Source: Schmidtea nova
Taxonomy: Eukaryota
NCBI GenBank assembly: GCA_044892505.1
Contig: CM097882.1
Coordinates: forward strand, 13,888,001 to 13,952,000
Length of the DNA stretch: 64,000 nt
Direction: 5' to 3'
The notes below the pieces were generated by a model. That model was not told the DNA's origin. It ran no database searches and saw only the letters and a program-made list of their open reading frames with translations. Within the stretch, counting starts at the first letter, position 1, and each line of letters opens with the position of its first letter. The position numbers were made by a program, and so were the translations under genes. Of the stretch, positions 1-64,000 are shown one piece after another.

Positions 1-1
1 T

Positions 2-2665
2 AGAGAAGCAGATGAAATATTCCTCACAGAAGAGAACAGACAAAAAGAATTGATAGAGGAATTTAAAGAGGTATTGTATAAACAACCATTTGATGATAAC
101 GAAACACTGAGAATAATCAATAAAATAAAAGTTAATGGGATTGAATTAGACAAGCTTAGAAATTTGATACCAATGATGGTAAAGAGGCAAAATATAACAA
201 AAGTATTTGAATTGGAAATAGAAATAAAAGAGATGTTAAAATGTTATGGAGAATATATAAGAAAAAACGAAAGATTGCACGAAACACTAAATGTAACGAT
301 CGAGTCAAACGATAACTACTTTTTCAGTAACAAACAACGGGTACATCCCTGCACTAAAGTGAGCAAATTAAAACGAATGGTAAGAGCCAAATGGCCAGGA
401 ACCATAGGAGAGAAAGATGTAATAAAATTATATTTTAACAGAATAGAATTATTAAGTGACGAGTACTTAATCGATTATGGGATAAACCCAATAAGTGATA
501 ATATTGTGGTAGCCACAGTAGAAAAACGAATGATCGATGAAATAGTGACGCCAGTACCGTCGGTTGAGCTGAGTATAAATGAAGAAAACGATTTTGATAG
601 ATTATTTAGGCTATGGGATAAATCACCTAGCGAAACAAAGAAATCAGTAATGGATGAAGAAATTATATTTAAACCTATAGATGAAAAGTATAGTAACTTA
701 CAAGAAACAATAGAAAGAATAGCTGAGGAAGCAAAAACAAAAGATGCAGAAACATCAAAACGAGGTAGAGGAAGACCTCGAAAATCAGAAATAATAGATA
801 AATCGGAGAATAGAAAGACAGCAGAACGATTAAGAGAGATTACAAATCAACATAAACATGAACAACCAGAGTATCAAGACGATAATAATGACGTAAACAA
901 AATAAAAGAAGTAATAAAAGCAATGAATATTAAGCTATTTCCAGAAACAAAGCCAACAGTACTAATTGAAAATATAACTGAAAGGATGATGTTAATTAAA
1001 AAGGATACTAAAGAACTAGCTACAGAGGAAGCAAATGAAAAAACAGTGTTAAAAATCCTGTTTAATACAGGGATAGATAAAGATAAAATAATAACGGCCA
1101 TGGCATACTTGGCCGCAAGATATAAAAAGCTCATAAAGGAAAATCCAAAAGAGCAATTAGAAAAAGTAGCAACAATGATGTTTAAAAGATTGAAAGTAGA
1201 GGCAATACCATGGATAAAAAAGAAAGGAGGATGGAAAGTATTATATGATAAAGATACGACGAATAAAGAGAGTGATACAGATGATGTAATAAAACAATTA
1301 ATAAAGAAAGCAACAGTAAAACCAAAGACAGAGAGTAAATCGATAACCTCCATAGTAATAGTCATAATCACTTTGTTATTAGATTTAATCAAGGGGGGCA
1401 ATGCAATGGTAGCATATGATTGTCAAAATCCAAAGTGGGGACAAAAATACTCACTGTTAGATGTTGAAAATTGCCCTGAAGCAAATCCAACTAAATTAAT
1501 CATGTCAGAGCCTCAAATATTCCATGTTTATCAAGAATCAGACTTTATTCATACAGAGGCTAAAGAGTGCATAGTAAAGTATCAGGAGGAAGCATATATA
1601 TGTCATGTTGGGGCAAGAACAGTGTTAAAACCTACGTGGACACCCGAAGCAGTAATATTGTCGCCAATAGAGTGTGAAGATGCATTTAAAACAAAGAAAG
1701 TAAAATATAGCGGTCATAAAGGAATAGAACTAGAAGCAAGGATAGGGGCAAAAATGAGACAAGATGTAAATGTTGTGGGATGGACATCAAAAGGAGGATA
1801 TTGTGAAGGAGGAGAATATACAATATGGGGCGAAAAACTGAGTAATGTTGTAGTAAGGAGACACTACATGGTAGAACTGAGAAAGTTCAAAGCATCATTC
1901 GACAGCAGCTCAAAGAAAATGATGATATACAAATTTTGTAGATTAGAAGAATCTTATTGCGATACAGGAGAATCAATGCTAATATACAAAATAGATAAAT
2001 ACGATTGTCAGTTAACAAAATTAAAATCATTAAAATTTAGGGAAATCAAAGGAAAACAGTTCACAGAAGTAGACTCAAAAAGGGTGAGAGATCAAAAAAG
2101 GAAAACAACAATTGTACAAGAAAAAGATACACCAACAATATATATGTCAGAATCTGAAAACGAAGCAATGAGGTTCGTTAGTAAAAGGAAAAGTGTAAAA
2201 TGTGGTAAGGAAATAATACAAACTAATTATGAAGGGATATACATAAGCAAAGAAGAAGTCAAAGATGCAAAACAAAAAGTAAATAAATTCGACGTCAAAC
2301 TTGCATCATACTTCAACAATAAAATCGATTTTTTCTATCATAACCAACTAGTACAATTAGATAAAGTATATCAATCAACAATTATGAGCGATTGCAAACT
2401 CAACAGAGAAATATTAAGGACAAAAATGGCAGTGGCGGTAACAAACCCAGATTTAATGGCACCAATAATCTTCTCAGAAGAAGGAACATTTGCAAGGATA
2501 GTAGGAGAAGTGATACAGACATTTCAATGTAAACCTGTTAGTGTATCGTTAGCAACAAATAATCAGTGCACTAATGAATTACCGGTAATATATAAAGGAG
2601 AAAGGGTATACCTTCAACCAATTACTAGAATATTAACAGAAAAAACATATATACCGAGAAAATAG
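2..2665 (+). pseudogene. Element A polyprotein N-terminal part: ubiquitin-like (~290-530), AT-hook (~760-785), Bcl-2-like (~890-1250), signal/anchor (~1345-1405), chuvirus-like glycoprotein ectodomain (from ~1406)
   Basis: Frame is open from position 2. Motifs: VHPCTKVSKLKRMV...KLYFNRIELLSDEYLIDYGI (Ubl); RGRGRPRK; LFNTGIDKDKIITAMAY and PWIKKKGGW (BH1/BH2); AYDC...SLLDVENC...ECIVK (Mono/Chu-type G). Ends in a one-base frameshift at ~2660. Confidence 0.8.
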
Positions 2666-3799
2666 AAAAATGCACTAACCTATTAGACCCATTATACAAA
2701 ATAAATGACGAAATGTGGATATCTATGTCAGATAGAAAGGAGGCAATGAAACCACTCAAATTAGAACTCATAGAGCTAGAAAAAAGATTAGAGTTTAAAG
2801 AAATCAACGATATGGACAGCAAGGGTATATATACGAGAGAAGCTATAGAAAGTGCAAGAAAACACATGTTATTTCCAAACGAAAAAGAAAGAGTACTTTC
2901 AATAATGGTTAACAGAGTTATCGAAGGAAGTTACGGAGGAAATTACAACTTTGATGTGTTATTATCAAAAGAATACTTTAAAAAAGTAGCATATAAAGTA
3001 CTATATAGCATATGGGGATACTTTGCAGTCCTTGGAAACATGTTTTCTACAATCTTAGGTATATATTATACGGTTGCATTACTAAAAATGATATGTTCTT
3101 CTCTAGTATCACTGAGACAGCTAAAACAAGTATTTGGAAATTCATATAAATTATTAGCATGTTTGTGCCCATTTATAGCTAAATATCTTATTACGGCGAA
3201 ACACGACAAGGAAATACGTTTAATAAAAGTCCAAAGGAATGAAGAAAGGCAATTATTGGTAGATGATGAAAACGATGAGGAAATAATTAAAGCGCATATA
3301 TCACATGAAGGAAATGTACCACAACAAGGACTATATGAAAACCAAAGAGAACAACTAAAAGAGCTACAAGAAAATATAGAAATCAAAATTCCTAGAGAAA
3401 ACAAGAATTGTCACTGTGAACCTAAAAAGATATATGGTTGTTATAGCTTAGAAGTCGAAACAATGGAACGATTAGATGCAGCAAACGAAGCAAGACCAAG
3501 ACTTAAAATAATTATAAACAATATAATCATAAATGCATTAGTAGATACAGGAGCAGCAACATCCTTAATTAGAGAAGATCAACTGACAGATGATCAGAAA
3601 AGAAATATTATGAGCACAACGGATAAAGTAGTATCGTTATCAGCACATTGTATTCCACTAAAGGGAGACATAGAACTAATAGTCGAAACACCAGAACAGG
3701 TAATAAACCACATATTTAAAGTGGTGCAAGAATGTAATAGCATATGTATATTGGGAATCGATATACTCAACAAGTTAGAAAATTGCATTATAGATTTAA
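2641..3799 (+). pseudogene. Element A polyprotein continuation: glycoprotein C-terminus with TM segments, then retropepsin protease (first copy, cut by the insertion)
   Basis: The shifted frame reads IEKCTNLLDPLYKINDEMW...; hydrophobic YSIWGYFAVLGNMFSTILGIYYTVALL; ALVDTGAATSLI. Confidence 0.85.
2848..3799 (+). repeat. 952-bp direct repeat, left copy (partner 11871-12822)
   Basis: Both copies run from GAAAGTGCAAG to ATAGATTTAA and their translations are identical. Confidence 0.95.
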
Positions 3800-4472
3800 T
3801 AATTAATAAAATTTTATTTCAATAAAATATGATAATTTTCCAATGGGACATAGCTCAACATGGAGCATCCCATACTGACAATATTCTAGGGCAGAAGAGT
3901 CTGAAATATCTGGATCAATTGGATGATATTCAGGGTTTTCTCGACTCGATTGTCACTCGAATTTGCCTGTATTGTCCCTGGCAGTGAATGTGATCTTCAT
4001 CGGATTTGGATTCCGGCATTGCAATATTGGATAAACTTCTCTTTGATTTCGAACAATCGGAATCATTGAGGTGTTCTATTGTCACTTGAAATTGTTTGTA
4101 TTGTCGTCAGTGGTAAAGGTATTCTTCTTTAGATTTAAATTCCGGATTTTCAGTTCTTAGTAAGTTTCTCCAGATTTTGTCAAGTATTCGAAAATGTACA
4201 ATAATTATCTTTAGGTTTTCTTTAAAGATTAAAATTTCCTTTTGATTAAGCTAAAGGAAAAATAATAATTAGCTAGACGCTGTTCCTGGACGAGGAAACA
4301 GTGTTTATTCACCGGAGCAAAACGTCAAGAAAAAGAGGGTAAGATGTTTTCAGGTCAAAGATAGAAATTTATAAACAAAATGAAGTAGTAAATAAGAAAT
4401 AATTAAGAAAGGAAAGAAAAAAGGGTAAATAAAATTGAATCAAGAAAAGAAAAAACCCCTCCAAAACTAACA

Positions 4473-4566
4473 AGCTCATCCACACGAGAGGAGAGAACAC
4501 ATTGTTCATCTCCAAATTTATATTCACCATTAGGCATTTGAGTTTCAGTTGGAATCATTTTTGAAA
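4473..4566 (-). repeat. 94-bp exact repeat of 11781-11874 (encodes the first 29 codons of ORF1)
   Basis: Identical AGCTCATCCACACGAG...ATCATTTTTGAAA. Confidence 0.95.
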
Positions 4567-4732
4567 AGAGAAGAATTAAAAGAGATTATTTAAACAATGC
4601 TATGATATTTCAAACTTTTAATTTAAATTAAAAAAAAAATTAAATAAATATCTAACAAAGTTAAGTAATTGTTATCAAAAATAAAAAAGGAAAAGGAAAT
4701 AAATTTAAAAAAAAAAAAAAAGAAGTTTGAAA

Positions 4733-4852
4733 AGTTTCACAGCACCTCGTATTCCCAGGCGGTCACCCATCCAAGTACTAACGAGGCCTTAACCTGCTTA
4801 ACTTCCGAGATCGAACGACATCGGTTGAATTCAGACTCGTTTAGTTGTTGTT
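4733..4852 (-). rRNA. 5S rRNA: 5S rRNA gene; nt ~19-120 well conserved, 5' ~18 nt replaced or overlapped by the retroelement ORF end
   Basis: Minus strand reads CTGAATTCAACCGATGTCGTTCGATCTCGGAAGTTAAGCAGGTTAAGGCCTCGTTAGTACTTGGATGGGTGACCGCCTGGGAATACGAGGTGCTGTGAAAC, followed by Pol III terminator T-runs. A and C boxes are recognisable. Confidence 0.92.
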
Positions 4853-6241
4853 AATTCGAATGAATTGCTCCTCGTTTTCGAAAATGGGTAGTGTACCATT
4901 CTTGTGGAAGTACCATCGTTTTGCCGAGTGTGCAATATTACTAATTGCACACTTTTTTAATAACCCAGCCACCTGGCCTTTATTTATGCCAATTTTCTGA
5001 AGGATCTGAGGAGTTTCTACAGGAAAAGAGCCAAGAGCGCCTATAATGCAAGTATCGAGTTCAACTTTAAAGTCTGGCTTGACAGTTTGAATATCGATTT
5101 TCAGAGAGTTGTAATTTTCCAAATTCAATAAATTTACACGCTCAAAGTTACATAAAGAATCACTCGGACATTTAAGGTCAACAAGGAAGATTCTTTTTCT
5201 AAGAACATCAGTTATCAGCAAATCCACCCGCTCTTTAGAACTCGGAACAAGTGAACAGGCATGGTTGACAACAACAATTAGGTTTTTATTAAGTTGGAGA
5301 TGATTAGAAATGAGTTTAAGGCAAGCATCGTGTCGTTCAGAGCCCAAAGTCATATGAACTTTGCACGATTGAAGTACATGTGATGAGGTTTCATCCTCAT
5401 CATGACATCGACGACAGAGTCTTTTCTCTCCACTATTATAAGGCTTTGCAAGGGTGGAAAGAGTGTTGGTGCGTGCTCTATGGACAAAGTTCCAAGCAAA
5501 CTCGGATAAATCACTGCGATAGATAGCTTTGTTTACTGTCGGTGAAAGCTTTACAGATGAAGCGATAATGTTTGAGACACAGCTTTTTTCCCATTTAACC
5601 AAGTATGAATCATTGAGCGCTAAGTGCAACACTTTTGCCGTGGTCTCACGTTCGTCCGGAGTTACAATACATGTACCACGTGCGTTCGTATTAATATAGA
5701 GACATAGTACATTATTGGTGATAGTAAAAGTGATGTTGATGTCGTGCGTCTTCTCAAAAAAAGCAATCGCAATCCTGGCTCTTTGAAATCGAGTTTTCTT
5801 TCCAGAATGGGGAGAAAGAGACTCTTTTCCATTGAGCCATTCAAGACTTTCCTGAAGAGTTGGATTTTTTATCCCAAGACGTGGACTGGTGATAAAAGCT
5901 AAAGAGTCAAGATTAATTTTCCTTGTAAAGTCACACTGTGACGTGATTAATCGAAAAAAGTGTGTGATAGTCTGTGTGTGATATTCGTCGAGGAGATCAA
6001 CACAGTTTGCTCCCCCATTTTCAGTTGAATTGTAGAAATAACTCACTTCCGAGTGATTAGGCAAAAGCAGCATTTTTCTTAAGGTTTTCCTTAACTGGCT
6101 AGTGATGTTAACTGAAAGATTTTTATTATCATAAGATTTTGAAAGTGCACTAGTTTTAATTTCACGGGTTCTAAAAGGGAAGATCAAGCGAGAATGGATA
6201 AATACTTTGTAAGCTTTAAGTTTTTGCCACCCAAGCAAATC
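4841..6241 (-). pseudogene. NeSL-like ORF2 C-terminal part: RT thumb, CCHC knuckle, RLE endonuclease
   Basis: GGANCVDL, CRRCHDEDETSSHVLQSC, RHDACL, ERVDLLI, LVDLKCP. Confidence 0.9.
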
Positions 6242-9200
6242 CTAATCAGCAAGTTTTTTGGTGTCTTTGAGTGCCTCCAGTAGAATGTCGTAAGGACTTT
6301 GGTCAGTTCCTTCGCCAACTGGCACACCTAGGTATTGATAAAATTCATTAGACAGTAGTTTTTTTATTTTAACTCCATTGATTGAAATTTCACTGTCAAT
6401 GTGAATTCTAGGAAGTTGCAGATAAGCACATTTCTCTGGCCGATATTCAAAGCCTATATTGGTTGCAGTTGTGACAGCAGTGTTAATGAGTTTTTGCAGG
6501 TCATTAGGAGATTTAGCGAAAATTGCGATGTCATCTGCATACGCGAGAATTTTGACAGATGATTCTCCAATAGCAAAAGCATCACAGACTGTTCTGGAAA
6601 CAGCTTCCAACACAGGATTAATCGCCAAAGCAAACAAAATCATGGAGATGGGACATCCTTGCTTGACACCCTTTTTAATTGGGATCTTTGGTGTCAGAAT
6701 AGGACCACAACTATAGAAGGAGCTTGTGTCAGAATATAAAAGTTCTAAGATGGAGGTAAAGTCTTCACTTACCCCAGTGTATCGGAGTAAGGACCACATG
6801 TAATCATGTGGGACACTACCAAAAGCATCTTTTATGTCGAGCCAAGCAATGGAAAGAGGACAGTTTTTACTATATTTGGAATGTTCCAGAGCAGCAGACA
6901 GAATCGAGTTGTGTTCAACGCAACCTTCATGTTGGGAGCCACCTTTTTGTCCAACATGTAATAGTTTATTAGAGTTTATCCAGCGTGCAAGACGAGAGGC
7001 TAGACAGGACGCAAAAACTTTGTAGATGACGGATAGCAAGGCAATCGGGCGCCAGGATGATATATCTGAATATTTATCATTTTTATTAGGTTTCGGGATT
7101 AGAGTGGTTTTGTAGACCTTCCAACTGTCCGGTATGGACTTCTCTGTAATGATCTTGTTGAACAAGAAAGTAAGTATATGACCATCAGGATCTAGACGCA
7201 ACAAGTCACGATATTGTAATCCATCAATACCAGGACTAGTGTTGTCAGCCCTCCTAAGTTCATACATCACTTCCCTATTCGAGAAGCATTTCAGAGGAAG
7301 TACATTTTGAGAGTGTTTACAAAAGTCAAATAGTTTCTCCCAATGCCCACGTGCAGGTGTTTCATGAGAAAAGTTTTTAACTATGTTCTGAAAAGTTGGT
7401 CGAGCCGGTACATCGAAATTGTTGATGACCTTATTGACAGCTGACTTCATATCTTTCATGAATAAATCGATCAATTTATTTTTGCTAATTTTAGAAGTTT
7501 TAATTTTGGTTCCCAAGTATGGTTTTTTAGCTGGTTTCACTTTTTCAGGGAATTGCTCCATAATCGCGTGAATAATTTCATTTGTGCTATAATTTGCCCA
7601 TTTAATTAAAAATAGTTCAGCATTAGTTCTCTTTTGTTTTATCGGAACTCTCAATATAGCTTTATGAATAATTTTAGTGTTACTTGGGTTTTCTATATTA
7701 TCGTGCTGCCTGACAAAGATAAGCAAAGAGCCAACCACGTCTCCAATCTCGCGCAAGTTTAAATTTACAAGGGGCAAATTTTTCGAGAAATTATTAATAA
7801 ACGCACACAAGAGAATTTTACTAACAAGACCTGAGCTGCGGATGTCATGGGGACATTCAGAAAGATTCAAAACGCGGCCAGGTGTATCTTTTATGTCATT
7901 TATTTTATTTCTCAGAATTCTGCAAGTAGACAGATAATTGTCATTCACAGTTAAAGATGTTGGGTTTACAAGATAAAAGGTGTCAACACTATAATCGAGA
8001 ATGAGCAAAATTTCACGATGTTTAGGGGGAGCAACAATCGCAAAGATGATTTGTGATTTGCATATATTTTCAAAATTCAGAAAATCATTTATGTGTTGAG
8101 TACAATCGTCAAGAATAGCCGTGCACATGGTCACACTCAGTAAAAAAAAAGTCTTGGGTAAATTTAAATTATCAAAAAACATTGAAATTATTTTATCCGA
8201 AATTTTAGAATTAAGTAAGTTTAGATTCTGAGAGATTTCATTTGTTTCCCTTAATTTTATTGAGTTTAATGATTTGTGTATATTTAAAAAATGAATAACT
8301 TTATTAAACAAAAGTTTCTCAAGAAGCTCAATAAAAACCGACGCAAAGAGAATTGTATCATCAGAGATGTTGGGCACCAGTTCCAAGCCGTGGTTAGGTT
8401 TAAAAGAAATGTTTGTTGATAGAAAGAACTTATTCAAGTAGTCAGTAATATTTTCGCCGATGCCAAGTAAACGGTCAGAAATAGGTTTTTCTTGATTGTT
8501 AAAAACGTAACTTGCACCATGTGTAATAGAAAAAAGATATAAACACCAGTAATTATCATTCGGGATAACACTGATGACATGGTTAATCCCTAGAAAATTT
8601 TTTAACGTGACATTTTCTCTAATAAATGAGTTATTTCTAGAGATTATATTTAGTGTAAGTTCTTGGGACAGGACCAAGATGTCTTTATGGTCTTTAAACC
8701 ATTCGGTAATCAAAGACGAGATGCAGGCATTACGTTTCATAAGGAAGATGTGGTCGTGTTTATTAGAAATATTTAGAGTTGTGTCTTTTTTCACTCTCTT
8801 AGGGTTAGTGAGTTTAGATTCACCACCTCCAGATGATTTTGGGACCATGTTATTTAAAGTAAGTTTAAATTGGTAGACATCTTTTCTGATATTTTCTATA
8901 AAATCATCAGGAAATTTTTGCCATGTACCACTTATCATCATAGCATAAGCACAGATGTAAGGCCCACAGTCATAGTTATTATTTTGGTAGACAAAGTTTT
9001 TATGTGGGTGGAAAAATAGTGCAGCTTTAAGGTTAAAAAGACGATTCAAAGCGATTGTAGTTTGAAGAGCGTCGGCTCTATTGGTCAACGAATGGCGGTT
9101 GTTGAAAAGAGGATCTACAAAGTATGAAGTTAAAGAAGTTTTACAATACACAAAAATAATCCAATGAGTTTTATTAATATTTATTGGACATAGTAGAGTT

Positions 9201-9466
9201 TGCGCAGATATTACTCTGTCTGGCATTCGAAAAATGGTTTCGCAAAGATTTGCCCGTAAGATTTCTATTTGAAAGCATTTTATTGGAGCAAATTTAGGGT
9301 CATTGATATGACATTCAAGATAGTTATCAATGTCATCATCAGTAAACCATATTTTAGGGTCACGCAATATATTTGTGATTTTAGATGGTTTAAATTTTTT
9401 GGGAAATGTGCTGTCTGCATCAGTCTCTGTTGAGATTGGGGCAGATATTGAGACTGGTGCAGGCAC
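6242..9466 (-). pseudogene. NeSL-like ORF2: Ulp1/C48 protease domain(s) + reverse transcriptase, cut by in-frame TAG
   Basis: RT motifs as above. TAG at 6244-6242 is followed in frame by DLLGWQKLKAY. Confidence 0.92.
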
Positions 9467-9472
9467 ACAACT

Positions 9473-11866
9473 TCATTTGTTTTTGATAGCCGTACGTTTG
9501 GGTTTTTTAATAGGCTTTTTCGAAGAGTCTTGAGACTCACTATCAATTAATTCAGTGTTTGATGTCAAATTTTCATCAATATCGACAGGAAGTTTATTTG
9601 TAGGGTTTTCTACCAAATTGTAATTTATTTCGGCTTCATCGCATTCAGGAATAGAAAAAAGAGGCTCGTTTACAAGCTTTTCAGTATTCTCATTGTTCCC
9701 CATCACAGGCTTATCAACCTTTTCTATAGCAGGTTTTTCATTGACAGTTAGCTTAATAGAGCATAAGATTCTAGATATACCTTCGCTCATTTCTGGAGTA
9801 CAAATCTTTCTACAGTACTTGGGAACGCGGAAAGTAAATTTATTTTTTAAAAGAAAAGTTTTTTTATCTCTAATAAGAAAGAATAAGAGTCTTTTCGCTT
9901 TCAAGGTGTTTGAGTTATCCAAATCGTCTTGGAATTCGTTAATTCCACGTCCTATATTTTCAAGTGCCGTTAGTTGTTGTGCTTTATTTGGCAAAAGATT
10001 TTCGATAGAATCAAAGAAGTTGTTAATATCCAAAATAGTTTTTGGAGAGATGATGTTGTTTATTTTATCGATCTCTTGAAGTATAAAAGTTTGTTTGAGT
10101 TTTAGGAAGCGCTCTTGGCAGCTTTTGTTATAATAGGAGTTGGTAGGTAGTTTTTTAATTAGTTCCATAGCCCAGGATTCAATATTATCGCAGCATAAGG
10201 AGTCTACACTCTCAAGCTTCACAATCGAGTGCATTAGGAAGCAGTTACGAATGTAATTATAAACATATATATTAAATGATAAATTTATTTTGCATTTTAA
10301 AGATCCCTGTAAGTTTAGGTAATTTAAGTAAAATATTATATTTATTAATTTCTCAGGTGACTGAGGCTGTTTTAATAATTTATTGAACTCAATGTCCACA
10401 TTTGACATTTCTACAAAGTCTAATAAGCCAAGATTAAACATTATGTCAGACGCACCATTATCGTGCAGTCCAACAGAGTTTTGAAAAATTTTATTTTTAA
10501 CAAATTTACCCCCAACAAATGAAATCTCATTAGGAAAATGTTTTATAGTTTTTAATTCTTTAATTAAATTAATTAATAAATCAGGATACCTGTTCACGTT
10601 TTCCATAAAGTAGAGCTTTGGAATTTCAGGAAAGGATCTTGTTAATTCTTCCAATTCAGAGCGAGAAAGATCGATTGGGTTTAGATCAGTGCTGTCGCCA
10701 ACTAATTCATCGGAATTAATAAGGTCTAACAGAAGAAACTCTCCATTTGAATACTTTAACTGAGAATTGATTAAGAAATTCGGAATCTCTCCACTTTGTT
10801 TTAGTTCGTCTAAAATTTTATTAATTCGGATCTCCCGATCCTTAACATTTTTTATCGTAATAGTTCCTGAAAATCTTTTTGTGAGGGCATAAAGAAACTT
10901 CTTTATGCAAAGAGAGGCAGGAATAAACTTATTACGGTTACTCAAGGGTTCAATAACTTTGGAGCCTATTAGGTAAGTTTTATTTTTAGATTTTTTACCA
11001 TCAAGAGCGTTTGGTTTGTAATCAGTGGGCCCAAACTCAATTAGGACACAAATATATCTATTTCTATAAAAGAGCTTACTAAATCCAGCGATACCCAGCA
11101 AGTTGTCCGTTCTCGGAATTTTACTTAGTAAATTATTTATTTTAGAAAATTTCTGTGCTGAATCTCTTAATTTAATCAATTGGGAAAGTTGTGGGAATGA
11201 TTCAAAAAGTTTTTGTCTTTCTCTTTTATAAAGGTGACGTGGGAAACTCGTTAAGAAACGTTCAACCTTTGAAAAATGTTTTACATGACTTATATCAGGA
11301 TTTTCCCCATCAAACTTAATCTTAACTATGGAATTTGACTTCTCAGGTTCAGCAGACTTCTTTTCTACTTCCACTCCCACAAAAAAACTTTCATTTGATT
11401 TTCCATTGATCGAATTGTCCAGTTTAAGCTCTGGAAAATCAACTTTTTCTGAATATGCTGAAATCAACTGAGATTTATTTTTATTATCATTTTTAAATAA
11501 ACTAATTTTTATCTGGGACGGCTCAATTTTATCCCCTTTCAAGTCCCCGACCAGAGAAATCCTCCTATTATCTCCAAAAGTAAATCCATCAACATTTGGG
11601 TGCTGATCCACAGATCGAACACTATCAGCATTTCCAATCTCATACAATCGTTGCGATTTCGCAAGATTGTCAAAAAAAGAAACATTATTTTTATCAAAAA
11701 ATTGTGTTTCATTGTTATTTAAATTTAAAAAATTAACAATCAAATCAAGCTTACTAAGGATTTTCTTGAAAGAAGCATCCAGCTCATCCACACGAGAGGA
11801 GAGAACACATTGTTCATCTCCAAATTTATATTCACCATTAGGCATTTGAGTTTCAGTTGGAATCAT
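9473..11866 (-). CDS. NeSL-like element ORF1 / N-terminal region (~800 aa, no recognised domain)
   Basis: Long ORF, same frame as ORF2, separated from it by a single TGA. Confidence 0.7.
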   Translation of the reverse strand: MIPTETQMPNGEYKFGDEQCVLSSRVDELDASFKKILSKLDLIVNFLNLNNNETQFFDKNNVSFFDNLAKSQRLYEIGNADSVRSVDQHPNVDGFTFGDNRRISLVGDLKGDKIEPSQIKISLFKNDNKNKSQLISAYSEKVDFPELKLDNSINGKSNESFFVGVEVEKKSAEPEKSNSIVKIKFDGENPDISHVKHFSKVERFLTSFPRHLYKRERQKLFESFPQLSQLIKLRDSAQKFSKINNLLSKIPRTDNLLGIAGFSKLFYRNRYICVLIEFGPTDYKPNALDGKKSKNKTYLIGSKVIEPLSNRNKFIPASLCIKKFLYALTKRFSGTITIKNVKDREIRINKILDELKQSGEIPNFLINSQLKYSNGEFLLLDLINSDELVGDSTDLNPIDLSRSELEELTRSFPEIPKLYFMENVNRYPDLLINLIKELKTIKHFPNEISFVGGKFVKNKIFQNSVGLHDNGASDIMFNLGLLDFVEMSNVDIEFNKLLKQPQSPEKLINIIFYLNYLNLQGSLKCKINLSFNIYVYNYIRNCFLMHSIVKLESVDSLCCDNIESWAMELIKKLPTNSYYNKSCQERFLKLKQTFILQEIDKINNIISPKTILDINNFFDSIENLLPNKAQQLTALENIGRGINEFQDDLDNSNTLKAKRLLFFLIRDKKTFLLKNKFTFRVPKYCRKICTPEMSEGISRILCSIKLTVNEKPAIEKVDKPVMGNNENTEKLVNEPLFSIPECDEAEINYNLVENPTNKLPVDIDENLTSNTELIDSESQDSSKKPIKKPKRTAIKNK

Positions 11867-11870
11867 TTTT

Positions 11871-12822
11871 GAAAGTGCAAGAAAACACATGTTATTTCCA
11901 AACGAAAAAGAAAGAGTACTTTCAATAATGGTTAACAGAGTTATCGAAGGAAGTTACGGAGGAAATTACAACTTTGATGTGTTATTATCAAAAGAATACT
12001 TTAAAAAAGTAGCATATAAAGTACTATATAGCATATGGGGATACTTTGCAGTCCTTGGAAACATGTTTTCTACAATCTTAGGTATATATTATACGGTTGC
12101 ATTACTAAAAATGATATGTTCTTCTCTAGTATCACTGAGACAGCTAAAACAAGTATTTGGAAATTCATATAAATTATTAGCATGTTTGTGCCCATTTATA
12201 GCTAAATATCTTATTACGGCGAAACACGACAAGGAAATACGTTTAATAAAAGTCCAAAGGAATGAAGAAAGGCAATTATTGGTAGATGATGAAAACGATG
12301 AGGAAATAATTAAAGCGCATATATCACATGAAGGAAATGTACCACAACAAGGACTATATGAAAACCAAAGAGAACAACTAAAAGAGCTACAAGAAAATAT
12401 AGAAATCAAAATTCCTAGAGAAAACAAGAATTGTCACTGTGAACCTAAAAAGATATATGGTTGTTATAGCTTAGAAGTCGAAACAATGGAACGATTAGAT
12501 GCAGCAAACGAAGCAAGACCAAGACTTAAAATAATTATAAACAATATAATCATAAATGCATTAGTAGATACAGGAGCAGCAACATCCTTAATTAGAGAAG
12601 ATCAACTGACAGATGATCAGAAAAGAAATATTATGAGCACAACGGATAAAGTAGTATCGTTATCAGCACATTGTATTCCACTAAAGGGAGACATAGAACT
12701 AATAGTCGAAACACCAGAACAGGTAATAAACCACATATTTAAAGTGGTGCAAGAATGTAATAGCATATGTATATTGGGAATCGATATACTCAACAAGTTA
12801 GAAAATTGCATTATAGATTTAA
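11871..12822 (+). repeat. 952-bp direct repeat, right copy
   Basis: Matches 2848-3799. Shares 4 bp (GAAA) of microhomology with the end of the insert. Confidence 0.95.
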
Positions 12823-13388
12823 CAGATAATACGATAAAGAGAAAAGCAATTAAACATAAATCCAAGTTCACAGAAGTTGTTGCATTAGAAGCATTTGAAT
12901 TGGAATATGAATGCGATCATATTATTCCCTTAAAAGTTAACATCAAAAGTGAGGACACTTTTATTTTTGAGCCAGAAACGGCAATTATACAAAATCAGAA
13001 TATAATGCTAACCAATGAATGCGTAATTCCGAGAAAGGGAATAATACCATTGAGAATAGCAAATTATGAAAAAAGTAATGTTAAAATACACAAAGGTACG
13101 AAATTGGGAAAATTATTCAAAGGTGAATTAGAAAAAACGTACGAAGTTAGTGAGATAAGTGTGATGAATGATAACGGCAAGAAAGTAGTCGAACCTAGTA
13201 AGATAAATAATATAAAATCATATGACAAAGTAAAAATTAATAATGAATACTTAACAATAACACAACAAGCACAACTACAAACATTGATAGATAAATATAG
13301 TGATGTTTTTGCAAAACACGAATTTGATCTAGGAGATACCGATATAATCAAACATGTAATAGATACAGGTAATGCGAGACCAATATAA
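11889..13388 (+). pseudogene. Element A: duplicated glycoprotein tail + retropepsin protease + post-protease linker
   Basis: DTGA. Ends at an in-frame TAA that is followed by QRPYSVPY...WASPIVPVKKKDG. Confidence 0.9.
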
Positions 13389-16300
13389 CAAAGACCATAC
13401 AGCGTACCATACAAGTTAAGAGAGGAAATAAAACGACAAATCAAAGACCTAAACGATGCAGGTGTAATAAAACAGAGTTTTTCACAGTGGGCATCACCCA
13501 TTGTACCCGTTAAAAAGAAAGACGGAGAAATAAGAATGTGCATTGACTATCGTAAATTAAATGATGTAACAGTAAAAGATTCATACCCATTCCCAAAAGC
13601 ACAAGAGCAATACGATAAACTTAGGGATGCTAAGTATTTTTCAGTTATTGACGCAAATAAGGGATATATGCAAATTCAAATGGAGGAAGGGGATGCGGAA
13701 AAAACAGCATTTGTTATCGAGGATGGTTTATATGAGTACACACGATTACCTTTCGGGTTAACTAACGCACCAGCTACATTTCAGCGACTAATGAACACAA
13801 TATTAGTAAATGTACAACATTGCGCAGTTTATATGGATGATATACTAATATCATCAAAAACATTTGAGGAACACTTAAAAGATATAACAAATGTACTCGA
13901 GAGACTAAGAAAAGCAAAAATTAAAATTAAACCAACTAAGTGTAAATGGGCAGAACCTTCGGCGTTATTTCTAGGGCATATAGTTACAGTAGAAGGGATA
14001 AAACCAAATCCAGAAAAAATAGAAGTTGTAAAGAAATTCCCAATACCAAAAACAGTACAACAAGTACAAGGGTTTTTAGGTCTAACAGGGTACTATCGTA
14101 AATTCATACAAGATTATGCAAAGATAGCATCACCGATAATAGAACTAACAAAGGGAATTAGAACAAAAGGAGAATGCAAAGATGTGTTAATAGTACAAGA
14201 AATTAACAACAAAGTTAACAAGATACAAAAGAAGTGGACAAAGGAACACCAAGAAGCATTCAATAAACTAAAAGAAAGATTGATAACAGCACCAGTGTTA
14301 AGATACCCAGATTTCGAAAAACAGTTTATAGTAATGACGGATGCCAGCGGGAAAGCCGTAGGAGCAGTCTTGGGCCAAGAAGAAGAGAAAGGGAAAGATT
14401 ACGTAATAGCATATGCCAGTAAAACATTAAAAGGAGCACAGCTGAGGTATTCAACAATAGAAAAAGAATGTTACGTAATAGTATTCGCCCTAAAACAATT
14501 CAAACCATACATATATGGGACTGAAGTGATAATAAGAACTGACCATAAACCATTAGAAGGTTTATGGAAACATAAAGATACATCAAGTAGATTACTTAAA
14601 TGGGCAATGAAAATACAAGACATGCACCTAAAGATTATATATAAACCAGGTAGAATAAATAAAAACGCAGATGCACTATCAAGAATACCAGAATTAGGAG
14701 CACTTGAAATATTTGCACTGGTAGCAGAAAAGCCAATCGATATATATGAGGAACAGATGAAAGACCCAGAGAACAGTAAAATAAGGAATGAAATCAGAAA
14801 AGAAAACAATTCAAAGTATAAAATATCAAAGAAATTAGTAGTAATAGAAGATTTCAATGGTAAGCAACTAATAGTAGTACCTCAGAAATTAAGACAAATA
14901 CTCCTACTACAATATCACGATGGAGCATTAGGAGGTCACTTATCATCTAGAAAGACAGCAAGTAATTTATTACAAAAATATTACTGGGAAGAATTAAAGA
15001 AAGATGTTAAGAGATGGTGTAACGCGTGTACAATATGTGCAACAAGAAAAAATACAGGTACAAAAACAAAAGCACCATTACATCCCATTCCAGCAACGAC
15101 ATCACCAATGGAACTATGTGCAATGGATTTTCTATGTAAATTACCTACTACAATTAATGGGAATAAACTAGTATATAGTAATTATTTTACTAAATGGGCA
15201 GAAGCATTTCCAACAAAAGACGAAACAGCAGAAACAGTTGCTAAATTGCTTATAGAAAAAATTATTTTCAAGATAGGCACACCCAAAAGATTATTAACAG
15301 ATAAAGGAACAAATTTTACTAGCGAATTAATAAAAAGAGTAGCTAATATTTTTAATATGCAAAAGATTAACACAACAGCGTATCACCCTCAAACTGATGG
15401 ACTAGTAAAAAGGTTTAATGGTACATTACTAAGCGGACTAGCTGTTTTTGTAGGAAAACATCAAAATGATTGGGACGAATACATAAGTCAATGCACATAC
15501 ATTCATAATATCACTCCAAACGAAACAACAGGGTATTCACCGTATTATTTAATGTTTTTAAGAGAACCAGCAACACCAATAGATACAATATTTGAACCTC
15601 GAGTATCACAATATTTAGATGCACCAGATTATGTCACACTAATGCAGGAAAAACTGCAAGAAGTGTATAAAGTAGCCAATCTAAAAGTCAAATATAGACA
15701 AGAACAGTACAAAGCCGACTACGACAAAAATAGTAAACCACACAACTTTAAAGTAGGTTATAAGGTTAGACTTATGTCACCACAAGTAGGAAAGGGAAAG
15801 ACAACAAAACTAGCAAGACCATATAAAGGTCCATATGAGGTAGTAAAAGTAATAAATGAGAATTTACACTTACAAAAACATAAAAACGAGGATCCAATAG
15901 TAGTACATGTCAACAGATGCAAGTTGGCGGAAGCCGAGGTCACGATAGATAAACCTCACAAGTATAATCTAAGATCTCATAACAAACTAATAATATCAGC
16001 TATCTTCTTAACAATCATAACATTCGTTGGCTCAACCAAAACAATAGAATTTGACAAAATATTAATAAAAATAGCAACAAACGAAGTTAGAGTATTTATC
16101 ATAAATAGAGGAGTAATTGATATATACATGCAAACAACGAATGGGAAAAATCCAAAGATGATAAAAGGAAAAGACGACAGAACAACCAACGAAATCGAAA
16201 GAGGAAGCTATATTAATTTCACAAAACTAACACCTAATACAATATACAGAATCTGCATACAGAGAAACACAGATACAACAACATGGAGATGCAAAAAAAT

Positions 16301-16769
16301 AAAAACAGAACAATTACCCAAGAATATAACAAAAAATCATAACATAACAAAAACACTCGATAGAATAAAAAGCACAACAACGACATCAGATAATATACTA
16401 AATACCACACCACATACAAACGAAATACCAACAAGCACTGAAATAGCCAAATTCCAAAAACAATACAATGCCAAAAAACAAAAACAAGAACCTATCAAAA
16501 TAAGGCAAGGAAGACCAATAGTGATACATAACTTAGAGGAACTACAAGCATTTCGTAAAGAGGATAAAAAGCCACATTGGCCTTATTATATCATCACAAC
16601 ATCAATAATAGCATTAACAATTTTAGCTTTAATAACTAGCGTACAAATTTATAAAAAGTACAAATGGAAAAGGCAGCGGTATCGGAGCCGACAGGTCAGA
16701 AATGTACCAGGGCATTTCCATTTGGGCAAATATATACCAGGTGAATATACAAAATCCACATTGGTGTAA
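13389..16769 (+). pseudogene. Element A: RT-RNase H-integrase fused to signal + FN3-like + Thr-rich stalk + TM; third integrase catalytic residue is K
   Basis: CIDYRKLN, LPFGL, YMDD, TDASG, H..ALGGH..C..C, TDKGTNF, GLVKRFN (E>K at 15408), GPY; then LIISAIFLTIITFVGS, LTPNTIYRICI, TM YYIITTSIIALTILALITSV. Confidence 0.92.
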
Positions 16770-16928
16770 TACGTTTTGGTCAATAATAATAATTAAAATC
16801 ATATATATTCGTATTTATATAGCGTATAAGGTTAAACCGACAATACGCCTTAAACAAAAAACTTTATCCTTTATTTTTAGAAAAGAATACACGAGCAAAA
16901 CAAAGCAAGTTCCAACAAACTCCGAAAA

Positions 16929-17186
16929 CCCAATCAATCTCGTGAATTCTACACACCAATCAAATCATTGCGACAACCATTCAAAAATCTCAATAAATAC
17001 AATCATCTCTTTTTTAAACTGTCACAACAAACAATCAAAAAACCCTACTAATTATCTCTATACAAAATACCCAATCAATCTCGTCGATTCTATAAACCAA
17101 TCGAATCGTTACGACAATTACCCATATATCTCAATATATTCAACTATATCTCTGTTAAACTGTCAAAACCCTATTAATCATCTCTC
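16929..17186 (+). repeat. ~141-bp diverged tandem duplication in the 3' region of element A
   Basis: CCCAATCAATCTCGT at 16929 and 17070, with similar following sequence. Confidence 0.75.
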
Positions 17187-17308
17187 AAATCAATATATCA
17201 AGAAATCAATTCGATACCAATCAAAAACAAAGATGAATCAAAATCAACCTCATTTCAATCAATCAAGAACCTACCAGAAATACACTTGTTTTATGAAACA
17301 AACTCAAC

Positions 17309-19297
17309 ATGAGTTTTTATAAAAATCTACTGAACAATATATGTACTGATGGAACCCCAATTACAATTCGCAGTTTCCCAAATCAAATATGTATCCCAAA
17401 CGACATGAAAGTCGAAATAGAAGAACGGGAAATGCATCTGATAAAATTCAATGAGGCCCGAAGAGTGAAACTCAAAGAGCTTATTGGAACCTTCGACAAA
17501 TACCAAAACGTCGACAAAGAAGTTGCCGAAAACAAAAGAATCCCTCACAGATTAATATTCCACATGACAAAAACAGAAGTTGCAATATGTCAAAATAAAA
17601 TCCCGTTAATTGTCACAAGCAACTGTTCAGCAGTTATCAAGTTAATAAGAAAAGACAGAAGCATGTCAAACGATCTCAATGAGCTGACAGTGCAGATGAA
17701 TAACCTACCATGTGTGATAGCAATCGAAGTGCTATATATCCCGACAATCCAAAATCCGTTCATAAAATTAAACCCAATACATTCAATCCTACAAATAAAT
17801 GAAGATATGATCAACCAGAAGATATCATTCACGAATCAAGAATTAACGACTGAAGAAAGGCATTCATTAACTGTAATTGTGGATATAAAAGTAGTTTAAG
17901 ATATAAACAAAAATCTCAGACCAGTGGAAATTTGTATCAGAAGCAAAAAAGGAGCAATTCTGTATAACAAGTTCATCACCCCAAGAACGAAAGTTGAAAA
18001 ATTCTACACGGAAAAAACTAAAGCTACAAAAGAAAACATAATTGGAAATGAAGACGAATATAAAGCCTTAAATGAAATTCGAAACATTCTCTATGGAAAG
18101 ATCATAGTTGGATTCAACATCATAGATAAGTTAAAACTATTGACAATAGATCTGGACAACATTATGGGCATAAGAGAAATGGCACAGGATCGATTCATGT
18201 GTTCTTTTGTAAAAAACGTGGCACCACCAAAAATAAAAATATCAAATTTGGCTTACCAGGTAATCAATTACCATAAAAGTTGGCATAAAGATAAAAAGTT
18301 AAATGATATATTGAGACAACCAGAACCATTCTCAACAAAGATCACCACAATGCTATTAAAAGTTATCTACGATATCACAGAAAATAAATGGGAAGAAGTT
18401 GTCAAATGGGATTCCGCAACACTTCTTAAAAGGAAACAAGCAAATGGAGAAGAACAACTAGAAACAATATTCGAAAACGAAACAGAGAGCGAAGCAGAAA
18501 GTGAGATAGAAAGTGAATATGAAGATGGAGAAGGCATGGAGCCGTCCCTTGGGGAATCAATAAAAACCAATCATAATAAACCAAAAAAGTCATTCATGGA
18601 AGAGCTCATGGACAGTGACGACGATGAACTCATGATCATAAAAGAAGAAATACCACTTATCGCTCCAACTAGAGGAATCAAAGCAGAACCCAAAATTCAA
18701 AATATTCTATATGAAAGAATGGACGAATGTGATATAGATGATGAATATTTCTCAGCAGATGAGAACATAGAAGAACCTTCAACCAGCAGTAACGACATCA
18801 AAATGGAAGAAGATAATGAAGAACCATCAACAAGTAATAAATACAACATAATGGAAGAGGATATCGGACAAGAACCAAACGTTGAAATGTTAGCCGACTG
18901 GACAGAACCAGAAGAATCAGATTTCATAATAGACAAAGACAAGAAATACGTCTCAGAAAAAGATCTCTGCACTCATTTTGGAAGACAAATTGAGCACGAG
19001 GAGACAATAAACCTTGCGATAAAAAATAGATTTCGAAAAACAACAATTCAAATAAAAGAGAAAAGAATTGATTTAATATTGTGTGACAAGGGTAATGAGG
19101 ACATTACTTTGACGGCCCGGGGAGGAATGTTGGATGATGAAGGTAAGCCCATCAATACATTCCTCTTATCCGAAAACTATAGTGTGGGAGGCGGCAGGTA
19201 CAGAATAAATATTTATGCAGAGCCCGTTCAAGAAGAAGCAAATATCAATCAATCTCAATACGGTAGATCAAGACAACAATATCCATTGGGCATTTAA
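17309..19297 (+). pseudogene. Accessory ORF of element A with a degenerate REXO4/ISG20-like DEDDh exonuclease domain and an acidic region; one in-frame stop at 17897
   Basis: The two ORFs share a frame. VIVDIKVV*...ILYNKFITP...ILYGKIIVGFNI..KL..L...IRE follows the ISG20/REXO4 pattern with acidic catalytic residues altered. Confidence 0.65.
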
Positions 19298-21284
19298 TTC
19301 TTGACATTATCATCTTTGGTGAATATTGATTAACAATCTATGACTTTTCAACTGATTCAACACCAGTCAGAACCCCACAAAGATCAATGACACAATAATA
19401 CAGTTCCCATCCTCAAACATCTCAAAGATCAATCAAATCAATGTGATTTTAACAAACTGTGAGCCTATCTTATTTGTGATCATAACAATCAAAGACAACG
19501 AATCCCCAAACAACTATATATATGAAATTACAAATTTATGATTTGATTCACTATATATTTATTGTTTTATCCACTGTATTTTTACCTTGCTATTATTTTA
19601 TTCTGTATATTATTATTTTATTTTTAATTTTACATATTGGTTTGTATAAATATGGCAATATGGAAAGAATTTATATTATTATTTTATTTTTAAATTTTGT
19701 ATGACAATATGGAAAATATTAAAGGGCAAATTAGGACATTTCAAATAGGGAAATATTATTCATTCACATTTCAAATGTAATTATCATCGGAAATTTAAAA
19801 GATAAAAATGATATTTAAATATAATTATTTACAATTAGAGTAGAAAATTTTAGTATATAAACTGATGTAGATATCAGTACAATGCCCACAATTTTTTGAA
19901 ATTCAATTTCAATCAAAATTTTGCGACATAAACTTTCTCAAAGGGTAATCCTGCGAGAACTCAAAATTCACGGACAGCACAAAAACGTCCAACACGAAAT
20001 TTTTATAACTAAAATAAACATAATACATTCACGTAAATAACAAGCACACAGTAGGACACGCAAAAAATATCTTTTAAATAAACTTTGTAAAACAGTTGTA
20101 CAGATTTGAAAGTGTGATTTATAACTTTTGATTTTTGATTTCGGTAAATTTTGTTATTGAATAAATTTTTCAAAAAACTTGATCTTATTTTTATATACTA
20201 TAGTCTACACCAGTGCACGTTGAGATCTAAAAATCTTGGACCTCAACATTATAATATTTTGAGTAGTGCTTTGATTTAACGTTTATCATTGAAGTGTTTC
20301 AAAAATTATAATAAAAATTATACTAAAAAAAGTAAATTAATAATATTTAAAAAAAATAAATAACTAATTAAAAAAATAATTAATTAATAAATAAAAATAA
20401 AATAAATAAATAAAAATTTAATTATTTAATAAATAAATAAAAAAATTCCAAACATTTAAACAAAACACACTTTAAAAATGGCGCCAAAAAACGCGCGATA
20501 ACTCATACGGATCCAGATAGCTCATGTCCTTCTACTAATAACAAAAAACAAATGGGAACATCACATGGGGATTTAAACTAAAAATCAAAATAATGTCAAC
20601 ACCCAAATTATCATAATCGATAAAAAAATAATTCCGATCAAGTACACTACACAGAGCTTCACGGGAACCGTTGATGACATAGCTACTGTTCCATAATCCT
20701 AAACGAAATTATCGGGATGGAGACATTAAAATAACAAAATAAATTTATTTTACTGCTGAACTTGATACCACTGAGTTTTACAGAATAAATACTACATATG
20801 TCATAGATGATTTCAGATGGAAAAATGACGCTGATAAAAAGATTATTTTTAAATTCGTGCAGCTGATGACAATGATTTATTTTATGAAAATTGCAGCTCA
20901 TTATATAGTTGCTGCTGCTTCAGATTAACCAATTAGGTTTGAGTCACACACGAATATGTAAGTGTATTTTATTTTATATAACCAGTAATTATTTGATTTT
21001 AACTGATAGGGTTTTTCTCTTTTAACCAAAAATTTTATTAAATCTTTTAAAATTTATGATTTATTTTTATTTTAATCAATATTTTCCATATAATTGGACT
21101 AAAAGGGGTTTTCTAATTATTTGTCTTCATTTTCGTTAAAATTCCTTATTTTTAATTTCTGTTTCGCTAGTTTATTACTATTTTTGTCTTTATTTTATTT
21201 TATTAATTCGTTTTCTTTTATTATTTTATTCTGATTCCCCCCTTTTTTATATTTTACTTCTTTTGCTCGGATGTAGTGCCTCGG

Positions 21285-21322
<38 letters not shown>

Positions 21323-21652
21323 ATTTTTGAATATCATATAATATATAATTAAATTAAAATATCGATTTATTTATAGAGTTGTTTTAATAATCGCTATAAA
21401 AAGAAAATGCACGTTCAAGTAGATAAAAAGAAAATGCACGTTCAATTAGGAAAAAAGAAAAAATGCACCAGCAATTGAATAAAGAAAAGATGGAGCTCAG
21501 CAAACAAACTATTTCAACGCAGCACCCAGCACCAGAAAACTATTTCATGTTTAATAAAATTTTGTTTTTTGTTACAGTATATTTTCTAGTCACGATAATT
21601 GGTGTCAGAAGACCTGAACATTCCCATTTTTTAAACAAGTTATCACAGTACA

Positions 21653-21865
21653 ATGACGAGTGGAAATCCAAACTTCAACATCCAAAACACTGCAGAAAAC
21701 TCAGGAAAGCTAAAAGTAGAAGATGCCTTGATATATATCGATCGAGGTAAAGGAAGATTTGATGAGGAAATCTATAAAAAATTTCTCGAAGTTATGAAAG
21801 ATTTCAAAGTTCAAAAAATAAACACAGTTGCGGTGACACATCCCAATCATAATCAGAACCAATAA
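21653..21865 (+). pseudogene. SIN3: Sin3 co-repressor PAH1 fragment
   Basis: KLKVEDALIYIDRGKGRFDEEIYKKFLEVMKDFKVQKINT resembles Sin3 PAH1 (LKVEDALSYLDQVK...YNDFLDIMKEFKSQSIDT) and diverges afterwards. Confidence 0.8.
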
Positions 21866-22959
21866 TACACAATTAGTCGACAACTTACCGTAGCAATGTC
21901 GATATTCTCTGTCGCTACTCCGTGCTCATTTCTATCAGCCTCTTCGACAACTGCCGAAGTTATGCACTCATTCCAACAATAACATCAAATATCTCAAACG
22001 AATTACAATAGGTTCACCAATCCAGATAATATGGCAATAAATATCATTTATATTTTTAACATAGTATATTGTGTTTTTAAAAATATTTGTAGATTTCTTT
22101 TAGAATTTAAATATTTTATCAAAAAATTCATATTCAAATAGTAGAATGCAAAAAGATGATGAAAATATCAAAATGTTGAGTTTTCTAATTTTCTAATTTT
22201 TTTCTGAATAATAAAATATATAAAATGAAATAAATTGTAGCTTGTTTTAAAAATTGCGATTTTGTATCAAAAATAAAGTATTAACACTAATATGTTTGTA
22301 AAAATTAGGCCTTGGTTGTGACGTATTTAGTGACAAAACAAAGGTCTAAAAATGAATAAAGAACAATGATTGAATATTATGTTTTCTGTAATTAATGACA
22401 ATAATTTCACAGAAAAGTTTGAAATGTTGCGAAACGCATATGATGATAATTGTTTATCAACAAACACTAGGTTTCCAGTGGTGTGAGCCATTTAAGGAAG
22501 ATCATGGAAATAAAAATGAAGATGGACGTTCAGAGAGTCTAAAATATGTAACTACTAAAAAAACTTTTAAAAAGTACATGAATTTATTATATTGAAGTTT
22601 AAAACATTTCATTTACTTGATAAAGGCTATACCGAAATATCATTTATCGAAGAACTAGAAAAATCTTTGATTTATAGCCTTACAAAATAGAAAAAAAAGT
22701 GAAACCAAAAGATAATTATGGTAGTTTAATTTTCCGTATTTATCGTATTCAGCCAGAATATGATGAACTAGTTATTTAACGACTTGCGTGATGCAACACC
22801 AGCTCATCCTACATTGTGTGTCCCATAGAATATATAAATTTGACAACCATTTCAATATTTCAACACAGAGAGACCCCTTTAATGACAGTTAATGGTTATC
22901 GAGATCAACTAAAAAAGAATATTATTTATAAAAATGTTGGTTGTTTGTCTTAAATGCTA

Positions 22960-25250
22960 AACTCGGGTGGACTTAGATGGAATGATTAGGGTCACCCTGC
23001 CAACATAAAAATATTACCTCCAAGCCAATACCCATGAATTGCCCCTAATTGCGCCTCCTGTTGGTAATGTATTGAGCGGTGTAGATCAATAGGGCAGGTG
23101 AGCAGCTTAGGGAGTTACAATTCCCCTATCGATACTACGGGTTCATCTTTGACCGATAGAAGGTCTAAATTTCCGTCAAATGTCCCGTCTACGATCTCTT
23201 AGATTTGTTCAAACATGCCCCACATTCATATCCATAGTAACCGTAACAGACAATAAAGAATAACAGCTTCTAAAATCTAACTAAAACGTTTATTTAATTC
23301 ATAAACACATTTGTATTAATGACGTTTATCAGTTGTTTTTCCGTCAGGCTGCTGAGTAAGTCCACTTCAATTCCCATTTATTCCGCAAACGCCGTTCTCT
23401 CACGCCGTCTTTTGGCACCTAATCAGTTCATTTTTTTAGCTTTGATCGGTACGAATTTTGCCTCTGTTGGGGAAGATTCCTGCGTTTTCTCTACAGTCGA
23501 TGTCGATGATAGATTCTCCTTCTGGGCTTCTATTGTCATGTTTTGGGAAGGAACCCATCGTTTGAACGTGATGGCGCTGATTTGATTTTTCAGGCGTCTA
23601 GCAATAAAGTCCTCCAAGACCGTTCTCAGACATCGATTCAACTCCACCTTGGTAGCTGATAGTTCTGTAAATTGCTCCCCGGTGCGTTTTCCTAGGGCTG
23701 TCAAGAATCATATATCCGAATCGGTGTAGCTCTGGGATGTCGATCGGCTAGGGATGGAGTAGCCACCGCGGCTTGCCTTCTTGAGACTTTTCGACTTCTG
23801 CCAATGTAAGATGCTTTCCAATCGTTCTCTGACTTCTGGACAGTCCCTTAGCTAAGTTGGCCGAACTCTCTTTTCCAATTTCGTGCATGTCTACTTATGA
23901 CCGCCTGTACGTACGAGGGTACGTCTAGGGTAGCTGGTACTGGTGAGTGGTTGGTTTTATTTCTCCGACCCCGATCATTTCCTAGATTTGATTTTCTTTG
24001 GTGACCTTTATTTTCGGAAAACTTCATTCCCGCTGGAAATTGATGAAATAAATGTATATAAATACGTTATAGTATTACACCAATCAAGCTTGAGGGCCTC
24101 TGCTCACAAACATATTAGCCTCATTACTCCTTTACTCATTCACCGCCCCTAGTATTATTATTCCATGCATTTACATTTCATTCAGTCAACTCCCTTTATT
24201 TGCATAGTTTACACTACGTATGCCTTTTCTCATGGTTCGATTTGTGTATACGTACTGCGATAGGGCTTTAGATCAAAGTTTAAATTCCGAATATATCTCT
24301 ATCCGCGATCAGCAATATTTTGCTGCGAACTACTCAAGTCTATTGGGACACTTGTTAGATGAATCTATTATCAACTTTCGCTCGAATGGGTGTCATAGTC
24401 ATAGCGAATCAACCTATTTCAGTCTAAATCTTATCGGTTCTGGGTGGTTATGTCGTTCTTAGTGTGATTTTAAAACAATTAGATTTCGATTTACTGGTTA
24501 CTTCCACAAGGTCTTGCGATCGGAATGGTCGGTATATGCATGTGTTTGCCCTCCAATGTGATGGCTCAATGGAATGTGACGTGTGTTTCACTCTTGTGTA
24601 GTTTCTATACTTGTGGATAATATTGTGATCTGCGATGTATAGTATGGTTAAATGTGCTTACTACTACCAACTTGTGGAATGAATCCACTCCAGTGTTTTC
24701 TGATATTAGATTACTACCGTCTCTGAGATAATGAGCTATTATCATGTAATTGTAGTGATGAGTCTTAATCTACTGGGTCTTGATCTACTATACATGGGGA
24801 TACAGCATTACACTGAGTGCAGAACTTGAAAAATTATGGTAAACATCGTCCTGAACCAATGTTCAGGCATCGCCCCCTCTCCCGTATTAGACGTCGGTAC
24901 ACCGCACCGCCAAGCATTCCGGAGAGCGCTAGTTCAGGAGGCCAATTATCAACCGTCGGGTCGCGAGACCGTAGGGACGTGCTCCTAATGATATTATACA
25001 AAATGCATATGAGGGTATAACCAAATCAAATACTAAAACAATTACCCATATCTTTATTATTCCAATGGTTCCAAAGGTTTCGCAATTATACAATGAGTTG
25101 TGTAAAATGACAATAAGTATCAAGGTATAAGTGACAATAAATGATATTACAATTTTGAATTTGGCTGTCCTATTTATTCCATTTCTCCGGATTGCGCCAA
25201 CCAATCAGATTTCATCTTCCATCGCTTAATTAGCATATTTTTATTTTTAA
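22960..25250 (-). other. Decayed GC-elevated cassette of at least 3 co-oriented ORF remnants, origin unknown
   Basis: GC is visibly higher than the flanks. Long minus-strand frames have sparse stops, e.g. ATG 24027 to 23423 with one shift and one stop. Confidence 0.45.
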
Positions 25251-25485
25251 TCAAGTGACTTATCTTGTCAATTACCCGATTTTCAGGTTGTTTGTTTACG
25301 TGTGTTCATTTTATCTTTGATTATTCTGTTAAATAACAGATTTATTCGTTCCATCTAATTCGATTCATTTGTTATATAGGCGCTTTGTGGTGGTCCGGAT
25401 GATGTGTTCTCATTTTGGCTGTTTATTTGTAAGCCTTTTTATCTTTGTTAATTCCTAATAGTAGTAGGAAGTGAGCCCGCCAGAT

Positions 25486-26430
25486 ATAGGTCAAGACCCC
25501 CCCATAGAAAAAAAATTTTTTTATGTAGGTCAAATTTTTCGCTTAAGGACACTTTAAGGTCAAATTTTTCGCTTAAGGTCACTTTGAGGACACTTTAAGG
25601 TCAAAAAAGTAGGTCAAAGTCGTTTTAAGGACACTTTAAGGTGAGTTTAAGGTCAAATTTATGGTTCAAGGACACTTTAAGGACAAAAAAGTAGGTTAAG
25701 GTTGTTTTAAGGACACTATAAGGTCAAAAAGAATGCCAATTTAAGGTCACGATAAGGACAAATAAAGTAGGTCAAATATTTTTAAGGTGAATTTAAGGTT
25801 AAAATAAGTAGGTCAAATATTTTTAAGTTGCTATGACAACGAATAAGTAGGTCAACTTAATTTTTTCAAAATTTGATAGTTGCTATGACAACGAATTAAG
25901 TAGGTCAATAATAATTTTAAAAATTTTTCTATGTCAGAATTAAGTAGGTCAAATATAAAAAACTTGAAAATTTTTCTATGTCAGAAATAAGTAGGTCACG
26001 AAAAATTTTCTATTTCAGAAAAAAGTGGGTCAACTTTATTTTTCTCAAAAATATTTCTATGTCAGAAATAAGTAGGTCAACTTTATTTTTATAAAAATTT
26101 TCCTATGTCAGAATTAAATAGGTCAAATATAAAATTATTCAAAGTTATAATATATTTAAAATATTTTCTATGTCGGAATTAAGTAGGTCAATTTAAGGTC
26201 AATGTGAGGACGAATTAAGTAGGTCAATTTAAGGTCAATGTGAGGACAAATTAAGTAGGTCAATAATAATAATAATTTCTAAAATTTTTTCTATGTAAAA
26301 ATTAAGTAGATTAATAATAAATTTCGAAACTTTTCAAAGTCAGAATTAAGGGTACATTCAGGGTACTATAAGGTCAACAAAGTAGGTCAAATAGATAATT
26401 TTCTATGTCACAATTATGTAGGTCAAATAT
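25486..26430 (+). repeat. Subterminal array of AAGTAGGTCA/AAGGTCA motifs (mirrored at ~33625-34530)
   Basis: About 15 or more GTAGGTCA copies in degenerate 30-45-bp units. Confidence 0.85.
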
Positions 26431-27811
26431 AAAAACTTTAAAATTATTCTATNNNNNNNNNNNNNNNNNNNNNNNNNNNNNNNNNNNNNNNNNNNNNNNN
26501 NNNNNNNNNNNNNNNNNNNNNNNNNNNNNNNNNNNNNNNNNNNNNNNNNNNNNNNNNNNNNNNNNNNNNNNNNNNNNNNNNNNNNNNNNNNNNNNNNNNN
26601 NNNNNNNNNNNNNNNNNNNNNNNNNNNNNNNNNNNNNNNNNNNNNNNNNNNNNNNNNNNNNNNNNNNNNNNNNNNNNNNNNNNNNNNNNNNNNNNNNNNN
26701 NNNNNNNNNNNNNNNNNNNNNNNNNNNNNNNNNNNNNNNNNNNNNNNNNNNNNNNNNNNNNNNNNNNNNNNNNNNNNNNNNNNNNNNNNNNNNNNNNNNN
26801 NNNNNNNNNNNNNNNNNNNNNNNNNNNNNNNNNNNNNNNNNNNNNNNNNNNNNNNNNNNNNNNNNNNNNNNNNNNNNNNNAATATTATTGATAATAATAA
26901 TATTATTGATAATAATAATAAATAAGATTAATCATAATCATAATAATTAATAATAATAATAATATTATTTTTCTTTTTACCCTTTCATTTGTTCATTACC
27001 GATTGTAATTGTCTCATTTCTTTTTCGAAAAGTTCAATCATCTGGCACAATAGATATTCATTTTTAGACAATTCCGATATTTGCATTGATCATCGCGTGA
27101 AACTTGACTGTTGAGAATTTCAAGAATTTTCGGAACACTTTTCTGACAGCCTGAAATAATTAATTACATATGGTTGGAAATTATTGCTAAAAATTAACAA
27201 AAATTACATTTCAAGTAAAATAAAAAATCTAACTAGATAACGCTAAATAAATAATCAAGCATTTCATAGATAAAAATATGTCCTCTTTCTCTAAATTCAT
27301 CTTCACAAACTAAATATAAAGTTATTAAATTAAATAAATATGTATTATATATAAAAATAACCTGAAATGTGATTTAGTAACGATTCCATGTTAACAAGTT
27401 TTGAAACATAATATTGATTTGCCCTAGTACGCTTCACGGTAAATAGGGATAATAAATTCTTCCATAGTGAAGATATAAAAATTTATGTATAAATTATTAA
27501 ATTTGTGTATAAATTATTCAAATTTTTGCAAATAAATACAGTTTTTAAACAAATTATTTAAATTAAATTATTTAAATTAAATTATTTAAAGTTAATTAAT
27601 TAAATATTTAATTTAATTCTTTACTTAGAGAAAAGTAAATAATATTAAATAAATATTATTAAATAATATTAATAATATTAAAAGTTAATTAAGTAAATAA
27701 TATAAATTAATTTAGTTAAATCCAGATTGGTTTTAATAGTCTTCAATTCCGTCCTACTTTTATTAAAATTTTATAAAGTGTCAAATAATGAATTATTTAA
27801 ACACTATTTAA

Positions 27812-28240
27812 TTTAAATATCCAACTCTCCCCTTCTTAAGACCTTTTCCACTTCAGCCACTCGATTCTTCTTCCTTTCATACCTTCTTGCGAGTGTTTTA
27901 CTCGTTATTTGAGTCTGAAATCAAATGGTCACATGTCATTGTGGCGTTCATGTATATAAAACAGATAATGGATAATTCGGGTTCAAATTATGAAAATTAT
28001 TTTCAATGGTCAGTACAGGTATATTATTTTTATTTAATTATATTATTAATATTATTTTAGATTATCGAAAGTGAAATATGTCCCTGGGTTCAAGAAAATG
28101 GACAATGGCAAAAACTACTAGAATTGGCCGAAAATAGTAGAACTATTAGGAAAACCAAAGAAAGATTGAAAAATCTGTTGAAAATAACAATTGGACTCTG
28201 TAGTATTTATGCTATTGTAAATTTAATTCATCGAAAATAA
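27812..28240 (+). CDS. Bcl-2-like gene (BH1-like, BH2, C-terminal TM) with 42-nt intron 28019-28060; 5' end uncertain
   Basis: LFESEIKWSHVIVAFMY...WSVQ|IIESEICPWVQENGQWQKLL...ITIGLCSIYAIVNLIHRK*. The phase-0 GT-AG intron joins in frame. Confidence 0.75.
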
Positions 28241-29282
28241 ATGTATTTTTGTTTAATTGATACATGAATGAAAATATTCAATATGAGCTTTTACAGATAA
28301 AAACCATCACAAAAGATGTTCTGCTACCAATGTTCTGATATTAATGTTCTGTTAGGAAGGTTCTGATACTTGAGATTATTGATACATGAATTAAAATATT
28401 CAATATGAGCTTTTACAGATAAAAACCATCACAAAAGATGTTCTGTTACTAAGGTTCTGATACTAATGTTCTGCTAATAGGGTTCAACTACGGTGTTACT
28501 CATCACATTTTAAGTATGAATTGTTGACATAAATCACTATGATGTATATCACTCATGTCTAAAACACTTTTACTCTATATTTCATGTTATTAATGTAATA
28601 CATGAGTCATGCTCTTGTATTGCAAATGTTATGCACTTGTATTGTTTGTGACATTGCTTGTGTCATACACTTGTGATAATCAGGAACATGCATATTTCCC
28701 TTAAATATTAATCAATTTTAATTATTATTTTCAGAGTAAATTTAATACAAACTAGTAAAGAATATTGACAATTTCTATATATTTTTAACTAATCATTTAT
28801 TGATCAATGATTTTGGGTACTTCATGATGATATAAAAGGGGGTTAAGTTATTGTAAAATGATTGAAAAAATGATAAAACGACGACTATTATTGACCTGTA
28901 CATTCAATTATAGAAATCTTTACAAGTGTAAAAACCATTAATTTTCAACTAATTACTCTAATTAGTTTTTAATTAATTCAGTTTTTTAAAGATTTTTACT
29001 TGTCAACTGAGCTATTTCTATTGTTAACAGTATTTATTGAATTGTAATAAATTTACAAAGTAAATGATGTGAAACTTTTTGAGTTAATTTACATAGAAAT
29101 TTGAGACATTATTTATATCTTTTGAGCTATTTAAAAAATACAAATTAATATTAAACTCTGTAAAAGTAATAGAAAATATAAATGTACGACATAAGCATTA
29201 CTTGCGCTTATATTTAACAAGACTTTTACTAAAAATAAATACTATAAAACACTAACAAAATCGAATAAAAAATAAAAATTTA

Positions 29283-29648
29283 TCAAATAACAACAACATT
29301 TTGGGCTCTATGCCATCTCTCCAACTGGTATAGGAGCTCCTCTTTGTCTTTCATGAGCCTCCAATTTGGGCAACATTTGCAATGTGTGCAACAAATTGGC
29401 TCCAACTTTATTGGAGGCTCTGCCATGTTCCTTTTGTGTTCTGCGATCACCTCTTTTAGGTTCACGCCGCAGAACAACCATATCTTCAGATTTATGTGTT
29501 CAGGAGCCCAGAACATCATATCTTTCATCTCCTGGGGATAGAGCCTTCCCATCATATCCAGAGCGATTTGCAACAATGTTTCTAAATAATTAAAATTAAT
29601 TAAATTATATTAAAAACATTTAGGCTTACCGTCTAGAGAGCTTGACAT
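29283..29648 (-). CDS. Mirror copy of the two-exon Cys-rich gene (3 aa differences in exon 2)
   Basis: Reverse complement of 30513-30879 with T/M, P/L and Y/H changes. Confidence 0.7.
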
Positions 29649-30512
29649 GTTTTTCTATTTAACTGAATAAGTGATTCGTATATATACAAATTTGAAACAT
29701 ACACATCGACCAATCAGAAACATGCACACATATATTTTAAATTATAACGTTTAAATTTCAAATACCGCAACGTAAGATATTCATAAAATACCTCAACGTA
29801 ATAACAGTTGGTATATATCTTTCAGAATTTTATAAGTAATTCAATTTTAAACAATGAACACTATCAACAACGATTATACTGATAGCGAAATTAGTTCTCA
29901 AGTTGAATGTTCTCAAACTGAAATAGTTCACAGTACAAGTTCTCAACATGCAAGTAATTGTATATTTATTTATTTATTTTCTAAAATTATCATTACTTTT
30001 ATTAGAAAAAATTAAGACAATAACAAAAGAAAGAACTAATTTAAAGAAATAATTTTTAAACACACAAAATATTCACAGATAAGTCGATTGAGTGGTCATA
30101 GCTATTGTTCAACCCCACCATCATTAAATGCAAAACATTGTACTGTCAATGTAAAAAATACCGATAAATTGTATTATATATATATATATAGAGTATTTTA
30201 CTTATTTTAAAATATGAAGAGGTAAAATCTAACAGAAGTAAGTCTTATAATAATTATATTTCAGACCTTGTCTTTGACTCTTATGATCAGCCGATGAATT
30301 TATGTAATATTCACAATTGAATTACTTATAAAATTCTGAAAGATATATACCAACTGTTATTACGTTGAGGTATTTTATGAATATCTTACGTTGCGGTATT
30401 TGAAATTTAAACGTTATAATTTAAAATATATGTGTGCATGTTTCTGATTGGTCGATGTGTGTGTTTCAAATTTGTATATATACGAATCACTTATTCAGTT
30501 AAATAGAAAAAC

Positions 30513-30879
30513 ATGTCAAGCTCTCTAGACGGTAAGCCTAAATGTTTTTAATATAATTTAATTAATTTTAATTATTTTAGAAACATTGTTGCAAATCGCT
30601 CTGGATACGATGGGAAGGCTCTATCCCCAGGAGATGAAAGATATGATGTTCTGGGCTCCTGAACACATAAATCTGAAGATATGGTTGTTCTGCGGCGTGA
30701 ACCTAAAAGAGGTGATCGCAGAACACAAAAGGAACATGGCAGAGCCTCCAATAAAGTTGGAGCCAATTTGTTGCACACATTGCAAATGTTGCCCAAATTG
30801 GAGGCTCATGAAAGACAAAGAGGAGCTCCCATACCAGTTGGAGAGATGGTATAGAGCCCAAAATGTTGTTGTTATTTAA
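30513..30879 (+). CDS. Two-exon small Cys-rich protein (MSSSLDE|TLLQIALD...CCTHCKCCP), intron 30532-30580
   Basis: ATG exon, GTAAG donor, TTTTAG acceptor, in-frame join; ATTGG (reverse CCAAT box) upstream. Confidence 0.7.
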
Positions 30880-31920
30880 TACACTTTTATTTTTATTCGA
30901 TTTTGTTAGTGTTTTATAGTATTTATTTTTAGTAAAAGTCTTGTTAAATATAAGCGCAAGTAATGCTTATGTCGTACATTTATATTTTCTATTACTTTTA
31001 CAGAGTTTAATATTAATTTGTATTTTTTAAATAGCTCAAAAGATATAAATAATGTCTCAAATTTCTATGTAAATTAACTCAAAAAGTTTCACATCATTTA
31101 CTTTGTAAATTTATTACAATTCAATAAATACTGTTAACAATAGAAATAGCTCAGTTGACAAGTAAAAATCTTTAAAAAACTGAATTAATTAAAAACTAAT
31201 TAGAGTAATTAGTTGAAAATTAATGGTTTTTACACTTGTAAAGATTTCTATAATTGAATGTACAGGTCAATAATAGTCGTCGTTTTATCATTTTTTCAAT
31301 CATTTTACAATAACTTAACCCCCTTTTATATCATCATGAAGTACCCAAAATCATTGATCAATAAATGATTAGTTAAAAATATATAGAAATTGTCAATATT
31401 CTTTACTAGTTTGTATTAAATTTACTCTGAAAATAATAATTAAAATTGATTAATATTTAAGGGAAATATGCATGTTCCTGATTATCACAAGTGTATGACA
31501 CAAGCAATGTCACAAACAATACAAGTGCATAACATTTGCAATACAAGAGCATGACTCATGTATTACATTAATAACATGAAATATAGAGTAAAAGTGTTTT
31601 AGACATGAGTGATATACATCATAGTGATTTATGTCAACAATTCATACTTAAAATGTGATGAGTAACACCGTAGTTGAACCCTATTAGCAGAACATTAGTA
31701 TCAGAACCTTAGTAACAGAACATCTTTTGTGATGGTTTTTATCTGTAAAAGCTCATATTGAATATTTTAATTCATGTATCAATAATCTCAAGTATCAGAA
31801 CCTTCCTAACAGAACATTAATATCAGAACATTGGTAGCAGAACATCTTTTGTGATGGTTTTTATCTGTAAAAGCTCATATTGAATATTTTCATTCATGTA
31901 TCAATTAAACAAAAATACAT

Positions 31921-32349
31921 TTATTTTCGATGAATTAAATTTACAATAGCATAAATACTACAGAGTCCAATTGTTATTTTCAACAGATTTTTCAATCTTT
32001 CTTTGGTTTTCCTAATAGTTCTACTATTTTCGGCCAATTCTAGTAGTTTTTGCCATTGTCCATTTTCTTGAACCCAGGGACATATTTCACTTTCGATAAT
32101 CTAAAATAATATTAATAATATAATTAAATAAAAATAATATACATGTACTGACCATTGAAAATAATTTTCATAATTTGAACCCGAATTATCCATTATCTGT
32201 TTTATATACATGAACGCCACAATGACATGTGACCATTTGATTTCAGACTCAAATAACGAGTAAAACACTCGCAAGAAGGTATGAAAGGAAGAAGAATCGA
32301 GTGGCTGAAGTGGAAAAGGTCTTAAGAAGGGGAGAGTTGGATATTTAAA
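31921..32349 (-). CDS. Mirror copy of the Bcl-2-like gene
   Basis: Reverse complement of 27812-28240; the exon base at donor -1 is G>T. Confidence 0.72.
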
Positions 32350-35199
32350 TTAAATAGTGTTTAAATATTTCATTATTTGACACTTTATAAAATTTTAATA
32401 AAAGTAGGACGGAATTGAAGACTATTAAAACCAATCTGGATTTAACTAAATTAATTTATATTATTTACTTAATTAACTTTTAATATTATTAATATTATTT
32501 AATAATATTTATTTAATATTATTTACTTTTATCTAAGTAAAGAATTAAATTAAATTTTTAATTAATTAACTTTAAATAATTTAATTTAAATAATTTAATT
32601 TAAATAATTTGTTTAAAAACTGTATTTATTTGCAAAAATTTGAATAATTTATACACAAATTTAATAATTTATACATAAATTTTTATATCTTCACTATGGA
32701 AGAATTTATTATCCCTATTTACCGTGAAGCGTACTAGGGCAAATCAATATTATGTTTCAAAACTTGTTAACATGGAATCGTTACTAAATCACATTTCAGG
32801 TTATTTTTATATATAATACATATTTATTTACTTTAATAACTTTATATTTAGTTTGTGAAGATGAATTTAGAGAAAGAGGGCATATTTTTATCTATGAAAT
32901 GCTTGATTATTTATTTAGCGTTATCTAGTTAGATTTTTTATTTTACTTGAAATGTAATTTTTGTTAATTTTTAGCAATAATTTCCAACCATATGTAATTA
33001 ATTATTTCAGGCTGTCAGAAAAGTGTTCCGAAAATTCTTGAAATTCTCAACAGTCAAGTTTCACGCGATGATCAATGCAAATATCGGAATTGTCTAAAAA
33101 TGAATATCTATTGTGCCAGATGATTGAACTTTTCGAAAAAGAAATGAGACAATTACAATCGGTAATGAACAAATGAAAGGGTAAAAAGAAAAATAATATT
33201 ATTATTATTATTAATTATTATGATTATGATTAATCTTATTTATTATTATTATCAATAATATTATTATTATCAATAATATTNNNNNNNNNNNNNNNNNNNN
33301 NNNNNNNNNNNNNNNNNNNNNNNNNNNNNNNNNNNNNNNNNNNNNNNNNNNNNNNNNNNNNNNNNNNNNNNNNNNNNNNNNNNNNNNNNNNNNNNNNNNN
33401 NNNNNNNNNNNNNNNNNNNNNNNNNNNNNNNNNNNNNNNNNNNNNNNNNNNNNNNNNNNNNNNNNNNNNNNNNNNNNNNNNNNNNNNNNNNNNNNNNNNN
33501 NNNNNNNNNNNNNNNNNNNNNNNNNNNNNNNNNNNNNNNNNNNNNNNNNNNNNNNNNNNNNNNNNNNNNNNNNNNNNNNNNNNNNNNNNNNNNNNNNNNN
33601 ATAGAATAATTTTAAAGTTTTTATATTTGACCTACATAATTGTGACATAGAAAATTATCTATTTGACCTACTTTGTTGACCTTATAGTACCCTGAATGTA
33701 CCCTTAATTCTGACTTTGAAAAGTTTCGAAATTTATTATTAACCTACTTAATTTTTACATAGAAAAATTTTTAGAAATTATTATTATTATTGACCTACTT
33801 AATTTGTCCTCACATTGACCTTAAATTGACCTACTTAATTCGTCCTCACATTGACCTTAAATTGACCTACTTAATTCCGACATAGAAAATATTTTAAATA
33901 TATTATAACTTTGAATAATTTTATATTTGACCTATTTAATTCTGACATAGGAAAATTTTTATAAAAATAAAGTTGACCTACTTATTTCTGACATAGAAAT
34001 ATTTTTGAGAAAAATAAAGTTGACCCACTTTTTTCTGAAATAGAAAATTTTTCGTGACCTACTTATTTCTGACATAGAAAAATTTTCAAGTTTTTTATAT
34101 TTGACCTACTTAATTCTGACATAGAAAAATTTTTAAAATTATTATTGACCTACTTAATTCGTTGTCATAGCAACTATCAAATTTTGAAAAAATTAAATTG
34201 ACCTACTTATTCGTTGTCATAGCAATTTAAAAATATTTGACCTACTTTTTTCTGACATAGAAAAAATTTGAAAATTATATTTGACCTACTTATTTTAACC
34301 TTAAATTCACCTTAAAAATATTTGACCTACTTTATTTGTCCTTATCGTGACCTTAAATTGTCATTCTTTTTGACCTTATAGTGTCCTTAAAACGACCTTG
34401 ACCTACTCTTTTGACCTTAAAGTGTCCTCAAAGTGACCTTAAGCGAAAAGTTTGACCTTAAAGTGTCCTTAATCGAAAAATTTGACCTACATAAAAAATT
34501 TTTTTCTATGGGGGGGGTCTTGACCTATATCTGGCGGGCTCACTTCCTACTACTCCTAATCTATTTTTATTTAGATTCAAAGTAATTTTATCGGTTCAAT
34601 TTATTTTTGTTTTGTTTCCAATTTAATATTGGAATGAACCCTAATTTGTTGCCCAACCAAAATAAATTCAATAAAAACTAGTAAAAATATAAAATATATC
34701 ATTCTTGAGGTTATTTTCATGAGACATATAAAAAATTCGAATAGGGATTTCATATAAATTCAACATCAAGTAAAATTTCATACTTGTTATAATTTTATAG
34801 TTTTTAATATTTCATCTTTAAAATTTCCAATTCTTTTTAAAAATGTTCCAAAATGTTTTTAAAACACTGCCTTTCCATTTCTATATAGGGTTTTTCTCAA
34901 CCTAAAAATGCTTTAAAAACATTTTTTATTATTTTAATCAATTTATTGGGTTATGGAGTTGTTGGTGAAATTGAAAAGTTACCAATTAATTCTCTGAATC
35001 CAAAGCGTGCTTTATTGATCAATAAAATGACTATTAACAACAGGAAAAATTACACTGGTACAACCAATCAATAATATGAAATAATTATACAGTGATTATT
35101 ACGACACTTAGAAGAATAGCACTAGTGTAGAATATCTCCGTCTAACGATCACTAGTTACTGATTTAAATTCAACAATGAATAAAAAAAACTAATTTTTC

Positions 35200-35700
35200 T
35201 ATTGCTCTGACTTGAAATTTGGTTCAACAAACTTTTTCAATAAATTTCTCAATAAATTCCTCAATAAATTTGTTTCATAAACTCCTAGCGTACTTCCCTT
35301 ATAAACTTATCCTAATTAAACTTCTTCTAATAAAATTTCTCAGTAAACTTTCTACCTTCAACTACTGTGTCTTTCCTTTTATAGTTCATCAAAATTTGTG
35401 GTACTTGAGATAATTTTGTTTTTCTATTTTTGCTTTTCGCATTTTTCCAAAGCTCCTGACTTATCTCTGACAGCCACCAAGATATGTGTTGCTTTTCCTT
35501 TTTCGTTATTCCGACTTTTTTTATTTTTGCAATCCTGATATCTCTGACAAGTTGTCAAGATAAAATTTTCTTCTTTTTTTGTTTTTCGATTTCTAAATTC
35601 CTTTTGCCTTTATGTACTTTTTTTGATTTTTTTTCTTTGTTTTGGTGCCATTTTCTCATTTCTCAAGGTTTGCTTTTTAAATATCGTTCTTTGTATTTTA
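35200..35700 (-). pseudogene. Decayed relative of element B coiled-coil ORF (58213-59760)
   Basis: GAGCTTTGGAAAAATGCGAAAAGCAAAAATAGAAAACAAA resembles GAATTGTGGGAAAATGCAGAAAAGCAAGAGATAGAAAACAAA (ELWENAEKQEIENK). Confidence 0.45.
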
Positions 35701-37679
35701 AAACATCACTTCATTTACTCTGCTTATGTTCCCCCAATCATTTTATTTATTTGTGAGAATATTTAATTTATGATTAATGATAACTTTCAGCAATAAAAAA
35801 TAAGTTTACTTACAATGACAATCATGAATTTGCTTTGAAACTTCCTTATTTTATTAGTTTCTATTAGATTTAATTTTTTTGCATCTATTAAAACAAAATC
35901 TATAATAAATTTGTTTATTTAAAAACTATCCAAAAATTTCTGATTTCCTAATTAGAAGTGTATTGTGTCATATCTAGAGCAATACTTTCCTCCCTTAGAA
36001 TTTATGGTCGAGTAATTATGATGTGAGTAAACTAGATTTAGCGGGAAATTTGGTGTAAACTATTTATGCAGAAATTTGCTGTGTGTAAACCAATTTTGGT
36101 GTTAATTTAGGGTGTGTACAAGAACTTTTGAAGGAATATAGTGTGTGTAAACGAAAATACGCATGAATTTTAAGTACGTGTAAACAAACGTTGACTTTAA
36201 TTTAGCGTGTTTTAACAAAGTGGTTCAAAAATATTTTGTTTAAATAATGTTTACTAGTATTTCAAGGTAACATAATAAATAACTAAGACAATTTTGTGAT
36301 AATATTTATAAGGCATAACGTAATTTCATCATAAACTACCTTCTTCATATATTGTTTTCATTTTATCATCGCAATAATTTCCATATGCATGACTTTGATT
36401 ATTTTCAATCCTATTTTTTATCGTCAGCATTTGTTAAAACAACTTTCGACTGTTGGAAACTAAATAATTGATGATTTTGTGTACCAATTCTACATTGTGG
36501 TACTATAAACCTTCCGTTGATATTATAACTATCTAGAAGCGACTGATTTTTGATGTCAGTACCCTTCAATGTTATTACTTTAGCTTTCATGGATTATTTC
36601 TTTCATAACAAACTATAACATTTTCATCTTAAAAAGACTAATTTTATATATCTATCACTTACTTTCACACCTGAACTGTTAATAACTGAATCCAATTTCC
36701 TGAAAAAGAGTCTATGATCTTAAGGATAAAAGACCTATCCAACAGATTGTCATTAACCAGTAATGATGTATCTAATTTAATATTTTTACATTCCGACAAA
36801 ATACTATTGGTATTTCAAGGAACAATAATTGTTTCGCAACTGAATTGTGCTCGATATTTTGCTAACTCTAGATATTTTTAGTGACACATCCGAAGTTTCA
36901 ATAAATCCAAATTTCATTAATCTATATAGTTGGATCTATCTTAACAAATAGATTCTTTATTTAACAAGGCATCTATTAAATTATCATCAATCTTAACACT
37001 TCTTCGAAACGTTGGGTTGATAATATATCTAATCATCTTCAGTTCTGTATTACATAGCCTCAAATTCATTGTTCTTCAAAATTTTGAATGTTTTCTCTAC
37101 ACATTGTTGGGTTCTTGGGTTGTTGGTGAAATGGTAAAAGTTACCAATCAAATATCTGACTCCAAACGTGCCTTTTAATTGACCTCAATAACAATTAACA
37201 CTGGAAACTTTATTGAATAAAACAAATATTGTCTTTAACACTTAATTGACCAAAATCAACAGACCAACAATTGATTATACGGTGCTTTTTACGACACGAT
37301 GGTGAAGAATAGCACTTTGTATAATCTTGGCTCGAACAATCACTCACTACTGAGGGGAATAACAATTGGTAATCTGGCTGGTTGTTTTCTGGGTTTGACT
37401 TGGGTTTACTGGTTGAATTTTACTCTATTAGTAATCGATGATTACGGGTTTCACTCAATTTTCTGTCACGTCCTTTATTTTCTTCTCTTTCAGTTTCGTC
37501 TGGCTTCACACAATCTTTCAATCTCTCCAATAATTTCCTATATATTTTCTTAAATCTTCTCCCAAACCTCTGATTATTATATTCTGCTCTTTAAACTTCT
37601 TTCTCCAATTCTGTCAAAACTTCTCTCTAAATTTCTCTGAAACTCCTGGCCAATTTCTTGAAATTTCTGAAAATGTCTC

Positions 37680-38420
37680 TAAATCAACCTCTGCGTTATA
37701 ACTATATGGAAGCATTTTTAATTCTAAATTCTTGTGTTCTTCTAGGAATTAAGCTATATTTGAATGAAATCAATTAAAATCTCCACACAGCAAGCTTTAA
37801 CCTAAAGTCCATTTATAGAGGTTATTGATATTTATGTACAATAACTCTGTAGTCTCATCTGATTTAACATAATGCTTGTTCACAAAAGTAAGACCACAAC
37901 GAATTCCTCCTTCATAAAAGTTAAACATCTTCATTTCTAGAATCAGTTCAATTGGTTCATATTAAGTAATAAGTGATGATATCCATGACATACCAGAAAT
38001 TCCATAAAAGTTCAATGGTTCCAATCGACTATGATCTACGGACTTGACTTGAAATTCCTGGAAGAAATCAGCCAATAGAGTTTCAAACAAATTAAGTGAT
38101 AAATTAAGTGATGTTTCTCAACCTGATTCGTCCTATATATGTTGGGGAAAAGTTATATCATTAGCAAATTGATGAGTCAATAAATTCTATTGAAATTGCA
38201 CCAATTTATACAATAAGCGATTTAAACTGTTCAATGGTAAGAGAAATATAGCTTAAATTCCAATCCAGAAAACGATTTAACCCATGTTTAAGGATATGAT
38301 GTAAATCATTACCCCTCAAATATTGAAACACGATGGACAATATTTTGTTGGTTTTTTTATTTTAGCACTAAATTGGTGCAATCTTTGACTCTTTATGTTC
38401 TTTTATCTATATCAAAATCA
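37680..38420 (-). pseudogene. Decayed Polinton-type protein-primed family-B DNA polymerase
   Basis: Motifs in order: IVFQYLRGNDLHHILK (ExoII), EFIDS, LLADFFQEF, LEPLNFYGISGMSW, IELILEMKMFNFYEGGIRCG, LLYININNLY (motif A), AEVDL. Confidence 0.8.
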
Positions 38421-39249
38421 ATAATACTCAACACAGAATAATTTCTATTGAGTGTCACAACAAATTACAATTTGTCTTTAATTCCAATTTATTGGATCGA
38501 TACAATTTACAATTCCCGATAATTTTCACTTTCTTTGGTTAATTAATTTTATTCAACGTTAAGGCAGATAATCCAAGGGGGTAATTGTCTTCTCTGGTAC
38601 GTTTAATTGAATAAAGTTTTATAATAATCGCTTCTTACCTCTCTCTTTTAACTCTCCTAAACTTTTTCTTAATGAAAGTTTAACTTAATTCTTTTTGACC
38701 AACTGCCAGCTCGTCTCTCTTCCGATCTCTTTTTACAGCATTATCGAGGAGATAATTATCTAAAATTGCTGAAACTCTTTGGGTCTAATTGGTACAATAA
38801 CAAATTAAATTTTCCATCACTCACTAGCGCCCGTGTGAGTTTTATCTTTAATTTCTTTGCGCAATTACCCGGGTTACTAACTCACTCGGCTTTCCAATGT
38901 GCTTTTATGTTTTCCTTATCACTTGAGCTTCCCTATAGCTCGGGTTTCCATTATCTAGGGCTTCCCTTTGGCTCAGGCTTTCCATTAGCTCAGGCTTCCC
39001 ATTGAACAATTAATTGATTTTTAATTAATTTGTTATTTCCCAATAACATTTCAGGACCTTTTTACGGAGTATTTATTACTATTTTTGAGTACGTCTTATG
39101 ATTTGGTGTTCAACTATACCCATTTCCTCAATCAATATTAATTTTTACTATGCGATAAATTTTAATTATTTTTTGCACTTAGTTATTTTGATATTTTCTT
39201 CATTTTTGTACTGACTTTAATAATTTCATTGATTTTCCTTGACATAATA

Positions 39250-39790
39250 CATTTATTACATGATGTACGTACAAATATATTTTCCTGTAAAATGATCGCG
39301 ATCTTTGCCTTTTTAAATTACCTTTTTCTTGCACAAGTAACAAATTGTAGATGTTTCGAATGATTGTTTTTCATCTAGAGAAAGTTGTAACATTGGCTTT
39401 TTCACTTTATTTTATGTCATATGGAAGAATAATTTTCGTTACTATAATCTTTACTTTCTTTAAAAATTGATAGTAACTTAATATTTCGGTAAAATTGTTG
39501 ATTAATAATAGCCCGGCTGAAATTGGTAAATGTTTTGAAAGTGAGTGTTATCTTTAATCAAAATTTGCATATAAGGTTGTACCTGATTGATTTCTCCAAA
39601 AACCTTTTTCTTCCTGAATCCATTCAATCAATTTTCAAATCACTTGCAACATGCCTGAATACTACAATTTGCACTTTTATGACAATTCATCAAACGATCG
39701 ATGTTAATCACTGCATTGTAGTGAAAATGTTCTTTAGGTAAATTTGTTTTCCAACTGAGACTTTCCATATATGAACTATATCTAAATGTG
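39250..39790 (-). pseudogene. Further decayed pPolB N-terminal remnants
   Basis: SSY...LPKE...NAVINI and KDRDHFTGKY resemble Polinton pPolB N-terminal/endonuclease-VII-like motifs. Confidence 0.45.
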
Positions 39791-42289
39791 GATGTTTCAT
39801 TATAACATTTACGATTTTCTCTCATATGTTTAATTTAATAGTAGCATAATATTAATTAACTTAAGTATTAATCTGTGAAATTAATATTTCATAAAACAGA
39901 ATAACTCAAAATAATAATAAGTTAAGAATATTTTTTAATAAATAATTAACATTCATTTCTATTTTCCAGATTTATAGGTCGTGAGCACTGCTCCTAATTG
40001 ATAAATACTGTAAAAATCAAATTATAGACTGCTAACTTGACATATTAATAATAAAAAGCTGATTAACATCATAACAATAAAGGTAAAATACATTAATGAC
40101 AATAATTCACTAATTTTGGCGATATATTCCCTTTCCAATTTTTTTATTGGGAAAAATCATATTTATATTTTTACATAAATTTTATGTACAATAATAAAAT
40201 AGGAAAACGCTCGATTTTATATAAATATCATCATTCATTTTAATGTAACAAAATTGGATTTTTATTTGAATAAAGAATACTTGTATTAAAATTGTTAGAT
40301 GTCGTTAAAACATCTTCATTTAAATCAGAATCGAAAATCATATCAAAAATATTTATTTAATTCAAGAATGATTTTAATCGTTGAGAATATTTAAACTAAA
40401 AACTAAAATTTGTTATTTAAAATATTTATTTAAAATTATTTTTATGAAATCTATTTATAAAATTTTAATTTAATTTATTTTTTTAAAATAAAACTTTAAA
40501 AACTAAATTTAACCATTTTCATGTAAAAACACTTTTATAAAATTTATTTATAATTATTATTCTAAAATCTATTTATATAAAATTTTAAATCATATTTATT
40601 ATTTAAAAAATGAAACATTTAAAACTTAATTTAACTATCTTAAAATACTTATTTGAAATACGTAATAAAATAACTATTTTATTATCTGTAAAATATTTTA
40701 CTCTAATTTAATTATTTAATTTTAATGTTCATTAATAATCNNNNNNNNNNNNNNNNNNNNNNNNNNNNNNNNNNNNNNNNNNNNNNNNNNNNNNNNNNNN
40801 NNNNNNNNNNNNNNNNNNNNNNNNNNNNNNNNNNNNNNNNNNNNNNNNNNNNNNNNNNNNNNNNNNNNNNAATTAAATATATATTTTATTGGAAAATTAT
40901 ATGTGTTGAATCTAAAGTAAAATAATATATATTACAAATTTCTTTTAAATAAAATTAAATATTTTGATTTTATAAACTGAAAAATAGTGTAATATTAATG
41001 GAATTTTTCCGCATTTCTTCAATCGTGTTAAACCGAAACCGGGAAAATGAGTACCGTGTAAATCGAGGACTTTGTGTATTCGACATATAAATGAAAAAAT
41101 ATTAAAATCTCATAATTCAATTATCATCATTCATTAAAAACCAGTTTACTCGTATTTTGATTTATCGGAACAGGAATATAAATATTCAAAAACTAGTGAT
41201 CTCTTCAGGTTGTGTAGAGTATTATTTGAATGTGGAATTTTATTTTTCTAATTTTTCCAAAACCATAATGAAATTTGAATAATAATTACTCAAACTTTTG
41301 TATTTAAAGAATAAACAAAACTCAACAGGTTTTTTGTTTTATCAAAGTCGTAATATAGCATGTAGATCTCGCTCAAGTAAATTTAAAATTTGTAATGAGA
41401 AACACCGAGCAAATAAATTAATGACACAACACATCAAAAATTAAATAAAACACGTTTAAAAAATAAAATGAACAAAGGCGCACCAAGTAAACATGTAAGA
41501 AACATAAAAATAAAACATTAATTGCAATAAATTAGGTACAAATTAGAAAAATTTAGATGTTTCATGGAAAATCTTTCGATTTATATAAGTATTAACGATA
41601 AAATACAAAAGAAAATTGATTTGAAGAAACTTTACGAAATTTCGTTAAATTAGTAATAACATTGTTAAAACTAATTTTTGTATATTAAAATAAATATATT
41701 TAACTCTAATAAAATTTTAGACAAAAATATTAATTTAATTTTTGACAAAATAAAAACTATTTAATTCAGAAAATCTAAAAATTCAAACATGAAAATTTTG
41801 TTTTACTGCATCAAATGAGGAAGTAAAAGATTTCACTAAATAAGCCGCATCCAAATTGAAAAACAAAATTGTTCACTAATTTGTAAATTAACTTGTAACT
41901 TGTTGATGTATTTTCTTTTATTTATTACTTATTATTATTCATTCATATCTACTGTTTATACAGGATAAACCAATAAGTTTTGTCCGCTGCTCATACTCAG
42001 CTTTCCAATGCTGTAATGACTGTATAGGTCTGCAACTTTGTGTGTCTATGCTACATATATGTTGTAAATTTGTAAAATTTAAAAAAATCACTTATTAATA
42101 ATTTTTAACATTGCTTTGATTATTAACTTTGATATGTCTTACATGGATTAAGCATTTTTAATAAATTTCTTGTTTGACTGAAATAATTTTTGTTTTCATT
42201 AGAATACGTCGATTTCAAATGAATTTCGCAAGAGAGGATATCCGCAAGTTAATCTACTACAATCGGAAATGAAATAAATTTGACACTTG

Positions 42290-44296
42290 TGTTGGGCAAA
42301 AACCACAAATGTTTTAATAAAGCGATAACCCCATAGGTAGAGAGCGCGCAAGATTTAGTTTCAACCCAAAAATCCATTTAAAAATCCAAGCGATTAAGTG
42401 GAAAACACCAAAAGGTGAAGTGGACTCAAAACACATCAACCAGTAGAGAACGCGCTAGCTGGGAGTCTAAAAGCCCTTACATTGAAACCTCGAGAAAAAT
42501 CAAATGCCATCAAAAGAAGAACGTTTAAAAGTTAGAATAGGCGGAAAACCCATTGAAAATACCCATAAAGAACGGAATTGTGTTATAAAACCTTCATGCA
42601 GAAAAAATTAACAGAATTTTAGCCGAAAATTGTGATTTTAGCAAAATATTTCACATTAACAATAAAAAGAACTAATATTGATCGAAATATCGTAAATTAA
42701 ATCAAATCGAACAAATTTCGATTCAAAAACAAAAATTTGGAATTAAAATAAATTATTTGTGTTTTGCAAAAAATTATTACACAAAAATATGGATTTAATT
42801 TTTGGAAAATCATTAGAATTCATTTAGAAAAATTAAAAGGAAAATTCTAGAATAATTTGTTTTATTACACTGGTGAAGGTGACGAAAATCGATGGTATAT
42901 ATACCGCCATCAAAATGGCAGAAATCAGAATTGGTGAATAATTTTCTGTTTAAGAATTTTTGCAGAATTGATTTTGAGAATCTAGTAAAAATTTTTGTTT
43001 GTGGAAAAAAAGAAAAATTCGGTAAGAAACATTCTTTTGTTCGGTGCGGGGTCACTGAACAGCATGCCCTTTCAGTTACCCCGTACCTGGTATTATTTTG
43101 TAAATTTTATTGCCTATATGTATCATAATCAGTTTTAATTATTATATATTTAATGAAAGTTATTTTGTTTTTTTTATTATTTTGATTTTAATCTCGTCAT
43201 AGGTTCCCATGATTCACGGAAATTCGTTTTAATATTTATTACACAAAAATAAAATTGATTAAATTTTTTTTTCTTCCGTACCCCCTGAAGCCTGTGTCTG
43301 GCCTTGCGCCGATCGGGTGGAAGTAGCCTGAGCGGATCGCTGGTTCGATACGTAAATCGATCAGTCCATATTTCCGAGTCCAGGTGAATAGCCTAACCAT
43401 CCATGATCACTTCATCCCAACTGGGGAACAGTGGCTTGGCCAAAGGCAAGGTGTTATATTAATGATATTTAATTTATAATAAATGTAGTTTATTTGAATT
43501 TATAATTTCCGACATATTTATCATCTAAAAATTAATACTACATGAAAACGTGAAAACGAATCTCTCCAGCAATGTCTTTTCCATTAGGAAAAATAATTGT
43601 ACAAGAACATTTTACTCATCGTCGCCTTCACTCTCGCAACAACCGTCATCTTATCCGTAAACACAAGTCAATGGAAGCTAATGTTTGAAAAGAATCATAT
43701 GAAATAATGCTCAAAACTGATATAATGATCATGAAATGAAATGAATTTAGGACAAGTATTGATTGATCTGAATTAAAACTCATTCATTATATAAATAAAT
43801 TTTCTCTGGTGAATCTTGTTTTCGGGAGCCTGAAGTTCCTAAGTGAATTGTCCCGAAAAATTCGCGCGCACTTGGGTTGGGAAATTCATGCTCGGACGAA
43901 ACCGAAATTTACTTTACTTGATATTAAAAATATTCGTTGAAAAATTTATAACTTATTTTTATTTTTATTTAGCATATAAAAAAACTTTTTAGATTAAATG
44001 CTTATTTGGATTTCTAAATTGATGGATAAAAATTTATTATTATGTGGATTTCGTTTTGATCAAAAAATAAAAATTTGCTTTTTATTATATTGAAAAAATT
44101 TTTTTATAATGAAAAATTGTAAACCAAAAATTTTCCTAATATTGTTATGATATAAAAGATTTTGTCATTTTATAAAATTTCTAAGAGTTTATAAATCAAA
44201 ACTTATACTGCCACCCATAAAAATTTTAAATCGAGAATATTATTATTATTTTATAAAATCCAAAATTTCGAAATTTTATAGAAAGAATTTTTACTA

Positions 44297-44381
<85 letters not shown>

Positions 44382-46080
44382 TTAAAATATAAAAATTCGA
44401 ATAAAAAAATGTATATTATAAAAATTAGAAATTTTATTATTATATTATTCTCATAAAATTATAAATTTAAAATTTATAAAAAGTAATATAAAAATGTATA
44501 TTATAAAATTAGAGATTTTATTATTATATTACTTTCATAAAATTATAAATCTAAAATTTATAAAAAGTATTATAAAAATGTGTATTATAAAAATTAGAAA
44601 TTTTATCATTATTTAATTTTCATAAAATTATAAATTTAAAATTTGTAAAAAGTATTATAAAAATTATTATTATTATTTTAATATAAAATTATTATTATTA
44701 TTTTAATTTTAAAAATATTTTATATAATTTATATATAGTATATTATAAATACCCCCACGATATCTCAAAATCATAACACATCCCTATTTGCAAAAATTTA
44801 CATCCATTTCATTCAATAACATTTCCCATACTAATACACAAGCAACATACATTTAAAATACAATATACACACATACACAGTATCATTTATTAGCATTCAA
44901 TAGTTATATACACACAGGCAAACCATACTGAAAATTCTACACAGTTATGTTAGTCTGCATCACACATCCAGAAAAACCCTACAAAAATTTCATTCACTTA
45001 TATCTATCATTCAACCATACCATAAAAAATTGAATATACCCAGCCAAACTTATTACAATCAAATAGGCCTTTTACATTATAGTTTAATTTACAAAATTAC
45101 ATAAAAATAATAAATAATAAACGAAAAAGAATAAAAAACTAATATCAAAAGAAAAATTTTATTAATCAAAATTGATAGACTTCATTCCGTTTGAGGAATA
45201 AAAACCCCCGACAAGGATTTTTCTTGTTTGTGGTTCTGAAGAGGCCGGTTCCTCGTATTCGCTTTGGAAATTTTTCTAAAATTGTTCAAAATAAATTATA
45301 ATTCTAAAATAATCAAAATTTTACTTGGTCGATAGAGTTGGCAATTTTGCTTCGTAGGAGCTGGAGTTCTAGTTTTTTTGACCCATTTTGGGTGGGAGAA
45401 TTTTCCTCTGACTTCGTAGTTTCCGGGGAGATCCATTTCTTGTTGATCTGAACTTTAGAACTCATTATTTAATCAATTTAGTGAAAAATTCAGAAACTTA
45501 CATTTAAAATTAATATGATTTTTAAATTGAGTAAATTTGTCCTTTTGATTAAATTAGCAATTTTAAACAAACGGAAATTTTATTTTTATTATTTCTAAAC
45601 TCGATAAAATTACGGTAATAATTAGAGTTTTTCTTAAATTTTAAATGCAGATTAAAATTTTTCTATAAAAATAAAGTATTTTATGTATTAATTATCATAA
45701 ATTGCAATATTGGTAAAATTTAAGGTTATATTAGTGTTTTCGATGCTCGGAATAATTTATTTGGATGCAATAATGAATTTATAGTTATGTAGAGTGTTTA
45801 TGTTGAATTTCCGATAAAATTTTGTTGAATGCTTATAGATAAATCATTAAAGGAGGGACAAAATTGGCATTAAACCTTCTATCGGTAGCCCTTGGACCCA
45901 GGAGATATTCGGTCAATCATAGTTTCGTATTGACGACGCTCACTGATTGCGAATACCCACTCACTTGTTACAGTACCATCGTTACATAGTGACGGGTAAC
46001 AAGATGGTTATTTCAATGTTTTATGTGTTGAGTTGTTGATGAGAGCCATAGTAACGTCAAGGTCATATTGACGATCAACA
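42290..46080 (+). repeat. Putative 5' LTR (~3.8 kb, TGTTG...CAACA)
   Basis: The first 1151 bp match 62843-64000. The right end is inferred from CAACA 18 nt before the PBS. Confidence 0.7.
44300..44378. repeat. (TA)n microsatellite inside the LTR; others at ~21288-21317 (TA)n and ~47231-47286 (TAT)n
   Basis: Seen directly in the sequence. Confidence 0.95.
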
Positions 46081-46098
46081 ACCCACCATATAAAAATT

Positions 46099-46116
46099 TG
46101 GGGGCTCAGCCGGGAT
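46099..46116 (+). promoter_or_regulatory. Primer-binding site, tRNA-Pro
   Basis: TGGGGGCTCAGCCGGGAT matches the canonical tRNA-Pro PBS TGGGGGCTCGTCCGGGAT at 16 of 18 positions. Confidence 0.8.
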
Positions 46117-47228
46117 AGAGTTTGTTTTTGCTTGAAAAAATCGAAAAGCAACTAAAACGAGTTCGCGCGAGACTTAATGAAAGTTTTCATAAAACATCAA
46201 CAAACTGTTAAATAAAATTTCGACAGAAACAGCGGAAAATTGTGTTTGATTTTACTAATATTATTGATATTATTATTATTATTAGAACGACTATATTTAT
46301 TTTTTTTTACCATTATGAGTANNNNNNNNNNNNNNNNNNNNNNNNNNNNNNNNNNNNNNNNNNNNNNNNNNNNNNNNNNNNNNNNNNNNNNNNNNNNNNN
46401 NNNNNNNNNNNNNNNNNNNNNNNNNNNNNNNNNNNNNNNNNNNNNNNNNNNNNNNNNNNNNNNNNNNNNNNNNNNNNNNNNNNNNNNNNNNNNNNNNNNN
46501 NNNNNNNNNNNNNNNNNNNNNNNNNNNNNNNNNNNNNNNNNNNNNNNNNNNNNNNNGTTTAGTATTATGATTGGAATCGCAAATAGCATTTTAGACGAGA
46601 TTTAAATTGAAAAATCGAGAAATTTCAAACAGAATCACCGCGAAAATGATAAAATTGAAAGCCAAAACGCGATTTTAAGCCCCAGGAGCAGCCAATGATC
46701 GAAAATGAAAATAAATAGCGACTACAGAGCGTAAAATAGGGGTCTCCAATACAAACAAAAGGCATATATAACATAAGATAAAATGTTGAGCCGGAATGGG
46801 TTAAAAGTGTAGGAAAATCGCCGGTAAAAGAGTCAAAAGATCAAACCGCGACTAATGAGTCCCACGAACAGCCAGTAATCGTAGAATTGTTCAAATAACG
46901 TCGATAGAGCGTAGAAAATGAGCACGCAGTACAGGCAAGTGAAAAATATGGTAAAAGATAAAATGCGACACCGGTATCGACGAAAGTGTAAAACATCGCC
47001 GCTATGATATTTAAAAAATTGAGAAATTACGGAATTTTGACCCAAGAAAGCAGTAACACCGAGTATTAATGATCATATAGATATCAGAATTCTCATTATT
47101 ATCATTTTAGCAGTAGAAACAGTAATTTGGTCAAATAATATAAAAATAAAACTGATTTATTATATTTTATTATAATTATTACGTAATAATATATAAGAAA
47201 TATATTGGTAAAATTGCTGTATAACGCG

Positions 47229-47288
<60 letters not shown>

Positions 47289-48532
47289 CATTTTAGTTAT
47301 TATTNNNNNNNNNNNNNNNNNNNNNNNNNNNNNNNNNNNNNNNNNNNNNNNNNNNNNNNNNNNNNNNNNNNNNNNNNNNNNNNNNNNNNNNNNNNNNNNN
47401 NNNNNNNNNNNNNNNNNNNNNNNNNNNNNNNNNNNNNNNNNNNNNNNNNNNNNNNNNNNNNNNNNNCGTGAGTGGTACTGTCGATATCATAATTATTATT
47501 AGCGATATTGGTGTTATTTTGACCGTTAATTATTAATTGAGAATGACTGAGGTATGACCCCTGTAATTTTATTTTGTTGGCAAAGAAGGACATGGAAATT
47601 ATCGGGTCTAAAAGAGATAACAACGGAAATGGATCAATACGTAAATTGTTTGTTTTAATTGATACAATGATACAGTAGAGAATGAATGATATAATCTAAT
47701 AAGTTTGGAGTTTGAATGTTGGGAAAAATTAGACTGTTGAAGTCAAAAATGATGCATGATAGTGATATTGAAAGGTTGATCGCGACTCAATTCGGAAATC
47801 GAAGTCGGGAATAACTCTAAAATCTTATGAAATCATAAATTAATATTTAACAACGACTTAAAAACGAATATAATGATATAGAATCAAACAAGAAAACGTG
47901 AGACTTAGCGCAAATACGAAAATTTTGAGATACACAAAATTAGGAACCTAGTAAAAGGAGGTGTTATATGACCATAAGATATGGGATGGAGTTCACGCGA
48001 ATCGCTTAGAGAATGAATATTCGAATACACAAAAATTGCTTCCAGTAAACGAAAAATTACCAAAAATTGCGAATACCGTAAATAAAAAATATAATTATTT
48101 TAAAATTGATAAAAAGTGTAAAAATTGTGAAAAAAATGTGTAAATAAATGTTTAATTATTTTTTATTTAGAAAATATTAGTATATTTAAAAAAAAATATA
48201 AAAAAAAATCATAAAAATTATGTACATAATGGCTGATTATTTTATTTATATTATTCGAAAAAATATCGAATATGGACGAATGGAGAAAATTATAAAAATA
48301 TAAAAATATAAAAAATATAAAAATATAAAAATATATGTATAAAAATGCCTGAATATTCTGTTAGTAGTAGTTTTGAAAAAATACAAAAATATATAAAAAT
48401 ATATAAAAAATTATAAAATTTGTGTACATAAATATTGAAGTTTTTATTATCTATTTTCGTTCAAATTTTAATAAATGGTTGACTCATGTTGATTCAAAAA
48501 GTTGTAAAAATCAGTCATCATGAATATTTTAG

Positions 48533-49015
48533 ATGGAATCAATTGAGCATATTTTACTACGAATCGAGACGTTTTTTAATTTTGAAAATGATCCATTGCT
48601 GGTGTTGAGCGAGAAACTCGAACGAGTGAATGAAATAAAAGATGAATTATTGTTGAATCCTAGACCACAACCTGAGAATCTGATAGTGATTTCAGGAATT
48701 GTAGGAACAACAAACGATATTTCGTTAGAAACGGTTTATGAATTACAACGATTGCGACTGAATAATCCGAATTTCAATCTAAAAATACAAGAATGGATTG
48801 GTAAAATCGATAAAATCATGGATAAGCTAGAGAGATCGATAAATCAACAGATCGATTTGTTTGAAAGATGTTATATTTGTCGACAAAGAGAAGCGAACAT
48901 CTTATTCATGCCATGTGGGCATTTGCGTTATTGACAGCTGTGCTCGAGAGAAATAAAGAGATGCGTAATCTGCAAACAGACAATTGATGACAAAATCGTC
49001 GTATTTTGTTCATAA
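48533..49015 (+). pseudogene. IAP/MDM2-type C-terminal RING protein with TGA at a Cys position
   Basis: CYICRQREANILFMPCGHLRY*QLCSREIKRCVICKQTI. Confidence 0.85.
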
Positions 49016-50020
49016 AGAATGTCATTCAAAATAAACGTTTTGGTCGTGTTGAACTTCGTCGATCATCCAATACTCCAAACCGTCGTAAAAATTAAATAAA
49101 CAAAGAACACTAGGTAATTAATGACTGAGAATCGTGTAAAAAACATAACAAGTAACGGCTAATGCCGAAAAATCAAACATTAGGAAAATGGGAATCTGTG
49201 ACAAAGTTACTTTTCTTTTCTTTTTGAATTTTCTTTTTTATTATTATTATAAATCCTCCTCATCATTATTATATTGATACAAATTTCATTACTATAAGTC
49301 TTCCTCATTACTGTTATTATATTGATTATCATTATTATATCGACCATTAGGACGAGCAATAAGTAGCGTTATAAAAGTTGATATTATAAGGAGAACCCTC
49401 TGAAATTAAGTAGGAAATGAGTGTCTGAGTAGAAAACGGGAAAATAGTACAAAAATTCATAACTGAGCTATCAAAAGATAGTACGCCAATTTTTTTGTTG
49501 TTGTTGTTGAAAAATTAGTAGACAACAAACGGGGAAAAACTTGATCACCCTGAGGAAAGAGAGTAGAATAGGATATCCATCGCACATGTTGACGAAATTT
49601 CGTTTGTGACTGATCATCACAAATGGCGAAACTAGTTGATGCGATTATTTTACGATTTTGAATTAGGTGAAAGGGTAACCCGTAATGTTCGTCTTATACA
49701 CCAGTTTGCCAAGGCATGATTGGTACACTGAGGTAGAGGACAGTAACATGAATAAGGAGAAAGTTGCTGAGAAAATCAGATGCAGATCTTAGAAAGTCGA
49801 AAGAGTAAAAAGCGAATTTCGATGATTACAGTAGATGATAGTATAATAAGAAAAGATTCTACCATGGTAGTTAAGGAATTAATTCGTAATTGAAAAGTAG
49901 TAGAACAATTTGAGAAAAACAGCCAGTAATAGCGAATTTATTTCTGAAATTGAAAATTGAGAATAGGGAAACGAGTGAATAAATAGTATAAAGAGAATAA
50001 TTGAAGACGGCCGAGAAAAA

Positions 50021-50421
50021 GTGAGAGACTTTGAGAGTCCAGATAATTGAGAAACTTTGAGAGTTCAGTGATAGACTTCGAGAGTACAGATAATTGAGAA
50101 ACTTTGAGAGTTCAGTGAGAGACTTTGAGAGTCCAGATAATTGAGAAACTTTGAGAGTTCAGTGAGAGACTTTGAGAGTCCAGATAATTGAGAAACTTTG
50201 AGAGTTCAGTGAGAGACTTCGAGAGTACAGATAATTGAGAAACTTTGAGAGTTCAGTGAGAGACTTTGAGAGTCCAGATAATTGAGAAACTTTGAGAGTT
50301 CAGTGAGAGACTTTGAGAGTCCAGATAATTGAGAAATTTTGAGCGCTCTGGGAGAGACTTTGAGAGTCCAGATAATTGAGAAACTTTGAGAGTTCATGTA
50401 TGTGAGAGACTTTGAGAGTCC
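50021..50421 (+). repeat. 47-bp tandem array (~8.5 copies), itself a dimer of ~23-bp subunits
   Basis: Unit GAGACTTTGAGAGTCCAGATAATTGAGAAACTTTGAGAGTTCAGTGA. Confidence 0.95.
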
Positions 50422-51282
50422 AATGTTTGTGGATATTGTTGAGAAATTTAGGAAAACGTTTGAGAGATAGAATTAAATAAAACTGCGCAGTTAAAATTTT
50501 GTTATGACAGAGAGAAACGTTGAACGCGAATACCTAAGGTGTAGTAATATAAACCGTTAACAAGAGCAGATAAAAGACATCGAGAAATACTTAGGAAATA
50601 AAATAATGGCCATGAATAGATAACGAACAAGACATTTTAACCTCGAATACCGAGATGAGTGTGAAAATAAGTCGACATGATCANNNNNNNNNNNNNNNNN
50701 NNNNNNNNNNNNNNNNNNNNNNNNNNNNNNNNNNNNNNNNNNNNNNNNNNNNNNNNNNNNNNNNNNNNNNNNNNNNNNNNNNNNNNNNNNNNNNNNNNNN
50801 NNNNNNNNNNNNNNNNNNNNNNNNNNNNNNNNNNNNGATACGACCATATAGATAATTATTACGAGATATAGATAATTTAAAATTTGAGCTCAAAGTAAAA
50901 GGGGGGTAAATAGCGTCGATGAAGAAGCGATTTTTATTTAGATTGTACAACAGATCAAAGCCAAGCCAAGAGATAGTCAAATCAATCAGTTATTGAAGAG
51001 GTATATATAGAAGAAAAGAAGAAAAAGAAGTCTTATTGAAAAGGAAAGAAGTAAAAGAAAATAAATCAAAGATGATCCAATTGAAGATAAAAGAGAGAAA
51101 TTAGCAATCGATATTAAACACAAATTGATAATATTACCAAACCAACCAAGTTCGTAAAGTCGAAAGATAAAGAGTCAAATCTATTAAAAAACGACGAAAG
51201 GAAATTACAAAGAAATAAAGCTGATAAATAAAGAAATAAAATCCACAATATTAGAAAGTTTGTAGCCGATTTTCAGAAAGAA

Positions 51283-54200
51283 ATGGAGGAGAATCAGAAA
51301 GTTACCAGTGTAAACTCGGAAGATAATTTATTAGAAGAAGAGCAGAAAATAACCAGTCCAAACGTAGAAGATAATTTACAGGAAGAAGAAAAAGAAGTAG
51401 AAACAATGAATATGCAACTACAACAGGATATCGAAGAAAAAGTAAATAAAATGATAACCGAATTATCAGACGTTGAAATTGAAAGAAAGGGAAATGTATA
51501 TGAATTTTCAGTAAAAGATATGGAGGGAGAAGAAAAGAAGAAGTTTGTGGAGAAATATAACCGAAAAAGAAGAGAAAGAAGAAGCAATGATGATACATGT
51601 AGCATGGACGAGAAAAGGGATGAATCTATGACAATCAAATTAGAAGAAGTGGCACAAAGATTGTTAACCATTACCATAGAAGAAATGACGAAAATGAATC
51701 AAAAGTCGGAAGAAAAGAGGAAATCAGCGAAGCTCGAAAGAATAAAACAAACAGAGACGTCAAAGACCGAACGATTAATCAGTAACCTAAGCAAGAGTGC
51801 AGGAAATCAATGTGAAACAACAACTGAATTACTAAAATGGGTTATAAAAAATAGTGCAAATATATCAAACATGAGATTGATAGTGAGAGAAATCGAGAAA
51901 TGCAGAGTTTATGCCCTTGGTATTCAACACAATTTGATGACATCATGAGAAAATGGAAACAACTAGAACAAACAAACGATGATCCACAGATGTGTAAATT
52001 AAAAGTTCAGTTTCCGAGTCTAGAAAAAATAAAGATGAATGTATCATTAACAACAAAGATCAAAGAGATAAAAGAGAGATTACCATTTAACTTACCATTT
52101 CACTTAAAATATGATGGAGAATCGCTGGATGATGATATAGAAATCGGTGTAACCCCGATACAAATCGAAACAAGTAATAAATTAACTGTTGATAAAATTT
52201 CAGGAAGCGAGTTGACCAGAAAAGCAAGAGGTGAAGATAATCCCGAAACAACGATAATTGCAATGATGAAAACTCCAGCTGGTCCAACACTTACAATTAA
52301 CATCGAAGTTAATGGCGTAAAAGTAGACGCAATGATAGATACTGGCGCAAATATATCAGCAATAGATATCGATATGATACCAGAAATGTTACGGTTATGC
52401 ATCGAGAAAACATCAGTAGACGTAATAACATGCAGCAAAGAATCTGTGAACATCGGTGGAAAAATATGGACGGACATCGAATATAAAAATGTAAAAATAT
52501 CAACTTATTTGACGGTAATAAAACAACTGGGTGCCTCATGCATTATTGGAACAGACTTAATACCAAAATTGTTAAAAGGATCTGTAATCAATTTGAATAC
52601 GATGAAGTTGAAACACCAAATTGAAGAAAATTGCACACGAGAAACAATAATAGAACAATCAAGTCAAGAAATGACCAGAAAAGGACAAGTATGTATGTTT
52701 CGAGAGAATACAAATGACGATTGGCTACATCGTATATTAACTACGAGCAGAAAAGTAAATCAGCCAACAACAATATTTGAACAACCTAAGATAGTTGACG
52801 ATGTAAAAATGGAGCACCGCAAAAAGATGGAATTGATCATTGAAATTACCAAAGAAATCATGCCAGAATGGTCAAAAAGTAAAGATCTATTCGAAATATT
52901 AGGAGGAGTAAGCCTAATGGTTGAGGAATATGCCAAAGGAAATGAAACGACAGAAGCGATGAATACCATAAAAGAAAGATTACCAATATTATTTACAATT
53001 GCCAGTTTTAAAGATGAGATACCATTGTACCACGCAATAAAAAGTGGGAATGAACAGAGAATGTTTGAAATCTTAAACTCATGGAAAAGTGCAAGCAACA
53101 TACCAACACGAAAAACTGGAAAGATCAAACACCCTTGATGATAGCAATTGAAAAAGGAGGATCCAGGAAACTCATAGCAGAACTGATGAGAACCGGATCA
53201 AGTTTTAAAGAAAGAGATGATAAAAATGAAACGGTGTTATCATATGCAGTGCAAGCAAATAACCATCAAATAATCAAATATATTATGTCAAATGCGACAG
53301 AAGAAGATATTGAAGTGCTCAGTTCAGATCCAAATCCATTAGTAAATGCAGTGAACAAAGATGCCGACGAAACAACAGCAAAAATGATTAAATGGTTACA
53401 TCCAGTTACGCATGAAGGAGTGATAAATGTCAATGACAGATTTGAAGATGGTGAAAATATAATCATGAAAAGAGCCATGAAAAGAAAATGGAAAATGTAT
53501 AAAACGATTAAAGCATTGCTGCAAAGACCTGATTTTAGATTCACGAACAACAAAAAAGAAAAAGAAAGAATTGGATCTAAAAGACATGAATTATATCAGC
53601 GAGTCATCATATGGAAAGAAAATATAAAAGAAAGCAGAATTCAACGAATCTGGAACAATGCTAAAGATGAAATAACCAAGAGAGCAAATATAAAAGCCGA
53701 TGCAAATGAAATAGCTAAAAGATATGAGGAAATAATAAAATTAATAAATGTCGAGGACGACATTTTAAATAGAGCCGAGGATGGTTCTGATGATCACAAT
53801 AAGCCTGACGATGAAGATGAAGAAAATGATAACAACAAAACAAAGAAAGATGACAATGAAAGTATCAACAGAAACAATGACAAAGATGAGAAAGACGATG
53901 GAAAAAGCAATAACGATGAAAAGGGAACGAAAGTGATGAACATAGCCAAGAAACTTCAAATTATGAAAAACGAACAGCATGTCTACATAAAACTCGAATT
54001 AAAGACATAATATTGCTGATAATGATGCTGTCAGCATTGAAAGGAACGGAAGCTGATGATAAAAGAAAACCAGTACAAGTATTATTACAAGGAGCAGATA
54101 ATGAAGAAGCATGTTGGAGTAGCATCAAATTGCAAAGTAAAGGAGATAATCCAGTCAAATGCCAACGAGCAGAAGGAGGAGAAATCCAAATAAATGGATT

Positions 54201-54390
54201 GAAGCGGGATGCAAAATACAAAATCTGTGTTTACAAAAAGAAAGCATCACAAGAAATGTTTAGAACACTCGTATGTCAGACAGTAGCACATAATGGTTTA
54301 AAAGTCATCCAAGAAAACATAAAAGTCATAGTAACCGACGAGCCAGATGAGAACATCAGAGTGTCGTCGAAACGCAAGTTGTCAGAGTAA
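51283..54390 (+). pseudogene. Element B polyprotein: helical/Gag-like region, ubiquitin-like, retropepsin, ankyrin repeats, acidic linker, signal, FN3-like; three single-base frameshifts
   Basis: VSLTTKIKEIKERL..LKYDGESLDDD (Ubl); AMIDTGANISAI; PLYHAI, QTPLMIAIEKG, TVLSYAV (Ank); IILLIMMLSALKGTEA; INGLKRDAKYKICV (FN3). Confidence 0.8.
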
Positions 54391-54542
54391 CCAGTGGAAG
54401 GAACAGTGTATATAGTGTATAAAATTATATCGTATTATAAAAGTAGAATATTTTTGTGTATAATAAAAATTTAAAAATCCAACAAATGAATACCTAAAAA
54501 CTGGGAAAAACAAATGATAATATTGTGTAATTATTGACAGAA

Positions 54543-55178
54543 ATGAATCCGAACAACGAGAATCAAAGTTATCAAACATCAGTTCCAACGATCAATGAAA
54601 CATCAAATCAAACTCAGTTTCCAGAAGATACCAATATACGAGAAAGAGAAGGGTCACTGCAAACCCCAGTAATCGAAAATGAAACGCAAAATCCAACAAT
54701 TGACGATAGAAACCTGATATACCAAGTCGAAATTCCACTATTTGATGAAACCATGAACCCAATTCAAACGACATTCGTATTAAATCAACAACCAACAAAT
54801 AGCCAGACTCAATCAATATCAGCTCCGATGGTTTATCAGCAGACAATGACGCAAGAGTTATCATGGAAAACGCAATGTGAATTATTAAGCAGGATGTTGA
54901 ATCAAGCCTATGCACAATGGAAAAACGAACAAGCTTTGTTAACAGAAAGTGTAAACAGAAATTTATTATATCTTGCTAAAATGGAAGAACAACAACAAAT
55001 GATAATCCAAAAAGATCAGAGAATTGAATGGTTAACAAGACATACAGAGTGGCAAACAAACGAAATTAGAAGATTGAATGAGACGCGAGAAGAAGTTAGA
55101 GCATGGTATAACTGGTTAGACAATTTTCCAGAACCGGTTCGAGAACCTGACTCGACGGGAAGGGATGAACTATTATAA
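54543..55178 (+). CDS. Accessory ORF, Q/T-rich N-terminus + coiled coil
   Basis: Intact ~211-aa ORF after a CAG acceptor. Confidence 0.7.
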   Translation: MNPNNENQSYQTSVPTINETSNQTQFPEDTNIREREGSLQTPVIENETQNPTIDDRNLIYQVEIPLFDETMNPIQTTFVLNQQPTNSQTQSISAPMVYQQTMTQELSWKTQCELLSRMLNQAYAQWKNEQALLTESVNRNLLYLAKMEEQQQMIIQKDQRIEWLTRHTEWQTNEIRRLNETREEVRAWYNWLDNFPEPVREPDSTGRDELL

Positions 55179-55277
55179 AAATTTAAAACCAGTGTAAATA
55201 AAATGTAAAAATGTGAATATGAATAAAAACTTGGTATAAAAAAAAACAAAACGAAAAAAATTGTAAATTATTTTAGA

Positions 55278-56681
55278 ATGCAGACCGAGAATCAGCATAA
55301 ACAAGAAGAATTGATCGAACTATATCAGATACTACAGAGACAACGGATAGAACCAACAGAATTTCAAGAAAGATTTAAATGTAAAGTATGTAGAAATTTA
55401 TTGATAGAACCCAGACAAACTGAATGTGGATGTCGAATATGCACTAATTGCGTGATGAAAATAATACGAACTAAACAGAAGCTATGTCCTGAATGTGGTG
55501 AAGCAATAATAGATCAATTTGACCAAACCAGACCAGATATCGCAATGAATCGGGAAATAATGAACGCAGCAACAACCTGTCCAAATAAACCATGTGTATG
55601 GAGTGGGCCAATAAAATGGATCGCCAAACACCTTTATAATTGTGATGATACGAAAGCCAAATGTAAGTGGTGTGAGGAAGAAATGTTGAAGAAAATCAAA
55701 GACAGTCATGAGGAAATGTGTGAACAACGACAGGAAATCTGTGAGTTTTGCAACGAAACAGACGCTTGGATAGTGTTAAAAGATGAGCATTGGAATATAG
55801 AAGAAGGGCAAGTATGTGACGAGTATGAAGGTAATTGTAATCAATGTGGAATGGCAGAAAACGTGAAGCTAAAAGAACATTGGGAAATATGCGAAAAGAA
55901 GCCTACTGCATGTCCACTAAAATTATTCAATTGTAAAGTGAGATTACCAAAAGAGGAAATACAAAAGCATGTAGACGAAAATAGTGTAAATCATTTGAGA
56001 ACCGTTGTGGAAGCTATTGGAGCAACCGCACTGGTAATTGGAGAAGCCAACACAGAAATAAAATCACACAAGATCATGATACAAGAGATGTTGGATACGA
56101 GAGGAAATTTTGAAAGAATAAGAGAACAAATGATCCAAAAAATGAAACTATTAGACCAGAAAATAGCAGAAATATCAACAATCCAACAAAGATTGGAAAG
56201 CATATTGCCAACAATGGAAGAACTACCCGTCACACCCTACTATTGGAAAATCACAGAATTTACAGAGAAATTGAGACTAGCAAGAGAAGGAGGTCAACGT
56301 GTATGGACAAGTCCACCTTGTCACAGTTGGAAACATGGGTACAAGCTTAGATTCAAAGTATATCTAACGGGAGACGGACTAGGAGCCGGAACTCATTTAT
56401 CTGTATATTTTCAAATATGTAAAGGAGATTATGACGATTGGTTAGAATAGCCCTACGATTGCGATATAACTATGATGATCGGAACAAAGGAAAACAACGT
56501 TCGGGAAGTATTCAGACCAAACTTGAGGAAGGTAGAAGCAGCTTATAGGAAGCCGATCGAAAACTACAACGTAGCTGTAGGAAATCCACGTTTTATTGCC
56601 TTACATCTATTAACCATAGAACAATCATTGTATTTGGTAAATAATATCCTGTATCTGATTATCGAAGTAAGGAAGCCGTAG
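55278..56681 (+). pseudogene. TRAF: TRAF-family protein (RING, zinc fingers, coiled coil, MATH); TAG at 56448
   Basis: CKVCRNLL...CGCRICTNC...CPEC; WKITEFT...SPP...GYKL...YLTGDGLGAGTHLSVYF...GDYDDWLE*P; continues in frame to YLIIEV. Confidence 0.92.
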
Positions 56682-56908
56682 TGAAGATGGAAAAAGTGTA
56701 AATATGTCTGTATTATAATGAAGTATCTGTATCATAATGTACAAAATAAAATTAGAAAATCACAAAAAACATAAAAATTAAAAAGAAATATAAAAATGAG
56801 AAAAACCAAAAAAAAAAAAAAAAAAAATCAAATATAAAAATCAAAATTTTGTAAATATAGAAAACAAAAAATTGTGAAAAATATAATGGAGAAAATATTG
56901 TAGATACA

Positions 56909-58078
56909 ATGACTGGAAGGAAGATCGTGAAAATACGAGAAGATGACAGATCATTCAAGAGTTTATGCGAATTAATGAAAAGAGATAAAGAAAGGATGTC
57001 AAAACCAATTTCTTCAGAAATAATTTATTGTCAATTTACACGAACAATGCCGAATGTTCCTAAGGAAAGGAGTTATGGAAAATTCAAAATTATCGATGAA
57101 ACGTTGAAAAACGAGAACCGAAGATATATAACCTTTTTACAACAAGACAATTTCTATGAAAAGCAATACAGAAAATTCGCCAAAGAGGGTTTGTATTTTG
57201 CAGGGACAATTGAGAAACCCGATAAAGTAATCTGTGTATTTTGCAGAATTGAAATAGAACCTTGGAGAATTAACGATGATCCACTAACAGAGCATAGAAA
57301 ACTTTCACCCACATGCCAGTTTGTGTTAAAGGCATGCGAAAAACCAAGAAAACCAGCAACAATGAACAATGACGAAGAAGATAAACCCAAAATAGTAACG
57401 ATAACTTCGACAGGCCCAGCAAAGATACGATTCATAGAAGTTGACCCAAAATATACGATTAATGGGAGAACTAACACTTTTGTAGATAAAAAGATGGGTA
57501 TCAGATTAGCAACAGAAGGTTTTTATGCAATAAATGAATCAACCACTGAATGTTCAGAGTGTTGAATACAATATCAATTACCAAAAGAAGAAGGAAAATA
57601 CCTGAAACACAACGAATATTGTAAATATGGAGAAGAATTATATGAAGACGAAGAACCGATCAATTATAAAAACCCAGAGATGCCTGTTAATGAATTATTA
57701 GTAGAAAAGATATTAGATGAACCACGAACTCAAAAGGCAATGAAACGCACCGGCAAAAGCGAAATATTTATGAAAGAAGTCATCAGAGAGAGATTGAGAA
57801 GAAATGGAGAAACATTTGGATCAACCCTAGAATTCTTTAAAGCTATAATACAGTTCACCAGAAAATCCCAAGTTGTCAACCCAGAATCATGTATCAAGAA
57901 AGTTATATTAAATAAACACCCCTGTTCAATCTGTTGGATAAAGAAAGTGGAAGTTATTCACTTACCATGTGGACATTTGTTAGCATGTGAAAATTGTAGC
58001 AATAAATTGAGATTGTGCTCAATGTGCAGGAAACCGGTCGACAAACGGATCAAGGGATTCCGTTATGCCGATCAATAA
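56909..58078 (+). pseudogene. IAP: Inhibitor of apoptosis: BIR-BIR-UBA-like-RING; TGA at 57563 in BIR2
   Basis: FAKEGLYF...VICVFC...W...DDPLTEHRKLSPTCQF; LATEGFY...CSEC*...H...C; CSICW...LPCGHLLACENC...CSMCR. Both parts share a frame. Confidence 0.93.
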
Positions 58079-58212
58079 TCCAATCAAACAACTTTGTAAA
58101 TAAATTGTAAAGATTTTAATTTCAATCGATGTATACAAGTATTATTTTATAAGCATGAGCAACAAAAAATGTATAAACAAAAGGAAATTACCCATGTTAT
58201 TATTATTTCAGA

Positions 58213-59760
58213 ATGAATATACAACAATTGATATGCATCCTAGATCAGGAGATGGCAAAAAGACAAGAGCAACTAAATCAAATGAGAAGCTATGAACAAA
58301 GAATGGAAGCCATCCAAGAAAACGTCAGAGTAATTGAGAAACGAACCCAAGAAATCAACCAAATAAAAGAGGAAAACGAGGAACTGCGAAAGATAATAAA
58401 CGATAAGGCGCATATCGAAGCTGAACTACAAAACTATAAACGAGAGTACAGGGAAATGGAGAGAAAACTCGAGCACGAACAACAAAAGTTAGTACCGTTG
58501 AAAAATCAAGCGAGATTAAGAAAAGATGAGCTCGAAACCTATAAAAGAGATACCGAAACAAGGTATGACAACACCATAAGATTCTACCAGCAACAACTCG
58601 AAAGTGAAAGGAACAGATATGAAGCCATGAAAAAGAAATGGGAAAAGTGTCGAGATGAAGCATTTGCCTTGAGAGGACAACCTAAAAAGAAGCTTAAAGT
58701 CAGAACAAGAAACATTGAACCTTAAAGCGAACAAGAAAAGATCATTAGAAAAGTTAAAGCAGAGGCTAGAAAATGGAAACAAGAACACCAAGATTTATTA
58801 GAAATGGCTCGACACAGAAAAATGCTACATGAAGAATTATTAAGACGGAGAGACGTTCAAATCGAAGCTCTGAAAGAGGAATGTCATTGGTATGCAGACA
58901 TACGTCATGAGGAAACGGAGAAACTCAGAAAAGAAATATTCCAGTTGAAAACGAGCGGACAGTTCAGAGAAAGAAGCATAAGGCATCAAATAAAGTGGCT
59001 AAAAGAACAAACCAGAACATGGAAAAAGACCTGGAAAAGAACTCGAGACGAACTACGAGAATTCCCAAAGAAGCTGATGTCAATAAATGAAGCAGAATTG
59101 TGGGAAAATGCAGAAAAGCAAGAGATAGAAAACAAAGAATTAAGAAGGCAAGTTCAATTAAAAACTGAATGGAATCAAAGGAGAATGAAATTTACCAGGA
59201 ATCAAGAAGCTCGTATCAAATATCTGGAATTTGAAAACAGGCAATATGATCAACAGAAGAATATGGATGATAGAAGTATTGAAGAACTGACAATCGAATT
59301 GACTATTGCAAACCGTGAAGTCAACGGATATCGAGGTACAAATACTCATAAAGAGATTGTCATTCAACACCAGCGACGGCAGATAGAAGAGACAAAGGCC
59401 GAATGTGAAAAAGCGATCCAGCAATCCCAAAAGGAAATCGAAATGGCTATCCAAAGTTTGGAAGAAAACCGCCAAAACTATGAAAGAGAAATTGAAAGGC
59501 TGAAAAATATGGAAAATACGAGAGAGCTCGAGATAGAAAAAGAACAGCTGAGTGAAGAACTCGATTATATGACATATTTGCTAGATGAAGAGATAGAAAT
59601 CTCAAGAACCTTGCGAGAAAGAGTTCAGAGCCTACAAAATCAACCTCCAATCATTCTATGGCCACTATATCCAACACCAATACAACCTGTACATTTGGAG
59701 CAAGAAAATCCTCAAATCGAAGATGAAGGGTTCGGAGAAATTGAAGAGACGTTTGTATGA
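58213..59760 (+). pseudogene. ~515-aa coiled-coil accessory ORF with one in-frame TAA (58723)
   Basis: Two same-frame ORFs with an open linker; heptad-rich E/K/Q/R composition. Confidence 0.75.
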
Positions 59761-60024
59761 GTAATAAAAGTGAATGTAAAGTGTAAAAAGAAATTGAAAT
59801 GTAGTGTAAAAAGAAAACGTTGTAAAGAAATGTAAAAAGAAAAAGTTGTAAAATATATCCAAAAAATTAAATAAAAAGCAGAAAAAATAAAAAATTCAAT
59901 AAAAATTAGAAAAAATGAAAAACAAATAAAAATTAGAAAATGATAAAAATGATAAAAATGATAAAAACAAAAACAAAATTAATAAAACTATAGAAAAGAG
60001 TTATGATTATTCAAATTATAGAAA

Positions 60025-60600
60025 ATGAGACTATTGAAGCAAAGATCAGAACCAGAACAACAGACGATATCAAAAGAAAGATTCAAAAAATGGAAGAGAG
60101 CAACAGAGCAATATTATCAAGACCAAATAGATCAATTGAAGGAAGTAATGAGCAAAGATAGAAAATATATCGCACAAATGGAACAAAAGTGTGAGACGAT
60201 GGAAATAATCAAGAGAGAAAATTATCTATTTCGCCAACAAAATGGTCTTACTCAAAAATATTGCGACAGACAGAAGCAAGAGATTGACAGACTCAAAAGG
60301 GAAATAAGCAGAGAACAGAACACTGATAATAAAAGGAGAATTAAGATCGAGTCATTACAACGATCCTTGAAGAGCAAACAGAAAAAGATTATCAAAAGAG
60401 AAAAACAGATAATAAAATTGAAAAGTGAAATCATCGAAGCAAAATTTGATACGTTCAAAGCAAAGAAAGCTGTAGAAATTAAAACGGCAGAAAATTACGT
60501 CCTCAAAGAGCAAAGGCGAAAAGAAGCAGACGAGATTGTAAAAATGGGTAACTGGAAGCCAGAAAGTCCGGTAAAGCAAAATGAAGAGATGAAAGAATAA
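60025..60600 (+). CDS. Basic coiled-coil accessory ORF (191 aa)
   Basis: Intact ORF after a TAG acceptor. Confidence 0.7.
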   Translation: MRLLKQRSEPEQQTISKERFKKWKRATEQYYQDQIDQLKEVMSKDRKYIAQMEQKCETMEIIKRENYLFRQQNGLTQKYCDRQKQEIDRLKREISREQNTDNKRRIKIESLQRSLKSKQKKIIKREKQIIKLKSEIIEAKFDTFKAKKAVEIKTAENYVLKEQRRKEADEIVKMGNWKPESPVKQNEEMKE

Positions 60601-60696
60601 AAATATATCTAAACTCATGTAAATATCCCTGTAAAAATAAAAAAGAGAAAATTTGAAAAATCATTAAACAAATTTGAATCTATAAATCTATAGAAA

Positions 60697-61521
60697 ATGA
60701 GCAATCTAATGAGGATCGTAGAAATCATCATGATATTTATAATTACAAACTGCCGAAGCGAAGAAGCATTGAGTCAATGTCAAGCAAGCCATCCATTTAG
60801 AAGATCCGATAGCATTTGTGTAAGCTATCAAAAAATTTGTCGCACCAGAAATGAGGAGTGTCAGCAAATCCATCTACAATGTCAACAATGTCCCCAATCC
60901 AGAGAAGATTCAATCACCATCCTTAAACAATTGAGAAATGAAACTCAACAATTAATCCAACTACAAATCTCTTTAACCAAAAGGAACAATCTTCAACTAA
61001 AGAAACAGCTAGAAAACCAATCATCTTTCAAACAGTTGACAACCGAACTGAAGAAATTGAGCAAGTTAATAGAAAAATCTGTAAATAATAAAGAGGAAGT
61101 TAACGAGGAAAGATCAAGTTTTACCGAAGAGTTAAATCAAAAACTGAAAACTCAACTTCATCAGACCGAGAGAATTATAAAACAATTGATATCATCCGAA
61201 AAGCAGAAAGAGATTATCCCTAAGCAAGGATCAACCAACGAAGACGTCAGAGACCGAGAAGCAGCCATCACAGTCATTCTACAAGGCATCAGTCTTTTCG
61301 CAGTCATAATGATCCTTAGCATTGTTGCATCAATCGGATTAGAGAAAATAAAATTAGAGAAAGCGAAAATCCAGTCAAATACAATCAAACGAATCACCCA
61401 TGAAGACAACAACCCGTCAGAAAATTTTCTAAGATCAATATTTGAAGATCCAGTTCCAGAACAGCCTAATCCTAAGACATCTACAACCTCGGTGCAGATG
61501 AATTACTTTTATAAACAATAA
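60697..61521 (+). CDS. Type I membrane protein: signal, Cys-rich segment, coiled coil, TM
   Basis: MSNLMRIVEIIMIFIITNCRS; six Cys; TM ITVILQGISLFAVIMILSIVASIGL. Confidence 0.75.
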   Translation: MSNLMRIVEIIMIFIITNCRSEEALSQCQASHPFRRSDSICVSYQKICRTRNEECQQIHLQCQQCPQSREDSITILKQLRNETQQLIQLQISLTKRNNLQLKKQLENQSSFKQLTTELKKLSKLIEKSVNNKEEVNEERSSFTEELNQKLKTQLHQTERIIKQLISSEKQKEIIPKQGSTNEDVRDREAAITVILQGISLFAVIMILSIVASIGLEKIKLEKAKIQSNTIKRITHEDNNPSENFLRSIFEDPVPEQPNPKTSTTSVQMNYFYKQ

Positions 61522-61721
61522 TATGATCTTATTCCTCATTTGACAATTCATGTATTCATCTATTCTATTAATTTTTTTTTGTTGTATTTTCATCTTGAAC
61601 AATATTTCATTATCATTAAATCATAATCCTGTGTAAAAATCGTAACGCCCTTGTAAATAGAAAAAATTATTGTCTATCGTCATTATTCAATTTCTTTCTA
61701 TTAGAAACACAAAAATCAACA

Positions 61722-62525
61722 ATGAAATCGTACCGAAAAGTTGTCCTAATCGCCATGATCACAACAATTTATTGTCATCTCGAAGAAACCCAGAAATCAA
61801 GCCAATTAAACCCAAATCAACAATGTAATAAAGAACCATTTGAAATCTCTTACAACAAACAACTATCCGAAAAGATCGAGCAAGTCAAAATCGAAATTCA
61901 AAATACCCTCTTCAATCAAAATGATGAAATTTCAGATCTAAAGAGAATTGCAAGGATAAAATGAGCCGACTTAGCGATCAGAGATATATATGAGGATATT
62001 TTTGATAGTGATCGAGAAACCCGTGACGCAATAAAAAGTCTCACCAAAGAACTTAAAATGAATATAAACAAGTTAATCGATCAGCTAACGAAAAATTCAT
62101 CAAGTCCGAAATGCCTGAAACAAATCCAGCAAATTCATCATAACGTGTCCCAGCAGATTTCCGAAGTAGGAAACCAAACGGCACAACAACTGAGAAAGGC
62201 TTATTACGAAAACCTGGCATTTATGAATAAAATCCACGATCACATAAACGAGATATCGAAACCAGATAACAATCAAGACAGAGACAAGTGCAGAATATCC
62301 CTCCTATCATCCGAACGAATTCTCGATATCTGCCTGATCATCCTTAACTTTTTCCTAATAATCGGAATTTGTGGTATAATGTGGTTAGGCTTGACCGCCA
62401 CAAGAATGATGAATAACATGATCTCCGAACGATCCAGAAGAGAAGATGACAAGAAGCAGTTGATCAATACCGAGTCATTCAAACTATTCCAGTCGAAGAT
62501 CCAACCAATCCAATCCAAAGGTTAA
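61722..62525 (+). pseudogene. Second type I membrane coiled-coil protein; in-frame TGA at 61962
   Basis: Signal KVVLIAMITTIYC; same frame across the stop; TM ICLIILNFFLIIGICGIMWLGL. Confidence 0.7.
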
Positions 62526-62842
62526 TTCAACAAACTTAATAAACTTGATAAAACTTTCATCCGAGTCGTTGTAGACTCATATCGAACTTTGATTAGCCGC
62601 TGTAGGCACATATATTACACTATATTTAATTTTGCTTGCGAGTCGATGTAGACTCATATTAATGTATACGTATTAACTTTTTATTAAATTTTATCACTTT
62701 TTATTTTTATTGTCGCGAATGGCATGATCACGACCAAGTAGCTCGTGTATAATGTACAACCTTTTGACCTTTGATTAGTCTTGATTCTTAACCCCTCTGA
62801 GAAATTGCGGGACGCAATTTTTGCGGGCCCCCGAGTATTTTA

Positions 62843-64000
62843 TGTTGGGCAAAAACCACAAATGTTTTAATAAAGCGATAACCCCATAGGTAGAGAGCGC
62901 GCAAGATTTAGTTTCAACCCAAAAATCCATTTAAAAATCCAAGCGATTAAGTGGAAAACACCAAAAGGTGAAGTGGACTCAAAACACATCAACCAGTAGA
63001 GAACGCGCTAGCTGGGAGTCTAAAAGCCCTTACATTGAAACCTCGAGAAAAATCAAATGCCATCAAAAGAAGAACGTTTAAAAGTTAGAATAGGCGGAAA
63101 ACCCATTGAAAATACCCATAAAGAACGGAATTGTGTTATAAAACCTTCATGCAGAAAAAATTAACAGAATTTTAGCCGAAAATTGTGATTTTAGCAAAAT
63201 ATTTCACATTAACAATAAAAAGAACTAATATTGATCGAAATATCGTAAATTAAATCAAATCGAACAAATTTCGATTCAAAAACAAAAATTTGGAATTAAA
63301 ATAAATTATTTGTGTTTTGCAAAAAATTATTACACAAAAATATGGATTTAATTTTTGGAAAATCATTAGAATTCATTTAGAAAAATTAAAAGGAAAATTC
63401 TAGAATAATTTGTTTTATTACACTGGTGAAGGTGACGAAAATCGATGGTATATATACCGCCATCAAAATGGCAGAAATCAGAATTGGTGAATAATTTTCT
63501 GTTTAAGAATTTTTGCAGAATTGATTTTGAGAATCTAGTAAAAATTTTTGTTTGTGGAAAAAAAGAAAAATTCGGTAAGAAACATTCTTTTGTTCGGTGC
63601 GGGGTCACTGAAAAGCATGCCCTTTCAGTTACCCCGTACCTGGTATTATTTTATTAATTGTAAATTTTATTGCCTATATGTATCATAATCAGTTTTAATT
63701 ATTATATATTTAATGAAAGTTATTTTGTTTTTTTTATTATTTTGATTTTAATCTCGTCATAGGTTCCCATGATTCACGGAAATTCGTTTTAATATTTATT
63801 ACACAAAAATAAAATTGATTAAATTTTTTTTTCTTCCGTACCCCCTGAAGCCTGTGTCTGGCCTTGCGCCGATCGGGTGGAAGTAGCCTGAGCGGATCGC
63901 TGGTTCGATACGTAAATCGATCAGTCCATATTTCCGAGTCCAGGTGAATAGCCTAAACATCCATGATCACTTCATCCCAACTGGGGAACAGTGGCTTGGC
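62843..64000 (+). repeat. 3' LTR (partial, truncated by window end)
   Basis: Near-identical to 42290-43440 (two substitutions and one 7-bp indel seen by eye). No canonical PPT upstream. Confidence 0.85.

Follow-up and report, generated by a model that had tools for sequence, protein, structure and literature searches.

The window that we analysed is a 64,000-nucleotide stretch of Schmidtea nova DNA, and what lies at its right-hand end, running on past it, is a giant LTR element without reverse transcriptase (RT), which we call the satellite to set it apart from its LTR-sharing partner, the helper (Table 1). Both LTRs proposed by an earlier reading of the letters alone (here, the sequence-only reading) are present with TG...CA ends, the 3' one traced past the window to 66590, and over 3,740 aligned columns the two differ by 10 mismatches plus four indels. 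The proposed PBS holds up as well, being complementary to the 3' end of tRNA-Pro(TGG) genes from this same genome. A TSD matching the bases ..ACTTG before the element had been suggested, and a duplication does exist, but it is 4 bp long (CTTG) and not 5 bp. A mariner-type transposase remnant forms the 3' flank of the element.

Table 1. Features of the satellite copy (positions count from the first letter of the window)
Feature	Position	Strand	Remarks
5' TSD copy CTTG	42286..42289	+	4 bp
RT-less LTR element (satellite)	42290-66590	+	~24 kb; ends beyond window
5' LTR	42290..46088	+	3.8 kb, TG...CA; same sequence pool as helper LTRs
PBS, tRNA-Pro	46099..46116	+	10 nt past LTR end; same in helper and satellite
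Leader common to satellite and helper	46117..51282	+	~81-87% with indels
Leader RING ORF (RING160)	48533..49015	+	160 aa in other copies; stop at codon 134 in window copy
47-bp tandem array in leader	49926-50442		
ORF1	51283..54390	+	1,036 aa in other copies; 3 frameshifts in window copy
o211	54543..55178	+	211 aa, no Pfam family
TRAF	55278..56681	+	467 aa, full-length; stop at codon 391 in window copy
IAP	56909..58078	+	389 aa; stop at codon 219 in window copy
cc515	58213..59760	+	515 aa, likely coiled-coil; stop at codon 171 in window copy
o191	60025..60600	+	191 aa, basic, likely coiled-coil
TM274	60697..61521	+	274 aa, predicted type I membrane protein
TM264	61722..62525	+	264 aa, predicted membrane protein; stop at codon 81 in window copy
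3' cis region common to satellite and helper	62533..62842	+	85%
3' LTR	62843-66590 (in window, 62843..64000)	+	TG...CA
3' TSD copy CTTG	66591-66594		outside window

Six genes of the window copy are disrupted, ORF1 by three frameshifts and RING160, TRAF, IAP, cc515, and TM264 by early stops; apart from a slight excess of G>A, the copy shows no evident sign of hypermutation. In unbroken copies, seven ORFs of 211, 467, 389, 515, 191, 274, and 264 aa lie downstream, which bears out the seven accessory genes that had been claimed, and a further 160-aa RING ORF in the leader makes nine ORFs overall. The leader likely holds the packaging signal. The last 45 nt of the 3' cis region, identical in three of three helpers and three of the four satellites checked, contain no purine run in the satellite that could serve as a polypurine tract next to the 3' LTR, and because the helper has the same sequence there, we regard this absence as a trait of the lineage.

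What, then, is the helper? It is a 29.8-kb autonomous element with the Burro layout, a single polyprotein of ~4,900 aa (4,893 here) with Gag, Env (in frame), PR, RT, RH, and IN, and we term it Burro1-like from domain order and length only. The satellite has no Gag, Env, RT, RH, or IN and so does not have the Burro polyprotein; it does have the Burro accessory set of MATH/TRAF, BIR, ankyrin, and Ubl, and its coding identity to the helper is 41-61%. A second autonomous family, with a 4,968-aa polyprotein and the same tRNA-Pro PBS, carries homologs of o211 (38-40%), TRAF (35% identical), and cc515 (27-31%) in the same order as the satellite. The protease of the satellite is 68% identical to that of the helper, 52% to that of the second family, and 31% to that of element A, the kind of element that the sequence-only reading had held responsible for mobilisation; A has no blastn or tblastx match to the satellite, and we reject it as helper in favour of the Burro1-like element.

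The make-up of ORF1 tells how the satellite is related to its partner. It comprises a post-nucleocapsid block, a Ubl, an aspartic protease (its DTG invariant in 22 of 22 copies), an ankyrin domain, and a short tail, and these blocks are homologous to aa 441-552 (where ORF1 begins), 1280-1482, 2629-2778, and 3805-4342 of the helper polyprotein. RT, RNase H, and integrase were found in none of nine RT-less copies probed with the helper pol region, just as had been claimed; the Gag/zinc-knuckle region of the helper (aa 1-450) likewise has no match in any of the nine, and Env is missing from the ORF1 blocks. Because ORF1 is four helper-polyprotein blocks without Gag, Env, or RT-RH-IN, the description "Gag-like/Ubl/protease" keeps its last two terms and loses its first, and the ankyrin domain, which sits after integrase in the helper, is ancestral. 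The ankyrin repeats read as standing in the place of RT-RH-IN are there, but they did not replace pol, which rules them out as a captured substitute. A comparison to IkB and a label of NF-kB had also been attached to them; against the PDB, the domain gives generic ankyrin matches with no IkB among the best 60 of 63, and according to PMC13563047 no clear homologs of NF-kB were recognised in S. mediterranea, so that the label is left without support. A search for the Rel domain (RHD) was blank, and its controls were likewise silent.

One might still suppose that the window holds nothing more than one Burro copy in decay, its pol simply deleted, or that separate insertions only look like LTRs. 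The six broken genes would suit that idea, but it is refuted by 1,791 exact matches to a satellite ankyrin marker, by 12 independent satellite insertions with TSDs (all 12 that could be scored), by four junctions that recur across copies, by four separate losses instead of one, by the divergence from the helper, and by purifying selection. The claim of a non-autonomous, multi-copy LTR element is supported. Counting the helpers, a 4-bp TSD was present in all 15 scorable elements (12 satellite and 3 helper) of the 22 examined.

How numerous is the family? Exact markers count 955 for the satellite TRAF, 1,035 for its IAP, 247 for the helper RT, and 1,689 for the LTR-end/PBS common to both. The resulting satellite-to-helper ratio of ~7:1 is approximate, because these 30-41-nt markers were chosen from 10-22 satellite copies but only 3 helper copies, and PBS-anchored counts give about 4:1 to 5:1. 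Among 83 PBS matches in the first 56.7 Mb of C1, a satellite marker followed 50, helper RT 12, both 0, and neither 21; every fifth listed PBS match (n = 20) gave 15 satellite-type elements, 3 helpers, 1 helper deletion, and 1 unclear case. At ~20 kb per copy, the satellite could, by rough reckoning, reach ~3% of the genome. The family is young, and LTR pairs within copies are mostly 99.7-100% identical. About half of the satellites are without TRAF and IAP (a TRAF marker follows 47 of 100 ankyrin markers), and because these cargo-less forms have their own TSDs and near-identical LTRs, the two genes are not needed in cis.

The cargo itself is elaborate. RING160, which helper leaders also have, is an IAP-type RING without a BIR. 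The TRAF has RING, zinc fingers, coil, and MATH, and matches TRAF1/2/3/5/6 in Pfam and PDB; the IAP has a BIR with invariant CCHC, a weak UBA-like segment, a C-terminal RING, and a second, degenerate BIR-like motif (read from sequence) that would make it BIR-BIR-RING, with BIR and RING ligands invariant in 10 of 10 copies. Neither the TRAF nor the IAP had a match at E<=1e-5 in protein database searches. The cassette of TRAF, IAP, RING, and ankyrin seen earlier is therefore real in its domains, but its downstream "RING" is the C terminus of the IAP, split off by the stop in the window copy. The cargo may, as that earlier reading proposed, consist of partner genes of one pathway. On shared variants, purifying selection acts on eight of the nine satellite genes, with dN/dS of 0.08 for TRAF, 0.09 for cc515 (interrupted by in-frame stops in 8 of the 19 full-length copies), 0.13 for the ankyrin block, 0.14 for o191, 0.18 for TM274, 0.28 for the protease, and 0.32 for IAP; only TM264 lacks a clear signal (0.71, p 0.17). 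In a TRAF tree, five element-borne TRAF/MATH rows fall on one side of a branch (98/98) from 18 host-like loci, these being a subset of the 150 scored matches and the long branches being liable to attract. Both this branch and the 35% identity of the second-family TRAF speak against recent capture of the TRAF from the host, and the cargo would mostly have been inherited from an older Burro lineage instead of being captured by the satellite.

TM274 invites a different thought about function. Its predicted layout is a signal, a six-cysteine domain, a coil, a TM segment, and a tail, and a gene on a Polinton-like element matches the cysteine domain at 53-54% identity. If TM274 is receptor-like, then it, TRAF, and ankyrin might be decoys in innate-immune signalling and not caspase inhibitors, close to the earlier TNFR/NF-kB idea, a notion that we find possible though doubtful. 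It draws on the expansion of planarian TRAFs (PMC6109357), on six cysteines nearly invariant across the Polinton-borne and two database relatives, and on nearest ESM Atlas clusters of Grindelwald/TACI/Fn14-type receptors, but the best of these scores 0.81, under the 0.9 mark, TM274 has no sequence match to TNF receptors in Pfam or PDB, and the ankyrin argument meets both its ancestral origin and the unclear standing of planarian NF-kB homologs described above. The full-length model of the protein is poor (pLDDT 50), another model has pLDDT 65, and fold searches with the cysteine domain gave no clear match; the Polinton homolog of that domain had no usable match in the ESM Atlas, and pairing the TRAF MATH with the TM274 tail, with no alignment used, gave no answer (score 0.00). 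We take the likeness to TNF receptors as a lead only.

The relation between satellite and helper is clearest in their LTRs, which are drawn from one pool. In trees built from the LTRs of 13 satellites and 11 helpers (7 of the latter classed only by an RT marker ~14 kb downstream), 8 label changes are needed against 8.2 when shuffled, and satellite monophyly is rejected (p-AU 3e-4 and 8e-87). The first 600 bp of the LTR are identical between one satellite and one helper, and a tree of the RING gene in the leader places 2 of 11 helpers among the satellites. LTR mixing and TSDs together suggest that the satellite is likely mobilised in trans. DNA-level gene conversion could be another source of the mixing: on such an account, LTRs in their thousands are shuffled by conversion or ectopic recombination, and several Burro-type families mobilise the satellite, including the second one, whose PBS and gene order agree. 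We think this improbable, since second-family LTRs have no blastn similarity to satellite LTRs and ORF1 is nearer the helper by its protease. Moreover, exchange before insertion fits the observations, because young copies have near-identical LTRs within themselves yet differ by 5-20% from one another.

Our preferred reading, to which we give a probability of roughly 0.8, is that the window element is one defective member of an LTR family present in many copies, which a Burro1-like helper likely drives and whose own IAP and TRAF likely keep the host cell alive. The helper probably packages, reverse-transcribes, and integrates the satellite, as the LTRs, primer site, and leader in common suggest. 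Satellite RNA from the 5' LTR would retain the packaging and priming signals and travel in helper particles, where template switching between co-packaged RNAs would exchange LTRs, and at times the leader, while leaving the diverged coding core untouched. The retained protease would cleave ORF1 into Ubl, protease, and ankyrin products, each downstream ORF might have a spliced subgenomic RNA behind it, and IAP and TRAF, as ubiquitin-ligase and adaptor proteins, may dampen caspase-dependent death where elements are active. A BIR+RING protein of Burro1 is reported to shield stem cells from caspase death (as cited in PMC13465017), and RNAi of host TRAF is reported, in PMC7586133, to increase cell death.

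It is tempting to go further and imagine a two-component, retrovirus-like system in which both parts depend on their pairing, an env-bearing, IAP-less helper giving particle and enzymes and a particle-riding 24-kb satellite giving a receptor-like protein, a full TRAF, and a stem-cell-sparing BIR-IAP. No BIR was found in four of four helper and two of two second-family copies (tblastn, motif, phmmer), the helper has only a RING in its leader ORF and only MATH in its TRAF, most of the 150 scored BIR matches show the satellite's 399-aa frame, and the satellite cargo is under purifying selection. Against this, just 4 of the ~250 helpers were examined over their whole length, IAPs of the host may be enough (there is one divergent non-satellite BIR locus, L117), and a mere parasite of the helper would also give a 7:1 excess; we hold the idea to be tentative and on the whole unlikely. 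Were it true, the protection from cell death that is credited to Burro1 elsewhere would depend here on a passenger that is not autonomous and that cargo-less deletion forms in turn parasitise.

In any case, most scored BIR genes here ride on a passenger unable to copy itself. LTR elements that are not autonomous tend to be small or to lack coding capacity; what is new is a giant, protein-coding, apparently helper-dependent satellite that exceeds its helper ~7:1 in copies. RT-based repeat annotation would miss or misfile such a family, and the common LTR pool serves as a genomic record of helper-satellite recombination. Separate knockdowns of the helper, the full satellite, and the cargo-less satellite are feasible, so that host-transposon mutualism and selfish cell rescue can be tested against each other.

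Among known systems, acutely transforming retroviruses are replication-defective and helper-dependent, having lost gag/pol/env, and they carry cell-derived growth or survival genes; such viruses are short-lived isolates from somatic tissue that bear one or two oncogenes, whereas the satellite family is fixed in the germline, numbers ~1,800 copies, and carries an old block of several genes. Burro1/GYPSM1 and Burro-2/3/4 of S. mediterranea are likewise giant Ty3/Gypsy-type elements with MATH/TRAF, BIR, ankyrin, Ubl, and coiled-coil (PMC6431247), Burro1 itself with BCL2 as well, so the TRAF/ankyrin combination is not the novelty it had been taken for. Burro1 and our helper agree in polyprotein order, length (4,873 versus 4,893 aa), and in-frame env; unlike Burro, the satellite is without Gag, Env, RT, RH, and IN, its TRAF is a separate full-length gene, and the BIR gene is on it and was not found on the helper. 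The literature searched held no RT-less Burro; Grohme 2018 and Lee 2026, outside that search, may describe such elements. Mouse ETn too shares LTRs with a coding partner, MusD, is trans-mobilised, and is the more numerous (~240 versus 100), but as described in PMC6466679 it is non-coding, unlike a 24-kb satellite with nine ORFs, eight under purifying selection. The non-autonomous pararetroviruses of grasses and their partners have diverged coding sequence but keep non-coding regulatory sequence in common through frequent region-specific recombination (PMC5491270); unlike the satellite, they are plant DNA viruses with no LTR integration and no anti-apoptotic cargo. Plant LARD, TR-GAG, BARE-2, and Quinta/Cereba are also long non-autonomous LTR elements, some with GAG/protease (bioRxiv 10.64898/2026.03.01.708851). 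As described there, LARDs are long (>4 kb) with a non-coding interior, unlike the nine-ORF satellite, TR-GAG keeps the Gag that nine of nine satellite copies lack, BARE-2 lacks Gag only, and none of them carries the host-signalling genes found on the satellite; they do exchange LTRs by template switching, in pairings that are parasitic or mutualistic.

How does an LTR element multiply when it has no RT of its own? In the genome analysed (1.25 Gb, 283 contigs; probably that of a planarian, judging from its Burro-type elements and many TRAF loci; the window is G000:C1:13888001-13952000), the RT-less element is real: it is a giant satellite that codes for proteins and very probably depends on a Burro1-like helper. 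The window copy is 24.3 kb long and, as the sequence-only reading had supposed, its 3' LTR runs past the window end, stopping in the neighbouring stretch L001, with CTTG duplicated on both sides; a mariner-type transposase remnant forms the 3' flank. Between the two LTRs there are 4 indels and, over 3,740 columns, 10 mismatches, and the PBS, 10 nt past the LTR, fits the 3' terminus of tRNA-Pro(TGG) genes of the same genome, which bears out the LTRs and PBS claimed for an element lacking RT. This spacing and the absence of a polypurine tract suggest that priming of satellite and helper may be unusual. Pfam confirmed Ubl-like, protease, ankyrin, TRAF, BIR and RING domains. The window copy is itself defective (ORF1 has 3 frameshifts, and five genes contain stops); elsewhere, copies have a leader RING ORF of 160 aa (RING160), an ORF1 of 1,036 aa and, as the seven accessory genes foreseen, downstream ORFs (n = 7) of 211, 467, 389, 515, 191, 274 and 264 aa (o211, TRAF, IAP, cc515, o191, TM274 and TM264).

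Coordinates of the features (window positions unless a stretch outside the window, L, or a contig is named)
Feature	Position	Remarks
Satellite	42290-66590	
5' LTR	42290-46088	begins TG, finishes CA
3' LTR	62843-66590	begins TG, finishes CA
Interval before 3' LTR	62798-62842	polypurine tract absent; short inverted repeat in its place, common to helper and satellite
Inter-ORF spacers	54391-62840	1,671 nt; TGTAHATA 7 times on sense strand, 0 on other strand
Element A	1-19300	Burro-type; Bcl-2-like, viral fusion glycoprotein, protease, RT-RH-IN domains
Inverted repeat	25460-34554	~9 kb, near-perfect; arms 97-100% complementary in longest blocks; AT-rich subrepeats, foldback-like
tRNA-Pro(TGG) genes	G000:C1:459.6 Mb (L081)	long tandem arrays, period 308 bp; tRNA-end pattern has 899 matches genome-wide
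Extra ORF of a satellite sublineage	L064:3392-4837	between ORF1 and o211
Polinton-like element	L057:6402 to L059:4189	18 kb, inside a satellite leader; pPolB, double-jelly-roll capsid, integrase, TBP-like gene, terminal inverted repeats
Helper polyprotein aa 4230-4893	L023-L024	after ankyrin; signal-like segment, FN3-like repeats, C-terminal TM
Second autonomous family	L112-L115, L103-L106, L135-L139	4,968-aa polyprotein; LTRs 1.6-3.3 kb; tRNA-Pro PBS as in satellite; RING in leader; downstream o211-like, TRAF (470 aa), coiled-coil, TM
Helper-derived deletion form	L072-L074	separate form, tandem copies, 96% identical to helper; retains integrase C-terminus, ankyrin, FN3 tail

The satellite is abundant. 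Genome-wide, exact matches (which are not curated copy counts) number 1,791 for its ankyrin block, 955 for TRAF, 1,035 for IAP and 1,689 for the LTR end plus PBS; the helper RT marker has 247. Each fifth among the first 100 listed PBS matches (n = 20, all on C1) proved satellite-type in 15 cases, one of them assigned by the ORF1 start alone, autonomous in 3, a helper-derived deletion in 1 and unclear in 1. Along the first 56.7 Mb, 83 PBS matches are followed by the satellite marker in 50 cases, the RT marker in 12, neither in 21 and both in none. The proposal of multiple copies with distinct TSDs also holds: all 15 satellite and helper elements scorable at both ends have a 4-bp TSD (3 of them, ATAT twice and ATTA, within AT-rich sequence, where chance duplication is likelier), the other 7 of the 22 examined being tandem, interrupted or beyond the fetched stretch.

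What, then, is the partner? Three helper copies, which measure about 29.8 kb and whose paired LTRs are 99.8-100% identical, encode a single ORF of 4,892-4,893 aa, ordered Gag, CCHC, MATH, fusion glycoprotein, protease, RT, RNase H, integrase, ankyrin and FN3, which agrees in domain order and size with the 4,873-aa Burro1 polyprotein of PMC6431247 (section 7). The segment after the ankyrin domain is a predicted second surface protein, absent from the Burro passage of that section. Elements like A, first proposed as helpers, yield that role: no DNA similarity was found between element A and the satellite, whose protease is 31% identical to that of A, 52% to the second family's and 68% to the helper's. 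Element A, whose pol is 44% identical to helper pol, is interrupted by a 9-kb minus-strand non-LTR element with RT and a Ulp1 protease.

ORF1 aligns to the helper in four blocks (aa 441-552, 41%; 1280-1482, 46%; 2629-2778, 61%; 3805-4342, 41%), with Gag, the MATH region, Env and RT-RH-IN missing and every junction in frame. On this alignment, its ankyrin domain corresponds to the one that follows integrase in the helper, brought beside the protease by in-frame loss. RT-RH-IN is indeed missing, as first read, but the ankyrin repeats are no substitute for it, and the Gag-like part falls away, since none of 9 satellite copies gave a match to probes from Gag, Env and pol of the helper. Identities this low (41-61%) show a long separate history, not a recent deletion.

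The LTRs tell another story. In trees of their first 600 bp and last 400 bp (13 satellites; 11 helpers, 7 of them classed by marker position only), satellite and helper labels change 8 times, against 8.2 when shuffled; satellite monophyly is rejected (p-AU 3e-4 and 8e-87), and one satellite-helper pair has an identical 600 bp. In the leader RING tree 9 helpers cluster by themselves (100/99), and the other 2 fall among satellites. Read together with the diverged core, these trees show full mixing in the LTR, some in the leader and none in the core. Gene conversion could perhaps also homogenize LTRs; template switching between co-packaged RNAs would be the simplest reading.

Selection has acted on most of the genes. 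On variants common to copies (10-22 copies per gene; such variants are non-independent and p-values indicative), dN/dS is 0.08 for TRAF, 0.09 for cc515, 0.14 for o191, 0.18 for TM274, 0.27 for o211, 0.28 for RING160 and 0.32 for both IAP and ORF1; for TM264 (0.71) departure from neutrality is not significant. ORF1 private variants are near neutral (0.80). TRAF is full-length; in IAP, the BIR ligands are invariant and the RING is cIAP-like. The cargo block is old, judging from collinear homologs of o211, TRAF (35%) and cc515 in the second family, and from a tree in which element-borne TRAF/MATH domains stand apart from the 18 host-like loci (98/98). A BIR was found neither in the 4 helper copies nor in the 2 second-family copies searched, and most of 150 scored BIR matches lie in the satellite's frame. 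Just 47 of 100 ankyrin markers have a TRAF marker after them, and the deletion forms carry TSDs of their own; both observations weigh against a strict need for the cargo in cis. The satellite appears to be still acquiring genes, since four sampled copies, L064 among them, form a sublineage with an extra ORF of 482-518 aa (signal peptide, an EGF-like cysteine-rich stretch by eye, a TM segment; no Pfam match). In the inter-ORF spacers TGTAHATA, which resembles a Pumilio element, exceeds its shuffled mean of 0.6, 0 of 200 shuffles reaching seven.

The six-cysteine domain of TM274 recurs in a Polinton-like element and two database proteins. Its likeness to TNF receptors is a lead, unconfirmed by Pfam, PDB and fold searches. 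The homolog on the Polinton-like element, whose first 75 aa give maximum score for 150 of 150 scored genome matches, suggests that genes have been exchanged between DNA and retro elements.

With structure, amplification, partner, LTR mixing and selection in hand, we propose a mechanism to which we give a probability of about 0.8. Satellite RNA, which would retain its leader, its PBS and the cis signals at the 3' end, would serve as substrate for the Gag, RT and integrase of the helper; dependence on the helper is very probable. The satellite's own protease would process ORF1, and downstream ORFs would be made from spliced RNAs (as a raw count, a T-rich YAG lies <=20 nt upstream of 9 of 9 start codons). 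IAP and TRAF would favour survival of cells with active elements, a role we consider somewhat probable because of that reported, second-hand, for the Burro1 BIR-RING protein (PMC13465017) and of host TRAF RNAi (PMC7586133), as far as the portions available of these papers go. The NF-kB/IkB role once suggested finds no support, either among the PDB matches listed or in the available part of PMC13563047. It is unlikely that the helper depends on the satellite's cargo; if it did, the finding would gain interest.

How new is all this? The TRAF/Ank combination is not new, contrary to the first reading: TRAF, BIR, ankyrin and BCL2 content of Burro elements stands already in the portion consulted of PMC6431247. 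An RT-less Burro was not found in the literature searched, and key Burro papers may hold an earlier description. Non-autonomous LTR partners with LTRs or regulatory sequence in common are themselves familiar, to go by the parts available of each source: ETn/MusD (PMC6466679); LARD, TR-GAG, BARE-2 and Quinta in plants (bioRxiv 10.64898/2026.03.01.708851); and grass pararetroviruses, whose partners have regulatory sequence in common (PMC5491270).

Follow-up and report, generated by a model that had tools for sequence, protein, structure and literature searches.

The AG dinucleotides in front of the genes of element B, a 24.3 kb LTR-bounded element with nine genes and about 1,200 copies in the Schmidtea nova genome, are shown by comparison of its genomic copies to be working splice acceptors at seven of the nine sites. 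Exact GT...AG segments ending at these seven acceptors are absent from other copies and, because of these removals, we attribute the use of the sites to the spliceosome, acting on RNA that was later reverse-transcribed. The original prediction of a polycistron resolved by splicing is thus borne out as regards the use of the acceptors, while a separate message for each gene is what we infer from it. The features, within the window (the whole 64,000-nt stretch analysed), are as follows:

42290..46088, + strand, 5' LTR of 3.8 kb, TG...CA, ends read, direct repeat of 62843 onward
42896..42918, + strand, predicted promoter core, TATA box plus a word that we take to be YY1-like, present in every LTR variant seen
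42919..43021, + strand, predicted ATG-free leader exon; the first ATG past the core falls beyond the donor
43022..43027, + strand, candidate common 5' splice donor GTAAGA, the first GTAAG past the core
46099..46116, + strand, primer-binding site, presumably tRNA-Pro-like; same word in sister family C
48531..49015, + strand, gene 1, RING finger; acceptor AG 48531-48532, ATG 48533; in-frame stop 48932-48934 in the window copy
51275..54390, + strand, gene 2, SUMO-like, retropepsin and ankyrin; acceptor AG 51275-51276, ATG 51283; four pieces in the window copy
54539..55178, + strand, gene 3, 211 aa, no Pfam match; acceptor AG 54539-54540, ATG 54543
55275..56681, + strand, gene 4, TRAF; acceptor AG 55275-55276, ATG 55278; in-frame stop 56448-56450
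56902..58078, + strand, gene 5, BIR-RING inhibitor of apoptosis; acceptor AG 56902-56903, ATG 56909; in-frame stop 57563-57565
58210..59760, + strand, gene 6, coiled-coil-like by eye; acceptor AG 58210-58211, ATG 58213; in-frame stop 58723-58725
60020..60600, + strand, gene 7, 191 aa; acceptor AG 60020-60021, ATG 60025
60692..61521, + strand, gene 8, 274 aa, signal-peptide and transmembrane-like stretches by eye; acceptor AG 60692-60693, ATG 60697
61703..62525, + strand, gene 9, signal-peptide and transmembrane-like stretches by eye; acceptor AG 61703-61704, ATG 61722; in-frame stop 61962-61964
within 54391..61704, + strand, seven spacers of 96-264 nt each, before genes 3-9
62843..64000, + strand, 3' LTR, direct repeat of the 5' LTR, continuing past the window to L011:3590

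The two LTRs are 99.7% identical over 1,732 bp, and one copy of a 4-bp target-site duplication precedes the 5' LTR with the second following the 3' LTR. The gene count is nine, since the extra ORF starts at 51900, 53081, 54022, 57680, 58804, and 62058 belong to fragments of genes that are broken here and unbroken in other copies. Another copy of the element carries an extra 482-aa gene with its own acceptor-like site. Pfam matches in B comprise RING, TRAF, BIR, ankyrin, and a weak SUMO-like domain (E 0.008), and none was obtained for gag, env, RT, RNase H, or integrase. In sister family C, zinc knuckles, PR, RT, RNase H, and IN are present, and env lies inside the polyprotein. Because only the protease of the gag-env-PR-RT-RNase H-IN set was found in B, we file it as a non-autonomous Burro-like LTR retroelement, a relative of the Burro elements and not a full member. 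Burro or GYPSM1 are giant gypsy-like planarian LTR retrotransposons, more than 30 kb when complete and with thousands of copies (PMC6431247). B resembles them in size class, copy number, and cargo (RING, TRAF/MATH, BIR, ankyrin, SUMO-like, protease, and, by eye in B, an Smc-like coiled coil); it has LTRs, a primer-binding site, and a 4-bp duplication, at a length of 24.3 kb without the replication genes. However, its cargo consists of nine separate genes, whereas that of Burro forms domains of a polyprotein (PMC6431247); the Burro section of this review is silent on the expression of accessory ORFs.

All nine acceptor contexts listed in the original prediction were found in place, with the YAG lying 0, 6, 2, 1, 5, 1, 3, 3, and 17 nt from the ATG of genes 1 to 9, respectively. 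A YAG within 7 nt of the ATG precedes eight of the nine starts against 0.88 expected, and one within 17 nt precedes all nine against 1.84, the expectations being those for the 95 nt upstream after dinucleotide shuffling; not one of 200,000 simulations reached either count, and only 17% of the other ATGs in element B have a YAG within 7 nt upstream. Family C keeps the pattern at six of its seven accessory starts (0.94 expected), with proteins 27-52% identical to those of B and spacers without DNA alignment. With placement so far above the shuffles and kept in this sister family, the position is indeed too consistent for chance, as had been proposed. In six other copies of B the AG is conserved at 52 of 54 sites, which is weak evidence given that these are about 96% identical. 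The spacers had also been described as short, and this holds before genes 3-9 but not before genes 1 and 2, each of which follows about 2.3-2.4 kb of non-coding DNA.

Nine distinct junctions make up these genomic scars and all of them start with GT (the frequencies of GT and AG being 0.039 and 0.080, respectively), whereas none of 11 unrelated deletions reads GT...AG. As the scars trace amplified lineages, their counts are no measure of splicing rate: the 41-nt segment 51236-51276, at gene 2, is missing in 27 of 30 loci read; 54417-54540, at gene 3, in copy L112 (one of three hits); 55234-55276, at gene 4, in three of nine hits; segments from donors 58107 or 58096, at gene 6, in 19 of 20 hits, the 20th being consistent with donor 58096 plus another rearrangement; 60619-60693, at gene 8, in 2 of 30 loci read; and segments from donors 61653 or 61552, at gene 9, exactly in 25 of 30 loci read, with two further loci off by one base. 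At gene 7 a single copy (1 of 22 hits), which has both LTRs, lacks the 7,531-nt segment 52491-60021, a junction that jumps four other acceptors; the other 21 hits are copies with an altered AG. No spliced copy was seen for the acceptors of gene 1 or gene 5 (six hits each). Three candidates at the TRAF gene with a base other than T at -3 proved to be point changes, as did the one gene-2 hit listed in which C precedes the exon. All the scar donors are weak local sites and none is the candidate leader donor.

The candidate donor itself is a recurrent feature of the LTR. In seven of eight LTR variants, which are related and so are not independent tests, a GTAAG lies 97-309 nt past the promoter core with no complete ATG between them, although the leaders differ; the chance of this in shuffles was 0.02-0.04 for each variant. 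The exception, type L040, has no GTAAG within 1,500 nt. The promoter-core word did not recur within the gene array. Searches of genomic copies for junctions of the leader to a gene (window-type donor, then a nearby ATG) gave three hits, all in unrelated DNA, and those for two donor contexts with the next base changed gave none; a leader-to-LTR junction at an acceptor-like site internal to the LTR returned 18 hits, all point changes, and leader junctions to two LTR genes of family C gave zero hits. Depletion of donors on the sense strand was unconvincing (4 GTAAG seen vs. an expectation of 7.7 or 16.5, according to the model).

The best explanation, and a probable one, is that each gene receives its own message by cis-splicing, the short ATG-free leader of the 5' LTR being joined each time to a single acceptor. 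Transcription would begin at the LTR core near 42900, with the start near the 5' end of 42919..43021, and the donor at 43022 would be joined to individual acceptors. The unspliced RNA would serve as genome, copied by enzymes of an autonomous relative, while messages would end at poly(A) sites in the spacers or the LTR and might be subject to Pumilio-type control through the spacers, in which TGTAHATA words are frequent (7 seen vs. 0.7 expected). Messages spliced from the leader would be without the primer-binding site, which would explain the lack of genomic copies of them. Scanning or reinitiation is disfavoured by the two to eight ATGs present in each spacer. As to the two routes originally offered, cis-splicing from a leader or SL trans-splicing, the conserved donor past an ATG-free leader and the 7.5-kb cis junction lean to the former; the conserved LTR donor favours cis-splicing from a common leader, which we regard as probable, over trans-splicing, to which we give a distinctly lower probability.

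A very improbable reading, already largely refuted, is that the acceptors arose by chance or are left over from gene capture, the deletions being polymerase slips that have nothing to do with splicing. AG is a common dinucleotide and copies with altered AG exist and spread, but the invariable GT at the junctions speaks against this reading, as does the persistence of the pattern in the distant family C; moreover, the gene 2 scar retained both flanking repeats and the A-run at gene 7 has the exact length of the splice product, and slips at homology would give neither. It is somewhat less improbable, though still unlikely, that the spacers are simply small introns, or that the genes have internal promoters with short 5' UTR introns, so that upstream ATGs are stripped by local splicing and a long-range leader plays no part. 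Eight of the nine scars are local, of 41-153 nt, and GTAAAT, the donor in three of them, is more frequent than expected in the spacers of B (7 vs. 2.3) and of C (7 vs. 1.4). However, this word sits inside the more strongly enriched TGTAHATA, the donors are weak and can differ in a single spacer (genes 6 and 9 have two each), the array has no second promoter-core word, and animals reinitiate only inefficiently once a long ORF has been translated.

A more serious possibility, if a tentative one, is an operon resolved mainly by SL trans-splicing of the host, in which cleavage and polyadenylation in a spacer free the next acceptor and the scars come from full-length RNA that was now and then mis-spliced in cis. 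SL trans-splicing occurs in planarians (PMC10899757, in part), an acceptor without an upstream cis donor is said to suffice (part of PMC8629364), and cleavage would yield such a state. Flatworm SL operons likewise consist of same-strand genes separated by less than 300 bp, every start having an acceptor ahead of it (PMC12582326, and PMC8629364 in part), and the 96-264 nt spacers of B stay below the 300-bp limit by which such operons are defined (PMC12582326). AATAAA or ATTAAA is present in all seven spacers; yet these poly(A) words are not enriched (AATAAA is found in six of the seven, 12 seen vs. 14.1 expected from shuffles). A CFIm reading of the TGTA words was rejected as the main one, planarian poly(A) sites being reportedly without UGUA (PMC5068929, in part). 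Such operons, unlike B, are made of host genes, and cis-splicing at their acceptors is reportedly strongly prevented (PMC12582326), yet B bears cis scars at seven of nine sites, which speaks for cis-splicing although the scar counts are no measure of its rate. Trans-splicing would also leave the conserved LTR donor without a role, and genomic searches that could have caught an SL-type junction returned none. Two further observations against it are weak evidence, namely that the AUG-ending SLs of flatworms (PMC12582326, in part) would be out of frame at five of the nine starts, and that homologous genes of the two families, B and C, do not share the same frame relative to the acceptor. It is conceivable, at a similarly low probability, that the retroelement adopted the host SL machinery, alone or beside cis-splicing, and is a nine-gene operon of regulators of apoptosis and signalling in cassettes (acceptor, gene, and Pumilio-type 3' UTR) gained and lost as units.

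Burro elements are already published, and the scars at the acceptors of B constitute the new evidence; our search of literature listings and of the papers cited here turned up nothing on the splicing of Burro elements. With nine acceptors, a single gypsy-type element would match the level of complex viruses, and the gain of genes would be explained, since an acceptor in front is all that a new ORF requires. If SL is used, the element would amount to an operon within an LTR element, a combination for which the same search gave no report either. A high-copy retroelement family that records its own splicing in the genome makes splice sites testable without RNA.

In complex retroviruses such as HIV-1 and foamy viruses, one leader donor is joined to alternative acceptors just before the accessory starts and the unspliced RNA is the genome. 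Common-leader cis-splicing would give B the same single donor and unspliced genome, in addition to acceptors just before the starts. In contrast to these viruses, the candidate donor of B lies within the LTR, upstream of the primer-binding site, its genes are free of overlap, with 3' UTR-like spacers between them, and no Rev-like factor was identified in it. In adenovirus, a DNA virus, the leader of the major late unit is tripartite and five poly(A) sites are proven (PMC4346872, in part), whereas B has a candidate leader and putative internal poly(A) sites. The likeness would lie in one long transcript giving many messages with a shared non-coding leader and, if B uses the poly(A) sites of its spacers, in several 3' ends (PMC4346872, in part).

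Element B is an LTR retroelement with nine genes (gene 4 coding for a TRAF and gene 5 for a BIR-RING IAP) that runs past the end of the window into the adjoining locus L011. Its features are:

Window 42290 to L011:3590, the complete LTR element, 24.3 kb
Both ends of the element, LTRs of 3.8 kb each
Flanks of the element, target-site duplication of 4 bp
Window 46099, primer-binding site
Window 43022, candidate leader donor of the window copy

Over 1,732 bp the two LTRs show 99.7% identity, which makes the insertion young. A DNA search with 1,793 candidates gave 40 scored copies at 97–100% identity, window copy included, and a 19-mer from the TRAF start has 1,196 exact matches in the genome. Six other copies contain the nine genes, and the surplus ORFs of the window copy are fragments of broken genes. 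Pfam matches comprise RING, SUMO-like, retropepsin, ankyrin, TRAF, and BIR-RING domains, with no gag, env, RT, RNase H, or integrase found by Pfam in element B. Burro elements of planarians are described as carrying this set (PMC6431247), a likeness that is the sole basis for taking the host to be a planarian, and because the defining polyprotein is missing, element B is a non-autonomous Burro relative. Copies spaced ~20.7 kb apart (G000:C1:449.97–450.01 Mb and C3:80.23–80.25 Mb) fit an arrangement in tandem in which neighbours have an LTR in common. The 3′ flank (L011:3591–4500) resembles, by eye and by a motif, a decayed mariner transposase.

An acceptor at each gene start is a real feature of element B. 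The nine start contexts quoted in the original prediction were all found as quoted, and their position is enriched over chance: eight of the nine ATGs have a YAG within 7 nt (0.88 expected) and all nine have one within 17 nt (1.84 expected), neither count being reached in 200,000 simulations. The base following the AG is A at 9/9 sites; speculatively, this might be tied to some leader variants ending in AT, where a G would make an upstream ATG. The sister family C (L035–L038), which has a full replication set, shares 27–52% protein identity with element B, and the spacers of the two give no DNA alignment. There, YAG occurs within 7 nt of six of the seven accessory starts, counted with the gag-pol start excluded (0.94 expected), the seventh having AAG. 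The gag-pol start has no YAG nearby; by eye, a T-rich AG lies ~570 nt upstream with no ATG in between. Another copy of element B, without TRAF and IAP, carries an additional gene of 482 aa (L041:3857–5302) preceded by an acceptor-like site and giving no Pfam match. Upstream of gene 2 there are a 47-nt tandem repeat (window 50020–50420), with tandem repeats at the same place in family C, and a T-rich AG at 50940 whose context is, by eye, like that of the site preceding gag in family C (L035:8151).

As a retroelement goes through RNA, spliced genomes can be re-integrated, and we scanned the genome for the first bases of each gene preceded by something other than AG and then read the matches. Seven of the nine AGs are indeed used as acceptors, as had been predicted, with exact removals (scars) ending at genes 2, 3, TRAF, 6, 7, 8, and 9. 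The 41 nt before the gene 2 exon are missing in 27 of 30 loci read (157 matches); this segment starts with GT in all 12 pattern-matched loci that keep it, with AT in the window, and with GC in one copy. Removals of 124 nt at gene 3 (one of three matches) and 43 nt at TRAF (3/9) were also found. Gene 6 has two donors, removing 105 nt in 16 and 116 nt in three of 20 matches, the last match fitting the second donor following another rearrangement. At gene 9 two donors account for 52 nt (14 loci) and 153 nt (11 loci) among 30 loci read (48 matches), two further loci being off by one base. At gene 8 a segment of 75 nt is missing in two of 30 loci read (93 matches), the other 28 retaining the AG, and at gene 7 a segment of 7,531 nt that starts within the protease gene is missing in one of 22 matches, a copy with both LTRs. 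Genes 1 and 5 gave no scars in six matches each, in a search blind to donors whose exon ends in AG.

All nine distinct scar junctions start with GT, which at a GT frequency of 0.039 has a probability of ~2e-13 (calculated by hand), the searches having constrained the 3′ end only and not the segment start. A deletion survey of 179 loci, chosen for altered acceptors and therefore not an unbiased sample, gave 28 calls: seven read GT...AG, every one ending at a gene-start acceptor, ten were acceptor junctions misplaced by the script or read against the changed donor of the window, and among 11 unrelated deletions none read GT...AG. Homology slips are at odds with the scars, both flanking repeats of gene 2 being kept and the gene 7 junction having eight A as in an exact splice; the gene 7 evidence is one copy with its junction within an A run. 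The donors used in the scars are weak sites close by, and the scars therefore probably reflect occasional mis-splicing onto strong acceptors.

The original prediction had proposed either cis-splicing from a common leader or trans-splicing of a spliced leader (SL); the sequence now favours the former, with a candidate donor in the LTR making it a reasonably probable reading. All LTR variants seen retain a TATA-containing core (42896–42918) but differ in the sequence downstream of it, and in seven of eight variants the first GTAAG lies 97–309 nt past the core with no complete ATG before it, an ATG-free arrangement reproduced in 2–4% of shuffle trials per variant and missing from the L040-type variant. 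Searches of the genomic copies of element B and family C turned up none with the leader spliced to an acceptor, an absence to be expected of genes beyond the primer-binding site. Resolution of the array by SL trans-splicing seems rather unlikely: SL trans-splicing occurs in planarians (PMC10899757), and the spacers are within flatworm operon distances, but operon acceptors are reported to be strongly protected from cis-splicing (PMC12582326 for both), and the terminal AUG of the SL, from the same paper, would be out of frame at five of nine starts, itself weak evidence. With cis-splicing from the LTR leader, element B would be likened to the adenovirus major late unit (PMC4346872). No paper on Burro splicing was found in the literature searched, which did not extend to the original Burro paper or to any supplements. 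Presumably, element B works like a complex retrovirus.

The LTR variants have a common promoter core and unalignable leaders (window 42919–43900 and other LTRs), suggesting possible module swapping. Acceptor-like T-rich sites at 43971 and 43991 recur across LTR variants and are followed by no long ORF; the family C LTR holds two genes with acceptors.

AATAAA is present in six of seven element B spacers with no enrichment (12 seen, 14.1 expected), whereas TGTAHATA is enriched about tenfold, with seven against 0.7 expected in element B (54391–61704) and seven against 0.5 in family C (L035, L037, and L038). This word matches the Pumilio-binding element (PMC7796173), and UGUA is reported missing from planarian poly(A) sites (PMC5068929); we infer that the spacers may be regulatory 3′ UTRs. 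Three scar donors fall within TGTAHATA, which could conceivably act as a weak donor too.

Elsewhere in the window, element A (1–19900) is of a Burro-like family with Bcl-2, a fusion glycoprotein, PR, RT, and IN. A minus-strand Ulp1-RT element adjoining a 5S rRNA gene (4734–4852) breaks it, and DNA from 2848 recurs at 11871. The stretch 25460–34554 holds a long inverted repeat, near-perfect, whose arms exceed 4 kb on either side of a short centre.
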